From assembly GCA_028821775.1 (NCBI GenBank), contig JAPKFB010000005.1, positions 26,257 through 90,256 of the forward strand: a stretch of DNA of 64,000 nucleotides, given 5' to 3'. Made by a program: the position numbers and the translations under genes. How positions within the stretch are numbered: position 1 is the stretch's first letter; every line of letters starts with the position of its first letter. Below the pieces are notes generated by a model, which ran no database searches, was not told where the DNA came from, and worked only from the letters and a program-made list of their open reading frames with translations. This DNA comes from Roseibacillus sp. (GTDB lineage: Bacteria > Verrucomicrobiota > Verrucomicrobiia > Verrucomicrobiales > Akkermansiaceae). Positions 1 to 64,000 of the stretch are shown one piece after another.

Positions 1-118
1 GCAACTCGCGCAACGGGGTGAAACTCATGTCCGCCTCGACGAAGAGGCCCGCACAGTCCTGCGGGCCTATTATCGGGCGGGCAAAGCCAGACCCAAGCAA
101 CCGATCCGCACCCGCGGG

Positions 119-832
119 GTGGCCTCTCTGAGCGCCGGTGCGACCGCCGTCGTGCGGGAAGAACCCGCTCCCTCCCCGACCATTCATACGGTCCATGCAC
201 AGGGAACAACTCCTGCCGAGCAACTCGCTTCTCTCCAGAGCCAAGCCCAGAATTGGGACCCTGCCCGCTCCCTCGGCTCCTTGCGCGAGACCATGGTCTT
301 CGCGGTGGGGAACCCGACCGCCGACCTCATGCTGGTGGGAGAAGCGCCCGGCTACGAAGAGGAGCGAAAGCGCGAACCGTTTGTGGGACGCGCCGGTCAG
401 AAGCTTGATCAGATTCTCAGGGCCATGGGCTTCCAGCGAAGTGACATCTACATTTCGAACCTCTGCAAATTCCGCCCTGCCCTGAAGAATCAGACCACCA
501 ACAATCGCAAACCGACCCGTCAGGAAATGGATGCCTGCCTTCCCTTCGTTCGGGCCGAGATCGCGATCGTGAAGCCAAAATGCATCGTCGCCCTCGGTGC
601 CACCGCAGCAGAAGGATTGCTCGCTCGTCAAGACCCCGTTGGTCGCATGCGTGGCTCCTGGCATGAGTTCGAAGGCATTCCCGTGCGCGTTACTTACCAC
701 CCATCCTACCTTCTCCACAACGAGGCCGCGGTGAGTGAGAAGATGAAAGTCTGGGATGATATGTTAACGATCATGGATTTTCTCGAAATGCCGATATCCG
801 TGAAGCAGCGGGGATTTTTCTCGGGAAAATAG
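119..832 (+). CDS. Uracil-DNA glycosylase, family 4
   Basis: Motifs GEAPGYEEERKREPFVGRAGQKL and HPSYLLHN are typical of family-4 UDG. The frame stays open back to base 2, so the true start may lie upstream of the window rather than at GTG 119. Confidence 0.85.
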   Translation: MASLSAGATAVVREEPAPSPTIHTVHAQGTTPAEQLASLQSQAQNWDPARSLGSLRETMVFAVGNPTADLMLVGEAPGYEEERKREPFVGRAGQKLDQILRAMGFQRSDIYISNLCKFRPALKNQTTNNRKPTRQEMDACLPFVRAEIAIVKPKCIVALGATAAEGLLARQDPVGRMRGSWHEFEGIPVRVTYHPSYLLHNEAAVSEKMKVWDDMLTIMDFLEMPISVKQRGFFSGK

Positions 833-976
833 GCCGCGGAGAGGGCCTCCAAAATCGTTTTCAAATACTTGTGCGATTCCGCCCCGGATCTTCGTTTCAT
901 CCCACCGGTGAGGCGTGCCTCGCATAGCCCCACCCGACCCTTTCTTTCTTCTTTGCAGCCTTAAGAATTGGTCGAG

Positions 977-1008
977 CCCCGTCGGATTGGTCTCCGGCGG
1001 GGTTTTTT
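977..1008 (+). terminator. Rho-independent terminator-like hairpin
   Basis: 10-bp stem CCCCGTCGGA/TCCGGCGGGG (one G-U pair), 6-nt loop, then TTTTTT at 1003-1008. It lies 145 nt after the UDG stop. Confidence 0.6.
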
Positions 1009-1155
1009 GTGATTTTCACGCCAGCAGCATGAAAAGCCCAGCGATCATGAGATACTCACCCGCAAAGTGGTCTCTTGATCTTCCCGCTTGGACTTTTCGA
1101 CGGTCCCCTTGTCTTCCCATTTGACCTTCCGACATTCGACTCCATTACTCCCCCC

Positions 1156-3255
1156 GTGAGTGAGCATCCATTTTTAGCTGACGAGTTTCATGTCCGTTGG
1201 TCGCAACTTGTTCCGGAGAACGTTGAAGCCGATATCGAAGCCGCCATCACCCAGGCAGAGGCGCGTATCGAGGTCATCTGCACAACCGGGAAAGAGGACG
1301 CTACCTACGAGTCCACCTTCGGCGCGCTCGAAAATGCTTCCGAAGCACTCGACCGCGGATGGGGACGACTGAATCATCTCGACTCGGTGCGCGACCACAA
1401 GGATCAACGCGATGTTCTCAACAAGATGCTCCCCAGGGTGAGTGCGTTCAGTTCCTCGGTCCCCCTCAACGCCGAGCTCTGGTCCGCCCTCAAGGCCTTT
1501 GCCGATTCACCGGCCGCCCGCGAGCTCGATCCGATCCGCGCCCGCTACGTGGAGGAGACCTGTGCAGAGTTTCGCGATGCCGGGGCTGACCTCCCGTCTG
1601 AGCAAAAGGAACGCATGGCTCAGCTGCAGATCGAACTCGCCGAGGTCACTCAAAAATTCTCCGAGAACGTTCTCGATTCCACCAACACCTTCGCCCTCCT
1701 CATCGAGGACGAAGCCCGGCTCGCCGGCTTGCCAGAGACCGCCAAAGCAGGCGCTCTGGCGGATGCCAAGTCCAAGGATCTCGCTACCGACGAGCACCCC
1801 AAGTGGCGCTTCACCCTGCAACATCCTTCAATGGGCCCCGTCTTCCAATACGCCGACGATGACGAATTGCGGCGGGAATTGTACCAGGGAAACTCTCTCG
1901 TCGGATTCCACGGTGAGCACGACAACTCCGAACTCATTTGGAAAATCGTCCACTTGCGCCAGGAGAAAGCCGAGCTCCTCGGCTTCCCCAACTTTGCCGA
2001 CCTGACCCTGCAGCGGCGGATGGCCCGCGACGGAGCCTCGGCTCTCAAGTTTGTCGAGAACCTCCACGAACGCATCGCGGAAGCCTTCCGAAAGGAAGGC
2101 GCCCAACTTGAAGCCTACAAGGCCGGGAAGGCCGGCGGAGAGCCCACCCCGCTCGAACCATGGGAGACCGGCTACTGGGCCGAAAAGCAGCGCAAGGAGC
2201 TCTACGACTTCGATGACGAAGACCTGCGCCCTTACTTCCGGGTCGAGAAGGTCATGGCCGGCCTCTTTGGCCTCGCCACTCGACTCTTCGGCATCAGCAT
2301 TACTCCCCGCGAGATCACCTGTCATAAATCCGGGGCCTCGCCGTCGAACGGCACAGTGGAAGTTTGGGACCCCGAAGTCACCTTCTATGAGCTCCATGAT
2401 GCCGAGTCCGGCGAGCATCTCGGTTCCTTTTACGCCGACTGGCATCCGCGCGAGTCCAAACGCAACGGCGCCTGGATGAACTTCCTTGAAACGGGGCTCC
2501 CCGCCCAAGACGGCAGTGGACGCAAGCCGCACCTCGGACTGATCTGCGGAAACATGACCAAACCGGTTGGCGACCAGCCCGCTCTTCTCGCGCACTTCGA
2601 AGTGGAAACCATTTTTCATGAGTTTGGCCACCTTCTCCACCAACTCCTCAGTGAAGTGCCCGTCAAGGGCCTGTCCGGAGTGCGCGTGCCCTGGGACTTC
2701 GTGGAACTTCCTTCCCAGATCATGGAAAACTTCTGCTGGAACCGCGAGTCCCTCGACTTCTTTGCCCGTCATCACGAAACCGGCGACCCGATCCCCGACG
2801 AACTCTTCGCCAAGATGATCGCCGCGCGAAACTACATGAGCGCCACCGCCTTCATGCGCCAGCTCGCCTTCGGAAAACTCGACCTCGAGCTCCACCTCCA
2901 TCTCTCCACCTACACCGGCCGCGACCTGGACGAAGTCGACCGCGAGATCCTCGCAGGATACAAAGTCCCGCTCGCCAGCAATCCGCCCACCATGGCTCGC
3001 CGCTTCACCCACCTCTTCGGGAGCTCCACCGGCTACGCTGCCGGCTACTACTCCTACAAGTGGGCCGAAGTCCTCGACGCCGATGCCTTCACCCGCTTCC
3101 GCGATGAGGGCGTCCTCAATGGGGAGACCGGACGCTCCTTCCGCGAAACAATCCTGAGCAAGGGAAACTCTAAGTCGCCCGACGATCTCTACCGCGACTT
3201 CATGGGGCGCGATCCGGAGCTGCTCCCACTCCTCAAGCGCAGCGGCTTGGCCTGA
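1156..3255 (+). CDS. M3-family zinc metallopeptidase (oligopeptidase A / peptidyl-dipeptidase Dcp-like)
   Basis: HEFGH zinc motif (FHEFGHLLHQ) and overall M3 architecture. In-frame GTG at 1156 (VSEHPFLADEF...) fits the usual N-terminus better than the TTG at 1075. Confidence 0.9.
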   Translation: MSEHPFLADEFHVRWSQLVPENVEADIEAAITQAEARIEVICTTGKEDATYESTFGALENASEALDRGWGRLNHLDSVRDHKDQRDVLNKMLPRVSAFSSSVPLNAELWSALKAFADSPAARELDPIRARYVEETCAEFRDAGADLPSEQKERMAQLQIELAEVTQKFSENVLDSTNTFALLIEDEARLAGLPETAKAGALADAKSKDLATDEHPKWRFTLQHPSMGPVFQYADDDELRRELYQGNSLVGFHGEHDNSELIWKIVHLRQEKAELLGFPNFADLTLQRRMARDGASALKFVENLHERIAEAFRKEGAQLEAYKAGKAGGEPTPLEPWETGYWAEKQRKELYDFDDEDLRPYFRVEKVMAGLFGLATRLFGISITPREITCHKSGASPSNGTVEVWDPEVTFYELHDAESGEHLGSFYADWHPRESKRNGAWMNFLETGLPAQDGSGRKPHLGLICGNMTKPVGDQPALLAHFEVETIFHEFGHLLHQLLSEVPVKGLSGVRVPWDFVELPSQIMENFCWNRESLDFFARHHETGDPIPDELFAKMIAARNYMSATAFMRQLAFGKLDLELHLHLSTYTGRDLDEVDREILAGYKVPLASNPPTMARRFTHLFGSSTGYAAGYYSYKWAEVLDADAFTRFRDEGVLNGETGRSFRETILSKGNSKSPDDLYRDFMGRDPELLPLLKRSGLA

Positions 3256-3339
3256 CTGGCGGCCCCTTTCCCCCCGGGGCATGGTTGCGCCCACGCCTTG
3301 CTCGCAGCTCGGCCGCGACAGCTCCGCGATGGCCTCTCC

Positions 3340-4854
3340 CTACCTCTCCTTCTGCGATTTCTTGCTGCGAAAGCGCTCCGGCAGCCAAGAGGTCGCCACC
3401 ACTTCCTTGATCTCAGCGATCACTCGCTCATCTCCCTCACTGGTGGGAATCTTAGCCATGTAGGCCAGCTTCACGAGGGCCATGACCGCGCTGTGACGAT
3501 TGAATTGCACCGGCTCGTTCTTCAAGGAATCTAAGATGCGCCAATCCTCACCCGCACCCCGAGGGGCATAGGCGATGATCTTTTTGTTCTCCGCATAGTC
3601 GTGGAGAATATAACTCTGCCACTCCGTTTCCAGGTAGCCGTCGCCGTAGTGGCTCTCGGGATAAGCCCACACCCGCATTTCGACTGGTTCGCGAGGCTCA
3701 CTCTTCAGAAAGCCATCCCAGGACAAGTCGCCCACTTCAGCAAAGAACTCCCAGTAGACTTTCGGCATCACTCCCTCCCGAAGCACCACCAGCATCCGTG
3801 CCTTCTCTCCCGGGACCGTCACGCGGTATAGAAACTGGGCCTCTCCGTCGGAACCCAGGGCTCGATGCTTCAGGTTGAGATCGTAGTTCCCCGGGGCGGA
3901 GAGCGCTTGGTAGTAGCGCTTGAACTTCTCCTGAATCGCCTCCGACTCATAGATGAAGGGGGAGGCGGCCTTCACGCTGGTGGCATTGAGGTAGGCCCGG
4001 GCCACCGTCTCCGCCATCGCCGCTTCCGGATCATCCGCCATCAACTTCCCCAATTCCATCTCCACCGGAGGAATCCGAAGGTCATTCATCTCCGGGGGCT
4101 TGTTGGTAAACAAGTCATCCATCCACATGATGGTCGCGGTAATGAGAGAGACTGCGAACAACAAGGTCACGAACACGGTGGCCTTCGGATAGTGCCCCAT
4201 GAGCCACGCAAAGCCATTCTGGTGATCCGGCTGCGCCCGGTCATCCCAGTCTGCCTGGGTGTGTTTCTCTCTCCGAAATTCGTGCGCCACCTTCGCTGCT
4301 TCACGCCGCACCAGGACCCGCGCTCCAACCGGGCCGGCCTTGCTCTTCCCTCGAAATTTCGGTTCGCCCTCGTCCTCCGCCGATTCCAGTTGCACGATTT
4401 CGCGCTCCCCATTGTCCACTCGATTGGCCGAACCTTCCGCCCCGTCCCTTGCGTCTCCATTGCCTTGCGCAGGCTCTGCAGTCGACTCCTCCGACCCATC
4501 CTCGTTCACGCCCCCACGCTCGTGCTTGCCCAAACGCTCTTCCAGCCGACCAATCGTATTGGCGAGAGTTGCCAGCGCATTGGCCAGCACCACGTCCGTT
4601 CCAACTCCCGGCAACTCTGCCGCTTGCTTCTTGTAACGACCCACCAACAGGGAGGACTTGTCAGCCACCGCCGCCAAGTCGACGTGGGTAAACTCTTCCG
4701 GAAGATTCATGCTGACCGGAATCGCCATTTGCTCATCGCCTTCGCGGTAGCGCACCTTGACTGCACAGCCCGGGCAAATCTCCTCGATGGCGGGAGAGAG
4801 AACTTCGAATTCTACTTCGGCACCGCAGGCGGCACATTTCAGGGTGACTGACAT
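3340..4854 (-). CDS. Hypothetical membrane-anchored protein with N-terminal zinc ribbon
   Basis: The N-terminus has CAACG...CPGC (4-Cys ribbon), followed by an acidic low-complexity linker, one TM helix (ATVFVTLLFAVSLITATIMW) and a ~260-aa C-terminal domain. That domain is paralogous to the ORF at 41797..42822. Confidence 0.65.
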   Translation of the reverse strand: MSVTLKCAACGAEVEFEVLSPAIEEICPGCAVKVRYREGDEQMAIPVSMNLPEEFTHVDLAAVADKSSLLVGRYKKQAAELPGVGTDVVLANALATLANTIGRLEERLGKHERGGVNEDGSEESTAEPAQGNGDARDGAEGSANRVDNGEREIVQLESAEDEGEPKFRGKSKAGPVGARVLVRREAAKVAHEFRREKHTQADWDDRAQPDHQNGFAWLMGHYPKATVFVTLLFAVSLITATIMWMDDLFTNKPPEMNDLRIPPVEMELGKLMADDPEAAMAETVARAYLNATSVKAASPFIYESEAIQEKFKRYYQALSAPGNYDLNLKHRALGSDGEAQFLYRVTVPGEKARMLVVLREGVMPKVYWEFFAEVGDLSWDGFLKSEPREPVEMRVWAYPESHYGDGYLETEWQSYILHDYAENKKIIAYAPRGAGEDWRILDSLKNEPVQFNRHSAVMALVKLAYMAKIPTSEGDERVIAEIKEVVATSWLPERFRSKKSQKER

Positions 4855-5121
4855 CGGTTCCTAAAATCCGGCTGAGTTTGCCGACGATGTAATCAGGCAA
4901 CCCGCTCATCCAATACCGCATTCTCAAGGAGACAAGAAATAAGATTTGGCGGGGCCGCGGGGGTAAGGACTGAGCCTTTCTTCCTACTCACCGCCAAAAT
5001 AGTAAGGATCCCCTACATTCTCGCCGCCCTTCCCACTCTGAAGATCTCCCCTTGGGCCCGGAGGCCTGGTAAGAGCCCTCCCAAGGTGACTCCCAGCCAG
5101 AGCTTCCCCCCGCGGGAAGAT

Positions 5122-5364
5122 CTACTTCGGTAGCTTCGCGTGGCTCCCGTCGCAGAGAGGCTGGCCCGCGCTGTGCTTGCAGAGACACCAAGCCACGGGG
5201 GCCTTCTCGGTCACCTCGTGCTTCACGGGCACAAATTCAGTTCCCTTGTGACTCCCGTCACAGAAAGGCTGGGTCTCAGATTTTCCGCAGGAGCACCAAA
5301 AATAGGTGCCCGGCTCAACTTCCTGCACACAGGGTCTGCGGTCCGCAATGTTTGGCTCGGCCAT
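5122..5364 (-). CDS. CDGSH iron-sulfur domain protein (two CDGSH motifs)
   Basis: CSCGKSETQPFCDGSHK and CLCKHSAGQPLCDGSHA both match the C-x-C-x2-S/T-x3-P-x-CDGSH signature. Confidence 0.85.
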   Translation of the reverse strand: MAEPNIADRRPCVQEVEPGTYFWCSCGKSETQPFCDGSHKGTEFVPVKHEVTEKAPVAWCLCKHSAGQPLCDGSHAKLPK

Positions 5365-5414
5365 GAGGGGAACTTAGGAGAATTTGTTCTCTCCAACAAG
5401 AACCAGCGCAGTCC

Positions 5415-5624
5415 CTATCGACCCGAACTAGTCTTCGTGACCGGAGTTTCCGGCTCATCCGCACTGCTCCTCGCTGCCAGCGGCCGCTCTTCGAGGGGGC
5501 CTGCGGTGATTATCGCGGTGGGCGGGGCGGGATAGGTATCCATCGGGACAACTCGCAAATAGGTGGCCACGAGCCAGGAAAAAATCATCAGTGCCGCTGA
5601 TGTTACGAAAAAACGAACCGTCAT
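5415..5624 (-). CDS. Small hypothetical membrane-anchored protein
   Basis: ATG start and N-terminal hydrophobic helix (FFVTSAALMIFSWLVATYL). Co-directional with and upstream of the CDGSH gene. No recognisable family. Confidence 0.3.
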   Translation of the reverse strand: MTVRFFVTSAALMIFSWLVATYLRVVPMDTYPAPPTAIITAGPLEERPLAARSSADEPETPVTKTSSGR

Positions 5625-5858
5625 GGAGAGCAGGAATGTAAGGGGTGGGCGGGCATCTTTATCTCTTAGTTTTTAAGAGATTGCAACCTTTTTGAGTGCG
5701 GCCCTGCCGTCGGCTACGCTGTCTCACGTCCCACGTCCACTGATTCATGAACCGAATGAGATGCGATCCTGTTAGAGAGCTCCCGGGATTCTACTCTCTC
5801 TGGAATCTGATCGGACCTCGATCCGGGAATCCTTCCCATCCAGGCGACCAGCGGCCGC

Positions 5859-7295
5859 TCACCGTTTCCCCAACACGGAGGGCGCCGAAGTGGTGCCGAA
5901 TCGATCCGCCGAGACCACCGCAATCGCATCGGGAGAACCGCTCAAGGTCACCCTGCTCTGCCTCCCATGGACAACCGCCGCCATGACCCAGCGTTGGCCG
6001 TAACGGGCTTGCACGGCATACTTGGAAGCTCCCGCCACCAAGGACCACCGCACCAAGGTGCCTCTCCTTCCCCGCTGCGCGCTGGCAACCGGAGTGGGCG
6101 GGGCTTTCTTGCTCGCCCACGGCATGGGCGGAACGAGTGCCGGTTGAGTATACACGCTCTTCGCCAGCGCGGAGCTCACTCCTCCCCGGTTCTGCATCAG
6201 GGCCTTCGCACTCCAGTGAACATGACCAACATAGTTGCGACCGACGCTACGGGATAGTTGCACTTGCTTGAGGATTTCGCTCGCCGGTCTTCCTGGATCC
6301 TCGCTCGACTTGATGCGTGAGGTCGCAATCCCGGGCCAGACTGGACGTTTGCCCTGCGCGCGCCACCAGTTCAAGAGCAGGGAAAAACTTTGGGGGCCCT
6401 CAATCCGCCAGTAAAGTTGCGGGGTGAGATAGTCACACCACCCCGAACTGAGCCACTTGCGCGAATCAGCCGCCAAGTGCTCGTAGGCATTGATCCCGGC
6501 CGTCGTCCCGCGAGGCACCCCCGGCTTCCAGATCCCAAACGGACTGATCCCGACCCGGACCCAGGGCTTGGCGCCCTTCACGTTGGAGTACATCGACTTC
6601 ACAAACGAGTTCACGTACGAACGCCGCTGCGAAGGAGATTTGCCATCGGGAAAGTTCGGCGTCGCACGGTCGTTTCGCACATCGGGATAGGGATAGAAAT
6701 AATCATCAATGTGAACGCCATCAACATCGTAGCGATTCACCACATCCATGATCACACTGAGCGCGCGCTGTCGCGTAAAGCTGCTCGCGGGATCCATCCA
6801 CTTGTGCACTTTAAAATTTCGGATGATGGACGGATGAGTCCGCGAAACATGATCCGAGGAGACCTTGTGATCCTTGTGGGGCACCGCACGGAAGGGGTTG
6901 AACCAAGCATGCACTTCGATGTTGCGCGCATGCGCCTGCTGAATGCAGTAAGCGAGGGGATCATATCCCGGACTACGACCCATCGTGCCGGTCAGCCACG
7001 GAGACCACGGTTCGATGCGTGAGCTGTAAAGCGCATCAGCCTGCGGACGGACCTGAAAGATGACCGCGTTCATCTTGAGCGAGACCAGCTTGTCGAGAAT
7101 TCGGCGCATCTCTGCCTGTTGCGTTCCCGCTCCCAGTCCCTTCCGACTCGGCCAGTCGATGTTGTAGACGCAAGCCACCCACGCCCCGCGAAATTCCCGC
7201 GCCACGGTGGGAACCTTTTCCCGAGTGGGCGCATAACTCTGCCCTGCCACCAGCGAGCAGATCCCCAACCACAGTGCAAGACACCCTCGGATCAT
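5859..7295 (-). CDS. Glycoside hydrolase-like family 10 (GHL10 / YddW-YngK type) exported protein
   Basis: Signal peptide MIRGCLALWLGICSLVAGQSYA. The blocks RGAWVACVYNIDWPS, NAVIFQVRP and VHAWFNPF are typical of the DUF187/GHL10 family. Confidence 0.75.
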   Translation of the reverse strand: MIRGCLALWLGICSLVAGQSYAPTREKVPTVAREFRGAWVACVYNIDWPSRKGLGAGTQQAEMRRILDKLVSLKMNAVIFQVRPQADALYSSRIEPWSPWLTGTMGRSPGYDPLAYCIQQAHARNIEVHAWFNPFRAVPHKDHKVSSDHVSRTHPSIIRNFKVHKWMDPASSFTRQRALSVIMDVVNRYDVDGVHIDDYFYPYPDVRNDRATPNFPDGKSPSQRRSYVNSFVKSMYSNVKGAKPWVRVGISPFGIWKPGVPRGTTAGINAYEHLAADSRKWLSSGWCDYLTPQLYWRIEGPQSFSLLLNWWRAQGKRPVWPGIATSRIKSSEDPGRPASEILKQVQLSRSVGRNYVGHVHWSAKALMQNRGGVSSALAKSVYTQPALVPPMPWASKKAPPTPVASAQRGRRGTLVRWSLVAGASKYAVQARYGQRWVMAAVVHGRQSRVTLSGSPDAIAVVSADRFGTTSAPSVLGKR

Positions 7296-7423
7296 CGAAT
7301 TCCAACATTTCAGATTTCTTAACTAAATCCAAGCTGATTCAGCCTGGATCCGTAAGAACAATGATCACCCCGTGATCCCGGGTGGTCAAATCTCCTGCGA
7401 GCTTTGCGCACGCAGCGCAACGC

Positions 7424-8524
7424 CTACCAGTTCAACTTCTGCAACCCCTTGGGCAAAAACTTGCCATCCTTGCGAACCAGTTTTCCATCAAACCAGATTT
7501 CCCCACCGCCGTAATCGCTGCGCTGGATGCTCACCATGTCCCAGTGTACCTTCGATTTGTTGCCGTTGCTGGCTTCGTCATAGGCCTGGCCGGGCGTGAA
7601 GTGGAAGGAGCCTGCAATCTTCTCATCGAAGAGAATGTCGCGCATGGGCTCACGAATCTCGGGGTTGAAGCCAAGGGCGAACTCACCGATGTAGCGCGCG
7701 CCTTCATCGGCATCGAGGATCTTGTTGATCTCCTTATTCTTCCCGTCTGCTTCCGCCTTCACGATTTTCCCGTTCTCAAATTCGAGGACAATTCCATCGA
7801 AGGGAATCCCGTTGTATATCGTGCCCGCGTTGTGGCTGATCACGCCATTGACCGAGTTGCGCACCGGTGCTGTGAAGCACTCGCCATCCGGAATGTTGCA
7901 CTCCCCACCGCAGGGAATGGCGGGGATGTCTTTGATCGAAAATTCCAAATCCGTGCCCGGTCCCTTGATGTGCACGTGATCGGTCTTGGTCATAAGCTTG
8001 GCCAAGGCATTCATGGCCGGCTTCAAGGCCTTGTAGTCGAGAAGGCAGACTCGAAAATAGAAGTCCTCGAAGGCTTCCGTGCTCATCCCCGCCTGTTGCG
8101 CCATCGCCGGATGAGGCCAGCGCAGAACACACCACTTGGTTTTCTCCACCCGGTGGCGCAAGACCTTTCGCGTGTGGTTTTGGGCGACTTCAATTTTGGC
8201 CCCGGGGACATCACTCCATTCCGAGATGTTGTGACTGCCGCGCACCGCAATGTAAGCATCCATGTCGCGCATCTCGGCCATGCGGTGCTTCGCGATCAGA
8301 CGATACTGCTCGTTGGTCGCACCCTTCAGGAGCTCTCGCGACACCCGCATCGAGTTGACCGTCACCAAGGGAACAGCGCCCCGGCCTCGCGCTTCACGCA
8401 CCAGGGCGATGCCTACCTCTTCCGGGACGTCGTAGAGATCGATGAGAACTTTCTCACCGCGCTTCAGGTTGGTCGAGTAGCGCACCAGTTGCCGCGCCAA
8501 CTCATCGATCCGGGGATCGTGCAT
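7424..8524 (-). CDS. M29-family aminopeptidase (AmpS/PepS type)
   Basis: The N-terminus [28 protein letters not shown] and the ~366-aa length match aminopeptidase T/S family proteins. Confidence 0.85.
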
Positions 8525-8548
8525 AATGGTCTGTGGTAAGGGGAACGG

Positions 8549-8762
8549 TTACTCGTGGCGCCACTGCGAGTAGGACTTGACCCTCGTCTTGCCCTTCTCG
8601 TCTTGATTGTCCTCAAGATTCGGATTGTTGGAATCCAACCGCTTCCCAAGATACGAGTCATCAAAGGCCCCTCCTCCCGCGTGTCGTTTATCGACCGATT
8701 CACAGGAGCTCAACGCCAGCCCAAGGCCAGCACACAACAGCAGACAGAATGCGCGTTTCAAA
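8549..8762 (-). CDS. Small putative lipoprotein
   Basis: Lipobox-like LALSSC after a hydrophobic stretch. TTG at 8762 would give MKRAFCLLLCAGLGLALSSC. Function unknown. Confidence 0.4.
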
Positions 8763-9017
8763 GCGGGCGCACTATGCCCCGCGCACCGAGATCGCGCAAG
8801 CGAAAGCGCCCGCCCCGGCGGCAAGCCCTCACGGCCTCCCCCTAAAATAATTCCGGATCAGGGCCGGGGCTCGAAATGGAATTGTTCTTCCCTGGGCAGT
8901 CACCTCGCAAATCTTCCCATGGCGGCTGTGGCTGGGAATGCCTTCCAGCAGCTCGTTTGAAACTTCTCCCCGGGCTCGCTCTTGCCTGCGCGCTCGAGCT
9001 TCCATAGCTTCTCCCCC

Positions 9018-9608
9018 GTGATTCGTCTCGGCATTCTCGGCTCCGGCTCCGGCTCCAACATGCAGGCCATCCTCGATGCCATTGCCGCGGGAACGCTAGC
9101 GGCCGAGATCTCCCTCGTGCTCTCCGACCTTCCTGAAGCCTACATTCTGGAACGGGCCGCCAGGGCGGACATCCCGAACGCCCACATCGACTGCCACGGA
9201 TTCAAATCGAAGTTCCCTGACGAGGCCCAGCTCCAAGTCGCCCACGACCTGAAGGAGGCCGGGGTGGAACTCGTTTGCCTTGCCGGATTCATGCGCCTTC
9301 TCCGCGCTCCCCTTCTCGACCACTTCCCCGGCCGCATCATCAACATCCACCCCTCGCTCCTCCCCGATTTCCCCGGACTGTATGCCTGGACCCAGGCCCT
9401 GGAGGCAGGGGCCACTGAAAGCGGCTGCACGGTTCACTACGTCGACTCCGGGATGGACACCGGCCCCATCATCGCCCAAGCCGCCGTGCCCGTCCTTCCC
9501 GACGACAGCCCGGAGACCCTCCACGCGCGGATCCAGATCCAGGAACACCGCATCTATCCCGAGGCCATCGCAGAAGCGACAAGGCGACTCGCCGAGGATT
9601 CTGATTGA
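9018..9608 (+). CDS. purN: Phosphoribosylglycinamide formyltransferase
   Basis: IRLGILGSGSGSNMQAILDAI and NIHPSLLP are PurN signatures. In-frame GTG at 9018 gives the canonical N-terminus; the ORF-track start 8982 is a TTG. Confidence 0.9.
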   Translation: MIRLGILGSGSGSNMQAILDAIAAGTLAAEISLVLSDLPEAYILERAARADIPNAHIDCHGFKSKFPDEAQLQVAHDLKEAGVELVCLAGFMRLLRAPLLDHFPGRIINIHPSLLPDFPGLYAWTQALEAGATESGCTVHYVDSGMDTGPIIAQAAVPVLPDDSPETLHARIQIQEHRIYPEAIAEATRRLAEDSD

Positions 9609-9640
9609 GGAGCCTCCCCCCCCAATCACGAGCGCGCAGC

Positions 9641-10195
9641 CTACTCCACTGTCACGCTCTTCACCAAGTTTCGCGGCTGGTCAATCGGGCACCTGCGCAA
9701 CATGATACGCGAACAGCCGCAGTGCCACCGTGGAGGTGATCACCGCGGTGTAGTGTGGTGAAGCGGGAACCTGGACGGAGGCATTCACCTCGTTCATCGC
9801 CGCGCGATCTCCTTCCCTAACGATTCCCAGGACCGGTGAACTCCTCGTTTCGTCGGAGTTCTGCACTCAGGCTCTTCGAGGTGAGCCGAAGCGCCCTAAA
9901 AGCTGCCCACCGGAAATCGCCTCATGTGACGCTCCACAATATTCACAAAGGCCTCGGGAACGTCGAAGCAACACAACCCGCTGTGGCGGTCGGCCTGGAA
10001 GAAGTGCAGATGCAGCTCGTCCGCCGTTCCCGCGGCGGTGATCACTGCGCTCACACTCCATCTCGGTTTGCGCCGGTCGACCACATTGTTCAAGAGGGCC
10101 GATTCACGAGCCAATAACTCAACCAAGCTGCAAGCGGAATTCCTATAAGAGCCAAGAACCAGACGGGGGGAACGTTTACCACAATCAGAGCCCAC
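9641..10195 (-). pseudogene. Degraded glmS-like (SIS-domain) gene remnant
   Basis: Three consecutive minus-strand frames carry the pieces. The first is an SIS-like block (LVLGSYRNSA...AVITAAGTADEL). The second is ...TSTVALRLFAYHVAQ. The third is the GlmS C-terminal signature DQPRNLVKSVTVE-stop. No glutaminase domain is present, at least two frameshifts are needed, and the region is far too short for an intact GlmS. Confidence 0.5.
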
Positions 10196-10310
10196 ACCCT
10201 CCCACTCTCCTCGTCAAATTGCCTCTCTTTTCCCCTCATTACCACGAACAACGCCCAATAACCCATTTTCGGCCTTCGTCATTCCTCCTCAAACCCTCAC
10301 AACCTTTCCT

Positions 10311-11225
10311 GTGCCTCACGACTCTCTACAGACGCTCCGCACAAAGCTCAACTCCACCATCCTCGGATCTGAGCAGGCCGCCGACCTTCTGCTCACTGCC
10401 CTTCTTGCCCGGGGACACGCCCTGGTGACCGGTCCCCCTGGCATCGGAAAGACCTCCCTGGCTTCTGCCCTCGCGGTCTCCCTGGGCGGCAGTTTTAAAC
10501 GACTACAGTTCACGCCCGACCTCCTCCCTTCCGACATCATCGGATACAATCTCTACCGCCAACAGGACGGCGATTTCGATTTCATCGCGGGCCCCGTCTT
10601 TTCCAACCTCCTTCTCGCCGACGAAATCAATCGCGCTTCGCCTCGCACCCAGTCTGCTCTTCTGGAGTCGATGAACGAACGCCAAGTATCCATTGACGGC
10701 GAAACCAAGCCCCTGCCCATCCCCTTCCTTGTGGTCGCCACTCAAAACGACACTTCCTCCACGGGCACCTTCCCGCTTCCGGAACCGCAGCTTGATCGCT
10801 TCCTCCTCTCCATTCCCATGACCCTGCCCTCGGAGGAAACCCAACTCGACATTCTCAAGCTTCACAGCAACGGTGCCGCCAACGCCAAAGATTTCACCAG
10901 CATTCTCCCGCTCGAGGAGCTCATCATCCTGCAGGAGAACGTCGCCGCCCTCTCCATCTCCGACACTCTCCAACGCTACCTCCTTGCGCTCTGCCAATCC
11001 ACCAGGTCGCTCGTCGGTCAGGATCACGCCGTATCCGTCCGCGGCACCCTCGCCCTGCAGGCTGCCGCCAAGTCCTACGCTTTACTCGACGGCCAGTCCG
11101 CCGTGCACCCCGATCACGTCCAAGCTGTTTTTCCCCACGTCTTGCGGCACCGCCTGCTCACCGACGACTCCCCGGACCCGGAACCCATTCTCAACGCCGT
11201 CCTGGCCCAGACCCCGGTGCCCTGA
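10311..11225 (+). CDS. MoxR-family AAA+ ATPase
   Basis: Walker A GPPGIGKT and Walker B LLLADEINRA. ~300-aa MoxR architecture, followed by DUF58 and transglutaminase genes. Confidence 0.9.
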   Translation: MPHDSLQTLRTKLNSTILGSEQAADLLLTALLARGHALVTGPPGIGKTSLASALAVSLGGSFKRLQFTPDLLPSDIIGYNLYRQQDGDFDFIAGPVFSNLLLADEINRASPRTQSALLESMNERQVSIDGETKPLPIPFLVVATQNDTSSTGTFPLPEPQLDRFLLSIPMTLPSEETQLDILKLHSNGAANAKDFTSILPLEELIILQENVAALSISDTLQRYLLALCQSTRSLVGQDHAVSVRGTLALQAAAKSYALLDGQSAVHPDHVQAVFPHVLRHRLLTDDSPDPEPILNAVLAQTPVP

Positions 11226-11326
11226 GAACGCTCGCCCACAACCCGGATCCCGGCGGTTCCCGGTTCGGACTGCAGACCCTCTCCCGCCCACAGTCTCCTG
11301 AACCTTGTTTGTCTCCCTCTTGGCTC

Positions 11327-11776
11327 ATGCCCCGCTCCCGACTCATCGTCCTCCTTTGGATCATCGGGACCGTCCTTTTTCTGGGCCTGTGGGCCAACTC
11401 CCTGGCACGCAAGTCGATTGTTCGTTACCAAAATCCCACCGCGGAGAAACAGAGCACCGTCGGAATCGTGGCCGGGAGCGTCGAGATCACCTGGGAGACA
11501 ATTTATGGACGCGGACCGCCCCGCGTTGAGGGATTCCGCTACAAATATGAGAGCGGCAAATTGCCGGGCCCTCTGCCTGACTACAAATTCGGCCGCTTCT
11601 ACCACCACGTTCGCGATGGCGATTTCTCCGGGACCATGATCGAGGTTCCTCTTTGGTTTCTCCTCGCACTCTATTCCCTCCTCCTCTGGCCGCTCCATCG
11701 CCGGGCCTTGAAACGCGAACGGACCCCGCCCCTCGACCTCTCAGCCCAGTCCAAGGACCTCCCTCAATCAGAGTAG
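11327..11776 (+). CDS. Hypothetical two-TM membrane protein
   Basis: ATG 11327 gives MPRSRLIVLLWIIGTVLFLGLW. A second TM lies near the C-terminus (VPLWFLLALYSLLLW). Sits inside the MoxR operon. Confidence 0.55.
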   Translation: MPRSRLIVLLWIIGTVLFLGLWANSLARKSIVRYQNPTAEKQSTVGIVAGSVEITWETIYGRGPPRVEGFRYKYESGKLPGPLPDYKFGRFYHHVRDGDFSGTMIEVPLWFLLALYSLLLWPLHRRALKRERTPPLDLSAQSKDLPQSE

Positions 11777-11888
11777 ACCCTTTCCCTAAGATTCGGCTGA
11801 CGCCACTCGTCTCCCCTCTCGAGCCTCCTCGCTTTCTGCCTACGAGTCGAGTCGAGGGCCTCGCCACCTCCTCACGAATCCCAATTCT

Positions 11889-12071
11889 TTGCCACGCCCC
11901 CGCGTCATCCTGCTCGTATGGCTGACCGACGCCTTGCTCTTGCTTGGTGCCTGGGGTCATTCCTTGTTGATGAAGTTCTACTTCGTTTATCGAAATCCGG
12001 GACTCGAGCGGCACTTCCAGCTCGGTCTCGCGGCCGGCAGTTTGACCGTCAACATTCAAGGCGCAGGCTGA
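11889..12071 (+). pseudogene. Truncated tandem paralogue of the 11327..11776 gene
   Basis: The 60 codons (TTG start) align residue by residue with the N-terminus of the upstream gene: PR.R.I.L.W....L.LG.W..SL..K....Y.NP..E.....G..AGS. The ORF stops after the first third of the full-length gene. Confidence 0.4.
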
Positions 12072-12139
12072 TAGCGCGTTAGAACCTGACTTGCATTCCA
12101 GTCTGTTCTCTGGACACTGTCTACTGAACGCTGATCCCA

Positions 12140-13267
12140 ATGCTCACTCCTCGCGGCGCTATTCTTCTCGGAGCATCTCTCGCTCTCATCGTGCTCGGAT
12201 TCGTCCGACTCGATGGCGTTCTCATCACTCTCGGATGCAGCGGCTATCTCCTCCTGGCGGGATGTCTCGTCCTGAGTCGATTTAACCTCAATCGCCTCGC
12301 GATCTCTCTGCGCTCTCCCACCCGCTTGTACGCAAACGCGCCCTTCGACCTTCGCGTGATCATCAATGACCGGCGATCCTTCCTCGATGCCTTTGGCATC
12401 AAGATCAACCTCTCCCTTGCCGATCAGGTCGACATCCAAACCTACGCCCCGTGGACTGTGGCCCACTCGGCCTCCGAAGTCCGCCTGCGAGGTTCCATTC
12501 CAGGACGCAGCGCCCTCGCGGAGCATCCATACACCCTCAATTCCGTGACTCCCCTGGGCCTCTTCCATGTCAAGGCCTCCGGCACCGTGGAGCACGAGAT
12601 CCTGGTCTTTCCGCGCCCTCTCACCCCCCGTGAACTCTTTACCCAGGGCGCCCTCCACGATGCCTCCCTCCTTCCCGGCACCACTCCCGGCAGCGCTCCA
12701 GGTGAACTGCGCGGCATTCGCCCATGGCAACCGGGTGACCCCGCCAAGCGCATCCACTGGCCGGCCTCCGCGCGTTCCCTCAGCCGCCGCCGAGGACTCC
12801 GCATTCGCGAGAATGACCCGCCCGGCTTCTATCCCCAACACTGCACTGTGCTTTTCCACTCCTACGGCATGTCCGGGGAACTCATCCGCGCCGATCGCTT
12901 CGAGCGGGCGCTCTCCCTCACCTGCGGCACCCTCCGCTACCTTCGCGAACACGGGATCCCGACCACCTTTCTCGCCGACTTCAATGAGTGGAGCCCGCTC
13001 ACCGTCTCCTCCCGCCACACCTTCGGCAAACTCCTCATCTCACTCACGCGCGCCCATCGCCGCAATGACACCGAGGCGCACGACTTGGATCCCGTCATCG
13101 AACGCATTCCCAAAGAACAGTCCCTGATCGTTCTCTCCGACATGCCTCCCAACGCCTGGGTAGACGCCCTCCCGAGTCGCCCCGCCGTCGTGGTCGACGT
13201 CCGCCAACACCGCTATGGCACCAGGAAACTCCAACCTGAGCCCGCCACCACCAACAGTGACCCGTAA
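12140..13267 (+). CDS. DUF58 domain protein (MoxR-associated, vWA-like)
   Basis: LRGIRPWQPGDPAKRIHWPASARS matches the DUF58 core motif. Two N-terminal TM helices. Confidence 0.85.
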   Translation: MLTPRGAILLGASLALIVLGFVRLDGVLITLGCSGYLLLAGCLVLSRFNLNRLAISLRSPTRLYANAPFDLRVIINDRRSFLDAFGIKINLSLADQVDIQTYAPWTVAHSASEVRLRGSIPGRSALAEHPYTLNSVTPLGLFHVKASGTVEHEILVFPRPLTPRELFTQGALHDASLLPGTTPGSAPGELRGIRPWQPGDPAKRIHWPASARSLSRRRGLRIRENDPPGFYPQHCTVLFHSYGMSGELIRADRFERALSLTCGTLRYLREHGIPTTFLADFNEWSPLTVSSRHTFGKLLISLTRAHRRNDTEAHDLDPVIERIPKEQSLIVLSDMPPNAWVDALPSRPAVVVDVRQHRYGTRKLQPEPATTNSDP

Positions 13268-13341
13268 GTCCTCTTCAGAGCCCCAAAATTACTATGATCC
13301 CAGTATCTCTCTGACGCTCCCTCCTTTCGACCTCCCCATCA

Positions 13342-15090
13342 ATGCGCAGCATCTTCCTCGCCGTCACCATTACCACTGCCTACGCTCACCTGAGCGGCTG
13401 GCCAGCAGATCTGCATCCCGTTCTCCGGGCCTGCTTCGCGGTGTTGGTGCTTGTCCTGGGGATCGGTCTTTGGCGAAAGCGGGAACGCCCGGCCACGAGC
13501 CAGGCCCGGGCGGTCCGGGCTCCCCGTTGGCCCGACTACCTCGCGATCGGCCTCAGCGTGTTCGCCATCGAATGCCTCTTTCTCTTCTTCCTCAGCGTGT
13601 TGCCTCCCCGTGCCGAAGAGCTCGCCTACGCGGTGGAAGCAACCCTGCGTCCTGAGCGGGCGGCGGCCCGACTCCTTGCCATCGAGGGTCCCGGCCAGGG
13701 CACCCATGCGACCGTCGTTTCCGGCAACTGGCTCTGGGACGATCAAGGCAACCGCCACCTGCCTCTCAGCACCAACGCGCGGCCTTCCAACAAACCCGAG
13801 GCATTTTTCGCAGCTTCAGACCGGGAAACATCGGCCAGACTGCTGCGCAACCGGCCCTACCTTCGAGCCTTTGCTCTTGAGCAGTTTGAGGACTCCACCT
13901 GGTCTCCCCTCGCCATCTCTGCTGTCGCCCTCAATGCCGAGACCAATGGTTGGGTCACGATTCCCCAACCAGCCGGTCGCCCCGGCCCCGCCCTCCAGGG
14001 CGTCGTCACCCTCCCCGCCCAGTCAGGGGGTAAGAACGTCTTCACCGCCCTCCAAGGTGCCACCCGCGCCAAGCTCTCCCAGATTCGTCGCGTCGCGCCC
14101 GGCATTCTGCGGCTCAATCCCCTCCGCAATCCTGAACACGGTTACACCTATGATGCCGCCTCAAAAACAGTCACCTTCAACTCCCTCATCGAAACTGGAG
14201 TCCTCCAGAGCTTCGTCGTCCCCAAGGAGGCCGACCCTCATCTCACCAAGCTCCCCGAGGACGAAGAACTGCGGCAGGCTCTCTTCGACATCGTGTTCAA
14301 GACCCAGGGGCCTATCGAAGCCCGCTTACTAGCCATCCGCCGCTATCTCCGGTCCAACTGCCAATACTCACTCAAGATCGAGAACGCCGATCAGCGCGAT
14401 CCCGTTCTCAACTTCCTCCTTCATGAGAAACGCGGGCACTGCGAATTTTTTGCCACCGCGGGAGCGCTCCTCTGCCGCGCCCTCGATATCCCCGCCCGCG
14501 TCGCCTACGGATGGAGCGGCGGCCGCTACTTCGAGTCCCCCAATCTCTTCATGTTCCGCGCTCGCGAAGCGCATTCCTGGACCGAAATCTACCTCGAGAA
14601 CGTCGGCTGGGTCATTTTTGACACCACGCCACCCAGCGCTCTCGAACAAACCATCGCAGGGCCCGATGAGAAGTCGCCCTTGAATGAGGATGGTGAGATC
14701 GAGCCCGATTCTCATGCCTGGTCGAACGACGATTCCAACCTTTGGATTTACCTCGCATTAGCCGTCGGAGTCGCCCTCCTTCCGGTGGCCTGTTTCATTC
14801 TCCGCTTCCGCAAAAGACCGGTCACCTTGCCCGGCTCCGGCTCCACCAGCTTGCTTCCCGATCCACCCGGCTACCTCGCGCGCTTCAGACAGGCCTGTGC
14901 CCGATGCGGAAATCCCATGCCCGTGGGCCGCACCCTTCGCCAGCACCTCGCCACCCTCGCCCATGAGGAGCAGGCACCCTCCTTCGCGGACGATCTCTTG
15001 GATTACCACTATGCGGTTACCTACGGCGAAGCAAAACCCAACAAGCTCCGCGAATCCGCGCTCACGAAAACGATCAACAAGTGGGTTTGA
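13342..15090 (+). CDS. Transglutaminase-like membrane protein (TgpA type)
   Basis: Cys-His-Asp core: RGHCEFFATAGALLCRALDIPARVAYGW, AHSWTEIY, IFDTTP. TM segments at both ends. Confidence 0.85.
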   Translation: MRSIFLAVTITTAYAHLSGWPADLHPVLRACFAVLVLVLGIGLWRKRERPATSQARAVRAPRWPDYLAIGLSVFAIECLFLFFLSVLPPRAEELAYAVEATLRPERAAARLLAIEGPGQGTHATVVSGNWLWDDQGNRHLPLSTNARPSNKPEAFFAASDRETSARLLRNRPYLRAFALEQFEDSTWSPLAISAVALNAETNGWVTIPQPAGRPGPALQGVVTLPAQSGGKNVFTALQGATRAKLSQIRRVAPGILRLNPLRNPEHGYTYDAASKTVTFNSLIETGVLQSFVVPKEADPHLTKLPEDEELRQALFDIVFKTQGPIEARLLAIRRYLRSNCQYSLKIENADQRDPVLNFLLHEKRGHCEFFATAGALLCRALDIPARVAYGWSGGRYFESPNLFMFRAREAHSWTEIYLENVGWVIFDTTPPSALEQTIAGPDEKSPLNEDGEIEPDSHAWSNDDSNLWIYLALAVGVALLPVACFILRFRKRPVTLPGSGSTSLLPDPPGYLARFRQACARCGNPMPVGRTLRQHLATLAHEEQAPSFADDLLDYHYAVTYGEAKPNKLRESALTKTINKWV

Positions 15091-15740
15091 GGAGGTGCGA
15101 ATCCCTTGCACCTGCCCCCAGCGATGCGATTGGTGTAGGGATGAAAAGTCGACTCTGGATTGTTCGGACCCAGCGGGGCGTCATCCAACTCCTTCTTTCG
15201 GCAACTCTTCGTCGCGGAGGAAACCGCGAGCAAGATGGTTTTCTGGGTGATGAAAATTTACGGCCGCCAGTTCCGACCCCGGAGGGGTCGCCGCAATCTC
15301 CGCCCTGCTCTCAACCTGAGGCCAAAAGTTTTCGAGAGGCCTGGAACTTGATCCTTCCCAGGATCGGGACAGAAGACCTTATCCTTGCGCCATTCCGGCT
15401 AGGGCTGTCAGGGTTGTGTTGCCAGAACAGCGCCCAGGAGCAGGGAGTGCTGACAAGGCGTCCCATCGATCCTGGCTGAGCATTTGGCGCTCTTCTCTCA
15501 TCTGCGTCGCGCATCGCTCGCCACCGAAATCTCCGCCGACCACCTTGCCCGCGATCCCATGACGAAGGCAATTAAACAGAAGCGGCGAAGTTTCGTGGCG
15601 TCCTTGTGATCCGATCACTAAGCGACCCCGCACCCGATCTCTTGCTAGGCAATTGTCCAAATGAGGGCTCTCCACATCCGCGACCTCATCTCCCCAAAAC
15701 CGTCGCGATCGGCAAATCTCGCCGAGGCGAGGTCGCCCGC

Positions 15741-16400
15741 CTACCTCGCTTGGGTTATATGGGGCGGGCGGAGGTAAAACGGCTCCGGTGGAATGCCGAG
15801 GAGCACCTCGCGCTCCCTTTCACTCTTCGCGGCCCATGCCTCGAGCAACCGCGCCGCGCAAGGAGTCGCCCATTCGATCTCAATCTCAGCTGGCAGTTTG
15901 AGGCGGCCGGGATCTTCCAGCGTCAGCAAACTGACCCCGAGCCGGCTCGCAGAGGACACCTTTTGCATAAAAGGCTTGTGCCCTACTATATCAGGATTTC
16001 CCAATAATGCTCCGCCACAAAGCTCCATCGAGAAAAACGATTCCCGCCGAGCATCCCCCACCGCGAGGCACTTTCCGCCCGCCCGCACCTTGGCCAGCGC
16101 TTCCATCGAACAAATCCCGATCGTGGGACAGCCGTGAACTAGGGCCACCCCTTGCCCAGCCGCGATCCCGACCCGGGCCCCATTGTAGCTCCCAGGGCCA
16201 GTCCCAACGACCACAAGATCAATGCTCTCCCCTGATAGCAGGCTCAAAGCCTGCTCAAGAGGCTCAAGGAGGACCTCCGAAGGTCGCCGACCAGCCTCGA
16301 TTTCCACAGAAAACACCACTTTTCCCGCACGCTCCAGCGCAACCGAGGCTCGCACGGAACTCGATTCGAGGGCCAAGCAAAGACCGTCCGACACAGCCAA
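15741..16400 (-). CDS. tsaB: tRNA threonylcarbamoyladenosine biosynthesis protein TsaB
   Basis: LALESSS...ASVAL and VVGTGPGSYNGARVGIAAGQG are TsaB/YeaZ signatures. The likely start is TTG 16400 or GTG 16394; the 302-aa maximal ORF overruns the divergent citrate synthase start. Confidence 0.8.
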   Translation of the reverse strand: MAVSDGLCLALESSSVRASVALERAGKVVFSVEIEAGRRPSEVLLEPLEQALSLLSGESIDLVVVGTGPGSYNGARVGIAAGQGVALVHGCPTIGICSMEALAKVRAGGKCLAVGDARRESFFSMELCGGALLGNPDIVGHKPFMQKVSSASRLGVSLLTLEDPGRLKLPAEIEIEWATPCAARLLEAWAAKSEREREVLLGIPPEPFYLRPPHITQAR

Positions 16401-16547
16401 ATCGTAGTAACCCCGGTGAGATCTCCAATGACGAATCTCACACTTTCGAAATGTTGTGTCGATTCCACCTTGCACGGTGGTCTCAGGCCCGCTTTTTTCG
16501 CGGGGCGCAAGTCCACCCATCTGCGCATCTCCACCAAAAACTACTAT

Positions 16548-17678
16548 ATGTCCGATTACGCTAAAGGTCTCGAAGGAGTCACCGCAAACGAATCCACGCT
16601 CTCCAACGTAGAAGGCCTCGCCGGCCGCCTCTCTTACTTGGGCTACCATATCGACGATTTGGTCGAGAACTGTTGCTACGAGGAAGCAGTCTACCTCCTA
16701 CATCGCGGCAAGCTCCCCACTCAGGCCGAGCTCGACGCCTTCAAGAAGGAACTCGCCAGCCACCGCACCATTCCACAGGGCGTGATCGATTTCCTCCACG
16801 CCGCTCCCAAAGAGGCGAGCCCCATGGATGTCCTTCGCACCGCGGTCTCCATGCTCGGGCTCTACGACAAACGCGCCAAGATTGGGGAGCCTGATCAGGA
16901 CGCCAACCGCGAGGTCGCCCTCTCCATCTGTGCCCAGATCGGCACCATCGTGGCCTACCACCACCGCGCTCGTCAGGGGCTCGATCTTCCGCCCGTGCGG
17001 GAAGACCTCTCTGAGGCCGCCCACTTTCTCTATCTCTCCACCGGCGAAGAGCCCGGCGAGCAGGCGATCAAGACTCTCGACATCGCCTACATTCTTCACG
17101 CCGACCACGGCATGAACGCCTCCACCTTTTCCGCTCGAGTGACGGTCGCAACGCTCTCCGACTTCTACTCCGCGATCACTTCCGCCATCGGCACCCTCAA
17201 GGGCCCCCTCCATGGCGGTGCCAACGAAGGCGTGATCAAGATGCTCAACGAGATCGGCGAACTCGATAAGGTCGACGCCTTCATCGAAGACGCCCTCGCC
17301 AACAAGAAGAAGATCATGGGCATTGGTCACCGCATCTACAAGGTGCTCGACCCCCGCGCCCCGCACCTCAAGAAAATGGCCCGCAAGCTCACCGAAGAAC
17401 TCGGCGAGCCCAAATGGGTTCAGATGTCGGAGCGTATCGCCGAGCTCATGAAGGAAGGAAAGGGCCTCAATGCCAACGTCGATTTCTACTCGGCCACGGT
17501 CTACTACTCGCTGGGCCTTCCCACCGATCTCTTCACGCCCATCTTTGCGATCGCCCGCGCCAGCGGATGGACGGCCCAAGTCCTCGAGCAACTGGAGGAC
17601 AACCGCCTCTATCGCCCGCTCACCAAATACGTTGGCCCGCAGGAACTCGTTCCCGTGCCCCCCATCGACGAGCGCTAG
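16548..17678 (+). CDS. gltA: Citrate synthase (short, ~376 aa type)
   Basis: GHRIYKVLDPRA signature and MSDYAKGLEGV N-terminus. ATG at 16548. Confidence 0.9.
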   Translation: MSDYAKGLEGVTANESTLSNVEGLAGRLSYLGYHIDDLVENCCYEEAVYLLHRGKLPTQAELDAFKKELASHRTIPQGVIDFLHAAPKEASPMDVLRTAVSMLGLYDKRAKIGEPDQDANREVALSICAQIGTIVAYHHRARQGLDLPPVREDLSEAAHFLYLSTGEEPGEQAIKTLDIAYILHADHGMNASTFSARVTVATLSDFYSAITSAIGTLKGPLHGGANEGVIKMLNEIGELDKVDAFIEDALANKKKIMGIGHRIYKVLDPRAPHLKKMARKLTEELGEPKWVQMSERIAELMKEGKGLNANVDFYSATVYYSLGLPTDLFTPIFAIARASGWTAQVLEQLEDNRLYRPLTKYVGPQELVPVPPIDER

Positions 17679-17706
17679 GCACGATCATCTTCTCAGCAGA
17701 AATGAC

Positions 17707-17738
17707 ACGAGGTGGGATGTTCCCGCCTCGTTTTGTTT
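17707..17738 (+). terminator. Rho-independent terminator-like hairpin after citrate synthase
   Basis: Stem CGAGGTGGGA/TCCCGCCTCG (one G-U pair), loop TGT, then TTTTGTTT. Confidence 0.55.
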
Positions 17739-17762
17739 CCACGCAGGCACATCTCCAATGCG

Positions 17763-18131
17763 CTACCCCTTCAGCATCAGCATCCGGACTCCCACCAGGA
17801 TCAGCAGGACGCCGAAGAATTTGGAGAGCTGCTGATTACTCAGCGTTCTCATCAAGTCCGTGCCGAACCAGGCCGCCACCGCAGCACCCACTGCCGTGAA
17901 GGCCACCAACCTCCAATCAATCAGTTCGGTCTTGTTGAGCCAGTGGTTGGCAGTTCCCACCGAAGCCGTCACCACCACGATCGCCAGCGAGGTGGCCACC
18001 GCACTCTTCTGCGCCATGCCCAGGGCGAGAACAAATGCGGGTACCATCAGGATCCCGCCCCCGACCCCACACAGGGCCCCCACCAATCCGGCGGCCAATC
18101 CGATCCCAAGGCCAATCAGTAAAATTTTCAT
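17763..18131 (-). CDS. TauE/SafE-family membrane protein, half-size (122 aa)
   Basis: GLVGALCGVGGGILMVP motif and 4 predicted TM helices. Only about half the usual TauE length. Confidence 0.7.
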   Translation of the reverse strand: MKILLIGLGIGLAAGLVGALCGVGGGILMVPAFVLALGMAQKSAVATSLAIVVVTASVGTANHWLNKTELIDWRLVAFTAVGAAVAAWFGTDLMRTLSNQQLSKFFGVLLILVGVRMLMLKG

Positions 18132-18170
18132 CGCTCGATTCTCTTCTTCGCGTTCGCTCGCAAGGGGCGC

Positions 18171-19295
18171 TCAGGCACTCTTCTTCTGTTTCTTTTTCCC
18201 GGTCATGGTGAGCTCCGCCACCAGGCGATGCAGGACCATGCGATGATCAAGCTGCGTGGTGACCAAGGACTTGTCTGCATTCAAAGCTGCTTCGAGGGCA
18301 TGGCGCATCTCGGCCGTGGTAAACTGTCCCGCCTTCTTGGCCGCGAAAAACAACCCCCACGCGTTGATGCTTCCGCTCTTGGTTTGCGGCAACCAGGCCT
18401 TGTCCCCGTCCGGAAGGCGATTGAGGGCGCCGGTGAAGGCCCCCCCATTGTGCAGGGGCAATTTGGGGTGGGCATCGAGAAGAATGCGCACCATGAAAAG
18501 ATTGCGCACGGTCGGAATAATCGCCGCGCGCATCAGGCCAATCGCGCTCTCCCCCTTTTCAAGTTGTGCATCCACAAGTTCAATCGCTCGCACGGTGTCG
18601 CGACGTTCGATCGCCCTGCTGATTTCAAACACCACTCCTTTACGGCTGAGCGGCACCATCAGGCGCACGTCTTCCAGTTCCACCGTCCGTCGATCCCCCT
18701 GGTAGAGATTGAGCTTCTCCAATTCGTTTCCGATCTGCCGCGTCTCTTCACCCGCCATCTGCACAAAGAGGTCAAGTGCCTCGTGATCAAAAGCGAGCCC
18801 GAGTTTTTTCGCCCGCGTCGTGACCATGAGCGCCACTTCCTCTTCCCATCGGTCCTTCGACACATCGATCTTGTCGAAGGCCGCAACCTCGCCGTTCTTC
18901 TGAAGCCACTTGTAAAACCCGCGCCGCTTGTCGATCGCACTCGCACTCACCAGGAAGGTCACTTCGTCGCCCGTGCCCGCCTTGAGCACATCCAGCAAAT
19001 CTTCTACTCCCTGCTTCGCCCGCTCCGCCCCCCCGGTCTGATCATCCGCCAGAAAGTTGGCCCCCTTGAGCCACACGATCTTATCCGCCCCAAAGAATCC
19101 GATCGTCTGCAACCCCTCGATCGTCCGGATGCAGGCCTGGTAGGCTTCCTCCGAGTTGGCCACCACCCCCTCGATCACGTCGTTGGTGAATTCGGCCGCC
19201 TCGCCCTCCGGTTTGAGATCGTTAAAGAGAGCCATCGCCTCTTCCGAAACCCGTCCCTCGTCCGTCCCAATGACTGCATGCACTGCCCCCGGCAT
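18171..19295 (-). CDS. holA: DNA polymerase III delta subunit
   Basis: The length and the pattern ELEKLNLY...VELEDVRLMV...VFEISRAI..RD...AIELV..L are typical of HolA. Confidence 0.7.
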   Translation of the reverse strand: MPGAVHAVIGTDEGRVSEEAMALFNDLKPEGEAAEFTNDVIEGVVANSEEAYQACIRTIEGLQTIGFFGADKIVWLKGANFLADDQTGGAERAKQGVEDLLDVLKAGTGDEVTFLVSASAIDKRRGFYKWLQKNGEVAAFDKIDVSKDRWEEEVALMVTTRAKKLGLAFDHEALDLFVQMAGEETRQIGNELEKLNLYQGDRRTVELEDVRLMVPLSRKGVVFEISRAIERRDTVRAIELVDAQLEKGESAIGLMRAAIIPTVRNLFMVRILLDAHPKLPLHNGGAFTGALNRLPDGDKAWLPQTKSGSINAWGLFFAAKKAGQFTTAEMRHALEAALNADKSLVTTQLDHRMVLHRLVAELTMTGKKKQKKSA

Positions 19296-19480
19296 GCCCT
19301 CTCCTTACGTTCCGCATCCCCCAGCGACAAGCTCCTCCGCCCGGAGATGTGACATTGCAGGCGGCAAAGAGGTCAGGAGATCCGAATCACATTCCTCATC
19401 TTCAATCAATTTACCATTCCCCCGGATACAATTCTCGAGTAGAAGAATTCCGTCGAAACACCGATTTCCCACCTGCGCCC

Positions 19481-20185
19481 ATGAAAACTCTCGTCTCCTC
19501 CTCCGTCCTCGCCGCTATGCTGTGCTCCGGTTCAGCCTCCGGTTCACTCATTATCACCGGTGTCTTTGATGGACCGTTGCCTGGTGGCGATCCAAAGGGT
19601 GTCGAGATCTATGCCACGACCGCGATTGCCGACCTGAGCCTCTTTGCCATTGGCAGCGCGAACAACGGTGGGGGCACCGATGGTCCCGAATCGTCCTTGC
19701 CCACCGTGAGCCTCGCCGCCGGTCAGTTTTTCTACATCGCCAATTCCGCTGATGGGCACTTCACCCAATGGTTCGGCTTCGCTCCAAACCACCTTGGCGC
19801 AGGAGGGGGCGTCAACCACAACGGTGACGACGCCATCGAACTGTTCTTCGATCCAACTGGTCTCTTCTCTGGTGCGGAAATCGTGATTGATGTCTTTGGA
19901 GACATCAACACCGACGGGTCAGGACAGCCTTGGGATAGCCTGGACGGCTGGGCCTATCGCAACGACGGAGTGGGCGCCAACGGAGGGAGCTTCGATGCCA
20001 ACAACTGGTCATTCTCCGGCCCCAATGCTTGGGACCGGGATGACAACTTCGACGGTGGAACCGACAACGGAACCAACCTTACAGCCACTCCTCCCTTTCC
20101 CACCGGCAGCTACGTCATTCCCGAGCCGACCATCGCCTTACTCGGCGGCCTTGGTCTCCTCTTCCTCCTCCGTCGCCGGAACTAG
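19481..20185 (+). CDS. PEP-CTERM-anchored secreted protein with lamin-tail-like domain
   Basis: C-terminal IPEPTIALLGGLGLLFLLRRRN is a PEP-CTERM sorting signal. Signal peptide MKTLVSSSVLAAML. ITGVFDGP..GGDPKGVEIY and GDDAIELF resemble LTD domains. Confidence 0.8.
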   Translation: MKTLVSSSVLAAMLCSGSASGSLIITGVFDGPLPGGDPKGVEIYATTAIADLSLFAIGSANNGGGTDGPESSLPTVSLAAGQFFYIANSADGHFTQWFGFAPNHLGAGGGVNHNGDDAIELFFDPTGLFSGAEIVIDVFGDINTDGSGQPWDSLDGWAYRNDGVGANGGSFDANNWSFSGPNAWDRDDNFDGGTDNGTNLTATPPFPTGSYVIPEPTIALLGGLGLLFLLRRRN

Positions 20186-20211
20186 GAAACCCAAGCACAG
20201 TTTTCTCCATG

Positions 20212-20241
20212 AGCGGTTCTCTCCCGAGGACCGCTTTTTTG
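20212..20241 (+). terminator. Rho-independent terminator-like hairpin
   Basis: AGCGGTTCTC-TCCC-GAGGACCGCT followed by TTTTTT, directly after the PEP-CTERM gene. Confidence 0.55.
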
Positions 20242-20255
20242 AGCCCCTGTTCAGT

Positions 20256-20771
20256 TCAATTCTCCGGCGACTCCTTGGCCCGTGCCGCCTTCTTGGCTCG
20301 CGCTTCCCGGAAGAAGGATTGCAGGAGCCCAACGCACTCGTCCTCCCTCACCCCCCGGGTCACCTCACAGCGATGATTGAGGGGCGGATTCGAGTCCAGG
20401 AGATTGATCCACCCCCCCGCTGCTCCCGTCTTCAGATCCGGGCATCCAAAGACCACCCGCTCCGGCCGGCAGTGGACGATCGCACCGGCACACATCGGGC
20501 ATGGCTCCTTGGTCACATAAAGCGTGCAGCCTTCCAGCCGCCAGTCCTCCATCATGTTTTGCGCGGCGGTCAAGGCGAGCATTTCTGCGTGGGCCGTTGC
20601 GTCCTTGAGAGTCTCGATCTGGTTCCAACCGCGCGCAATCACGCGCGCCTCCCGCACCACCACCGCTCCGATCGGGACCTCCGCCGCCGCGTAGGCCTTC
20701 TGCGCTTCCCGCAGGGCCTGCTGCATGAAGTAGGTGTCGCTCTCGAGATCAATGATCGGGTCCTCGCTCAC
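20256..20771 (-). CDS. tadA: tRNA adenosine(34) deaminase
   Basis: HAEMLAL and TKEPCPMCAGAI zinc-binding motifs. The start is uncertain: GTG 20771, ATG 20726, or the ORF-track start 20837. Confidence 0.85.
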   Translation of the reverse strand: MSEDPIIDLESDTYFMQQALREAQKAYAAAEVPIGAVVVREARVIARGWNQIETLKDATAHAEMLALTAAQNMMEDWRLEGCTLYVTKEPCPMCAGAIVHCRPERVVFGCPDLKTGAAGGWINLLDSNPPLNHRCEVTRGVREDECVGLLQSFFREARAKKAARAKESPEN

Positions 20772-21209
20772 GGCGCACAGGCAAGCAGAACGATCTGGAA
20801 TACCCAAGCCCCGAGATTGCTCCCCACATCGTGTCATTGCTCGCCATTCGGATCTCTCATCGCTCCCCGAGGGAAGGGACCATCACCAATCTACAGTCCC
20901 ATTGAGAACCGACCACAATGGTGCCATGGGGACCCATGCAAATCGTGGCGATCCCCTTCCTGGGATCCACCGCACTCAGTTCCCCCGAGCCCAAACTCCT
21001 CGAGGACTCTCCATAAATACCGGGCTCTCCGTCTTGAACGACCCGCCGGGAACCTTCGGCGAGCGCTGGTGTTCAAAAAAGAGCCCCGCGACTTGGCGAG
21101 TTCCTGAGTAATCGTGAATCTCCCTCCGCGCCGCAGCTCCAGCTGGCGGTAGAACTCTTCGCTCTCCTCCACCACGACCTCCACACCCGCTGATTAGGCA
21201 GATACCTCG

Positions 21210-21581
21210 ATGAGTAGCCTCCACCGCTCCGCTGCCGCCTTCCCCGAGTCGCTCGCCCGCGAGGATTACTGCGCCGCCCGTCCCTTCCTGGCTGACGATT
21301 GCTCCTATCAGCTCTGCGAAACAAAGATCTTGGGCGCAGATCAGATCATCGAGAGCTACCCAGCGCACGGAGAAGTTGGCCCGCAGAAATTCGATCAGGT
21401 CGCCTCCGAGAGTTCGGTTGAAATCCCCGGAGAGGACTCCGCCATCCTGCACTATCCGGACACCATCACTCACGGAGGCGAGACCCACGTCCACCAATGT
21501 CGCCAACACATCTTGTGGGCCCGGACGGGTGCATCCCCACCATCGGACATGACGACCTTGCGGGCGAGGTTACAGGATTGA
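21210..21581 (+). CDS. NTF2/SnoaL-like protein, apparently frameshifted near its 3' end
   Basis: Good GC3 bias on the plus strand, so the overlapping 177-aa minus ORF is treated as a shadow. The conserved-looking tail DGCIPTIGHDDLAGEVTGLTAFKNRL appears in the -1 frame from about 21512, ending at TAG 21617-21619. Confidence 0.5.
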   Translation: MSSLHRSAAAFPESLAREDYCAARPFLADDCSYQLCETKILGADQIIESYPAHGEVGPQKFDQVASESSVEIPGEDSAILHYPDTITHGGETHVHQCRQHILWARTGASPPSDMTTLRARLQD

Positions 21582-21709
21582 CCGCGTTCAAAAATCGCCT
21601 TCGCCCAAGTCCCTCCTAGGCAGAAGGGCGCATGGCTCAAGCTCATCACCTCCGATCCCTGCGGGCGATTGAGACCTGCGCAGAATTCTGCCGATCCCAG
21701 GCTCCACCC

Positions 21710-22609
21710 TCAGGCCTCCAAAGAGATGCCGAGCGCCGCGCGGATCAACCGCAGGGCGTCAGGCCACAGGTCATCCAAGGTTGTCTTCCTGGGAGCCTGC
21801 GCTGCGCCCTCGGCAGGGCGAATCTTGATCCCCATGCGAATCTCTCCGAGCTTGCTTCGCCCAATTTTGCGATGCCCTTCTTCCATCGCCACCCCGGCTT
21901 TTGGATCAACAACCACAAGATCGATCACAACGGAGGTCCCCTGATTCTGCTTCCCGATCTGCACTCCGCCAGCGATCCAGTGGCGACCCAAATGCCACCC
22001 CTTTGGCACCACCGGGCGCAACTTCGTGATCATGGCGAGATCAGGAGGAAGAGGTCCCTCCGCCACCTCCAGGGTCACCTGCCCCGAAGGCGGGAGATTC
22101 GTGAACGTCGCCTTTGAATTCACCGGGAGCCCTTCGCTATCCAAGATCCGCAGTCCCTCTTCCATCATCGGTAGTTCTCCCGGCAGCCCGGGATGGCGAA
22201 ATTGATACGAGCCCGCCATGGAAAGTTCGAACTCCTCCGCTGCATCAATGCCGCCGGCGATCACAACCACCATGCCCGGAGGAAATCGGAGAACATCCTG
22301 AAGGGTTTCACAACCCGCCAAGGTCGCAGAAATCACGGGTACTTTCCGTTCTTTCTCATAGGTGACCTCTAGCGTGCTCTCGGCATGAGCCAGGTTCTGG
22401 ATATCGGCATACACCGTTTCCTTGCCGATGTTCTTCCCCTCCAGCCGAAAGGTGAGCTGCTTGCCCACCTGCGGACTCTCCAGCAACGGCACCACCCGCG
22501 TCGTCAGCCCTTCCTTGTTGGGGGGGCCCCACTCCGTTTCAGCGTGCGTCAGAGTCGCTGCAAATACCATCGCACAGGCGCAAAGCTTCAGGCGGCAGGA
22601 GAGCGTCAT
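21710..22609 (-). CDS. Hypothetical exported protein
   Basis: Signal peptide MTLSCRLKLCACAMVFAATLTHA. No recognisable domain. Confidence 0.55.
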   Translation of the reverse strand: MTLSCRLKLCACAMVFAATLTHAETEWGPPNKEGLTTRVVPLLESPQVGKQLTFRLEGKNIGKETVYADIQNLAHAESTLEVTYEKERKVPVISATLAGCETLQDVLRFPPGMVVVIAGGIDAAEEFELSMAGSYQFRHPGLPGELPMMEEGLRILDSEGLPVNSKATFTNLPPSGQVTLEVAEGPLPPDLAMITKLRPVVPKGWHLGRHWIAGGVQIGKQNQGTSVVIDLVVVDPKAGVAMEEGHRKIGRSKLGEIRMGIKIRPAEGAAQAPRKTTLDDLWPDALRLIRAALGISLEA

Positions 22610-22713
22610 GTGGCTCTCATAGTCTCCCCGGGGATTCTCCGGTGTAAAGGACAGGAACCGGGTAGCCCAAAAAAGGCCTTCGCCGCTTCGCCCTTGGGAG
22701 TTAAACCACTCGC

Positions 22714-23388
22714 GTGAAGCGCTGGACTCCTACCGATCGTATTGTCGCTCCCTCTGTTCTTGCTGCCGACTTTTCGCGTATCGCCGAAGAATGCTCGCGG
22801 GCCATCGCAGCCGGTGGCGACTGGCTGCACCTCGATGTCATGGACGGACATTTCGTCGACAACATCTCCTTCGGCCCCGCCATGGTGGAAGCCATCCACG
22901 CTACCAACGATATCTTCCTCGACCTCCATCTCATGATCACGAAGCCGGATCACTTCCTCCCGCAGTTCGTGAAGGCAGGTGCGGACTTGATCTCTGTCCA
23001 CGTGGAATCTGAAGCCGATCACGACATCGCCACCACCTTGGCCGCCATCCGCAACGCTGGTTGCCTGGCAGGCCTGGCGCTCAACCCGGCTACTCCTCTT
23101 CGAGACGTCGAACCCTACCTCGACCAGATCGATCTCCTCCTTGTCATGACGGTCATTCCCGGTTTCGGAGGGCAGTCCTTCATGCCTGAAGTCATGCCCA
23201 AGATTGAAGAAGCGATCCGCCTCCGCCACCAGCGTGGGCTCAGCTTCCACCTCGAGGTGGACGGAGGCATCGATTCCACCACCGCCATCACCGCGGCAAG
23301 TGCGGGAGCCAACGTCTTTGTCGCGGGCTCTTCCACCTTCAAAGCCCCGGACATGGGCACGGCCGTGCGGGCCATTCGTGGAGCCTGA
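22714..23388 (+). CDS. rpe: Ribulose-phosphate 3-epimerase
   Basis: IVAPSVLAADFSRIAEE...LHLDVMDGHFVDNISFGP and VMTVIPGFGGQSF are signatures. Confidence 0.92.
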   Translation: MKRWTPTDRIVAPSVLAADFSRIAEECSRAIAAGGDWLHLDVMDGHFVDNISFGPAMVEAIHATNDIFLDLHLMITKPDHFLPQFVKAGADLISVHVESEADHDIATTLAAIRNAGCLAGLALNPATPLRDVEPYLDQIDLLLVMTVIPGFGGQSFMPEVMPKIEEAIRLRHQRGLSFHLEVDGGIDSTTAITAASAGANVFVAGSSTFKAPDMGTAVRAIRGA

Positions 23389-23480
23389 TGATCTGTCGGA
23401 ATCAAGAATCCCCCTGATTCCAAACAACTTGGACAATTTCCATCGCTTCCCTCACGTAACTACGCTCAAATCAATACCCC

Positions 23481-24527
23481 ATGAAAAATACTGTCATGAT
23501 CGGCCTCCTCTGCCTCGGGATTGGATTTGGAGCAGCCCGGCTCCTCCTTCCCAACCCTGAAGACCCGGAGAGCAAGGACATCCAGAAGAGCCCGAGCTCG
23601 ACTCCCGGTGATCCCAAGCGCTCCGCGGATCTCTCCGCCGAGATCGCCAAGTCCGATCGCCCCGATCCCTCCGCCGTCATCCTCAACGGCAGGGAAGCAG
23701 ACCCGAACGGTGAAGAGATTCAGCAACGATTCCGGACCGGACAGGACCGTTTCCGAAAAATCATGGCCGAGCGGCAGAAAAATAAGGAAGAGGCCACGAT
23801 CCAGAAGCTGGTCGATCGACTCGGTCTGACCGATGCCCAGGCCGACAAACTCCGTGCCTATTTCGCCAAGAATCGCGAAGAACTGGAAGCCTTGATGGCG
23901 GACGGCGACGGCGACTGGCGCAAGATGAGACGGCTCACCAAATCGTTGGGCGACGACGCCCTCGATTCAGCCCTCGCCGACATTCTCACCGACGAACAGA
24001 AAACTGCTCATGAAGAGATGAAGCAGCGCGATCTCGCCAACAAGGTCGAAGCCCGCGCATACCGGGATCTCGCCACAATCCAAGGTATCCTTGACCTGAA
24101 CCCGGAGCAAAAGGATCAAGTCTACGCAATCCTCCACAAAGACGCCGCCCAAAAGACCGAATCAAACCGGGAAGCCAACTCCATCGTCGCCACTATCACC
24201 GAAGGCATTGGACTGGATATCAATCCAGATGACCTCGGAATCGGATTTTCCGGCGCGATCCAGAGCTTTGTCAATCGAGCCGAGAACGGAGAACAGCCCA
24301 GCGAAAATCGCGGAGAGATCCTCCAGTCCATCCGGGACAATCAGCAGCAGGAGATCGACAACAAGGTCGAGCTCCTTGCTCCCGTCCTCGATGAAGGACA
24401 AGAGGACGCTTACCGCACTCACCTAGAAACCCGCGGAGGAGGCCTTTTCGGAGGCTTGCTCCAGGGTGGGGGAATCAGCGGGGAATCCTTTCCCACTGCT
24501 CCTGCGCCCGCTCCAGAGAGTGAGTAG
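23481..24527 (+). CDS. Exported helical protein with LTXXQ-type repeats (Spy/CpxP-like)
   Basis: Signal/anchor MKNTVMIGLLCLGIGFGAA. Repeats LTDAQADKL, LTDEQKTAH and LNPEQKDQV. Highly charged helical sequence. Confidence 0.6.
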   Translation: MKNTVMIGLLCLGIGFGAARLLLPNPEDPESKDIQKSPSSTPGDPKRSADLSAEIAKSDRPDPSAVILNGREADPNGEEIQQRFRTGQDRFRKIMAERQKNKEEATIQKLVDRLGLTDAQADKLRAYFAKNREELEALMADGDGDWRKMRRLTKSLGDDALDSALADILTDEQKTAHEEMKQRDLANKVEARAYRDLATIQGILDLNPEQKDQVYAILHKDAAQKTESNREANSIVATITEGIGLDINPDDLGIGFSGAIQSFVNRAENGEQPSENRGEILQSIRDNQQQEIDNKVELLAPVLDEGQEDAYRTHLETRGGGLFGGLLQGGGISGESFPTAPAPAPESE

Positions 24528-24628
24528 GGCCCCCCAGCACCTCAACATTTCATCCCCTCGACCTGCAAAGCGCAGCCGGAGGGATTTCTTGTTGGCGGGG
24601 AACGCCCTTCACCGCTACCTGTCCTCCC

Positions 24629-25528
24629 ATGATTCGGATCAACGGAGAGCTCATTGACCCAAACCTCCTTGAGGAAGCCTTTGCGCGCATCAAGTCCGAG
24701 GCGGAAATGCGCCTCCAGGTGTCCTGCTGTGAGCGCGACCCTGAATTCATGGCCAAGGCCGAGGAAGAGGTCATCGACTCGGTGCTCATCGCACAGGAAG
24801 CCGAATCCCGCTACCCGACCTTGCCTGACGAGGAAGTCAAAGCGCGCTTCGAGAAGACCATCAAGGAGTTTCGCAAACACGGTGCGAGTTGGGACATGAT
24901 CGAGGCCCAGCGCGACCAACTTCACAATGAGTGCGAGGCCAACCTGCGCATGGAGACATTTCTCGACCATGTGCTGGCCGGCAAAACGGACGTCACGGAG
25001 GAAGATCTCCGCACCTACTACGAGGAACACCAGCGTGAGTTTCGCTCCACCGCTGAAGTGCGGGTCCTCCATCTCATGAAGTCCCTCGAAAAACACGAGG
25101 ATCCTGTCCTTCTCCTCGAGCAGATGGACGAACTCCGCGAAAACCTCCTCCAGGGCGCCAACTTTGAAGAGATCGCCAAGCATGAGACAGAAAAGGAGTC
25201 GGGCGAGATCGATCTGGGCTGGATCGCCTTCGATCGGCCTTCAAATCCGATTGAATCCATCATGTTCACCATGCGCCAGGATGAAGTCAGCCCGGTTGTT
25301 GCCTACGAGCATTGTTACCATCTTCTCAAGATTGCAGAGATCAAACCAGCGGTCGTGAAACCATTTGATGACCTGCGTGATGACATTGCGCAACGTGTGG
25401 AGTTCCAGAAGAGGAGGAATGCTCTTAGGGAATTCGCGACGGGACTCCGCGAGGGCGCCATCGTGGAACACGTCGATTTCTCAGGCGAGGACGAGGACGA
25501 GCAAGATGCTGCCCCGAGCGCAAGCTAG
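24629..25528 (+). CDS. Parvulin-type peptidyl-prolyl cis-trans isomerase (SurA/PrsA-like)
   Basis: The C-terminal block VRVLHLM...GANFEEIAK...GEIDLGWI...DEVSPVV...CYHLLKIAE matches a PpiC/rotamase domain. Confidence 0.75.
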   Translation: MIRINGELIDPNLLEEAFARIKSEAEMRLQVSCCERDPEFMAKAEEEVIDSVLIAQEAESRYPTLPDEEVKARFEKTIKEFRKHGASWDMIEAQRDQLHNECEANLRMETFLDHVLAGKTDVTEEDLRTYYEEHQREFRSTAEVRVLHLMKSLEKHEDPVLLLEQMDELRENLLQGANFEEIAKHETEKESGEIDLGWIAFDRPSNPIESIMFTMRQDEVSPVVAYEHCYHLLKIAEIKPAVVKPFDDLRDDIAQRVEFQKRRNALREFATGLREGAIVEHVDFSGEDEDEQDAAPSAS

Positions 25529-25572
25529 GGGATGACCGGGAATTGTCCCCTTCCGCGCAGCGAGGCCTTCGC

Positions 25573-25794
25573 CTACTTCATCCCCTTGTTGTATTTCATC
25601 CACTCTTCCAGACGCGCCGTCCAGCCGGCTGAATCCACTCGCCCGGACGGTCCGTAGCCATGTCCCCCCTGCGAAAATCCCATCATCCCGATCTGGTTGG
25701 ATTCAACGCCCCGCTCCTTGCGCTTGAATCGCATGGTCCGGATCGCTCGCCGCACATCCAGCTGGGAAATCGCGAAATCGACGGATGTTCGAGG
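25573..25794 (-). pseudogene. Possible alpha/beta-hydrolase gene stub
   Basis: About 70 codons containing only a nucleophile-elbow region (VESNQIGMMGFSQGGHG). The flanking parts of the fold are absent. The stub is in the same frame as, and directly behind, the FtsX permease stop codon. Confidence 0.3.
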
Positions 25795-28700
25795 TCAAAT
25801 CCCGAAAGCCGCCTGCCTCCGATAGCCCACCCGATAACCAACCCACGCCCAGAGTAGGCTGTTCAGGGCAATCGCGACCACGAGTCCGCCGAGCCCAAGC
25901 AAGGTCTTCATCGGTGGCGTCCCAGTCACGGCCGGCAGGATCGCAACCAGCGAGGCGATCAGTCCGATTCCAAGTCCCCACCCGATGAAGGTCCTCACTT
26001 CTTTGAAGATCACCTCCTTGGTGACCGCTTGGGTAATCCCGATCGTCGCCAGGACTTGGAATTCGCCGCGGCGTTCCGCAAGATTGCGCGCCGTCACGAT
26101 GCCCAGTCCGGCGCTCCCCAAGATCAATCCGAGACCCCCAAGCACGTGAAAGATTGCGATGTAGGTGTTTTCCACGCCGTGGAATCCTTCCAGTCGTTCC
26201 TGGGTTCGCGTGATCGTGCTTCCCCGATCGGCGGTCACTTTTTGCAACTCCTCCCGCGCCGCAGCTAGCTCACCAGGAACATCGGCAAGAAACAATTGGT
26301 AGCCTTCCTGGGAGGGATAGAATTTCAGGAAGGCCTCTTCATCTACCACCAAGCTTCCCTGGAAGACGCTGTCCGCGAGGGCCCCCGTGATTTCGATTTC
26401 AAAATCCCCTCCCCATTCGTCGGTATAGGGAATGCGATCGCCAACCTTCTTTTTCAGCACCCACATCATGGTGGTCTGATCGATGAAGGCCCGGAGCACC
26501 CGCTCTTCCGAGGAGTCCCTGAGCAACTCCCAACCCCGCTCGATCGCGAGGCCCTTGCCCACTGCCTTGAGTGCAAAGGCATCACGCTCTGCGAGAGCCG
26601 CAACATCAGTCGCCAACAACCGCGGGCGAGTTGCCTTGTTCAAGTTGAAGCAACTTGCATCATCTCCCACCCCCATCCGGAAGGGCCGGATCTCACCAAG
26701 CAGATCACGCTGATCTCCAAGTTCGAAGTAGTCGGGATCCTTCTTCGCATCGGCGGTCCGATTGATCGGATTGGTCGTTTCGATCCAGAACGCGAAGCCC
26801 CCAGCTCCACTGGATTTCTCCGCCCACTCCTCGCCGCCGTGTTTCTGAAAAGCCGTCACCGCGATCACGAGAAACACCCCGCAGGCCAGGGTTCCGACCA
26901 CCACCAGGCTGCGGGTCGGCCGCCGGCCGCTGTTGAGGGTCGCCAAGGATCTCGCAGAGATGGCCTCCAGTTTGCGCCCTCCGCTCCATCCGAGCCACGC
27001 GCGATAGTTCAGAAGACCGGCGATCAGGAAGAACATTCCTGAGAGGAAGAAGGCCGCCTGGGGACCCATCGCACCACTCGCCACGATGCAGCCTAACCCT
27101 GCCACCAGGCACAGGAATTCCGCGATGAGAATCCGACGCACCTTCGATGCTCCTCGTCGTACCTCTTCGGTCCCGGCTTCCAAGCGCAAGGTCGCGTTTT
27201 TCTTTCCCTGCTTTCGCACCGTGAGCCAAATCACCAGCATGGAGATCTCCACGAACACCGCGAGCCCACTGAGCATCGTGAAGGGGTTGAAATGAAATTT
27301 GAAAAGCGAATCGGTGGTTCCCTCGTTCCAGATCGTTTCGAGAAAACGGAGAATGCCAATGCTGTAGGCAACCGCAATTCCGAGACCCACCATTCCACCT
27401 GCGATCACAATTAGGAGACCCTCCCACAACCGCCAACGCAGCACTTTTTTTGCGGGGATCCCCAAGGCCGACAAGAGGCCGCTCTCCCGGTTCCGTTGCT
27501 CGATGTTGAAGCGAAACAACATCGTGGTGAGAGTAATCGAAGCCACGATGAGAAAAAAACTCATGCTGAGAAAGAGAGTCGCAATGTCCACCGGCGACTT
27601 GGCTGCCGCAATCGCTTCCTCCCGCAGGTCCCGCAGGAGTAGGCCCGCCATTTGCGGATGGAAGACTGTGAGCAATTCCCCTTCGAATTCGTTCTTCCCG
27701 GCCTCTGCGATCGGAACGCGCAGCGAGGTGGAATTCCCCCAACGATTTCCGAAGAGCTCGCGGCCCCGCTCCTCCGTGATGAACGCCTTCGGGGTCCCAC
27801 GGTAGTCGTCCCAATAGTCTTCATCCACCTGCCGAATCCGGCCCAGGTCAAGGGGCAGACCGGGCGCCCAGTCCTGCGCGTCTTCGGCCTCGGCCACCCC
27901 CGGAAAGTCCGGCATCCATAGGCGGTCCGCGGCGAGGCCTTCCAAAGGAATGATGCTGCGCACCTTGAACTCAGCAGTGACCTCTGACAGTCGATTGCCA
28001 CGACCGAGGCTGAAATACGTCACCCTGAGGGGCTGCCCGGGCGATACCCCCAGGTCCTTCGCCAGCCATTCATTGATCACGATGTCGTCCTGCACAAAAT
28101 CATCCGGCAGGAATGGCGCGCCCCTTGCTCCCACCGCCGCGATGAGCGAGTAAGGCGTTTCCTTCCCATTGGCCGCAAAGGTGTTGACCAGATAACTGGT
28201 GACCGGAAGGGCGCTTGCATAGCGACCGATCACGGCATCCACGATTTGCGGCTCAAGAAAAATGCGAGCTGAACGAAGTTCCGTTGCCTGCGCAAGAGGG
28301 ATATCGACCAGGGAAAATCCATAGTCCGCCAGCTTCATGCGGTTGCGAATGCGCGCCAACAAACTCTCGTCGAATTTCTTGCTTCGGTCGTGGGATCCCA
28401 GCAGGAGAAGATTCGCCTGCGCGGGTTGATCGATGACCTGCTGCAGTCGCTTGAGCGGAACAAAAACTGTCGGAGTCGGCAACTGGGTCGCCACCAGGTT
28501 GAACCCCCCAAATTGAGGGGCATCCAGAACCTCCCGCACCTTGGCTCGAAAACTGATCACGTCCTCGGCTTCTCCCGAAAGGGGAGCATCACGAGACAAC
28601 ATCCCGGGTTCCTGCAGGCGCAGGATCACGGAGTCGCCAGGTGCCAACCCGAGAGAGGCGGCCAAGTGATCGTTCACTGCGACCTCCCGATCCGGCAGCT

Positions 28701-29076
28701 CAAGCGCCATTCCGTCACTCGGTGCAAAGTCCCAAAACGATTCGTCTACTCCCAGGATCTGGACCTGACCCAATGCCCGCCCGCTCTTCTGGCTGCTGAG
28801 CTGTCCCTTCAACAACAGCACCGGCGCACTTCGCAGGCCCTCCCCGCGCACTTCTGCAGCCAGTTCATCTCGAAAGAATCCCTCTCCCGCGATGAAGATC
28901 TGATCGATCTTTCCAACCCGATTCCTCGCAACTTCACGGAGCGTTTCCTTGACCGAGTCACCGGCCAGAAGCGCACCCAAGAGCACCGTGGCACCCAGAA
29001 CCGCTCCTGCCCAAACGCCGAGATAAGACAGCTTGAAGTGCCAGATCCCCCGACGGATGAAGGTCAAAGCATTCAT
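25795..29076 (-). CDS. ABC transporter permease with two FtsX domains (MacB/LolCE-like, 1093 aa)
   Basis: Two FtsX-type 4-TM modules (RESGLLSALGIPAKKVLRWRLWEGLL... and RRGEFQVLATIGITQAVTKEVIFKEV...) separated by large periplasmic regions. Start overlaps the ATPase stop (ATGA). Confidence 0.85.
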   Translation of the reverse strand: MNALTFIRRGIWHFKLSYLGVWAGAVLGATVLLGALLAGDSVKETLREVARNRVGKIDQIFIAGEGFFRDELAAEVRGEGLRSAPVLLLKGQLSSQKSGRALGQVQILGVDESFWDFAPSDGMALELPDREVAVNDHLAASLGLAPGDSVILRLQEPGMLSRDAPLSGEAEDVISFRAKVREVLDAPQFGGFNLVATQLPTPTVFVPLKRLQQVIDQPAQANLLLLGSHDRSKKFDESLLARIRNRMKLADYGFSLVDIPLAQATELRSARIFLEPQIVDAVIGRYASALPVTSYLVNTFAANGKETPYSLIAAVGARGAPFLPDDFVQDDIVINEWLAKDLGVSPGQPLRVTYFSLGRGNRLSEVTAEFKVRSIIPLEGLAADRLWMPDFPGVAEAEDAQDWAPGLPLDLGRIRQVDEDYWDDYRGTPKAFITEERGRELFGNRWGNSTSLRVPIAEAGKNEFEGELLTVFHPQMAGLLLRDLREEAIAAAKSPVDIATLFLSMSFFLIVASITLTTMLFRFNIEQRNRESGLLSALGIPAKKVLRWRLWEGLLIVIAGGMVGLGIAVAYSIGILRFLETIWNEGTTDSLFKFHFNPFTMLSGLAVFVEISMLVIWLTVRKQGKKNATLRLEAGTEEVRRGASKVRRILIAEFLCLVAGLGCIVASGAMGPQAAFFLSGMFFLIAGLLNYRAWLGWSGGRKLEAISARSLATLNSGRRPTRSLVVVGTLACGVFLVIAVTAFQKHGGEEWAEKSSGAGGFAFWIETTNPINRTADAKKDPDYFELGDQRDLLGEIRPFRMGVGDDASCFNLNKATRPRLLATDVAALAERDAFALKAVGKGLAIERGWELLRDSSEERVLRAFIDQTTMMWVLKKKVGDRIPYTDEWGGDFEIEITGALADSVFQGSLVVDEEAFLKFYPSQEGYQLFLADVPGELAAAREELQKVTADRGSTITRTQERLEGFHGVENTYIAIFHVLGGLGLILGSAGLGIVTARNLAERRGEFQVLATIGITQAVTKEVIFKEVRTFIGWGLGIGLIASLVAILPAVTGTPPMKTLLGLGGLVVAIALNSLLWAWVGYRVGYRRQAAFGI

Positions 29077-29747
29077 CGCTTTTCCAGTCTGCCACCACGA
29101 AGTTCGTAGTAGTTCTGCATCCGCTTCGCAAGAGCCGGGTTGTGGGTCACCACGATCAGAGTGACGCCCTTCTCTTCATTGAGCTGGACCAGAAGATCGG
29201 CCACCACCTCCGTCGTTTCCTCATCAAGCGAACCCGTCGGTTCATCCGCCAGAATCAGATCGGGCTCGTTCACCAGGGCCCGTGCGAGAGCCGTGCGCAA
29301 GCGCTCGCCTCCTGAGAGTTGATGGGGAAAGTGTCCCAGCCGGTCCTGCAACCCAACTTCCTCAAGAAGGGCCTTGGCTCGCTCGGTAGTGACCCCTTCG
29401 GCCTCCTCCCAGTCCCCGGCAAGCCGGGGAAGAATGACATTCTCCAGGAGAGTGCACTGCGGCAAGAGATGATGGTTCTGAAACACAAAGCCCAGCGAAC
29501 GATTGCGAAAGGCCGCGGCTTCTTCTTCGCTGAATCCGGCAACGTCTCTGCCGTCGATCTCAATGCGACCTTCGGTGGGACGGTCCAGCGCTCCCAGCAA
29601 ATTCAGCAAGGTCGTCTTTCCACTCCCGGAGGGGCCCACCACCGAGGCGGTCTCCCCCTTTCCAACTGTGAGGCAGATTCCATCGAGCACCCGCAATGAT
29701 TCGCCGGGCATCTCGTACGCTTTGTTGACACTCTGAACCTCAATCAT
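29073..29747 (-). CDS. ABC transporter ATP-binding protein (LolD/MacB type)
   Basis: Walker A GPSGSGKTT, signature LSGGERLR, Walker B LILADEPT. ATG 29747 overlaps the upstream ligase stop (ATGA); the alternative ORF-track start is 29765. Confidence 0.9.
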   Translation of the reverse strand: MIEVQSVNKAYEMPGESLRVLDGICLTVGKGETASVVGPSGSGKTTLLNLLGALDRPTEGRIEIDGRDVAGFSEEEAAAFRNRSLGFVFQNHHLLPQCTLLENVILPRLAGDWEEAEGVTTERAKALLEEVGLQDRLGHFPHQLSGGERLRTALARALVNEPDLILADEPTGSLDEETTEVVADLLVQLNEEKGVTLIVVTHNPALAKRMQNYYELRGGRLEKR

Positions 29748-30973
29748 TCGCGGATCACCTTCCATCGCTGGGCCTTCACTTCAAATACTGGCAACGTGCC
29801 GGACGCCACTGCTCTTACTGGAATCCGCATTGAAAAGAGGGCCCGGAGCCGGGTTTCGAGTTCTCTCTCGGCCGCTTCACTCGTGGAATTCTCAATCACG
29901 AGCCGAATTTCAGGCATGGCACCCCGTTCATCGACCTCCACTTGGTATTCGCCGACGCCGTCCACCGAACGCACCACCGCTTCGATCGCGCTGGGATAAA
30001 CATTCACCCCTCGCACCACCACCATGTCATCCGCCCGTCCGATGATGCCGCCTTCCAAGGCAAACTCAGCGGGGTCCATCCTCGCGGTGGCCACCGGCTT
30101 CACCAGATCGCCCGTGCGATAGCGGATGAGAGGAGAAGCGTAGCGTCCCAGCGTGGTGAGAACCAACTCCCCAATTTCTCCCATCGCAACATTCTCGCCA
30201 CTATCCGGATTGATGACCTCCGGGTAGTAGGAAGGATAGTAGATGCGCAAAAGATCCTGATTCTTCGGATCACTCACCGTCACCGGGCCGACTTCCGTCA
30301 TGCCGTGATGGTCCACCACCCGAGCTCCCCACTCCGCTTCGATGCGCTCTCGGACCTGGGGAATGCTGCCGCCCGGTTCTCCGCACACCACCAGGGTCTG
30401 CATTCCAAGATCCCCCACCTTAAGATCCATGCGCTTTCCAACCTCCGCCATGTGCAGGGCGTAGGTCGGAGTACAGGCCATCAATTCGGGCCGGTGCGTG
30501 GCGATCAATCTAAGCCGGTCTTCGCTGGAGAGTCCGCCCCCGGGAATGGATCGAATGCCCATTTCGGCAGCAGCCTCAAAGGCAGCCCAGAAGCCAATAA
30601 ATGGTCCAAACGAAAAGGGAAAGAAGGCGCTCTGACCGGGCATTGCTCCGGCGTTGGTCCAGACCCACTGCCAGGATTCGAGGATCCAGGCCCAGCCCGC
30701 ATAGTCATCGAGCCACGCCATCGGTTTGCCCCGCGTGCCGCTGGTCTGGTGAAACCTCGTATAGGTTTCCAGCGGATAACTCAGGGTGCGCCCGTACGGC
30801 GGGTGCGCTTCGTGATCCGCCGCGAGTTCATCCTTCGTCGTGAAGGGAACCAGAGCCGCGAACTCGGCCAGGCTCTCCACCCGTCGCAGATCTCCCAGCT
30901 TCTCCGCGTAGAATCCGTTCGCGGGAAGAATGGCACTGAGCAGGCTGTTGATCTTGGCGAGGGCCACGCTCAA
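29744..30973 (-). CDS. Phenylacetate-CoA ligase-like (PaaK/CapK/F390-synthetase family) adenylating enzyme
   Basis: FYAEKLG...VPFTTKDEL and FHQTSGTRGKPMAWLD (P-loop-like AMP motif). Length 409 aa. Confidence 0.8.
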   Translation of the reverse strand: MSVALAKINSLLSAILPANGFYAEKLGDLRRVESLAEFAALVPFTTKDELAADHEAHPPYGRTLSYPLETYTRFHQTSGTRGKPMAWLDDYAGWAWILESWQWVWTNAGAMPGQSAFFPFSFGPFIGFWAAFEAAAEMGIRSIPGGGLSSEDRLRLIATHRPELMACTPTYALHMAEVGKRMDLKVGDLGMQTLVVCGEPGGSIPQVRERIEAEWGARVVDHHGMTEVGPVTVSDPKNQDLLRIYYPSYYPEVINPDSGENVAMGEIGELVLTTLGRYASPLIRYRTGDLVKPVATARMDPAEFALEGGIIGRADDMVVVRGVNVYPSAIEAVVRSVDGVGEYQVEVDERGAMPEIRLVIENSTSEAAERELETRLRALFSMRIPVRAVASGTLPVFEVKAQRWKVIRE

Positions 30974-30977
30974 AAAA

Positions 30978-31559
30978 TTACTCGACCTTTGCTCCCACTT
31001 CGACGGATGCCTCCTTCACCGCTGGTGGAGGGCCGGGTTTGTACTTCACCACCATGAATCCTCCGAGCGCGGCCAGGACAATCCCAAACATGAACTGCCA
31101 GGGAATCGCTCCCACCCCACCGGGGGGGGGATGCATGCAAATCGCGACGAGCGCGTTGACGAGAGGCGCTCCGGCAAAAATGATGGACATGACGGACACC
31201 GCCACGATGGCCGGACTCATGCCACCCTTCGCCCCCGCGGCCATCGCGAGGAGAACGCAGAAAGCTCCGATTGCACCGAGGATGCCAGCCAGGAGGGAGA
31301 GCCACATTCCGCTCTTCGGCATCGACCAGTCGGTGTTCTTCGACATGAGGAGCACGATGAGCGGGGCGAGCACCGCGACGATGACGTAGGCAATGCCGAC
31401 GAAAAGGAAGGCCTTGTAGCGACCGAGTTCCTTGTCCGCCATGCCAACTTGTCCGGCGTGAAGAAAGATGCCGTAGAGCCCCCAACAGGCCACGGTCATG
31501 AGGGCAAACAGGAGCCAGTTCATGGATTTCTTTTTTGGTGATGAATGGGATGAGTTCAC
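30978..31559 (-). CDS. Small polytopic membrane protein, family unknown
   Basis: About 5 TM helices. GTG 31559 overlaps the thioesterase stop (GTGA); the alternative ATG 31523 gives MNWLLFALMTVACWGLYG. Confidence 0.6.
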   Translation of the reverse strand: MNSSHSSPKKKSMNWLLFALMTVACWGLYGIFLHAGQVGMADKELGRYKAFLFVGIAYVIVAVLAPLIVLLMSKNTDWSMPKSGMWLSLLAGILGAIGAFCVLLAMAAGAKGGMSPAIVAVSVMSIIFAGAPLVNALVAICMHPPPGGVGAIPWQFMFGIVLAALGGFMVVKYKPGPPPAVKEASVEVGAKVE

Positions 31560-32017
31560 GACGAGAGTGAAGACTTCGCTGCTTTTTGGGCAGCTTCGAG
31601 ATCGGCACGAATCTGATCTGGAATCGGCATCGCCGCAATGCCGCCGTTTTCAAATTTTACACAAACCGCCGTGATGCTCCCGATCGCAATGGGCGGTTCG
31701 TTGAGGTCGATAAAGAATCGAAAGCGATAGCGAATCGAGCGGGTGCGAATCTCATCGATCGACACCCGAATGGTGAGAATGTCATCGTTGCGGGCCGGTT
31801 TGCAAAACTCGCAGGTTGCATTCACGCGTGGCCACCCGATTTCGGTATCGCCCATCTGCTGATGGATCGCATGTCCGAGGCTGCGCATGAATTCATGCTC
31901 CGCAGTCTCCATGTAGCGATAGAAATTTGAGAAGTGCACAATCCCGGCCAGATCGGTTTCGTGAAACTCGACCCGGCGTTGGAACTCGAAGCAGTAGTCT
32001 TCACTCTCGACGCTCAT
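31556..32017 (-). CDS. Hotdog-fold acyl-CoA thioesterase (YbgC/4HBT type)
   Basis: VEFHETDLAGIVHFSNFYRYMETAEHEFMRSLG matches the 4HBT catalytic-Asp region. Confidence 0.85.
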   Translation of the reverse strand: MSVESEDYCFEFQRRVEFHETDLAGIVHFSNFYRYMETAEHEFMRSLGHAIHQQMGDTEIGWPRVNATCEFCKPARNDDILTIRVSIDEIRTRSIRYRFRFFIDLNEPPIAIGSITAVCVKFENGGIAAMPIPDQIRADLEAAQKAAKSSLSS

Positions 32018-32060
32018 CGTTCAGATTCAGTTTCCATTTTCAAGGTCCCGCTTCCTGGAG

Positions 32061-33359
32061 CTAGCGGGCGGCCGCGAGAACTCGCTCCGCGAGTTCCACG
32101 AAGCCGTCCTTCATAACGCCAACGCTATACCGCTCCTCCACCCCGCGGCGACCTCTTTCTCCGATCGCTCTAAGGGCTTCCGGATCGTTGAGGAGACCCT
32201 CCCAACGCCGGGCCAGTTCGGCGGGATCTCCAGGCCGAACGGAAATTCCACCTCCCGTCTTGACGGCTATTTCAGGGAAGGAAGACGCCTCGGGATTTAC
32301 CACCGGAACACCGCTCGCCATTGCTTCGAGCAGGTAAAGACCAAAGGCCTCCGGGTAAGTGACAGGCACGGAAAACAGCGTCAGTCCCCGCAGGAACTCC
32401 TCTTTCTCTTCCCGCGTGAGGTTGGGGCGCCAGACCACCAGGTCGGTGAGCCCTGCGACCTCGAGCTTCTTTTTTTGCACCTGCACGAATTTCTCGTCCG
32501 CCGCCGTGCACGCACCCGCAATTCGCAATTCGCAAGTTGGGTGCTTGCCCGCTTCCTGGAAGTTCAGATAGGCATCCACCAGCATCCCGAGACCTTTTTC
32601 CCGGCTCATCCGTGCGAGGTAGCCGATTGCTGGGGGATCTTCCATCTTCGCCGGGCCGTAGCCATCGAGCTTGATCCCATTCGGCAACACCTCGATGCTA
32701 TTCACATCGATCCCGAGACGATCGGCCATCAGATTCGCATAGAACTTGGTGGGCGAGACGAGCAGGTCCACTTCGGAAAGGCGTTCCTTCATCTCCTTCC
32801 ACGATTGTTCGCAGAAGGGCTCCGGCAAGCTGTCGAGGAAAGTGTCCTCCCCTTGGAAGAACGCGATCACCGGGATCTTGAGCCGCTTCTTCAATTCGCG
32901 GGTCAAGCCGGAGAGCAAGGCATTTGAGAGACAGATCAGATCCGGTCTTTCGTGATTCTCCAACCAGTCGAGAAGCTTTTCGAGTTCCTTCGTGAGCCGG
33001 CTTTCATCAACGCGCAACATGGCCAGGGTCATCTCCCCCTGATCCCGAGCACTCGTCATGTGACTTCGTTTTGCTACGGATCTCAGAAGCCCGTCCCCAT
33101 TGAGGAGATTGTCGAGCCAGCGTGGGGTGTGGCGGAAGAGCGCGAATTTCTGCTGCAAGAAAACGTTGACGCCACCAAAAAAGATGGGGGCCTCCTTCAC
33201 TTGAGGGAGCATCTCTTCATCGAGATGCATGGGAAGATACATCGGAAGGAGCGCCACTTCATGACCATCGCGGTGCAAGGCCGTCACCAGGGTGTTGTCA
33301 CGCATGCACGCCCCGCAGTGGTAGCTGCCGGTGCCCGCAGTGAGGAAGGTGATTTTCAT
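32061..33359 (-). CDS. Glycosyltransferase, GT4 (GT-B) family
   Basis: EAFGLYLLEAMASGVPVV is the E-x7-E-type motif. N-terminal MKITFLTAGTGSY. Confidence 0.85.
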   Translation of the reverse strand: MKITFLTAGTGSYHCGACMRDNTLVTALHRDGHEVALLPMYLPMHLDEEMLPQVKEAPIFFGGVNVFLQQKFALFRHTPRWLDNLLNGDGLLRSVAKRSHMTSARDQGEMTLAMLRVDESRLTKELEKLLDWLENHERPDLICLSNALLSGLTRELKKRLKIPVIAFFQGEDTFLDSLPEPFCEQSWKEMKERLSEVDLLVSPTKFYANLMADRLGIDVNSIEVLPNGIKLDGYGPAKMEDPPAIGYLARMSREKGLGMLVDAYLNFQEAGKHPTCELRIAGACTAADEKFVQVQKKKLEVAGLTDLVVWRPNLTREEKEEFLRGLTLFSVPVTYPEAFGLYLLEAMASGVPVVNPEASSFPEIAVKTGGGISVRPGDPAELARRWEGLLNDPEALRAIGERGRRGVEERYSVGVMKDGFVELAERVLAAAR

Positions 33360-33383
33360 TTCTCGCCTACTCAGCCATTAATA

Positions 33384-34649
33384 CTACTGCGCCGCCTCCG
33401 GCGCCCGCCCGTGCTGCAACGGTTCCGGGAGATCGGCAAAATCGCTCATTGCATCCGCCAAGGGGGTATAGTCCTTGCCGTCGACATCCCCGATCAGGCA
33501 GTCCGTCAGCATGGGTCGGATGTTTTCGTATTTGCGGATCAATTTTCCAAAGCTGAAGTCCTCATCGTAGAAAGCATAGACCAGCTTGCGCATCACTTCG
33601 ATCATCTCGCAGAGCTTTTCACCATAGTCTTCGAACTCCGCCGCAGAATGGCTGTTCTTCGCCAGCGCCGCATCAACCGCATCGGCGGCCATCTCTCCGC
33701 TCTTGAGCGCCAGAAAGACTCCGGAGGAGAACACCGGATCGAGAAACGCAAAGGCATCACCGACCAACAGGAGCCCATCCGCGGCACAGTGTTCGGCACG
33801 ATAGGAAAATTCACCTGCCACCCAGAATTCGCCAAATTGCTCGCCTTGGGTGAGATGCTCCCTGATCCAGCTGTTCTCCTGGAGTTCACGTTCATAGATC
33901 TTCTTGAGATCGCGCGTGCCTCGGTAGAGATAGTCGCGCTCGGCCACGATCCCGGAACTCACGATATTATCGCGCAGCGGAATGTTCCAAAACCATCCCC
34001 GACCGTCGAGGTAGGCCACGGTGGTGGCACCTTCGTCGAGGCCCTCGTCGCGCTTGGCACCTTTGAAGAGGGTCCAGATGGAGATTTTCTTCAGTTTTGG
34101 GTCGCGGATACGGGTGCTTTTCTTACGGAGGAAGAGTGCATCGCGCCCCGTGCAATCGAGGGTCATGGCCGCCTGGAGCCGGTATTCCTCCCCGTTCTTT
34201 CCCTTCGCGATCACCCCCGTGATGGTCTCACCATCGTAGGTGAAGTTCTCCACCAACATTTCTTCCCGCACGTCCACGCCTTTCGATTCGGCGTTCCGAA
34301 GGAGCATCTCGTCGAACACCACGCGCTCCACCTGCCAGGTCGTGGCGGCGGGATGATCGAGGTGCTGAAAAAAATAAAATGGGGCTGAGATTCTCCCCCC
34401 CTTGGTGACAAACTGCACACTGTGCTTCTTCACGAAGGAGTGCTCCTCCATCTGGTCGAGCACGCCGAGTCGCTCAAGGGTGAAGTAACAAAACGGCATG
34501 AGCGATTCGCCCACGTGGTAACGCGGAAACTTCTCCTTCTCGAGCACGACCACCCTGCGGCCCTTTTCCGCAAGCAGGGCGGCCGCGGTCGCTCCCGCCG
34601 GGCCCCCGCCAATCACGATCACGTCATAGGTCTCGGTGGGTTTGCTCAC
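33384..34649 (-). CDS. Flavin-dependent halogenase-like FAD enzyme
   Basis: GGGPAG (GxGxxG), FPRYHVGESL, GWFWNIP (WxWxIP) and FLDPVFSSG (FxxPxxSxG). A Lys in VKKHSVQF sits where PltA/PrnA-type enzymes have the catalytic Lys (pattern alignment only). Confidence 0.7.
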   Translation of the reverse strand: MSKPTETYDVIVIGGGPAGATAAALLAEKGRRVVVLEKEKFPRYHVGESLMPFCYFTLERLGVLDQMEEHSFVKKHSVQFVTKGGRISAPFYFFQHLDHPAATTWQVERVVFDEMLLRNAESKGVDVREEMLVENFTYDGETITGVIAKGKNGEEYRLQAAMTLDCTGRDALFLRKKSTRIRDPKLKKISIWTLFKGAKRDEGLDEGATTVAYLDGRGWFWNIPLRDNIVSSGIVAERDYLYRGTRDLKKIYERELQENSWIREHLTQGEQFGEFWVAGEFSYRAEHCAADGLLLVGDAFAFLDPVFSSGVFLALKSGEMAADAVDAALAKNSHSAAEFEDYGEKLCEMIEVMRKLVYAFYDEDFSFGKLIRKYENIRPMLTDCLIGDVDGKDYTPLADAMSDFADLPEPLQHGRAPEAAQ

Positions 34650-35206
34650 GAGTCCGGGGAGGTGGGAAGAATTTCAAGGATCCGGGCGAGGCAGGCCACG
34701 TTTCCCGCGGAGAGCTGATTGTAGCGGCCATAGAAGGTGTCCTCGCTACCAAGGCCCGACAGTTTGAGAGGAAGCTGCGCACGCTCCACCGAAAAATAGC
34801 CCAGCGGTGAGCTCAGGTAGTCCATTCCGCTTTCGTTCAAGATCCCTCCCAATGGTTGGCGGCCGGAGAGGATCGTTTCACGCAGGTTCTCCGGAAACTC
34901 CTCCACTTCAATTTCGATCAATCCAAATTCTGCGGCCTTTCCAGACTGTGCGCAACGGAGCACCACTTCCCGAAAATAGTGGCCCCCGGATTGACCGTCC
35001 GCCAGGACTTCCAGAGCCATCGCTTCACCATGGTGACGCTCAAGGGTCGAGGTCATGTCCACCCCATGCACCAGGAGGCTTCGATAGGGCTCAGGTATCT
35101 CCGTGGGCTCACACCACCGAAATGCTTCCGCCACCAAGCCCGCTCGCAAGAGGGACTCCCGAAGAAAATCGGGGAAGACCGGTTGCTGAAGTTGATCCAT
35201 TGACAA
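34646..35206 (-). CDS. Chorismate lyase-like (UbiC/DUF98 fold) protein
   Basis: LLVHGVDMTSTLERHHGE, YFREVVL and RQPLGGILNE resemble the Chor_lyase/DUF98 pattern. Weak, pattern-level call. Confidence 0.5.
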   Translation of the reverse strand: MSMDQLQQPVFPDFLRESLLRAGLVAEAFRWCEPTEIPEPYRSLLVHGVDMTSTLERHHGEAMALEVLADGQSGGHYFREVVLRCAQSGKAAEFGLIEIEVEEFPENLRETILSGRQPLGGILNESGMDYLSSPLGYFSVERAQLPLKLSGLGSEDTFYGRYNQLSAGNVACLARILEILPTSPDS

Positions 35207-35251
35207 CTAGATTACGTGGCGCTTCAGAAAGCCTATCGATGACCAAGCGTG

Positions 35252-36577
35252 CTAAACTAGTTGGTCCGTCTTGTGATGCTCGAGGAAAAAATCGTGGAGC
35301 ACATTGTCCACAGAGAGCAACCCATCACGATTGAGCATGATCGATCCCTCCATCACATCGAGGAGACCTTCCCGCTTCAGTTCGTCGAGTTGACTCGAAA
35401 ATTTCTCAAGAATGTTCACTCCGAACTTCTTCTGGAAGTATTTCGCCTCCACATGACCAAGCTTCATTTGAAGGATGAATTCCCGAATCATGCGCTCTTC
35501 CTCGTTCGTCCTGAAGGCGCGCTTGATGGGCATCTCCCCGGAATCAACCCCCTTCGTGTAATCGTCAATCTCAGTGAAATTTTGATAGTGCACCCCTTGC
35601 ACGTGGGAGAATGATGCCACCCCAAGTCCCACCAAATCTGCTCCTCCCCACAGGGCATCGCGGTAGATAAATTTGGCCTTCTCAGGATTCTTGACCGCCG
35701 TATAACCCGAGCTGATGGTATAGCCGTTGCTTTCCAGTTCGGCAAACGCCTCCTTAACCCAGCGACGCTTGGTCTCCCAGTCAGCCACCGGCGCCACCAG
35801 CGCTCCGTCAGCCTTCATCTCTTTGTAGATGGTCGTGTTGTAGGGAATCTCCATCTGGTAGATGGTGATGCTGTCGGGGCTCAGCTTGAGAACCTCCTCG
35901 ATGTTCTTTTGCCAATTCTCTTCCGTCTCCTCGAGCATGCCCGCTATGAGGTCGATGTTGATCTGGTCGAATTCTTCCGCCTGCGCGCGCTCATAAGCAC
36001 GCCACACTTCCTTGCTGCGGTGGGCGCGCCCGTTGATCTCGAGAATGCGATCGTCGAAATTCTCGATCCCGAGGCTGATCCGGGTCACTCCGATCTCCTT
36101 GATGGCGGCAAGCTTGCCCGGATTGAGGGTTCCGGGCTCACACTCGAAGGCGACCTCTTCGGCCTCGTCCCACGGGAGGATCGTTTTCATGCGATCGGTC
36201 AACTCGATGAGCTGCTTGGCGGAGAGGTAGGAAGGTGTTCCCCCACCGAAATAGACGAAGTGAGGTTTGCGTCCGGTGAGCAGGGGCTTCTTGGCGAGCA
36301 TCTCAAGCTCGCGCATGGTGCATTCGAGGTAGTCCTTGATCTCGTCAGCGTTCTTGTCGGTATAGACGCGGAAGTAACAGAAGTGGCAGCGCTTCCGGCA
36401 AAAGGGAATGTGATGATACAATCCCAGGGGAATGCCCGGCGCAGGCGCCGCCTCGAAGGCATCCAGCACTTCTGTTCTCTGCTCTTCGGTCCAGAAGGAG
36501 AAGGGCGGGTAGTTCGAGATGAAGTAATTCCCGGCCCGCGTGGCCTTCTTCTTGTCGGGGGTAACGATGTCACTCAT
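35252..36577 (-). CDS. HemN-like (class C) radical SAM enzyme
   Basis: CX3CX2C cluster motif (HIPFCRKRCHFCYF), GGGTPSYL and a HemN-type C-terminal domain. 441 aa. Confidence 0.85.
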   Translation of the reverse strand: MSDIVTPDKKKATRAGNYFISNYPPFSFWTEEQRTEVLDAFEAAPAPGIPLGLYHHIPFCRKRCHFCYFRVYTDKNADEIKDYLECTMRELEMLAKKPLLTGRKPHFVYFGGGTPSYLSAKQLIELTDRMKTILPWDEAEEVAFECEPGTLNPGKLAAIKEIGVTRISLGIENFDDRILEINGRAHRSKEVWRAYERAQAEEFDQINIDLIAGMLEETEENWQKNIEEVLKLSPDSITIYQMEIPYNTTIYKEMKADGALVAPVADWETKRRWVKEAFAELESNGYTISSGYTAVKNPEKAKFIYRDALWGGADLVGLGVASFSHVQGVHYQNFTEIDDYTKGVDSGEMPIKRAFRTNEEERMIREFILQMKLGHVEAKYFQKKFGVNILEKFSSQLDELKREGLLDVMEGSIMLNRDGLLSVDNVLHDFFLEHHKTDQLV

Positions 36578-36583
36578 AGCCTT

Positions 36584-37783
36584 TTATTGTCCTACGATAC
36601 AAAAGAGATTGCTGTCATTTCCGCCAACCACGATCCGGCCGTTGGCAAATGCGAGATCCGTGCTGATACCCTCGCCCAGATCAAGACGCCAGATCTCACT
36701 GCCGTCCTTCGGATTGAGAGCATACAGTCTTCCGTCTCCGGATCCAAAGACAACTGCATCATTGAAGACGATCGCCCCGCCATCCACGCGCGATCCGGTC
36801 TTCACCTTCCAAACCCGCTTTCCCGTTTCTCGATTCACCGCGTGCATGTGTTTGTCCCGGGATCCCACAAAGACATGTTCATCGCTCACTGCGGGAGCCG
36901 CATAAAACCCAAAATCCTTGTCTTCGTAAATCCACTTCGGCTTCTTTGCCTTGATGTCCGTAGCCACCAGTTGATTGGCGTAGTTCGCGGAGTAGACCAT
37001 CTTCCCAATCGTGGCGACGGTACCAATGATCTCGGCATCGACGGGCACTTCGTTGATCACGGTTCCATCGGAAACCTTGATCGCGTGCACCACCATATCG
37101 CATCCCCCCAGCACAATCGCCTTCCCGTCAACAAGAGCCGGGGTGCCATTGATTTGCTCTGCCGTTTCATAAATCCATGCCTCGCTCCCATCCTTCACCC
37201 TGAGCGCACGACAAATCCCGTCATATCCATTCACGATGATCCAGTCTTCGGTGTCATCGGGACTGCGCACGATGAGAGCGCCACCCACAAACTTGTCCGC
37301 TGCTTCGTACTTCCAGAGTTCCTTACCGGTCTTTTGATCGAGGCAATAGAAGAAGCGATCTGCCGATCCGATAAACACCTTGCCCCCTCCCACCGTCGGG
37401 GGGGCTTCAATCGAATCTTCGGTGACAAATTTCCAGCGCTCCTGACCGTTCTCGAAATTGATCGCGTAAAAGGTGCCCATCACGGTCCCCACATACACCA
37501 TGCCATCCGCAATCGCGGCATCGCCAATGACAGGGCCATCGAGCAGGATCTCCCACTTGATCTTCGGCTTGCGGGGAACGGGATCGTTCACCAGTCCCTG
37601 AAGAGCGGGGCCTCCTCGCGGAGTTTTCCAGCTCGTGGTCGTTTGTTTCTCCCGCGCGACCCTGTCCCCCTGGCCTGGTTCCTTCTTGGCAGCTCCCGCG
37701 TCCGCATTTGCGCTCGGAGCAGCGAGAAGCAGCAAGAGCGATCCTATGATTACGGAGTTGAGGACTAAGAACAATTTTTTCAT
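36584..37783 (-). CDS. Exported PQQ-like beta-propeller repeat protein
   Basis: Signal peptide MKKLFLVLNSVIIGSLLLLLAAPSANA. Repeated blades of the type G.VY.G...G..YA.....G.E.W. Confidence 0.8.
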   Translation of the reverse strand: MKKLFLVLNSVIIGSLLLLLAAPSANADAGAAKKEPGQGDRVAREKQTTTSWKTPRGGPALQGLVNDPVPRKPKIKWEILLDGPVIGDAAIADGMVYVGTVMGTFYAINFENGQERWKFVTEDSIEAPPTVGGGKVFIGSADRFFYCLDQKTGKELWKYEAADKFVGGALIVRSPDDTEDWIIVNGYDGICRALRVKDGSEAWIYETAEQINGTPALVDGKAIVLGGCDMVVHAIKVSDGTVINEVPVDAEIIGTVATIGKMVYSANYANQLVATDIKAKKPKWIYEDKDFGFYAAPAVSDEHVFVGSRDKHMHAVNRETGKRVWKVKTGSRVDGGAIVFNDAVVFGSGDGRLYALNPKDGSEIWRLDLGEGISTDLAFANGRIVVGGNDSNLFCIVGQ

Positions 37784-38940
37784 GTCGTGCTCGGGGTCAG
37801 CGATTCCAGGGCCTGCTTGTAGAGTAGCACAAATCCCTCTTCCGTCATCGCGCGAGGATTAAACTGTCCGGTCCACTGTTTGGTTGCGTCGCCCGCCAGC
37901 TCCGGGATTGCGGCCGCTTTCACTCCGGCCTCATCCAGGGATCCGAGATCGGCGATGCCAAGCAGGGCTTCCACCCAGTCAATGAGAGGAAGATCCGCAT
38001 ATCCCCGACGAGTGAGCAACTCGCCATAATGATCGTAGGTGTCGCGGGCTTCTGGATCCACATCGTTGACGCGCATGACATGGGGCAACATGATTGCCAC
38101 CGCCTTCCCGTGCACCAGACCAAAGCGGGCCGTGAGCGGGTTGGCCGAAGCGTGCGCCGCACCAAGCATGCTGTTCTCGATCGCAAGTCCCGAGAACGCC
38201 GCTCCCAACAACATTTCGCCGCGATCTTCCAGGGTGGCAGAATCGGTGAGCACCGCTTCGATGGAGGAGGCGATGCGGAGGAAGGCTTCCCGGGAGAAGG
38301 CCGAGGAAAACGCATTTCGCCGCGTGCACACCGCCGTCTCGAGGGCGTGCGCGAGCGCGTCGAGAGCAGTCAGAATCGCCACCGGTTGCGGCATGGACTC
38401 GGTGAGTTCCGGATCGAGAATGGCGAACTTCGCCAGGGCCTTGGGATCTCCGCACGCCATTTTTTCATGCGACCCGTCCCGACTGATCACCGCATAGCTT
38501 TGGCATTCACTGCCCGTTCCGGCGGTGGTCGGAACCGCGATGAACGGGAGCATTGGGCTCCTCGCGAGAGCATAGCCTTTGTAGTCGCTCATCGCTCCGC
38601 CGTTGGTGAGAAGAAAATTGCAGCCCTTGGCGGTGTCCATGCTGCTGCCCCCGCCGAGGCCCACGATACAGTCTACTTCCACTCCACGTGCAAACTCAGC
38701 AGCGGCCTTGATGTCGCTCTCCCCGGGACTCTCGTGAGTCGCATCATAGACCGTAAACTCAATCCCGGCCTCGGACAGCCTTGAAGTCGCACGTTCGACG
38801 TGGCCTGCCGAAACGATTCCCAAATCGGTCACGATCAGAACATGGCTTCCCCCAATTTCCTTCACGCAATCCGCGAGCTGCGACAATGCGCCGGGGCCGC
38901 CAACAAGCCTTGGGCTCGGTCTGGTTGTGAAGATCTCCAT
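37780..38940 (-). CDS. Iron-containing (group III) alcohol dehydrogenase
   Basis: GLGGGSSMDTAKG plus His-rich metal site blocks (DALAHALE, AHASANP..FGLVHG). ATG 38940 overlaps the ALDH stop (TGATG); a TTG at 38943 is also possible. Confidence 0.88.
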   Translation of the reverse strand: MEIFTTRPSPRLVGGPGALSQLADCVKEIGGSHVLIVTDLGIVSAGHVERATSRLSEAGIEFTVYDATHESPGESDIKAAAEFARGVEVDCIVGLGGGSSMDTAKGCNFLLTNGGAMSDYKGYALARSPMLPFIAVPTTAGTGSECQSYAVISRDGSHEKMACGDPKALAKFAILDPELTESMPQPVAILTALDALAHALETAVCTRRNAFSSAFSREAFLRIASSIEAVLTDSATLEDRGEMLLGAAFSGLAIENSMLGAAHASANPLTARFGLVHGKAVAIMLPHVMRVNDVDPEARDTYDHYGELLTRRGYADLPLIDWVEALLGIADLGSLDEAGVKAAAIPELAGDATKQWTGQFNPRAMTEEGFVLLYKQALESLTPSTT

Positions 38941-40376
38941 CAACTCACGGCCGCGAGGTTGCCCTGAATGGCACGACGCCGATACAGAAACTCAAAGAGA
39001 TTGCCTTCGTGCGGTTGTTCCCACTGCACGCGGTTGGTGGGGAAGGGTCCGATGTTGAGACGCTCGATGTCAGGGGAATTCATGAGTTGCCGGATCCAGA
39101 TGGGATCTTCGGTCCAGGCCGAGGCCACCAGGGTCTCCCCGATTTCGCTCAACATGCGCTCCTGCGGAATTTCGGTGACACTTGCAAAGGGGAACATGAA
39201 CTCCGTGTTGGCGAGTGGGTGATCGGAGTGGGCGCAAGATATCAGGGTGGGGCGCAGATAGGTTTGCCCGTGCATTTCAACCAGCCGCGGGCCCTTGCGA
39301 TAGCGCGCGGTGACGTCTTCCGCTCCCGCCACCTTGAGATGCTCGTCGATGAGATCGTTGATCGAACCCGCCCACTCCGTGTTGGAAAATCCACAGAGAA
39401 GAGCGTCTTCGTGATCGCGGGGAAGAGGTTCTATCGCCGCCAGTTCCTGCGCGATGGCATCCGCGATTTCTTCCCGACCAGAGGGCACAAGGATCGCAGA
39501 GGTGTTGATGCAACTCCGCCCCCCATTCGCGGAAACCGATTCCACCAGGGTTCTGGCGTGCTCGGTCCACTTGCCCATGAAGTCTTCGCCGATGAGAACC
39601 TTGCTGCGGCCCGTGCCATGCACCTGGATGCTTGGAAAGGCGGCATACTTGCGCACAGTGGCATCGCTCCCAAAAGAGATTCCCCGTCCGCAAGTCATCA
39701 GGATCGTGTCGCCACCCTCGTGGGTGGTTGGGTAAAATCCAAAGGCCTCCTTGGGAAATCCCGCCGCAATCAGCGCCTGGACGATCCGGAACGGCGTGAA
39801 GGGATCCTCGCGACCCGGTTTCAGAAGGACCGGAATTTTGAGCACGGGTGCAGGGAGCCAGAGGGAATTGACTGCCGGCGCGTTGCTGGGAAGAGAGACC
39901 CCCAGGGCATCCGTGACAGGATAGAAATTCACCTCGAGATCATTCAGGGAGGAAATTCCGCGATCGAAGAGGTCGAGGGAAATCCCGCGGGTCAGTCCGG
40001 CGATCACGGTGCGAATCTGAGACATGGCGGCATGGATCTTCCCCATGTTCATCCGGACCAAGGTGTGCGGCAGCTTGGTCAGGGCGGAGAGCGATTCGAC
40101 ATATTCCTGCGGCCCTTGGGCACTGTCCCCGAGGGGCAATTCTTCATGGAGGAAGAGCTCGGCGGCCTGCTCACAGTATGTCGCAAGGGTGTCGGTCGGG
40201 ATCTCATTGAGGGCAGCCCGCGACTTCGCAATCCCGAGCAGATCGCGCCGGATGAGCCCGGGATTTGCCGTGTGCGTCAACACCTTGCGGCCGGCGGAGG
40301 CTGGCAGCTCGACGGTGTCGAGACTGCGATACTTCTGTCCGAGACGCAGGATGGGAATGTGAATTTCCTCGCTCAT
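38940..40376 (-). CDS. Aldehyde dehydrogenase superfamily protein, possibly LuxC-like acyl reductase
   Basis: SLPSNAPAV..., KPGREDPFTP and catalytic-Cys block NGGRSCINTS. The C-terminal PHEGNLFEFL resembles the LuxC H-D/E-G tail (from memory of the family, not searched). Confidence 0.7.
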   Translation of the reverse strand: MSEEIHIPILRLGQKYRSLDTVELPASAGRKVLTHTANPGLIRRDLLGIAKSRAALNEIPTDTLATYCEQAAELFLHEELPLGDSAQGPQEYVESLSALTKLPHTLVRMNMGKIHAAMSQIRTVIAGLTRGISLDLFDRGISSLNDLEVNFYPVTDALGVSLPSNAPAVNSLWLPAPVLKIPVLLKPGREDPFTPFRIVQALIAAGFPKEAFGFYPTTHEGGDTILMTCGRGISFGSDATVRKYAAFPSIQVHGTGRSKVLIGEDFMGKWTEHARTLVESVSANGGRSCINTSAILVPSGREEIADAIAQELAAIEPLPRDHEDALLCGFSNTEWAGSINDLIDEHLKVAGAEDVTARYRKGPRLVEMHGQTYLRPTLISCAHSDHPLANTEFMFPFASVTEIPQERMLSEIGETLVASAWTEDPIWIRQLMNSPDIERLNIGPFPTNRVQWEQPHEGNLFEFLYRRRAIQGNLAAVS

Positions 40377-40406
40377 GATTGTGGCCTCTTCCTTCTGGTT
40401 CCGAAT

Positions 40407-41477
40407 CTAATAGACGCCCTCGATGACTTGCTTGCTGCCGCTCTGGAAAGGGCGCACGTCGCCAACCCCATCCCAGGGAAACTCCGCGCATGGTTTGCGC
40501 CGAATGGCCTCGTCGCGTTCGAGGAAGCGGGGCACGAAAAATTCCTTCGTCATGGTGGTAAGTTCGACCCGCCCGTATTCTCCGTAGGGGAGTTCGAGGG
40601 ATGAGTCTTCGGGATTCACGATGCGCAACACCGCCCGAGGTTGGGGCGCGTAGTAGGTCAGGCTGTATTCGCCCGGCTCACGCTTCCGACTGATGGCGAG
40701 CCCCATCAGGGTGTTTCCATAGGTCGGAGCGTAGTTGATCTTTCCTTCCAGCACTTCCTCTTCGATGAAGCGCACATACTGCGGGGTCATGGTGGTCCCC
40801 CCGGCGAAGACCCCCTTGATCCCGGCCTCCACGAGGGAGATGCGCTCGGCCAGGTTTTCAAGGAGCTTGGGGGTGGTGAAAATGCATTTGATGTCACGGT
40901 GACGAATGATGGTGACCGCTTGATCAATGACGTGCTCCTGGTACTTGCGCGCCATGGCATACTCCCCGTCCTTGATCAGGCGCTTCACCCACCGCGGATC
41001 GAGATCAATGAAGTAGCACGCTCCTCCTCGGCGATTCGCAAGATGCTCGATCGAGAGCCGCAAGCGACGTGGACCAGTGGGGCCCACCATGAGCCAGTTA
41101 CCGCCCTGCGGAAAAAAGTCGGGAGGATAGTGATCGCTGAATTCGGAGTAGTCGGTCTTGTAGTCTTCCCACCCGATTCGCTGCTTGGGCATGCCGGTAG
41201 TGCCTCCGGTCTCAAACACATTGTAGGGTTTGCCCGCGAAGGCCTTCGGGATGAAGCGGGCGGGATCTTCCTTGCGCAGGACGTCATCGTCGAAATGAGG
41301 GAACTTCTGGATATCGGCAAAGCAGGTCACCTCTGCGAGGGGATCAAAGTCCAACTCCTTGGCCCGTTCCAGCCAGTAGGGACAGCCGGTTTCGGGCGAA
41401 AAGTGCCATTTCATGCTCTCGCGCACGCGCTCCTCCAGCGCCGCGCGGGCCTCTTCCACAGTTAAATCACAGCTCAT
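40407..41477 (-). CDS. Short PaaK/LuxE-like adenylate-forming enzyme (356 aa)
   Basis: PaaK-like N-terminal region and FETGGTTGMPKQR AMP-binding P-loop. It appears to lack the canonical C-terminal ANL subdomain, and its size resembles LuxE acyl-protein synthetases. Confidence 0.6.
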   Translation of the reverse strand: MSCDLTVEEARAALEERVRESMKWHFSPETGCPYWLERAKELDFDPLAEVTCFADIQKFPHFDDDVLRKEDPARFIPKAFAGKPYNVFETGGTTGMPKQRIGWEDYKTDYSEFSDHYPPDFFPQGGNWLMVGPTGPRRLRLSIEHLANRRGGACYFIDLDPRWVKRLIKDGEYAMARKYQEHVIDQAVTIIRHRDIKCIFTTPKLLENLAERISLVEAGIKGVFAGGTTMTPQYVRFIEEEVLEGKINYAPTYGNTLMGLAISRKREPGEYSLTYYAPQPRAVLRIVNPEDSSLELPYGEYGRVELTTMTKEFFVPRFLERDEAIRRKPCAEFPWDGVGDVRPFQSGSKQVIEGVY

Positions 41478-41492
41478 GTCAGATGCGCCCCT

Positions 41493-41765
41493 TTAGGACG
41501 AGCGCTCATCCCTACCCCTTTCTAAAATTCCCGCAAGTCTTGCGATTCCCCCGAGTCCTGCAATTGCTTCGGATTCTCGGACTAACTCGCGAAATGGAGC
41601 TCCTTGAGCACCAGCGATCCCAAAAAATCGAACGGCCCGCTCCCCGTCATCTTCATCGGCCCAGTCGGTCCCGGCCCCTCCACGGGCATCGATATCTGGC
41701 CCTTTTCCCGCGACTGTAGCGAGCGAGGACAACAACCCAAATGCGATCGCAAGTGCATGCTTCAT
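41493..41765 (-). CDS. Small hypothetical secreted peptide/protein
   Basis: Signal peptide MKHALAIAFGLLSSLATVAG. GC3 bias decays in the 3' half, so the real product may be shorter or the region may be a leader. Confidence 0.3.
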   Translation of the reverse strand: MKHALAIAFGLLSSLATVAGKGPDIDARGGAGTDWADEDDGERAVRFFGIAGAQGAPFRELVRESEAIAGLGGIARLAGILERGRDERSS

Positions 41766-41796
41766 GCCACCCCATGAACCTCCGATGGCTCTACCG

Positions 41797-42822
41797 TCAA
41801 TCAGCGATGGGAGGCCCCTCTTCCTCCTGCTTACGCTGCCATTTTTTCTCGATGTCCCCCTCGGTCAGAACCCAACCACTGGCGAGGACTTTTTCGATCC
41901 GAACCTGGCGAGCATGATGGCTTTCCCCTTCGGGGCGGAGCTTCAGAGTGACGCGTTGCTTGCGGTTCTTGGAAGTGATCTCCGTGAGAAGCTCTGCCGT
42001 GGGCGAACCCGTGGTCGCATATCCGGTCAGGGAGTCGGGCCAGTCCGGACTGCTCAGTTCAAAAGCCGTCCAGCTTTTGTCGTTCGTAAATCCGTGGTTG
42101 AAGTAGAAGCTCGGCTTCACCACAAGCCGCACTTCCTCGCCTGCTTCCCCCTCCAGCAGTCCTTGCCAAGTAGCGGTGCCGTAGCGGGCGAAGGACTCGT
42201 AATCCACCATCGGTCCGCGGGGAGTGGCCGCAATGCAGAGCAAGCGCATGCGCCCATCGGCCATCGTGACGGCAAATCGTTCGAAGCGCATGTTTCCACT
42301 AGCGCTTGCGGCACCCATCGCGATCACCGCCCCGTGCTCAATCGGAAAGGCCCTTACCTCCTGCGCGAACCCTGCCAGCTTCGCGAGGGCACGCTCGGGA
42401 TCGCGAACGAGCGCAAGGCGCTCCCTCTCCGAACCGGCCCCCAGGAATGCTTGGGCAACTTCCAGTGCTGACAAGTCAGAAACGATCGCCTCATCAATAT
42501 TGACCTCCTGTTCGCGCTCTGGTAATGGGGTCCCCTCCTTTAGAGTGCTCGCCGCGGCGCTGCGCTCCCACCTGCTGCTCAACCTCAGAGCGAGGGGAAC
42601 GGTGATTCCGAGCAGCACAAGGATCACAATCGGGATCACGTATTTCAGCGAGAAGCGGCGGCCCGGCGGGTCCTCCTCGGTCAAGCCCCAGTCCTGCGTC
42701 TTGCGGTCTTCCGGGAGCGTGAATTCCTGTTCCAGAATGAACTCCGCTTTCCCCGACTTCTTCAACTTCCCTCGTTTTTCCGTTTCCTTTTCCATTGCGC
42801 GTGCCCGTTTGCTGGAAGACAA
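41797..42822 (-). CDS. Hypothetical membrane-anchored protein, paralogue of the C-terminal domain of 3340..4854
   Basis: Lys-rich N-terminus, one TM helix (YVIPIVILVLLGITVPLAL), then a ~230-aa domain. That domain aligns block by block with the 504-aa protein (..VA.A.L.A.S.., F.R..V....R.L, P.V..E.FA..G...W.G.L, GYA..G, V.IE.V.A.GW). Confidence 0.6.
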   Translation of the reverse strand: MSSSKRARAMEKETEKRGKLKKSGKAEFILEQEFTLPEDRKTQDWGLTEEDPPGRRFSLKYVIPIVILVLLGITVPLALRLSSRWERSAAASTLKEGTPLPEREQEVNIDEAIVSDLSALEVAQAFLGAGSERERLALVRDPERALAKLAGFAQEVRAFPIEHGAVIAMGAASASGNMRFERFAVTMADGRMRLLCIAATPRGPMVDYESFARYGTATWQGLLEGEAGEEVRLVVKPSFYFNHGFTNDKSWTAFELSSPDWPDSLTGYATTGSPTAELLTEITSKNRKQRVTLKLRPEGESHHARQVRIEKVLASGWVLTEGDIEKKWQRKQEEEGPPIAD

Positions 42823-42888
42823 CGCCCAGCGTCACGAGAAGGCCGCACAAGGTCAAGTAAATGGCGTTCCTGACGACCTGATCAGTCC

Positions 42889-44418
42889 CTACGGGAAAAA
42901 CTTGTCCACCGTCTCCTTGCTGGGTGGCTTGGTGGCCAGGGAAACGGCCACCATGGCGACCACCCCGGTGAGCCAGCAGACCGCCACGGGCATGACGCCC
43001 CCGAGGATGACGTACTCGCCCCCAAAGCCGGATTTCGCGAAGAAGTAGAACCAGACCACGGTGGTGGCAACGATGCTCGCAATGGCACCCTCCTTGGTCG
43101 ATCGGCGCCAATACAAAGCCGCGATGACAAGCGGGGTAAGGGCCGCAAACCCCGAGAAGCACCAGATCGCAAGATCGAAGACATTCTGATCGATGAGCAC
43201 CATCGCCAAGACGTAGGTGATCACCACAATGGCCAGCACAAAGCCCCGCGCCATGAGCAGAATCTGCTTGTCGGTGTACTTTTTCTTCGTGTTGTGAAGG
43301 ACAATGTCGTTCGTGAAAATGGTTCCGAGGCAGAGGAACTGCGAATCGAGGGAAGACATGATCGCGGCCAGAATGCCCGCGGTGACCAGTCCTACGATCA
43401 CCGGATCCTTGACCAGGATGCCCACCATCTTGGCCAAGACCGCAGCGGGAGCCGCACCTTCCAGCGGTTTCAGACCCGTCGCCCACAAGCCAATCAACAC
43501 GCAAGGCACCCAGACGATCATGATACAGATCGGATGCGCGATCACGGTGAGCTTGAAGGCCTTCGCGCTCTTGGCCGTGAGCCAGTGTTGAAAGAGATGA
43601 GGGAACATTCCGACGCTGAGGGGAATGAACATGTAGGTGGCAAACATGATGGGCGGAACGCCGACCTTTCCTTCGCTGGAAACGGTTCGCACCAGGTGAC
43701 CCTCCTTGGCTTGCTCGATCGCTGCCCCCAGCCCGCCAAGCTTGTTGGAGATCAAAATGAAGGCGAGGACTCCCATCGTCATGAAGACGAGGGTCTGGAA
43801 GGTGTTGGCCCAGGCCGCCGCCCGCGAGCCGCCCGCAAAGATGTAGCAGAGCACCACGATGCAGATGACCGCACCGGTGAGCCACGGGGGAATCGCCCCT
43901 CCGGTCGATTCGAAAAGATCCGGAAAGGTGCCCTCGATCATTCCCCTCGGGGTCTTCTTCGGTCCCGTCACCCCACCAATCGTTTTCGCTGCCCCGATCA
44001 CTCCAATCAGAAGATAGGGAATGACCAGGAGAACGAGGATGGGAAAGAGGAGATATCCCAGGCCGTTCGAATCGAACCGCGCACGGAAAAACTGAATCTG
44101 GGTCACGTAGCCATGGCGTTTGCCGATGGCCCAGAGTTTGAGCCCGATGAGCAGGAAGCAAGCCGCGTGAATGAGCCCCGAGGAGGAAGCCATCAGACCG
44201 TAGGTCCCGATCCCGCGCTCAAAGGACTTGCCGGTGGAACCGACCAGCGCAAAGGCAGTCATGGTCGTCCCAAAAACCGACATCAGGAGCATGAAGGGAC
44301 CGATTGAGCGGCTCGCCACAAAGTAGTCCGCGCTCGTTCCGCGAAAGAAAATCTTGGACCCCATCGCGAAGGCAAGCAGCGCGCCGAGGTAGATGACGAT
44401 GATCCAAATTGTTGCCAT
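42889..44418 (-). CDS. Sodium:solute symporter (SSS) family transporter
   Basis: DYFVASRSIGPFMLLMSVFGTTMTAFALVGSTG and about 13 TM helices. Confidence 0.88.
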   Translation of the reverse strand: MATIWIIVIYLGALLAFAMGSKIFFRGTSADYFVASRSIGPFMLLMSVFGTTMTAFALVGSTGKSFERGIGTYGLMASSSGLIHAACFLLIGLKLWAIGKRHGYVTQIQFFRARFDSNGLGYLLFPILVLLVIPYLLIGVIGAAKTIGGVTGPKKTPRGMIEGTFPDLFESTGGAIPPWLTGAVICIVVLCYIFAGGSRAAAWANTFQTLVFMTMGVLAFILISNKLGGLGAAIEQAKEGHLVRTVSSEGKVGVPPIMFATYMFIPLSVGMFPHLFQHWLTAKSAKAFKLTVIAHPICIMIVWVPCVLIGLWATGLKPLEGAAPAAVLAKMVGILVKDPVIVGLVTAGILAAIMSSLDSQFLCLGTIFTNDIVLHNTKKKYTDKQILLMARGFVLAIVVITYVLAMVLIDQNVFDLAIWCFSGFAALTPLVIAALYWRRSTKEGAIASIVATTVVWFYFFAKSGFGGEYVILGGVMPVAVCWLTGVVAMVAVSLATKPPSKETVDKFFP

Positions 44419-44529
44419 TGGTTCAGTATACAGAGTTCAGGAATCAGGAATCAGACCTGCGGAGAGGAGCGGTTTAAACACAACAAGGAAGGCGGTCAGA
44501 AGGTTCAGAGTCTCGATGCGGGTTGGTGC

Positions 44530-44754
44530 TCACTCTTCCCCGCCCTCGGCCCATTCTTCCAGTTTGGTCGGCCACGCCACCTTGATCACAACCGCCCAGA
44601 AGGCGGTCGCCACCAGCGTGTAGAGCGCATGGTAGGCCAAGCCCATGGGCATGAAGCCAAAGACCAAGGAGGCATTGTCCCAGTTCCAGAAATCCTGGTG
44701 CAGGATCGCGAGAAGCACAAAGACGGTGAGGAAGACGAGAGAGGTTCTTTTCAT
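44530..44754 (-). CDS. DUF3311-like small membrane protein (SSS-transporter companion)
   Basis: 74 aa and two TM helices. The motif HQDFWNW...FGFMP plus the position upstream of an SSS transporter are typical. Confidence 0.65.
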   Translation of the reverse strand: MKRTSLVFLTVFVLLAILHQDFWNWDNASLVFGFMPMGLAYHALYTLVATAFWAVVIKVAWPTKLEEWAEGGEE

Positions 44755-44781
44755 GCGGAGAATTTTGGCCAGCCTCCAGCT

Positions 44782-46593
44782 CTACTTGGTCTTGCCGATG
44801 GCGTAAAGGTGCGTCTGGGTCCCGACGTAAATCGTGTTGTTAGCGACGATGGCTGAGCTGTAGATCGGGGCGTGCAAGGCGATGGTCCCGAGGAGCTTCT
44901 TCTCCTTGGTAGCTGCCAGGATGACCACTTCCCCATCTTCGGTCCCGAGGTAGACCTTGCCGTCAGCCACCAGGGTGGAGGCCCAGATGCGGCTCCCGGT
45001 TTCGTGAACCCAGTAGGCCTTGCCGGTCTTGGCATCCACACAGTGGACGTCGCCGTCGTACTCCGCTGCGATAACGAGCCCGTCGTCCGTGATGCTGGGG
45101 GTGGAAATCGAGCGGCCAATCTTGTCGTAGGTCCAAACCGCTTTGCCGCTGATGTTGCCCTTCTTGGACGGATCGATGCAGCTCAACATCCCGACCCCAT
45201 CCCCGTGCTCGGGATCCTGCCCCGAGAGGGCATAGACATAGCCTTTGTTGATCACGGTTGTTCCGATGATCTCGTTGGGTCCCTTGTAGGTCGCGTACTT
45301 GATCGGGTCGCCATTGGGCTTGTGACGGTAATGCGGTGGATTGGCGTCGTAGCGCCAGAGTTCCTTGAGGATCGGGATGCCCTCGTCCTCGTCCATCACG
45401 GGCTTGGGTTCAAAGCCATAGGCAAATCCGTCGCCTCCGCCCCAAACCAACATGTCCTTTCCGTTGACCTTGCCAATCGCAGGTGAGCTCCAACTCGCGT
45501 GCAAAACGCGTTCGGACACGCCGGAGATTTCCTCTCCGATGAGCTTGCCGGTGTTCTTGTCGAGGGCGATCAATCCGGGAATGAACTCACCGGGAATATT
45601 GGTGTGCGACCAATCCACTCCGTTGGAGGTGGCGGTGTAGAGAATGTCCCCGTGCACCAGCGGCGAGCAACTCGAGACGTTGTGCGGAAAGACCCCAACT
45701 CCGTCGTCGGCATCACGCATGTCAAAGACCCAGAGAATGTCGGCGTAGAACATGTCGGTTTTCGGAGCGCTCTCTCTCCAGATCCCCTTTCGGCGGCCGA
45801 TGGAGGCTTTCAAGAGAGCTCCCTTCTCTCCCTTTTCCTCCTCATTGGCAGCGGCCTTGATCTGCGCGGGCAAGGCCTCGATGGTCTTGGTCAATCCTTC
45901 AAAGATGGTGGCCGCCGGACCGGCGAGCATTCTCGTTTCGCCCTCATGGGTCAGGGTGCGGGCCTCTGCAATCCCCGCGTAGCCTGCCCCGGCATACTTC
46001 CACTCATCCTGAAAGCCATCATTGCCGTTCGCCATTCCGTTGATATCGAGACATACAACTTCGCCCCGATTGGTGATCACCCACAGGCGATCCTCCTCGA
46101 TCGCGGGTGATGAACACATCCCGACATACTCCCAATCGCTCACCTTGCGGGCGCCGAGCTTGGGGGCAATGAGTTGCCAGATCAGCTTACCGGTCTTCTC
46201 GTCGATGCAGAAAAGGTTTCCACGATCCGCCACGTTTCGCTTGTCGCGTGGAGATTCGTTGTTGGTCCCGGCAAAGACCTTGCCGTTACCCACCGAGACG
46301 TTGCCGTAAGACTGGGACCCGAGCTTGATGACCCAGCGGATGTTCTTGGCGGTGCTGAGATCGATCTCCTCGGTTTCGTCATTCATCTCGCCGGGATTGA
46401 CCTCAACCGGGAGGTTGCTGGCATTGCCCACCATGTTGCGAGTGGAATCCCGACCCCAGGTCGGCCAGTCTTCCCCTTGGGGAGCCGCTTCTTTCTTGCT
46501 GTCGGCCGAAGCCGCCTTTTGCTCGCAGGAGGCCACAATCTGGCACAGGCCGGCGCAAAGGGCCGCGGGGAGTAATATTGAGTTGCGCTTCAT
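44782..46593 (-). CDS. PQQ-like beta-propeller lipoprotein
   Basis: ATG 46593 gives MKRNSILLPAALCAGLCQIVASC (lipobox). Propeller blades carry a ~90-aa helical/charged insert. The longer 643-aa ORF overlaps the upstream gene. Confidence 0.8.
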   Translation of the reverse strand: MKRNSILLPAALCAGLCQIVASCEQKAASADSKKEAAPQGEDWPTWGRDSTRNMVGNASNLPVEVNPGEMNDETEEIDLSTAKNIRWVIKLGSQSYGNVSVGNGKVFAGTNNESPRDKRNVADRGNLFCIDEKTGKLIWQLIAPKLGARKVSDWEYVGMCSSPAIEEDRLWVITNRGEVVCLDINGMANGNDGFQDEWKYAGAGYAGIAEARTLTHEGETRMLAGPAATIFEGLTKTIEALPAQIKAAANEEEKGEKGALLKASIGRRKGIWRESAPKTDMFYADILWVFDMRDADDGVGVFPHNVSSCSPLVHGDILYTATSNGVDWSHTNIPGEFIPGLIALDKNTGKLIGEEISGVSERVLHASWSSPAIGKVNGKDMLVWGGGDGFAYGFEPKPVMDEDEGIPILKELWRYDANPPHYRHKPNGDPIKYATYKGPNEIIGTTVINKGYVYALSGQDPEHGDGVGMLSCIDPSKKGNISGKAVWTYDKIGRSISTPSITDDGLVIAAEYDGDVHCVDAKTGKAYWVHETGSRIWASTLVADGKVYLGTEDGEVVILAATKEKKLLGTIALHAPIYSSAIVANNTIYVGTQTHLYAIGKTK

Positions 46594-46615
46594 TTCTGAT
46601 CTTGGTTGGAGGGGG

Positions 46616-48883
46616 TTACTTGGCGGCAGAGAGCTTGATATTGTCGATATAGACCCGCTTCTGGACCTGGGGAGAGAAGGCGAAGATTCCGGGGGCTCCC
46701 TTCTCGTGGACATCCTTGAGCTTCACTTCGATCGTCCACTCTGCGGGCTCGGGCTGATCGCGCAACCATGCCTTGGCGCGCACTGCCCCAGAGCCGTCCG
46801 CCCCGCGATGCACGTGGGTCTTGAGGTGATACCACTTGTTCGGAATGATCACGAATTTCACGGACTCCTTGACCCGCTCGTGGTTGGAGCTCACTTCGAG
46901 GATACGGCGGTTTCCGTCGAGGGTGATGAGATAGCGTTGGTTCACGAGACCGATGGTCGACTTCACCCGGCGGTTGCCATCGGTGGCGACATCCGCTTCG
47001 AGGATGTAGTCGCTCAATTCAGGGTCCCCGAAAAAGTTCATCGTCCGTTGGAAGAGGACATTGTCGAGCCGGTTGGCGATCACCTTGCTCCCGTCGTGTT
47101 CCAGCACGTGCCACTTGATGCGCGCGCCGAGCCACGGGAGGGGCGGGAAGTTCACGGCCTCGCCAGCGGCGTTCTTCATGGGCAATTTCGTGGCCTCAAA
47201 GTCGGCGCTGTAGCCAAGGGTGGCGATGACCCGCCCGCGGGTGGTCGCCGACATGCCATCAATGGTGGCCTTGAAGGCCCCGGCCGATAGTTTGGCCTCC
47301 GGGCCGGCCATGAGGGTGTCGTCCTCGAAGGTGGCGTCCACCTGGGCCTTCACCTTGGCGGTGGAGGGAATGAAGGCTTCCCACGTCGCTCCGCTGAGTT
47401 TTTTCACGCGGCGACCTTTCTCGTCCAGGCCCCAGATCGTGAATTTCTGCTCGCTGTTTTTGGTGAGGGCAAACTCAGCGGGGACGATCTGAATCTGGGC
47501 GACCTTCCCCACGGGAGCCCCTGCGATGACCCCCCCAATTTCGGCGCCGGCGGCGGCCCCTTTCGTTCCGAAACAATGGAGACCATTCTTGGTCATGAGA
47601 TAGCACTTTTGATTCCACAAGGCCGGCGTGCCGAGGCAAGGGGTGTGGAGTTCCACCTCTGCGAGAATTTCAGCATCCTTCTCTCCGGGTTTCAGGATGA
47701 AGAATTTCCCGTCCGCGAGCGCAATGTAGAGTTTGCCCTCAGCGTAGACGGGAGAGGCGTGGAGCTGGTCCGGACCCAGCTTCTTCTTCCAGATCGTCTT
47801 ACCGGTCTTGGCATCGACGCAGATCAGGTTGCCGGTTGCGATCGTGGTGTAAACGCGATCCCCGACCAGGATCGGGGAGCTCGTGAACGCCACATGCTCG
47901 GTGTTGCGCCAGACTTCGACCGCGGGACTGAGCACTCTGGGCGCTTTGTAAGTGGTGGGGACCTTGAGGCAGACTAAGCGTCCCTTGGCCGCAACATCGA
48001 CGTTTTCCTTGCCATGAATCGCGATGATCTTGTCGTCGCCGTACTTCAGGATCTGCGAGTTGATTCCACCCTTCGCAAACTGGAAGCGCCAGAGCGGCTT
48101 GCCCGTCCGCATGTCCACCGAAGTGATGTTGCCACATCCGTGACCGGTGTAGCCAACGCGGTGGCCTTCGATGTCGGCGTAAACCGGCATCCCGAACGAG
48201 CTGTCGTCCGGGGTCATTCCGGGCGTGGAGTACCACACCAGCTCACCCGTGATCTTGTCAAAGGCATAGAGTCGATCGCGGGCGGGGCCCGTGGTCCCCC
48301 AGTTTGCGGTGACGCAGTGCACGATCACGACCGGACCATCCAGCCCGAGCGATCCGGTGCGCCCATTCGGGAAGGTGAGTCGCGCCAGCTTCTCAACCAG
48401 CGAGTGCTCCCAAAGCGGCTTCAAGTCGGCGGTGAAGGCCATCAAGCGCCCGTTGCTGGACTGCAGGTAGACGTTGCCGGTTTCCGCATCGATGATGGGA
48501 GAACCCACCGCATAGCGATTGTAAACGACGTCGCTGATGAAGTCGCGGAAGCGGTGTTCCTTCACCAGCTTGCCAGTCTCGGCATCGAGGCAAATCAAGG
48601 CCTCCTGGACATCGCTGAGATCGCTCGGATCGTCATAGTAGCCGAACGCGTAGAGCTTGCCATTGGCGATCACGGGGGTCCCGCCCCCCTTGACCTGATG
48701 GGTCCAAAGGTGATTTTCACCATCAGGGGTCCAGGCATCCGGGTAGCCTTTTCCCGGCATGACCCCGTTTTGAGTGGGGCCCCGCCAGTTCAGCAGACCC
48801 GCAGCCTTGGGGGGAGCGGCGGTGACCCCCGAGATGAGGGAAACCAACAGGATTGCGGGGGCAATGGATCTCAATGCGATCAT
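46616..48883 (-). CDS. Exported PQQ-like beta-propeller protein with extra C-terminal beta-sandwich-like region
   Basis: Signal peptide MIALRSIAPAILLVSLISGVTAA and about 8 blades. The C-terminal ~200 aa (…VIANRLDNVLF…YHLKTHV…VYIDNIKL) is possibly DUF1080/LamG-like (inference). Confidence 0.8.
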   Translation of the reverse strand: MIALRSIAPAILLVSLISGVTAAPPKAAGLLNWRGPTQNGVMPGKGYPDAWTPDGENHLWTHQVKGGGTPVIANGKLYAFGYYDDPSDLSDVQEALICLDAETGKLVKEHRFRDFISDVVYNRYAVGSPIIDAETGNVYLQSSNGRLMAFTADLKPLWEHSLVEKLARLTFPNGRTGSLGLDGPVVIVHCVTANWGTTGPARDRLYAFDKITGELVWYSTPGMTPDDSSFGMPVYADIEGHRVGYTGHGCGNITSVDMRTGKPLWRFQFAKGGINSQILKYGDDKIIAIHGKENVDVAAKGRLVCLKVPTTYKAPRVLSPAVEVWRNTEHVAFTSSPILVGDRVYTTIATGNLICVDAKTGKTIWKKKLGPDQLHASPVYAEGKLYIALADGKFFILKPGEKDAEILAEVELHTPCLGTPALWNQKCYLMTKNGLHCFGTKGAAAGAEIGGVIAGAPVGKVAQIQIVPAEFALTKNSEQKFTIWGLDEKGRRVKKLSGATWEAFIPSTAKVKAQVDATFEDDTLMAGPEAKLSAGAFKATIDGMSATTRGRVIATLGYSADFEATKLPMKNAAGEAVNFPPLPWLGARIKWHVLEHDGSKVIANRLDNVLFQRTMNFFGDPELSDYILEADVATDGNRRVKSTIGLVNQRYLITLDGNRRILEVSSNHERVKESVKFVIIPNKWYHLKTHVHRGADGSGAVRAKAWLRDQPEPAEWTIEVKLKDVHEKGAPGIFAFSPQVQKRVYIDNIKLSAAK

Positions 48884-48982
48884 GGGACAAGTTATACGAA
48901 GGATTGAGCGCAGTCCTTTACTCGAATTTTTGGCACCGCTCGGAATTCGAGGTCTGCAGCGAACAATTTTGGGCGGAACGCC

Positions 48983-51058
48983 TTACCAGAGATCGAGATT
49001 GACTCGAACTCCGAAGAGTTGGGGATCCCCAGGTGAGCCGGCTGCGATTTGCGGGTTGACGAAAGAATAGTATTCTTCGTCGAGGATGTTGCGGCCGTAG
49101 ACCGTTACGCTCCAGTTTTCCGCTTCGTAGCCTGCTTGGGCGTCCCAAATCCAGTAGCCGTCCTGGAGGAAGGCACCCGTGTTGGCGGCATCATAATAGG
49201 TGTCCTCAGTGGCCCGGACCGACGATCCAAAGAAGAAGCCGCCCGGAAGGTCGTAGCGGAAACCGGCGCTCGCGGTGAGCTCCGGAATGAAGGGCACATT
49301 GCTGCCATCGTGATTCGTCCCCGTGAAGGGATCGGTGTAGGACTCGAACTCGACGTCGGTCCAACCGGCATTTCCGTGAATGAGCAGAGGATCGATTGGC
49401 CGCCACTGGAGTTCGGCTTCCAAGCCCCGCGAACGCACTTCGTCGGCATTCACGATCACAAAATCCGTCGAAAATGGATTCTGGGCATTGAGTTGGTAGT
49501 CATCAATCACGTTCCAGAATGCACGCACCACCACGTTGAGGTTGGAGTCGGGGTCATTGTAGTGCACGCCGGCCTCATTCGACCAGTTGCGCTCTTCACC
49601 GAAGGAGGCGGTGGCAGGATCGTCACTGAAGGCGGAGTAGCCGTGAGGCTTGATGCCCATGCCGGTGCGCAGGAAGGAGCTCACATTGTCGTTGTGGGCG
49701 TATACGATGCCCGTGGTTGGCGAAAAGTAGATTCCCTCCGAGTTTGGCGACTGCGCGGGGACCGGCCCGAATGGCGCAAGGGTCTTGACCCGGCTCATGG
49801 AAGCATCCGTGTAGTCGAGGCGTCCCCCGGCTTCCACGCTGAAACCATTTCCAAGGTCGTAGGCCGCCTTGCCGTAAGCTGCGTAGTTTTTTTCCTCGAT
49901 CGTGAAGCGGTTCCCTTCGGTCACAATCCCGGCGAGGCCCGCGGGGAACATGCGCCTGGTCGATCCATTGTTCTCCTTGTTCATGTAAAACAGGCCACCG
50001 CGCCAGCTCAAGGGTCCCGCATCTTCGGAACTTTGAAAACGGAATTCCTGGGTCCAGAGATCCTGGTCCTGGTTGATCAAGGAAGTCGCGAACGAGCCTG
50101 GGGATAGATCAAGATCCACGGTTTGGGGACCGAGATCCCAGGATTGATACGAGGTGATCGACTTCATCGTTCCCCAGTCGAAGTCCTTCCGGCCATGCAG
50201 GGAGAGCTGGTAGCGCTCGGTTTCGTTCCGACCTCGCAGGTCCGAATTCACCCTGAAGAGGTCACCGGCGAAGGCCGGATTGAAGGGAAGCGGCGTGAGG
50301 CGCTGGCTCCCGTCGTCCACCCGCTCGGCCATGACCCGAAATTTGATTTCGGTATCGGGGGCCGGGGTCCAGATGATGCTGGCCAGGCCACCGAGCACCG
50401 AACGGTCATCGGCGTGGCCGCCAAGAAAGTTGTTTTCCACAAAGCCGTCCCGCTCTTTCCAGTAAAACTGGAAGGTATGGCTGAGCCCATCGGCGAGCGG
50501 TCCGCTCGAGTAGCCGGTCACCGCCCGGGAGTTGTAGGAGCCATATTCGACGCTGCCCCCCAGCTTCCACGTGTCAGTGGTTTGCATGGTGGACAGCTCC
50601 ATCAAGCCAGCTGAGGCGTTGCGGCCGAAGCTTGCACCCTGAGGGCCGTGGTGCACGCGGGCAGATTCGAGACGCAAGAGGTTTGACGAGTAGTTGAAGG
50701 CATCCCCAAAGGGCACATCGTCGACATAGAGCCCAACCGCAGCGGGTCCAAAGAAAAGGGTGTTGCTGAGCCCGCGCATCGAGATGATGTTTCCGTAGCC
50801 GCGCGTGTCGCTATCCACGAAGTGGAGGTTGGGAGCGAGCATGCTGAGGTCTTCCAAGGTCTCGACTCCAAAGCGCTCGAGATCTTCGGGTGAGAGGGTG
50901 GTTTCATCAAGGTCCCCTTCGCCCGCTCCACCGCTTTGAGAAGCAGTGACTCTGGTCTCGGGGAGAGTACGCACAATCTGGGCGTTCAGAGCACCGTTAA
51001 GGGTCAGGCATCCAGCTCCTACAAGGAGGCCCGTGAGGTTTACAGGGTGTTTTGACAT
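48983..51058 (-). CDS. TonB-dependent outer-membrane receptor
   Basis: Signal peptide from ATG 51058 (MSKHPVNLTGLLVGAGCLTLNGALNA). Plug region (ISMRGLSN), long beta-barrel and terminal ...VRVNLDLW. Confidence 0.85.
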   Translation of the reverse strand: MSKHPVNLTGLLVGAGCLTLNGALNAQIVRTLPETRVTASQSGGAGEGDLDETTLSPEDLERFGVETLEDLSMLAPNLHFVDSDTRGYGNIISMRGLSNTLFFGPAAVGLYVDDVPFGDAFNYSSNLLRLESARVHHGPQGASFGRNASAGLMELSTMQTTDTWKLGGSVEYGSYNSRAVTGYSSGPLADGLSHTFQFYWKERDGFVENNFLGGHADDRSVLGGLASIIWTPAPDTEIKFRVMAERVDDGSQRLTPLPFNPAFAGDLFRVNSDLRGRNETERYQLSLHGRKDFDWGTMKSITSYQSWDLGPQTVDLDLSPGSFATSLINQDQDLWTQEFRFQSSEDAGPLSWRGGLFYMNKENNGSTRRMFPAGLAGIVTEGNRFTIEEKNYAAYGKAAYDLGNGFSVEAGGRLDYTDASMSRVKTLAPFGPVPAQSPNSEGIYFSPTTGIVYAHNDNVSSFLRTGMGIKPHGYSAFSDDPATASFGEERNWSNEAGVHYNDPDSNLNVVVRAFWNVIDDYQLNAQNPFSTDFVIVNADEVRSRGLEAELQWRPIDPLLIHGNAGWTDVEFESYTDPFTGTNHDGSNVPFIPELTASAGFRYDLPGGFFFGSSVRATEDTYYDAANTGAFLQDGYWIWDAQAGYEAENWSVTVYGRNILDEEYYSFVNPQIAAGSPGDPQLFGVRVNLDLW

Positions 51059-51076
51059 GGCGCGGAAGCTTGGAGG

Positions 51077-51107
51077 CTCAAGTGTGTGGGTCAAGTGTGT
51101 GGACACA
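51077..51107. promoter_or_regulatory. Tandem 12-mer direct repeat plus palindrome in divergent promoter region
   Basis: TCAAGTGTGTGG-G-TCAAGTGTGTGG-ACACAC. The second copy runs into the inverted repeat GTGTGT-GG-ACACAC. Located 19-49 nt upstream of the TonB-dependent receptor (TBDR) start at ATG 51058. Confidence 0.4.
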
Positions 51108-51222
51108 CCTTTTCAGCCTAGTGCGCTGGGACGCCAAAACTCCGCACCAGTTTCGCTTTTCCGGGGTTTATTATCCTCATTCATTGAGCGATATTCACTC
51201 CCTCTGACGAGAAAGCCCCTGC

Positions 51223-52635
51223 ATGAGAGCCGCCACCCTCACCACCCTCACGATCCTGCTGATCGCCCTCCTTTGCCCCGCCGATGTCCTTTCGTGGCGA
51301 AATGGCGGGCTGGGCCTCTATCCGAAATCGACCGCTCCGCTCGACTGGAATGACCCCGCCGCGATCTGGTGGAAAGTGCCGACCCCGATCAAAGCCAATG
51401 CCTGCCCGATCCTGGTCGGGGACCGTTTGATCTACACCACCGAGCCCGCCGGCCTGGTTTGTGCCAGCGCCCAGACCGGCCAGACGCTCTGGACCGCCTC
51501 CAATGCTTACGAGGACATTATCGAGCTCTCTCCCGCCGAGGAACAGGAACTCGCTCGCGCAAAATCCGCCATGGAGGGCATGGCGGACAAGCTCAAGCCC
51601 CTCGAGCGCAGCCACTACAAATTGCAACGGCGCCTTCGAAACGACAAAAAGAATGCGGTTCTCAAGGCGCAACTCCGCAAACTGCGCAAGGAGATTGTGA
51701 CCCTCAAGGCCACTGCGGGTGATATCCTTGAGCGCTTCGAGAAACCGAAGACTCACGACGTGAATGGCTACGCCTCCTACACTCCCTGCTCTGATGGCAA
51801 GTCCATCTACGTCTGCAACGGTCTCGGCGTGGTCGCAAAATTCACCCTCGACGGCCAACGCCTTTGGGTCAGGAAAATGGAGCAGCCCGATCACGGGTGG
51901 GGCGGGGCGGTTTCCCCAACCCTGGTGGGCGGCAAGCTGATCGTACGCTTTTCCGACTACACCGCGCTCGACCCGGAAACCGGCAAGGAACTCTGGCGTG
52001 TGCCCAATCCCAAGATGTTCGGAGTGCCGGCCTCCTTCGAACTCGAGGGTCAGTGGTTTCTCTACACCTGCCGCGGGGAACTGATTCGGGTGGCGGACGG
52101 GAAGAAACTCCCCTCCCAGGACTGGACCATCGCCACCATGAGCTTCGCGTTTTTCAACACCCCCTATCTTGAGGGTAATCGACTCTATGTGGTGCACGGT
52201 GCGCAGGGGATTCAGGGCGACGCCTACTGCATGGAAATTCCCGGGACGGTGAAGGAGCTGGAAGCAAAGGGTCTCACCCAGGTTTGGTACCGGGAACTCT
52301 TTCACGATCGCTACTACGCCAACCCGCTTGTCGTCGACGGCTTGATGTACACCTTCTCGATGCAACACCACGTGCAAGTCCTCGAGGCCACGAACGGGGA
52401 GCTCGTCTACGACCACCTCATCAAGAGCCTCAACGGCCGCACCTTTCCCGGTCTCCTCTACGTGCAGGGCAAGATCTTTGCTGGAGAGGAGGAGGGCACC
52501 ATCCTCTTTCTCGAACCGGGCCGCAAATTCAAGGAATATGCCCGCTATCAGCTGGAAGAGTGCCGCAGCACCCCGATCTTCGCGGGCAAGGTGGCCTACC
52601 TACGCACCCTCCATCACCTCTGGGCCTTCAAGTAG
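51223..52635 (+). CDS. Exported PQQ-like beta-propeller protein with coiled-coil insert
   Basis: Signal peptide MRAATLTTLTILLIALLCPA. Propeller blades. An ~85-aa Lys/Arg/Glu-rich helical insert (ELSPAEEQELARAK...LRKLRKEIVTLK). Confidence 0.8.
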   Translation: MRAATLTTLTILLIALLCPADVLSWRNGGLGLYPKSTAPLDWNDPAAIWWKVPTPIKANACPILVGDRLIYTTEPAGLVCASAQTGQTLWTASNAYEDIIELSPAEEQELARAKSAMEGMADKLKPLERSHYKLQRRLRNDKKNAVLKAQLRKLRKEIVTLKATAGDILERFEKPKTHDVNGYASYTPCSDGKSIYVCNGLGVVAKFTLDGQRLWVRKMEQPDHGWGGAVSPTLVGGKLIVRFSDYTALDPETGKELWRVPNPKMFGVPASFELEGQWFLYTCRGELIRVADGKKLPSQDWTIATMSFAFFNTPYLEGNRLYVVHGAQGIQGDAYCMEIPGTVKELEAKGLTQVWYRELFHDRYYANPLVVDGLMYTFSMQHHVQVLEATNGELVYDHLIKSLNGRTFPGLLYVQGKIFAGEEEGTILFLEPGRKFKEYARYQLEECRSTPIFAGKVAYLRTLHHLWAFK

Positions 52636-52710
52636 CATGGGGCGATGCTTTGCAAGGGCCCAACCCAGTGCTTTAGTGCAGGCATGGCGCTTGGAATCGC
52701 CGATCCGGTT

Positions 52711-53928
52711 ATGAAAACTCCCGTTCTTCTCCTCCTCGCAATCCTTCTCCTCCCCACCGCGCACGCCGCTGACTGGCCGCAGTATCTCGGTCAAAAAGGT
52801 GATGGCATCTCCTCGGAAACGATCAACGGAGACTGGAAGGGCAAGCCTCCCAAGACCCTCTGGACCGCCGAGGTCGGAAAAGGCTGCGGGAGCTGGGCCA
52901 TCGTCAAGGGCAAGGCCTTCGTCGCAGGCAACGACGGCAAGCAGGATACCATTTGGTGCCTCAACGCCAACACCGGCAAGGCGATTTGGCGCCATCAGTA
53001 TCCGGAAAAGCTCAGCGCGAATCTCTACGAAGGGGGCCCAAACACCACCCCCACCATCGATGGCAGCAGGGTCTACACCCTGAGCAAGAGCGGGGTGCTC
53101 TATTGCCTCAACCTCGCCGACGGTCGGCCGATCTGGCGCAAGCACCTCAAGAACGACTTTGGTGGCAAGGCCGGCAGTTGGGGATACTCCGCCTCCCCGG
53201 TGGTGGATGACGCTCTGCTCTACGTCCTTCCCGGCTCCAAGAACGGCGGCTTCTATGCGCTCAACAAGAAAGACGGCTCTGTCGCCTGGCACACCAGGGA
53301 CCTACGTCGCTCGGGATACTCTGCGCCCATCCTCACTACCATCCGGGGCAAGAACGCCGCCCTCGTCTTTTACGGTCGCTCGGTGGTGGCCCACGACCTC
53401 GCCGCCAAGGGGAAGGTGATCTTCGAGTTTCCCTGGAAGACGAGCTACGACGTGAACGCCAGCAATCCGCAGTACCACGATGGCAAGCTCTTCATCGCCT
53501 CCGGCTATGGCATGGGCTACAGCGTGCTCGAGGTCAGCGGCGCAAAGCCCAAAATCATCCACCGGGATCATGACATCCGCATGATTTTTCAGAACAGCGT
53601 GCGCACCGGGGACACCATCACGGGAGTTTTCGGCGACAAGCGCATCGAGGCCGAATTGATCCGCATGGACATGGCCAGCGGCAAGATCCACTGGCGCCGT
53701 AAAATGCCCGGCACCCGCGGGTCCTCTGCTCTCATCGGCAACACCTTTGTCCTACTCTCCGAAACCGGCGACCTCATCGCTGGCAGGGTGAGCAACGAGG
53801 GCTTCACCGAAACGGGGCGGCAGAAGATTCTCAGCCGCAAATGCTGGTCTCCCTTCGCCGTCGCCGAGGGCAAGCTCTTCGCAAGAAACAACAAGGGCTC
53901 CGCGATTTGCCTCGATGTGAGCAGGTAA
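52711..53928 (+). CDS. Exported PQQ-like beta-propeller protein
   Basis: ATG 52711 gives MKTPVLLLLAILLLPTAHA. Repeated G.VY.....G.LYCLN..DG..IW blades. Confidence 0.8.
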   Translation: MKTPVLLLLAILLLPTAHAADWPQYLGQKGDGISSETINGDWKGKPPKTLWTAEVGKGCGSWAIVKGKAFVAGNDGKQDTIWCLNANTGKAIWRHQYPEKLSANLYEGGPNTTPTIDGSRVYTLSKSGVLYCLNLADGRPIWRKHLKNDFGGKAGSWGYSASPVVDDALLYVLPGSKNGGFYALNKKDGSVAWHTRDLRRSGYSAPILTTIRGKNAALVFYGRSVVAHDLAAKGKVIFEFPWKTSYDVNASNPQYHDGKLFIASGYGMGYSVLEVSGAKPKIIHRDHDIRMIFQNSVRTGDTITGVFGDKRIEAELIRMDMASGKIHWRRKMPGTRGSSALIGNTFVLLSETGDLIAGRVSNEGFTETGRQKILSRKCWSPFAVAEGKLFARNNKGSAICLDVSR

Positions 53929-53955
53929 GGATTCGCGCCTCTCTCCCCTCCCTCC

Positions 53956-55773
53956 ATGCGCAACTTGCTTCTCGTCCTCACCCTCCTCTTTCCTCTCCGA
54001 GCCGCCGACCTCGAGACCGAGATCGCAACCCAGGTCCAGGCCGCGCGCAGCATCCTCGATCCCTGGCACGCCGACAACCCTGCTCGGGAATCCCGCATCC
54101 TCCACCTCGTCTATTGGACTCCTTCGGATCGAGCGCCCGCGGCCGACTACCACGCCCGCCTCACCCGCATGATGGAACACATCCGGAACTTCTACGGCCG
54201 CGAGATGAAGCGCCTCGGCTTCGGCCCGCGCACCTTCAATCTCGCCTACGACGAGGAGAAAAAACTCATCATCCATCTCGTGACGGGCAACGGAGCCTAC
54301 GCCGACTACAACATGCAAAGTGGCAAAAAGATCCGAGGGGAGTGTCTGCCCGTCCTGCGCAAAGCGGGAATCATCGCGGATCGCGAAACCATAGTCATCT
54401 TCTGCAACATGGCGGAGTGGGATGCCCAAAAGCTCGTCTTCAACCACCGCTCACCCTACTACGCCGGCGGATCACACCAGCAGGGCACCGCATGGCAGCT
54501 CGACTCGCCCGAACTCGATCCGCTCCACCTGAGCAGAAAGAAGCCCCTCATCCGCGACGGACAGTACGGGCGCATCTCTCTTGGAAAGCACAATTCCATC
54601 TTCATCGGGGGCGTGGCGCACGAGCTTGGCCACGCTCTCAGCCTGCCCCACAACAAAGAGCGTCCCGACGAGCGGGCGGCCCAAGGAACCGCCCTCATGG
54701 GATCGGGAAACCGTTCCTATGGCGACGAACTGCGCGACGAAGGGAAGGGATCCTTCCTCACCCTCGCCCATGGCCTCCGGCTTGCATCCCATCCCCAATT
54801 TTCGGGATCGGTGAAGGGGATGAATCAGCGCCGTGATCTCGAAATGACCGCCTTCAAGGCCGTCGCCGAGGGCGACGAATTCATCTTCTCCGGCCGCCTC
54901 AAAGCGACTCCTCCAGTCTACACCGTGATCGCCTACGCCGACCCCGAGGGAGGCAGCGACTACGATGCCACCACCGCCACTGCGGTCCCCGACAAGGACG
55001 GAAGGTTCACCCTCCGGTGTCGTGGCCTTGCGAAGGGCAAAGCTGCCGCCTTCCGGCTCGTGGCCTGCCATGTCAATGGCGCAAGCAGTCCGAGCACTCG
55101 CTACAGCTTTTCCTATTCCGTCGGGAAGGACGGCAAGGTCGATCTCGCCGCCATGCAGGAGCGCTTTGCTCTCGCACCACTCCTTAGCGCTCTCAAGTCC
55201 CGCGATGAAAAGGCGGCCACCGCTGCGTTCAAAGTGCTCCAGAAAGAAGCTTCCGACGGGAGCCCGGGCCGGACCGAACGCATCGGGCGCAATCTCCTCT
55301 CCACGATGGTTGGGCCCCGGCGTCCTGAGCTCCACCCGCCTGCCAGGATCGAGGCGGGGGTTCGCCGCACCGCCCTCGCGAACACCAAACCAATGTCCGC
55401 GAAAGTGGGCTGGCAACGGCCCGCATACAACCACCTTCCCGGTCCGACGCTCCTCTTGGAGTCCGGCAGCCGCCTCTGGGAACACGGCATCTATGCCCAC
55501 GCTCCGGCTCGCCATCTCTATCAGCTGAGCGGAAAGTGGCAGTCGCTCAGCGGAGCTGCCGGCGTGGCGGACGGCTATTCCGGCTCAGTGGTGTTTGTCA
55601 TCAAGGCGGACCGCAAGCCCCTCTGGCGCAGCAAAACCATCAAGGCCGGAACAATCGCCCACTACGACCTCACCCTCGCAGGGGTCAAGGAGCTCGAACT
55701 CCACGTCGAGGACGCAGGAGACGGGACGGCCTCAGACTGGGGCCTCTGGCTCGAGCCCCTCCTGAGCCGCTAG
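53956..55773 (+). CDS. Secreted metzincin-like zinc protease fused to a C-terminal NPCBM-like module
   Basis: Signal peptide. HELGHALSLPH (HExxHxxxxxH with Ser in place of the metzincin Gly). The C-terminal ~150 aa carry an NPCBM-type pattern (GIYAHAPA...Y.L.G....L.G..GV.D...GSVVF.I..D......S......G......L.GVKELELHV.DAGDG...DWG.W). Confidence 0.7.
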   Translation: MRNLLLVLTLLFPLRAADLETEIATQVQAARSILDPWHADNPARESRILHLVYWTPSDRAPAADYHARLTRMMEHIRNFYGREMKRLGFGPRTFNLAYDEEKKLIIHLVTGNGAYADYNMQSGKKIRGECLPVLRKAGIIADRETIVIFCNMAEWDAQKLVFNHRSPYYAGGSHQQGTAWQLDSPELDPLHLSRKKPLIRDGQYGRISLGKHNSIFIGGVAHELGHALSLPHNKERPDERAAQGTALMGSGNRSYGDELRDEGKGSFLTLAHGLRLASHPQFSGSVKGMNQRRDLEMTAFKAVAEGDEFIFSGRLKATPPVYTVIAYADPEGGSDYDATTATAVPDKDGRFTLRCRGLAKGKAAAFRLVACHVNGASSPSTRYSFSYSVGKDGKVDLAAMQERFALAPLLSALKSRDEKAATAAFKVLQKEASDGSPGRTERIGRNLLSTMVGPRRPELHPPARIEAGVRRTALANTKPMSAKVGWQRPAYNHLPGPTLLLESGSRLWEHGIYAHAPARHLYQLSGKWQSLSGAAGVADGYSGSVVFVIKADRKPLWRSKTIKAGTIAHYDLTLAGVKELELHVEDAGDGTASDWGLWLEPLLSR

Positions 55774-55916
55774 CCAGCCCGGAACCACCCCAGTCTCAGG
55801 CGCTGAATTCTCCGCCTCCCTGCGCAATACCGGGGCCCCCCATTCCTGACACCAAATTGCCAACCCGGTGAGGGTCTCCTCGCCATCCCGGGCTTGCAGG
55901 CCGATTCTATCGGGCC

Positions 55917-56477
55917 GTGTCGATGGCCCAGCAGAACCCCTTCAACAGATCTGACTTCGAGCAACTGCTCGACGGGATCCAGAGTGCCCTGCATGCCTAC
56001 ATCATTTCCCTCCTCGGTCCCGAGGCCGACTCAGACGATGTCCTGCAGGAAACAAACCGTTTTCTCTGCGAACGCTGGCGCGACTTCGACCCCGGAACCA
56101 GCTTCCGCACCTGGACCGTCGAACATGGCGTGCTCACGCTCTCCATTTGCCACCCGGATACCGACGCCCTGGAGTGCATCGAACGCCATCTCCTCCGCGA
56201 AGACGGCACCCTCCTCTTTCTCGATCGTCCCTACCGCAACGCGCGGCGACTCATCCCCGGCCTCTCTTCAGCGGCTCACCAGATGCGGCGTCACAAAAAA
56301 GTAGAGATCGCTCATCATCTTCTGCTTACGCTTGCTCTTGAAGAGATTCCCCAACAGGGGAGCGTCGCCGATGATGGGAATCTTCTCTTCCCGCCCAATC
56401 TGCCGCGCCATGCGGAGACCGCCGAAGGCCAAGGTGCTGCCGTGTTTCACTTCCACCCGCGTTTCGGCTTGGCGTGA
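55917..56477 (+). CDS. ECF-type sigma-70 factor, probably degenerate/truncated
   Basis: Clear region-2 signature (DDVLQETNRFL...FDPGTSFRTW). Regions 2.4-4 are short and poorly recognisable. The ORF has no stop until it has run 210 nt antisense into the secretin gene. Confidence 0.35.
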   Translation: MSMAQQNPFNRSDFEQLLDGIQSALHAYIISLLGPEADSDDVLQETNRFLCERWRDFDPGTSFRTWTVEHGVLTLSICHPDTDALECIERHLLREDGTLLFLDRPYRNARRLIPGLSSAAHQMRRHKKVEIAHHLLLTLALEEIPQQGSVADDGNLLFPPNLPRHAETAEGQGAAVFHFHPRFGLA

Positions 56478-57755
56478 ATCGAGAATCGGATTCATGAGCC
56501 GGGTATTCAGCGTCCCGTCCTTCATATCCGGCAGGGGCGCGAATCCTGAAATCGCGGACACCACGGTGAGAATGTGCAGCTTCACCGAATTCTCTCCGAC
56601 CGAAAGTGGCGTGATGTGCAATTGCACTCCCACCGGCTTGTAGGAAATCTTCTCGGTGACGAACTTGTCGTTGGTAAGACGACCTTCGCGGATGGGCAAC
56701 TCCTGACCAGCCATCATGTAGGCAGGTTGGCCCGCTTCCACCGTCATGCGCGGTTGCGAAACCACTTTTACCATACCCTCCTTCTCCAGGGCTTCGAGAG
56801 TCGCATCCATCCCGATTCCAGCTTTCTGGAGCATCCCAACCAGGTTCAACACTCCTCCCGGGTCAGGTCCCACTCCGTTCAGGGGATCGACAACTTGTCC
56901 GACAAAGGAGGCCGGACTGAAGTTTCCAAGTAAAGCCTGCGAATTGTTGCTGCCAAGGTGCTTGAGAAGAGTGTTCATGCCCACCTGCATGTCGAAGTCG
57001 GAGGACACTTCGAAAATACGCACCGAAATTTCCACCTGCTTGCGCCCCGAGTCCACGTGCTCCATCAGCAACATCACGCTGTCCTGCGCTTCTCGCGCAC
57101 AAGTGATCACGATCACGTTCTCTGAAGGCAGGGCTTCCACCGTGCCTTGATCACCGAGGTGCGACTGCACCACCTTCACCAGCGGCTCCAATTGATTTGG
57201 CGTGATCGTCACAACCGAGTTGTCATTGAAGCTCTTGCGGGTATTGGTCACTCCCACTCCACCAAAGTGCTCCAGACGATAGTAGATCTGGACCTTGCCG
57301 TCCGGACGGCTGATTGTCGGGATATTACGGGTTTGACGCTTCGGAGGAGCCGACTGAGTTGCATGTCCCTTTCCTCCATAGACCTGGGGCTTCCCAAAAA
57401 TCTTCGCCCAGTTTTGGGCCGAACTCATCTTTCCCCAGTCCGCCAGTTTGATGAGTTGATCTGAGCCCCCGAGCGCCTTGGAATCGCGTCCCGGATTTCC
57501 AGAGAACGAAATGGGGGCCCCCAGAGCGACCGCCACGTCATCACCACCACTTCCAACCACGGTCTTGCATTGCACCAAGAGGAGGAGGGGGAGGCTCAGG
57601 GTAAGGCACCTGAAAAGACGGGCCGGCCATCCGACTTCTACTGAAGTGGTGACGGGGACGTCCGTTCGGGTGTTCCCAATGTCGTGTGACGATCCCATAG
57701 GGTGAACAGTGGCAGCTCGTCGAAACTGTGCTGACCCTACTATAGGACTTCTCAA
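56268..57755 (-). CDS. Secretin family protein (GspD/PilQ-type)
   Basis: C-terminal secretin domain: VSQPRMTVEAGQPA, SYKPVGVQLHITP, SRQAETRVEVKHGSTLAFGGL, IPIIGDAPLLGNLFKSK, LYFFVTPHLV. Lipobox-like LLLLVQC near the N-terminus; exact start uncertain. Confidence 0.85.
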   Translation of the reverse strand: MRSPIVGSAQFRRAATVHPMGSSHDIGNTRTDVPVTTSVEVGWPARLFRCLTLSLPLLLLVQCKTVVGSGGDDVAVALGAPISFSGNPGRDSKALGGSDQLIKLADWGKMSSAQNWAKIFGKPQVYGGKGHATQSAPPKRQTRNIPTISRPDGKVQIYYRLEHFGGVGVTNTRKSFNDNSVVTITPNQLEPLVKVVQSHLGDQGTVEALPSENVIVITCAREAQDSVMLLMEHVDSGRKQVEISVRIFEVSSDFDMQVGMNTLLKHLGSNNSQALLGNFSPASFVGQVVDPLNGVGPDPGGVLNLVGMLQKAGIGMDATLEALEKEGMVKVVSQPRMTVEAGQPAYMMAGQELPIREGRLTNDKFVTEKISYKPVGVQLHITPLSVGENSVKLHILTVVSAISGFAPLPDMKDGTLNTRLMNPILDSRQAETRVEVKHGSTLAFGGLRMARQIGREEKIPIIGDAPLLGNLFKSKRKQKMMSDLYFFVTPHLVSR

Positions 57756-57897
57756 TTTGTTACATAAAACTAAATATTTTCGCTATCTTTAGCTTTCCCC
57801 ACTCCGATCCAGTAAATAGTTCAGGATTCTGAGTCCAATTCGGTCATTTTGAAGCTCCGAGGCCTCTCAGAAACTCCGTAAGGAGTTATCATTTCAG

Positions 57898-58150
57898 ATG
57901 TTGATCACCCGAGATCTCAGGAGCCGTGCCGCGATTGTGGGCAAGGGCTTCCTCATTATTTTTCTGGGACTCCTCTCCTCTACCGTGCTTCTCCTGGCAT
58001 CATCTTGCCCTGCTCGCAATCGCCATCTGGTCCTTCAGTCGGGCCTACTACTTCGCATTCTACGTCATCGAAAAGGACCTCGATCACGAGTTTCGGTAGC
58101 CCGGCCTCTTCGACTTCGCAAGGTATCTCGCAGGACGCACCCGCTCGTGA
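57898..58150 (+). pseudogene. Disrupted small two-TM membrane protein ORF
   Basis: Frame 1 gives MLITRDLRSRAAIVGKGFLIIFLGLLSSTVLLLA and then Arg-rich nonsense. The +1 frame continues HHLALLAIAIWSFSRAYYFAFYVIEKDLDHEFR, then TAG, then in frame PGLFDFARYLAGRTRS-stop. Confidence 0.3.
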
Positions 58151-58240
58151 GTCCCCAGTCTCTCAACTCCCCGCGCGGCTTTCCGTATTCTTCCATCCTC
58201 GCGGTTAGACAATGCCTTTCTCCGCGGGAGCTCCGGCAAC

Positions 58241-59326
58241 TTATCGTCCGACCTCCGTCAGCAGGTAGACCGCGAAGGACCCCAACCAGTGCTCTCCTTC
58301 GTAGCTGCCGCTGAACACCTGCTTCAGCCCGGTCTCCTGATGGCGGCGCGCGGCGGCGAGGAGAACCTTGCGACGGGAGTCGTCCTTCGGCAGCGCACTC
58401 GCAATCCCCCGCATGGCCCACGCTCGATTCAAGTTCAACCCGACCAGGTGAACAAGATGGCCGTCTCTCAGATCCTTGGGAGAGACCGGCTCTAACAGAT
58501 TTCCCAATCTTCCGCTCTCAAGATCTGGAAAGAAACGCGCCAACCAGACCTCGAATTCACCTTCGCCGAGAACGCGGCGCATGAGATCGGCTTCGTTCAG
58601 ACCGGAAGAAAAGAAGTCATGTCCCGAGGGCTCATAGGCAACCGGGTAGTTCACATCCTTTCGGTAGAACTCGAGGCATTTCGCCTCCAACAACTCCTCG
58701 AACTCCTTTGCTCCCACCGCCCGCGCGTAGTCCATCATCTGGCCGAGCGGAAAGGCGGTCTCCGGATGAAAGCCGCAGCGAATCGGCCACTCGAGCTTGG
58801 GCAGGTGCTCACGCGCATTCGCCACGATGGCTTCCTCGATCGGAGCATATCGTTTGGCCCACTCCTGACCTTGCCGGTCATCCAGGCTCCGCAGTTCCAA
58901 TCCCAGGCGCAGGGCCCAGGCCCAGCCGTACATTCGTTCGAAGCTCTTGTGGTCAGCGAGATAGTCGGCTTCGAGTCGCAGCGCATTTTCCGTGAAGCGC
59001 GCGTTCAGGACCCGACGCACCTCTTCCGCCTTCTCGTGCTCCGGAAAGAGCTTCAACAAGCGCACCAAGGTCCAGTGTCCATGCACCGAGGAATGCCAGT
59101 CGAAGTGCCCATAAAACACCGGATGGATCTTGCGGGGTGAACGAACATCCTGATCCGACTTGAAAACATGGCCCGGCTTGTTGGGATACTCGCGATCGAG
59201 CCCTCCCAAGGCCAAGTCCATGAACCGCGCCGCGCCTTCCGCATCGAGTGTTCCCCCTGGCTCCGCATTCACGGTCCCGAAGAGAACAATCGAGACGGCG
59301 ATCGACCACCCTGAAGTCATTCTCAT
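58241..59326 (-). CDS. DUF2891 family protein (exported)
   Basis: HPVFYGHFDWHSSVHGHWTLVRL is the DUF2891 hallmark. ATG 59326/59320 gives the signal peptide MRMTSGWSIAVSIVLFGTVNA. Confidence 0.75.
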   Translation of the reverse strand: MRMTSGWSIAVSIVLFGTVNAEPGGTLDAEGAARFMDLALGGLDREYPNKPGHVFKSDQDVRSPRKIHPVFYGHFDWHSSVHGHWTLVRLLKLFPEHEKAEEVRRVLNARFTENALRLEADYLADHKSFERMYGWAWALRLGLELRSLDDRQGQEWAKRYAPIEEAIVANAREHLPKLEWPIRCGFHPETAFPLGQMMDYARAVGAKEFEELLEAKCLEFYRKDVNYPVAYEPSGHDFFSSGLNEADLMRRVLGEGEFEVWLARFFPDLESGRLGNLLEPVSPKDLRDGHLVHLVGLNLNRAWAMRGIASALPKDDSRRKVLLAAARRHQETGLKQVFSGSYEGEHWLGSFAVYLLTEVGR

Positions 59327-59550
59327 GCCAACAGGAAACAGGACCGGCGGGACAAGGCCAATGAGTTTCAGGCAATCCCAATCACTTTCCCCTTTGTGAT
59401 TGCCCTTGCTGGAGGAGGGACCTGAAGTGCAACAGCTGCCACCGCAGGCAGAGGCCCGCCCGAACTCCATCTCCCTCCAAAGCAATTTTCTCATGATCAC
59501 ACCCGCAATCAGGAGGCCGCTCGTTGGTCTCCAAGGTCCGAACTGAGCCC

Positions 59551-60045
59551 ATGAATCTCGAGGATCATCCCGGTCATCCCGGCTGGAAACGAAGCGAGGA
59601 ACTTCTAGATATTCGTGATCTTCCTGCCTCCCCCGAGGAGGGCATGCGCTGTTTCTACGGTGCTGCACCCGGTGATTGGGATCATCGCCTCTTCCTGGTT
59701 CCGAACAACACGCGCATCGATGAGGTCGTCGACTTCTTTGAAGTGGGGACCCACAACGCGGTCGCCCACGGCTGGGAGGAGCGGGAGACCATGGACCTCA
59801 TCAACAAAACCCTCACCGAGATCGACGAGATCGTCCCGGGCTCGATCGAGCTCGCGACTGTCAGTGCCCTTCACTTCCGGTTCTGGCGTCAACTCCGTCT
59901 CGACGAGCTTGAGGAAATCGAAACGGTTTACCAGAAGGTCGATGACTACCAGGCTGGACTTGAAGACTACATCAATGGCCTCACCGGCGGATCCATTCTG
60001 GCGGAGGTGCGCGAGACCGGAGTGCTCAAGCTCCGCTGGGCATGA
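59551..60045 (+). CDS. Hypothetical cytoplasmic protein (possibly DUF4253-like)
   Basis: Good GC3 bias and an acidic sequence. The C-terminal pattern ...LHFRFW...GVLKLRWA is reminiscent of DUF4253 tails. Weak call. Confidence 0.5.
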   Translation: MNLEDHPGHPGWKRSEELLDIRDLPASPEEGMRCFYGAAPGDWDHRLFLVPNNTRIDEVVDFFEVGTHNAVAHGWEERETMDLINKTLTEIDEIVPGSIELATVSALHFRFWRQLRLDELEEIETVYQKVDDYQAGLEDYINGLTGGSILAEVRETGVLKLRWA

Positions 60046-60134
60046 GGTCGCGAGGGTCCCTTCCCAATATTGGCTTCTCCCCGTGAATTCTGTATTGATC
60101 TGAGTCACGCAAGGGTGCACATCGCGCAGCGCCC

Positions 60135-62030
60135 ATGGACTGGACCGTCGACCAAGCCCGCGATCTCTACGGCATTTGCCGCTGGGGTGGAGAATACTTC
60201 GACCTGAATGAAGAGGGCGAAGTGGTGGTCAATCTCACCGACGACGGAACGACCCACGCGGTCTCCCTGAAGAAGATCATCGATGACCTGCGCGAACGCG
60301 GGCGCGCCCTGCCACTCATTCTGCGATTCCGCAATTTGTTGGATCGGCGCCTGGAGAAACTCAACGGGGCCTTTCGGAGTTCCATCGAGAAGACGGGATA
60401 TCGCGGCGAATACCGCGGAGTCTATCCCATCAAGGTCAATCAACAGCAACAGGTCATCGAGGAGATCACCGACTTCGGGCGACGCTACCACTACGGCCTG
60501 GAAGCCGGCTCGCGCCCCGAACTTCTCGCCGCCCTGGCCTACATGCACGACCCCGAAGCGCTGCTCATCTGCAATGGCTACAAGGACCGCGCCTTCATCG
60601 ATCTTGCCCTGCAAGCCACTCGCATGGGCCTCCAGGTCATGCTCGTGATCGAAATGCCGGGGGAGCTTGCGGTCATCATCGAGCGATCCGAGGCCCTGGG
60701 AATCCGCCCAAGATTGGGGGTTCGTTTTCGTCTCTCTGCAAAGTCGGAAGGACTGTGGGCAGGATCGGGTGGAGATCGCTCCACCTTTGGCCTCAACGCT
60801 TCGCAGCTCGTCGATGCCATCGACACTCTCAAGGAGGCCAGCTACCTCGATTGCCTGCAGCTCTTTCACTACCATCAAGGTTCGCAGCTTCCCAATATCC
60901 GCGCCATTCGTGAAGCGGCCACCGAGGCTGTTAGAGTCTATGTGAGCCTGGTCGAAGAAGGCGCCCCCATGGGCCTGCTCGACCTCGGCGGTGGTCTCGC
61001 AGTGGATTACGACGGGAGCCACACCAACTCGCCTTCCTCCTGCAATTACGGTCTGGAGGAATACGCTTCGAATCTCGTCGCGATCGTGCAGGAGAGCTGT
61101 GACCAAGCTGGCCTCAGCCATCCCACTCTCATCACCGAAGCGGGTCGCGCGGTGGTGGCTCACTATTCCGTCCTGGTCTTCGATGTCCTCGATGTCGCGC
61201 AATTTTCGATCGCGGAGCGTCCCGAGAAGCCCGCTCAAGGCGCCCATGAGACCTTGCACAATCTCTTCGAAGTCAGTGACCGGGTGGGCACTGGGCAACC
61301 TCAGGAGTGCTACAACGACGCCCTCTTTTATCGCGATCAGGTCCGGGCCTTGTTCAACCACAGCCAAGTCTCCCTGCGCGACCGCGCCTTGGCCGAGCGC
61401 ACGTTTTGGCACGTGGTCACAGGGCTCGCGGATGAGATTCGCGGACTTCCCTACCTGCCCGAAGAGCTTCAGCAGATCGAAGACCAACTCACCGACTTCT
61501 ACTACGGAAACTTCTCGGTCTTCCAGAGTCTCCCCGACCACTGGGCCATCGATCACCTCTTCCCCATCATGCCTCTGCATCGACACCAGGAAGAACCTAC
61601 CCGGCGCGCCATTCTCGCTGACATCACCTGCGACTCTGATGGCAAGGTCGATCGCTTCATCGATCGCGAAGAAGTTCGCCGCCATCTCCCCGTTCATCCT
61701 CTGGAGTCCGGCGAGGACTACTTCATCGGCGCCTTCCTCACCGGCGCCTACCAGGAAACCCTCGGCGATCTGCACAATCTCTTGGGCGATCCCAATGTGG
61801 TCTCGATCAGCCTCCGGAACGGCAAGCCGGCCTTCACCCACGAAGTCAAAGGCGACTCGGTAGCCGAAGTTCTCAGCTACGTCGAATACGACCCCAAGGA
61901 TCTCGAGGCACGCTTCCGTAAATTTGCCGAGCAAGCAGTGCAGGAAGGCCGCATCACCGCAGCGCAACGCCGCGACATCATGACCGCATTCCGGCATTCG
62001 TTGCAGGGCTACACCTACTACGACCGCTAG
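60135..62030 (+). CDS. speA: Biosynthetic arginine decarboxylase
   Basis: MDWTVDQARDLYGI..WG..YF N-terminus, YPIKVNQQ (PLP Lys) and a 631-aa SpeA architecture. Confidence 0.93.
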   Translation: MDWTVDQARDLYGICRWGGEYFDLNEEGEVVVNLTDDGTTHAVSLKKIIDDLRERGRALPLILRFRNLLDRRLEKLNGAFRSSIEKTGYRGEYRGVYPIKVNQQQQVIEEITDFGRRYHYGLEAGSRPELLAALAYMHDPEALLICNGYKDRAFIDLALQATRMGLQVMLVIEMPGELAVIIERSEALGIRPRLGVRFRLSAKSEGLWAGSGGDRSTFGLNASQLVDAIDTLKEASYLDCLQLFHYHQGSQLPNIRAIREAATEAVRVYVSLVEEGAPMGLLDLGGGLAVDYDGSHTNSPSSCNYGLEEYASNLVAIVQESCDQAGLSHPTLITEAGRAVVAHYSVLVFDVLDVAQFSIAERPEKPAQGAHETLHNLFEVSDRVGTGQPQECYNDALFYRDQVRALFNHSQVSLRDRALAERTFWHVVTGLADEIRGLPYLPEELQQIEDQLTDFYYGNFSVFQSLPDHWAIDHLFPIMPLHRHQEEPTRRAILADITCDSDGKVDRFIDREEVRRHLPVHPLESGEDYFIGAFLTGAYQETLGDLHNLLGDPNVVSISLRNGKPAFTHEVKGDSVAEVLSYVEYDPKDLEARFRKFAEQAVQEGRITAAQRRDIMTAFRHSLQGYTYYDR

Positions 62031-62237
62031 CAGGGAGTTAAATTCTCGAACATGCCGCGCGGAATCCGGGGGATGAAAGACTTTTCTAACAACAAAACTC
62101 TCCGTCGGCGCGGCGTTGTGGAGAGATTCAACAGCCTGCTAGGCGAAATGGCGCAAGGTTGAGAGGGGCTCCGACCCCGAAGGGCTCGCAGTATCCTCAT
62201 ACAGGCTCTCAACCTGATTCCGGGCGCTGGTCATCAT

Positions 62238-63434
62238 TCATTGCTCTTCCACGCCGTTCTTTCCGATCACCAAGGCCGCGGGTACCAGGACCAGGAGAAA
62301 CTCGATGCGCGGAGCGGAGTAGACCGAGAACATTTGCCCGCAATCAAAGATCAGCGCCACGGTCCCACTCGCAAGAAGAGCAAGCCAGAGAGCGTCCTTG
62401 CGTCGTGCTTCCACCAGGGCGCTGCGACTCGCCCAACCGATCACCAAGAGCATCAGGCCCAGTCCGAGCACTCCAGTGAGGAGGAACTGGGTGAGATAGG
62501 CGCTGTGAGGATGATGGACAAACCACCCGAGTTCTTCTTCGGCAATGGTGACTTCCGCTGACATTCCGCGACCGATGACCGCATCGCGCAGAGAGGTCCG
62601 CTCGAGAAACCACTTGTAGATCTCGACCCGGCCGGTGGATCCTCTTTCCATGAGCCCACCACCATCGCCGAGCGAGAAAAGAATCACCAGATAGGCTGCG
62701 ACACTAACCCCAATGGTCGCGACGGCGGGCCAGATCGAGCGCCGAAGAAAAAATGCCAGCACAGTCAGTCCCACACCAGCTGATAGGAGGGCCCCCCGGC
62801 TCTCCGCCATCATGAGCCCGAAGACCAACACCGCGAGAGCGAGCAACCACCCGCCTCGAAACGGCCACCAATCATCGCGCCGCAAAAACCACACCGCCGC
62901 GACCGCCCCGAATGCACAAAGCATTCCGGTGAGCACCGCGTTCAGGCCTTCTTCGTAGACGAGCACGTTGCGCAAGCGGTGCCAAGCGAGCTGATGAGAG
63001 TCCTCTCCATAGTAGACCACCAGCGAGTAGAGCGTCACTCCGGCGCAGAGAATTGCGAGGAACCCGATGATGATCGCACCCGCTCCCTCCTTCCGCCCGA
63101 TCGTCACCAGGGCGACCAAGAGGAGGAAGACCATGGCGAGGTCCGTGGGATTGGAAATTTGTTCGGAGCCCCCGGACCAGAGCCGGCTGAGAGCCTGGTA
63201 TCCCAGCAGCGCGGTCACGAGCCAGAGCCAGCGTGTTTCACGGAAGGCCTTTGCCAGGAGGTCCCCATTGAGAAAGATGATCGGCAGGAGCCACCTGAAG
63301 GCCTGACGATGTTCCCACCCACTCGCGAAGAAATAGCCCCCGAGCCATAAGCCCACCGCGATGGCGAGGTAGAATTCGCGTGGCCCCCAGAGCACCGTGA
63401 AGCACCCTCGGAGCCGCATGGTGCCTCCCTCCAT
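62238..63434 (-). CDS. O-antigen ligase/polymerase-like (Wzy_C) membrane protein
   Basis: About 10-11 TM helices. Periplasmic loop with GRVEIYKWF...GRG and HHPHSAYLTQFLLTGVLG (the H..H.Y motif typical of Wzy_C). Confidence 0.6.
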   Translation of the reverse strand: MEGGTMRLRGCFTVLWGPREFYLAIAVGLWLGGYFFASGWEHRQAFRWLLPIIFLNGDLLAKAFRETRWLWLVTALLGYQALSRLWSGGSEQISNPTDLAMVFLLLVALVTIGRKEGAGAIIIGFLAILCAGVTLYSLVVYYGEDSHQLAWHRLRNVLVYEEGLNAVLTGMLCAFGAVAAVWFLRRDDWWPFRGGWLLALAVLVFGLMMAESRGALLSAGVGLTVLAFFLRRSIWPAVATIGVSVAAYLVILFSLGDGGGLMERGSTGRVEIYKWFLERTSLRDAVIGRGMSAEVTIAEEELGWFVHHPHSAYLTQFLLTGVLGLGLMLLVIGWASRSALVEARRKDALWLALLASGTVALIFDCGQMFSVYSAPRIEFLLVLVPAALVIGKNGVEEQ

Positions 63435-63536
63435 CGCTCCAATCTTTCGCTCCAGCGCAGAAGGTCAAGACAGGGCGCCAAAAACCTTTCGCTTCCCGCC
63501 GGCCCCTCACCCTTCATAGTGCCCCCGTGCACGACG

Positions 63537-64000
63537 CACTTGTCCAACTTCTCGGCCCCACCAAGGTTTCCTCCGCGAAAGAGATCCTCGCCATCCACGC
63601 TACGGACAAGTGGTATGCCTCCTCTCTTCCCGACATGGTTGTCTTTGCGGAATCCACCGAGGATATCGTGCAGACCATGCGCTTTGCCCACCAAGGCAAT
63701 ATTCCGGTGACCACCCGAGGAGCGGGTGTGGGATACGTGGGGGGTTGCGTGCCATCCATGGGAGGCATCGCCCTCTCGCTGGCTCGCATGAGCCAGATTC
63801 TTGAGCTGAATCCGGCCGACGGGGTGGCGGTGGTGCAACCAGGGGTCATCACCGGCGACCTGCAGGATGCCGCGCGCGAAATCGGGTGGTATTATCCGCC
63901 GGATCCCGCCTCGCTCAAGGAATGCTCCCTCGGGGGCAACATCTCCACCAATGCCGGAGGCCCACGTTGCCTGAAGTACGGAGTGACCCGTCCCTACGTT
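63537..64000 (+). CDS. FAD-binding oxidase, GlcD family (3' end outside window)
   Basis: GTG 63537. PDMVVFAESTEDIVQTMRFA, PVTTRGAGVGYVGG, VVQPGVITGDL, PPDPAS..ECSLGGNISTNAGGPRCLKYGVTR. Not in the ORF track because it has no stop within the window. Confidence 0.85.

Follow-up and report, generated by a model that had tools for sequence, protein, structure and literature searches.

Two described systems come nearest to the locus reported here. In planctomycetes, baaA-baaB, a pair encoding a chorismate-lyase-like protein and a halogenase, has been put forward as the origin of 3,5-dibromo-p-anisic acid (bioRxiv 10.1101/723874). The other precedent is the EhpF/EhpG pair of griseoluteic acid, a compound that bears a hydroxymethyl group in place of the carboxyl group of its precursor PDC (PMC3175449). 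Within a 64,000-nucleotide stretch of Roseibacillus sp. DNA (the window), we analysed a closely spaced operon of 13 genes, from a marine Roseibacillus-like bacterium and conserved in many Verrucomicrobiota. On balance, we lean towards a single operon that makes, tailors and exports a small chorismate-derived aromatic, optionally halogenated, reduced and glycosylated.

Operon anatomy and conservation

Thirteen consecutive ORFs in the ORF list occupy the minus strand from 25795 to 41477, behind a leader and a group of companion genes:

42889..48883, (-): upstream companion genes (Pfam, ORF list, synteny), comprising the next three lines
46616-48883 and 44782-46713, (-): two PQQ_2 propellers (Pfam, ORF list)
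44530-44754, (-): DUF3311-like 74-aa ORF (Pfam, ORF list)
42889-44418, (-): SSS symporter (Pfam, ORF list)
41478..41590, (-): conserved non-coding leader or promoter region, immediately upstream of gene 1
40407..41477, (-): gene 1, EhpF-like short ANL adenylating enzyme without the C-terminal subdomain (356 aa; PDB, Pfam)
38940..40376, (-): gene 2, EhpG-like aldehyde-dehydrogenase-family protein (478 aa; Pfam Aldedh, E 2e-12)
37780..38943, (-): gene 3, iron-containing alcohol dehydrogenase, Fe-ADH (387 aa; Pfam Fe-ADH, 163 bits, and ADH_Fe_C)
36584..37783, (-): gene 4, exported BamB/PQQ_2-type beta-propeller (399 aa; Pfam Beta-prop_ACSF4, 197 bits, and PQQ_2, 153 bits)
35252..36577, (-): gene 5, HemN-like (class C type) radical SAM enzyme (441 aa; Pfam Radical_SAM and a weak HemN_C)
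34646..35206, (-): gene 6, chorismate-lyase-fold protein (186 aa; AF2, Foldseek)
33384..34649, (-): gene 7, flavin-dependent halogenase, CndH/Bmp2/PltA type (421 aa; Pfam Trp_halogenase, 118 bits)
32061..33359, (-): gene 8, GT4-family glycosyltransferase (432 aa; Pfam Glycos_transf_1 and Glyco_transf_4)
31556..32017, (-): gene 9, YbgC/4HBT-type hotdog acyl/aryl-CoA thioesterase (153 aa; Pfam 4HBT_2 and 4HBT)
30978..31559, (-): gene 10, five-TM membrane protein (193 aa; five hydropathy peaks)
29744..30973, (-): gene 11, PaaK-like aryl/acyl-CoA ligase (409 aa; Pfam AMP-binding and AMP-binding_C_2)
29073..29765, (-): gene 12, LolD/MacB-type ABC ATPase (230 aa, or 224 aa from the second Met; Pfam ABC_tran)
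25795..29076, (-): gene 13, duplicated FtsX-type permease with two large external loops (1093 aa; Pfam FtsX, 504-627)

The ORF list reproduced the packing described in the sequence-only reading, thirteen genes with gaps of at most 45 nt and six start/stop overlaps, two of which depend on the choice of start. Four-base overlaps lie at 29073/29076, 31556/31559, 34646/34649 and 37780/37783; the ATGA at 29744/29747 is valid if the ABC ATPase starts from the second Met (MIEVQ...), which is also the first residue aligned to the LolD model, and the 1-nt overlap at 38940 is valid if Fe-ADH begins at the ATG that forms the second codon of its listed ORF. The other junctions are gaps of 4-45 nt. Within 25795-41477 we found, in agreement with that reading, no KS, ACP, NRPS, terpene or regulator gene, and the gaps are too small to hide one between the ORFs. 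Its family assignments, checked by Pfam, NCBIfam, PDB sequence and fold searches, all hold once the LuxE/LuxC label is replaced by EhpF/EhpG. The leader (41478..41590) is 73-87% identical in nucleotide sequence to those of eight Roseibacillus-clade loci, with an invariant block, CTTGCGGGATT...AGAAAGG.GTAGGGAT, 40-75 nt before the ATG; it matched no Rfam family.

The proposed synteny search recovered all 13 genes, in unchanged order and at 40-90% protein identity, in 15 of the 80 species-level genomes examined, substantiating the view that they form one conserved, co-directional unit. The full order was found in Roseibacillus-clade and Opitutaceae/Pelagisphaera MAGs; its retention in other genera and in another class argues that the arrangement is not due to chance. 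Cultured Haloferula chungangensis possesses at least eleven of the 13 genes, and an Armatimonadota MAG carries a partial copy. On a 6-Mb contig (L094), much of the set is present in a different order: Fe-ADH, HemN-like, lyase-like, halogenase, thioesterase, the five-TM protein in a doubled 336-aa form, PaaK-like, PQQ propellers, EhpF-like, ALDH and SSS. That these genes stay together even when re-ordered argues that they are functionally coupled. The locus is modular, the variable modules being the reductase, the glycosyltransferase/thioesterase/membrane genes and the ligase/ABC/FtsX genes. The suspicion that the unit extends further upstream proved correct for PQQ755-PQQ643-DUF3311-SSS, which accompany the locus in both classes: these genes also lie upstream of the EhpF-like gene in the Opitutaceae and Pelagisphaera loci and recur, in changed order, in L094.

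The core pair and the surrounding modules

The evolutionary core of the locus is the HemN-like/lyase-like pair and not the adenylation/reduction genes; of 72 loci, 68 have the HemN-like gene beside the lyase-like one, at 55-90% identity. The 186-aa lyase-like protein itself gave no sequence match in Pfam, NCBIfam or the PDB, and comparisons of its family with UbiC/DUF98 by Pfam, NCBIfam, phmmer and hmmsearch found no match. The AF2 model (pLDDT 91) supports the earlier chorismate-lyase-like call at the level of fold, with AF1396 (2nwi, DUF98; TM 0.65-0.78) as the best Foldseek match, followed by E. coli UbiC (1g81). Aligned to E. coli UbiC by hhalign (probability 45%), the family places R79, which is nearly invariant, opposite the Arg of the UbiC YWLRE; homologues are labelled chorismate-pyruvate lyase by JGI. 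Since the family is undetectable by sequence against UbiC/DUF98, we infer chorismate as the substrate from the fold, and the model leads us to propose a putative 4-hydroxybenzoate synthase. The HemN-like enzyme matches HemN (1olt, E 8e-35) and NocN (E 2e-24) in the PDB. It scores 207 bits against the NCBIfam hemN model (cut-off 325) and about equally against STM4012 and ChuW/HutW, so that its role in the operon is a guess.

All four hallmarks of a flavin halogenase are present in the product of gene 7 (GGGPAG, WFWNIP, FLDPVFSSG and K75, aligned to CndH K76), and its PDB matches are led by CndH (3e1t, E 9e-55), then 8zop, ChlB4, Bmp2, CmlS and PltA; the assignment made from the letters thus stands. 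The halogenase is an optional, dispensable module, cleanly missing from four Opitutaceae loci (L050, L068, L072 and L087) that keep the other 12 genes, as expected of a tailoring step. The substrates of CndH-type halogenases are usually carrier-bound, and the operon encodes no carrier protein, which counts against our main reading.

Residues 18-356 of the EhpF-like protein match EhpF (3l2k/3hgu, E 1e-52), the AMP-binding Pfam match being weak, and the protein is 72-92% identical across syntenic loci. Homologues from Streptomyces, at 37% identity, carry the name 'arylcarboxylate reductase'; the genus also has fusions of EhpF-like domains to class III aminotransferases, which are consistent with an aldehyde product. 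A homologue is present in an ehp-like phenazine cluster, in which the ALDH at the EhpG position is homologous to operon gene 2. The ALDH immediately downstream of the L092 ehpF homologue, in the same order as genes 1-2 here, is 24% identical to the EhpG-like protein over 424 residues (E 6e-33). The EhpG-like translation contains a GGRSC motif with its Cys. LuxE and LuxC, the names first given to genes 1-2, were rejected: the corresponding Pfam models gave no match, and EhpF/EhpG did. We propose that the EhpF-like protein activates the aryl carboxylate as one half of a two-protein reductase, that the EhpG-like protein reduces an aryl-thioester or acyl-adenylate to the aldehyde, and that Fe-ADH, which reached no NCBIfam equivalog cut-off, performs the aldehyde to alcohol step. 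The acid-aldehyde-alcohol module foreseen earlier is therefore retained, better named EhpF/EhpG plus Fe-ADH by analogy with griseoluteic acid, with EhpF/EhpG likened to the carboxyl to hydroxymethyl step.

Among the remaining genes, GT4 has no NCBIfam equivalog. The thioesterase passes NCBIfam TIGR00051 (YbgC/FadM family; 70.1 bits, cut-off 68.7); many six-gene loci keep it with no ligase nearby, a point against the main reading. The PaaK-like ligase scores 185 bits against NCBIfam PaaK, under the cut-off, with weaker FlxY and BagE/FevW matches. Five long helices make up the AF2 model of the five-TM protein, which is of modest confidence (pLDDT 72, pTM 0.49) and returned no Foldseek match; homologues are named 'DMT-like permease' by JGI, and the protein is possibly half of a DMT-type carrier. 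Among NCBIfam models, LolD gives the ATPase its highest score (259 bits, below the cut-off of 308), with YbbA and MacB next. By hydropathy, the permease has the two units of a double-FtsX protein, the first running from TM1 through a ~455-aa loop to 3 TM and the second from a further TM through a ~230-aa loop to 3 TM, although Pfam sees one FtsX domain and the NCBIfam ADOP duplicated-permease match is weak. The earlier export call is supported, the predicted exporter being an ABC/duplicated-FtsX pump. MacB-type pumps normally require partner proteins; the locus encodes none, which also weighs against the main reading. The beta-propeller begins with a hydrophobic, signal-peptide-like segment ending in AxA, and it accompanies the core in two four-gene loci (L005 and L007).

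Proposed pathway and competing explanations

We infer substrates, step order and product as follows. The UbiC-fold protein would cleave pyruvate off chorismate, yielding 4-hydroxybenzoate or a closely related compound, and the HemN-like enzyme would modify the ring or a ring precursor, most likely by C-methylation, by analogy with class C radical SAM methyltransferases. The PaaK-like ligase would form the aryl-CoA; the halogenase, where present, would halogenate either the free acid or the thioester at the position ortho to the hydroxyl, and the 4HBT-type thioesterase would then free the acid. EhpF/EhpG would convert the carboxylate to the aldehyde, Fe-ADH the aldehyde to a benzylic alcohol, and GT4 would attach a sugar. 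The five-TM protein and the ABC/duplicated-FtsX pump would deliver the product to the envelope or through it, and the exported propellers may receive it there; the upstream SSS symporter may import a precursor acid.

It is unlikely, though worth weighing, that the locus builds a structural glycoconjugate (phenolic glycolipid-like or another outer-membrane molecule) and not a diffusible secondary metabolite, with GT4, the five-TM carrier and the Lol/MacB-like pump as central machinery and periplasmic propellers as handling factors. The five-TM family, with 4782 matches, is a very large one and shows strong conservation (the best 120 of the 4782 at 63-99% identity), the HemN-like enzyme and halogenase are 55-70% identical between classes, unusually high for secondary metabolism, the ATPase is nearest to LolD, and BamB-like exported propellers are always close by. 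A parallel exists in mycobacteria, where the DUF98-type chorismate lyase Rv2949c serves phenolic glycolipids and p-HBADs. However, the locus has no lipid-building genes (acyltransferase, PKS/FAS or prenyltransferase), L094 lacks GT4 and ABC/FtsX, and six-gene loci lack ABC/FtsX. The marker pattern matched in just 217 of ~185,000 species genomes, which argues against a universal envelope function.

We consider it improbable that an external aromatic acid, such as an algal or plant phenolic, is imported via TBDR and SSS for conversion or detoxification, through PaaK-like activation, ALDH/ADH reduction, sugar conjugation and expulsion. The SSS symporter, its DUF3311 partner and a TonB-dependent receptor do lie upstream and co-directional, SSS stays with the set even in L094, and the ligase, hotdog thioesterase and ALDH resemble PaaK/PaaI/PaaZ; yet ring-oxygenase, ring-cleavage and beta-oxidation genes are absent, three loci (L050, L068 and L072) lack SSS and retain the remaining genes, the flavoenzyme hallmarks denote a halogenase and not a dehalogenase or hydroxylase, and the conserved core, a chorismate-lyase-fold protein and a radical SAM enzyme, is of biosynthetic types.

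Of similarly low probability is the coincidence of two unrelated systems, a housekeeping tetrapyrrole/cofactor module (HemN with a ligand-binding, UTRA-like partner) inside an unrelated tailoring/export operon. The pair stands alone among housekeeping genes (e.g. accD) in L057 and about a dozen further loci, and so may function independently of the remaining genes; the HemN alignment spans the full length, and the chorismate-lyase fold occurs as a ligand-binding domain in GntR/HutC regulators. Here, the pair is translationally packed mid-operon, it stays contiguous with the halogenase, thioesterase, membrane and PaaK genes in re-ordered L094, and the halogenase follows it in 55 of 70 loci. The HemN-like enzyme falls more than 100 bits short of the hemN equivalog cut-off, and the lyase-like family has Arg and Glu positions that vary little or not at all, a pattern to be expected of an enzyme.

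Protein-cofactor maturation as in the qhp operon, where flavoprotein QhpG, radical SAM QhpD, ABC exporter QhpF and propeller subunit QhpB cooperate, with the exported propeller or another protein as substrate, is very improbable: the gene set runs parallel and QhpG ranks second among the flavoenzyme's NCBIfam matches, ahead of the LodB/GoxB maturases, but the QhpG score is 136 (cut-off 240) and the match to halogenases is better, the radical SAM enzyme belongs to the HemN type and not the SPASM type, gaps of at most 45 nt are too small for a small precursor gene, and this model leaves the reductase pair, both ligases, the lyase, the thioesterase and GT4 unexplained.

Relation to characterised pathways

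None of the characterised pathways compared with the locus matched it, and the locus is a good lead for genome mining. Aryl-polyene/xanthomonadin loci, cited in the sequence-only reading for shared accessory logic, are less close to this locus than baaAB, bmp and ambigol, the stand-alone 4-hydroxybenzoate halogenation pathways.

Operon anatomy and upstream extent

The ORF list and translations bear out the initial, sequence-only reading of thirteen consecutive, tightly coupled minus-strand genes at 25795-41477. Gene 1 (40407-41477, EhpF-like) and gene 2 (38940-40376, an aldehyde dehydrogenase, ALDH) are followed by genes for an Fe-ADH, a propeller protein, a HemN-like radical SAM enzyme, a 186-aa chorismate-lyase-like protein, a halogenase, a GT4 glycosyltransferase, a thioesterase, a 5-TM membrane protein (Mem), a PaaK-like ligase, an ABC ATPase and an FtsX permease. 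Start and stop codons overlap by 4 nt at 29073/29076, 31556/31559, 34646/34649 and 37780/37783. Two further overlaps depend on the start codon: the ATGA at 29744/29747 requires the ABC ATPase to begin at its second Met, where the alignment to the LolD model starts, and the 1-nt overlap at 38940 requires the Fe-ADH to begin at codon 2 of its ORF, an ATG. The other intergenic gaps span 4-45 nt. The downstream neighbour, a PPIase gene on the plus strand (24629-25528), is convergent, and the unit therefore ends at 25795.

The suggestion that the unit could extend upstream was likewise upheld, in that two propeller genes (PQQ755 and PQQ643), a DUF3311-like ORF and an SSS symporter gene travel with the locus in both bacterial classes in which it was found complete.

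Features upstream of gene 1
41478-41590, minus strand: non-coding stretch on the upstream side of gene 1, its last ~110 nt kept as DNA in the Roseibacillus clade
41797-42822, minus strand: gene for a 341-aa single-TM protein without family match, between the SSS symporter and gene 1
42889-44418: SSS symporter gene
44530-44754: DUF3311-like ORF
44782-46713, minus strand: propeller gene PQQ643
46616-48883, minus strand: propeller gene PQQ755

The 341-aa protein was otherwise detected solely in the nearest relative (L008, 60% identity); the Opitutaceae loci lack it. A small ORF in the 320-nt gap before gene 1 was rejected, as its protein is not conserved and just the DNA nearest gene 1 is kept. 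There, a block reading CTTGCGGGATT(5 nt)AGAAAGG.GTAGGGAT does not vary among nine Roseibacillus-clade loci, 40-75 nt 5' of the ATG. It resembles the -35 and -10 elements of a promoter spaced by 16 nt, and suggests that the thirteen genes may possess their own promoter. The conserved leader matched no Rfam family, and promoter and terminator scans of 25001-45000 did not rise above shuffled expectation (4 versus 5.4 and 17 versus 19). The window also holds genes for a secretin (56268-57755, minus), a DUF2891 protein (58241-59668, minus) and an NPCBM-domain protein (53956-55773, plus), with no evident link to the locus.

Conservation of the locus across genomes

Identical or near-identical proteins are encoded by marine Roseibacillus and Akkermansiaceae MAGs, and the same thirteen genes recur in the same order in Opitutaceae, members of a different class (homologous loci L001-L003 and L006). 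A scan for the lyase-like family with one genome per species matched at least 217 genomes, the best 80 of which were examined as loci. Nearly all of these best 80 are Verrucomicrobiota MAGs; among them are also two Acidobacteriota chromosomes bearing the lyase-like gene only and a few probably mis-binned contigs. Gene content and linkage at these loci are tabulated below.

Gene content and linkage at homologous loci (tblastn table)
All 13 genes present and co-directional: 15/80 loci
HemN-like gene adjoining the lyase-like gene: 68/72 loci with enough flank
Halogenase present: 55/70
Four upstream genes present: 23/46
Six downstream genes present: 21/46

Three short forms recur: the HemN-like and lyase-like core pair alone, at times among housekeeping genes (L057); propeller-HemN-lyase-halogenase (L005, L007); and HemN-lyase-halogenase-GT4-thioesterase-Mem (L089), which L090 repeats minus Mem. 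Four Opitutaceae MAGs (L050, L068, L072, L087) retain twelve genes and miss the halogenase only, the lyase-like gene being followed directly by GT4, and their sister locus L058 has the halogenase; these natural with/without pairs could be used for comparative metabolomics. On a 6-Mb contig, L094 presents a re-ordered version (Fe-ADH, HemN, lyase, halogenase, thioesterase, doubled Mem, PaaK, three propellers, EhpF-like, ALDH, SSS) devoid of GT4 and ABC/FtsX. The HemN-to-FtsX portion occurs in an Armatimonadota MAG. Cultured Haloferula chungangensis (GCA_042664875.1, L093) carries at least 11 locus genes, from Fe-ADH to FtsX with a few inserted genes, in a stretch examined from the Fe-ADH onwards; their presence in a cultured strain makes the question of what the locus does directly testable.

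In L057, on a Limisphaerales chromosome, the longest HemN-like ORF (7743-9956) encodes 737 aa, with ~300 extra N-terminal residues that have no family match; this could reflect a genuine fusion or an error of ORF calling. The pair there adjoins accD and a cytidylyltransferase-like gene.

Preservation of gene order at 40% identity, and co-localisation despite re-ordering, rule out a chance juxtaposition of the thirteen genes. Outside housekeeping functions, few gene sets encountered here in the phylum are as conserved as this locus, whose order is kept across two classes.

Protein families, predicted pathway and rival readings

Pfam and NCBIfam agree with most of the families initially assigned (Fe-ADH, propeller, HemN-like, halogenase, GT4, thioesterase, PaaK-like, ABC and FtsX). 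The flavoenzyme belongs to the Trp_halogenase family, the ligase is PaaK-like and the ABC ATPase LolD-like, while the YbgC/4HBT thioesterase is the only locus protein above a curated NCBIfam cut-off (TIGR00051). Genes for a PKS, an NRPS, a terpene synthase or a RiPP precursor are absent from the locus. An anti-phage defence system was also considered; searched with 10 of the 13 proteins, the PADLOC models gave no match. The propeller protein is of the PQQ_2/BamB type, with a signal-peptide-like N-terminus. Its gene (36584-37783, minus), PQQ643, PQQ755 and two plus-strand genes (51223-52635 and 52645-53928) place five PQQ_2/BamB-like beta-propeller genes within 17 kb; comparable genes also flank the Opitutaceae locus L001 and sit within the re-ordered L094.

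The exporter genes show the MacB/LolCDE layout, a LolD/MacB-like ATPase with an FtsX permease whose TM1 and TM2 are joined by a large external loop. The top matches of the ATPase are LolD (258.6 against a cut-off of 307.75), YbbA and MacB; the permease has a Pfam FtsX domain at 504-627 and scores 17 bits against the MacB model, and neither protein reaches a MacB, LolD, LolC or LolE equivalog cut-off. Hydropathy of the permease indicates a duplicated FtsX layout, in which TM1, a ~455-aa loop and three TMs precede further TM helices, a ~230-aa loop and three TMs. The Pfam/NCBIfam scan found no membrane-fusion, outer-membrane-partner or LolA-like gene within the locus. For the 5-TM protein, the AF2 model is modest (pLDDT 72, pTM 0.49), Foldseek returned no match at E <= 0.001, and the provisional 'DMT-like' label comes from JGI names alone. 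This protein is doubled to 336 aa in L094 (10001-11011), a form that fits dimers of the 193-aa protein, similar to a 10-TM DMT carrier.

The 186-aa protein has no Pfam or NCBIfam match at E <= 0.01, and phmmer and profile (hmmsearch) searches of PDB sequences missed both UbiC and AF1396; the informative evidence comes solely from structure prediction and fold search. Its AF2 model (46 homologues in the alignment; pLDDT 91, pTM 0.87) was matched best by the DUF98 protein AF1396 (2nwi; E 2e-6, TM 0.65-0.78), then by Escherichia coli chorismate lyase UbiC (1g81; E 1e-4) and by UTRA ligand-binding domains, and the protein is thus predicted to adopt the chorismate-lyase/UTRA fold. Profile comparison by hhalign with E. 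coli UbiC, its sequence taken from NC_000913.3, gave a 45%-probability alignment (E 2e-4) that places YFREVVL over YWLREILL, so that R79, a nearly invariant residue, falls on the Arg of UbiC YWLRE, and that ends before the invariant E178.

Among PDB sequences, the nearest to the flavoenzyme are CndH, ChlB4, Bmp2, CmlS and PltA. It contains GxGxxG (GGGPAG, residues 14-19, aligned to GGGPGG of CndH), WxWxIP (WFWNIP; WFWYIP in CndH) and FxxPxxSxG (FLDPVFSSG; FVDPVFSSG in CndH), and the phmmer alignment sets K75 on CndH K76, a number counted from the printed alignment. We take CndH K76, equivalent to PrnA K79, to be the catalytic lysine. The protein accordingly carries the sequence hallmarks of a flavin-dependent halogenase, and halogenation itself is predicted.

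The HemN-like enzyme has the CxxxCxxC motif (CRKRCHFC) and the HemN three-domain layout, its residues 16-433 aligning to 15-443 of the 454 model positions, and matches PDB 1olt at E 8e-35. Its hemN score of 207.5 bits lies below the equivalog cut-off of 324.95, with STM4012 (193 bits) and ChuW/HutW (189 bits) at a similar level and likewise below their cut-offs; its role in the pathway is a guess.

Genes 1 and 2 had been read as LuxE-like and LuxC-like. The Pfam models LuxE and LuxC gave no match at E <= 0.01, and both that assignment and a LuxCDE-type fatty-acid reductase were rejected; Pfam instead returned a weak AMP-binding match for gene 1 and Aldedh for gene 2. Gene 1 encodes a 356-aa short ANL enzyme lacking the C-terminal subdomain and matches the EhpF structure 3l2k over its full length (E 1e-52; residues 18-356 versus 24-366). 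In an ehp-like phenazine plasmid cluster (L092) an ehpF homologue is followed by an ALDH gene, the order of genes 1-2, and gene 2 matches that ALDH at E 6e-33 with 24% identity over 424 residues. The annotation in PMC11278526 assigns ehpG to the aldehyde dehydrogenase family, and the hydroxymethyl group of griseoluteic acid derives from an aryl carboxylate (PMC3175449). In that pathway an aryl carboxyl, that of PDC, hence ends as a hydroxymethyl.

Cluster representatives of the EhpF-like family bear few organism names, and include Nitrospirota and Streptomyces fusions. Streptomyces homologues of gene 1 are annotated 'arylcarboxylate reductase', and some EhpF-like domains in that genus are fused to class III aminotransferases (P0270 and relatives, 824 aa); names and fusions fit a putative acid-to-aldehyde role for the EhpF-like/ALDH pair. 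The fusions in themselves suggest acid-to-aldehyde-to-amine cassettes, and other Streptomyces homologues, those named arylcarboxylate reductase, immediately precede a type I PKS (L091). We know of no in vitro demonstration that EhpF/EhpG use ATP and NAD(P)H to reduce an aryl carboxylate to the aldehyde.

Taken together, a model for the locus emerges. In the best-supported reading, anchored in the observed families, motifs, fold and linkage, and for which we infer substrates, step order and product, stand-alone enzymes would act on a chorismate-derived hydroxybenzoate. The lyase-fold enzyme would make the ring acid; its constant partner, the HemN-like enzyme, would modify it, C-methylation of the kind that class C radical SAM methyltransferases catalyse being the most plausible reaction; and ligase, halogenase and thioesterase could form an activate-halogenate-release sub-route analogous to that of ambigol, CoA replacing the carrier protein. 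The EhpF/EhpG-type pair and the Fe-ADH would then reduce the carboxyl to the alcohol, GT4 would glycosylate it, and the 5-TM protein and ABC/FtsX pump would export the product. The engineered gastrodin route comprises UbiC, a carboxylate reductase, an ADH and a glycosyltransferase. As the logic is the same, the predicted product is a halogenated and/or methylated hydroxybenzyl-alcohol glycoside.

The weak points of the pathway reading are that its lyase is assigned from a predicted fold, that the HemN/lyase core pair also occurs alone, that six-gene loci have the thioesterase and no ligase, and that the locus encodes no pump partners. Among the alternatives, that the genes build an envelope glycoconjugate is unlikely, and is the most probable of them. 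A bolder proposal, to which we attach only a small chance, holds that the HemN-like and UbiC-fold proteins form an unrecognised two-enzyme module, Verrucomicrobiota-wide and in some neighbouring phyla, for a new chorismate-derived aromatic block, and that the 13-17-gene locus turns this block into a halogenated, reduced, glycosylated periplasmic molecule serving the PQQ-like propellers (as cofactor, ligand or envelope-anchored partner) and not into an antibiotic-type metabolite. We likewise doubt that the genes constitute an uptake and detoxification route, and consider it just as improbable that a housekeeping HemN pair lies within an operon unrelated to it. A qhp-like protein-cofactor maturation system can be set aside almost entirely, as there is no precursor gene and the radical SAM class is wrong.

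Were the stand-alone pathway correct, Verrucomicrobiota with the locus would yield natural organohalogens or a phenolic glycoside similar to gastrodin, and a function would be gained for an orphan HemN-like radical SAM subfamily and a divergent chorismate-lyase family. Roseibacillus, Pelagisphaera, Opitutaceae and other Verrucomicrobiota are abundant in oceans, lakes and soils; to our knowledge, almost no small molecules have been described from the phylum. The locus is a solid, testable genome-mining lead and no surprise in principle.

Relation to known systems

No characterised pathway matches the locus, and no description of it was found in literature on EhpF/EhpG, on HemN-like enzymes with a chorismate lyase and halogenase, on Verrucomicrobiota halogenases, or on class C radical SAM enzymes with hydroxybenzoate. 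A kinship in accessory logic with aryl-polyene/xanthomonadin loci, minus their polyketide core, had been proposed. The shared parts hold (hydroxybenzoate starter, optional halogenase, glycosyl/acyl transferase, thioesterase, Lol-like export, and, for flexirubin, a weak FlxY-type match of the ligase), as does the missing core, with no KS, ACP, KR or DH gene among the 13 genes or scanned flanks; a further difference is that the hydroxybenzoate enzyme of those loci, XanB2, has a different fold. Membership of that class fails for want of KS and ACP genes.

Mycobacteria make p-hydroxybenzoate derivatives and phenolic glycolipids with the DUF98-type chorismate lyase Rv2949c, FadD22 and glycosyltransferases. 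The locus resembles this system in its DUF98-type lyase fold (best match AF1396), adenylating enzyme, glycosyltransferase and predicted envelope delivery; it differs in belonging to another phylum, in lacking Pks15/1 or any other PKS, and in having a halogenase and a radical SAM enzyme.

In the exporter, the LolD/YbbA/MacB-like ATPase and the FtsX-type permease with large external loops recall the MacB/LolCDE/YbbAP type VII ABC transporters, and the duplicated permease recalls YbbP and ADOP proteins, whereas the first loop (~455 aa) is unusually large and no partner proteins are encoded.

Marine 4-hydroxybenzoate halogenation follows a similar plan. In bmp, the chorismate lyase Bmp6 is accompanied by the brominases Bmp5 and Bmp2, and in ambigol biosynthesis Ab5 is the lyase, Ab6 adenylates, Ab8 is the carrier, Ab10 halogenates and Ab9 releases. 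In both, a chorismate lyase supplies 4-hydroxybenzoate to a halogenase; the adenylating and release enzymes that bracket halogenation in ambigol recall the PaaK-like ligase and thioesterase, and the relatives of known structure that lie nearest to the locus halogenase include Bmp2. By comparison, the locus has no carrier protein, P450 coupling enzyme or decarboxylating brominase, and possesses radical SAM, reductase, GT4 and ABC/FtsX genes in addition.

For genes 1-2, the closest known system is EhpF/EhpG, from the D-alanylgriseoluteic acid cluster of Pantoea agglomerans Eh1087, where a short ANL enzyme is followed by an ALDH-family protein, both homologous and in the same order. Identity is just 24-37%, the substrate there is phenazine-1,6-dicarboxylate, and the 13-gene locus has no phenazine core genes.

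The closest precedent for the central pair, and the only one found in the literature, is baaA-baaB of Planctomycetales strain 10988, compared here by its published description, which has been proposed, without genetic validation, for 3,5-dibromo-p-anisic acid (bioRxiv 10.1101/723874). There, too, a chorismate-lyase-like gene adjoins a flavin-dependent halogenase gene, the host belongs to the PVC superphylum, and the enzymes stand alone, neither a PKS nor an NRPS being involved. As described, baa comprises two genes, with the methyltransferase elsewhere, whereas the 13-gene locus adds the HemN-like radical SAM enzyme, reductase pair, ADH, GT4, thioesterase, ligase and exporter. Relative to known stand-alone pathways for halogenated hydroxybenzoates, the locus adds an orphan radical SAM partner, a putative two-protein carboxylate reductase, predicted glycosylation and a type VII ABC exporter. 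Its conservation is unusually broad, in a phylum that has been little explored.
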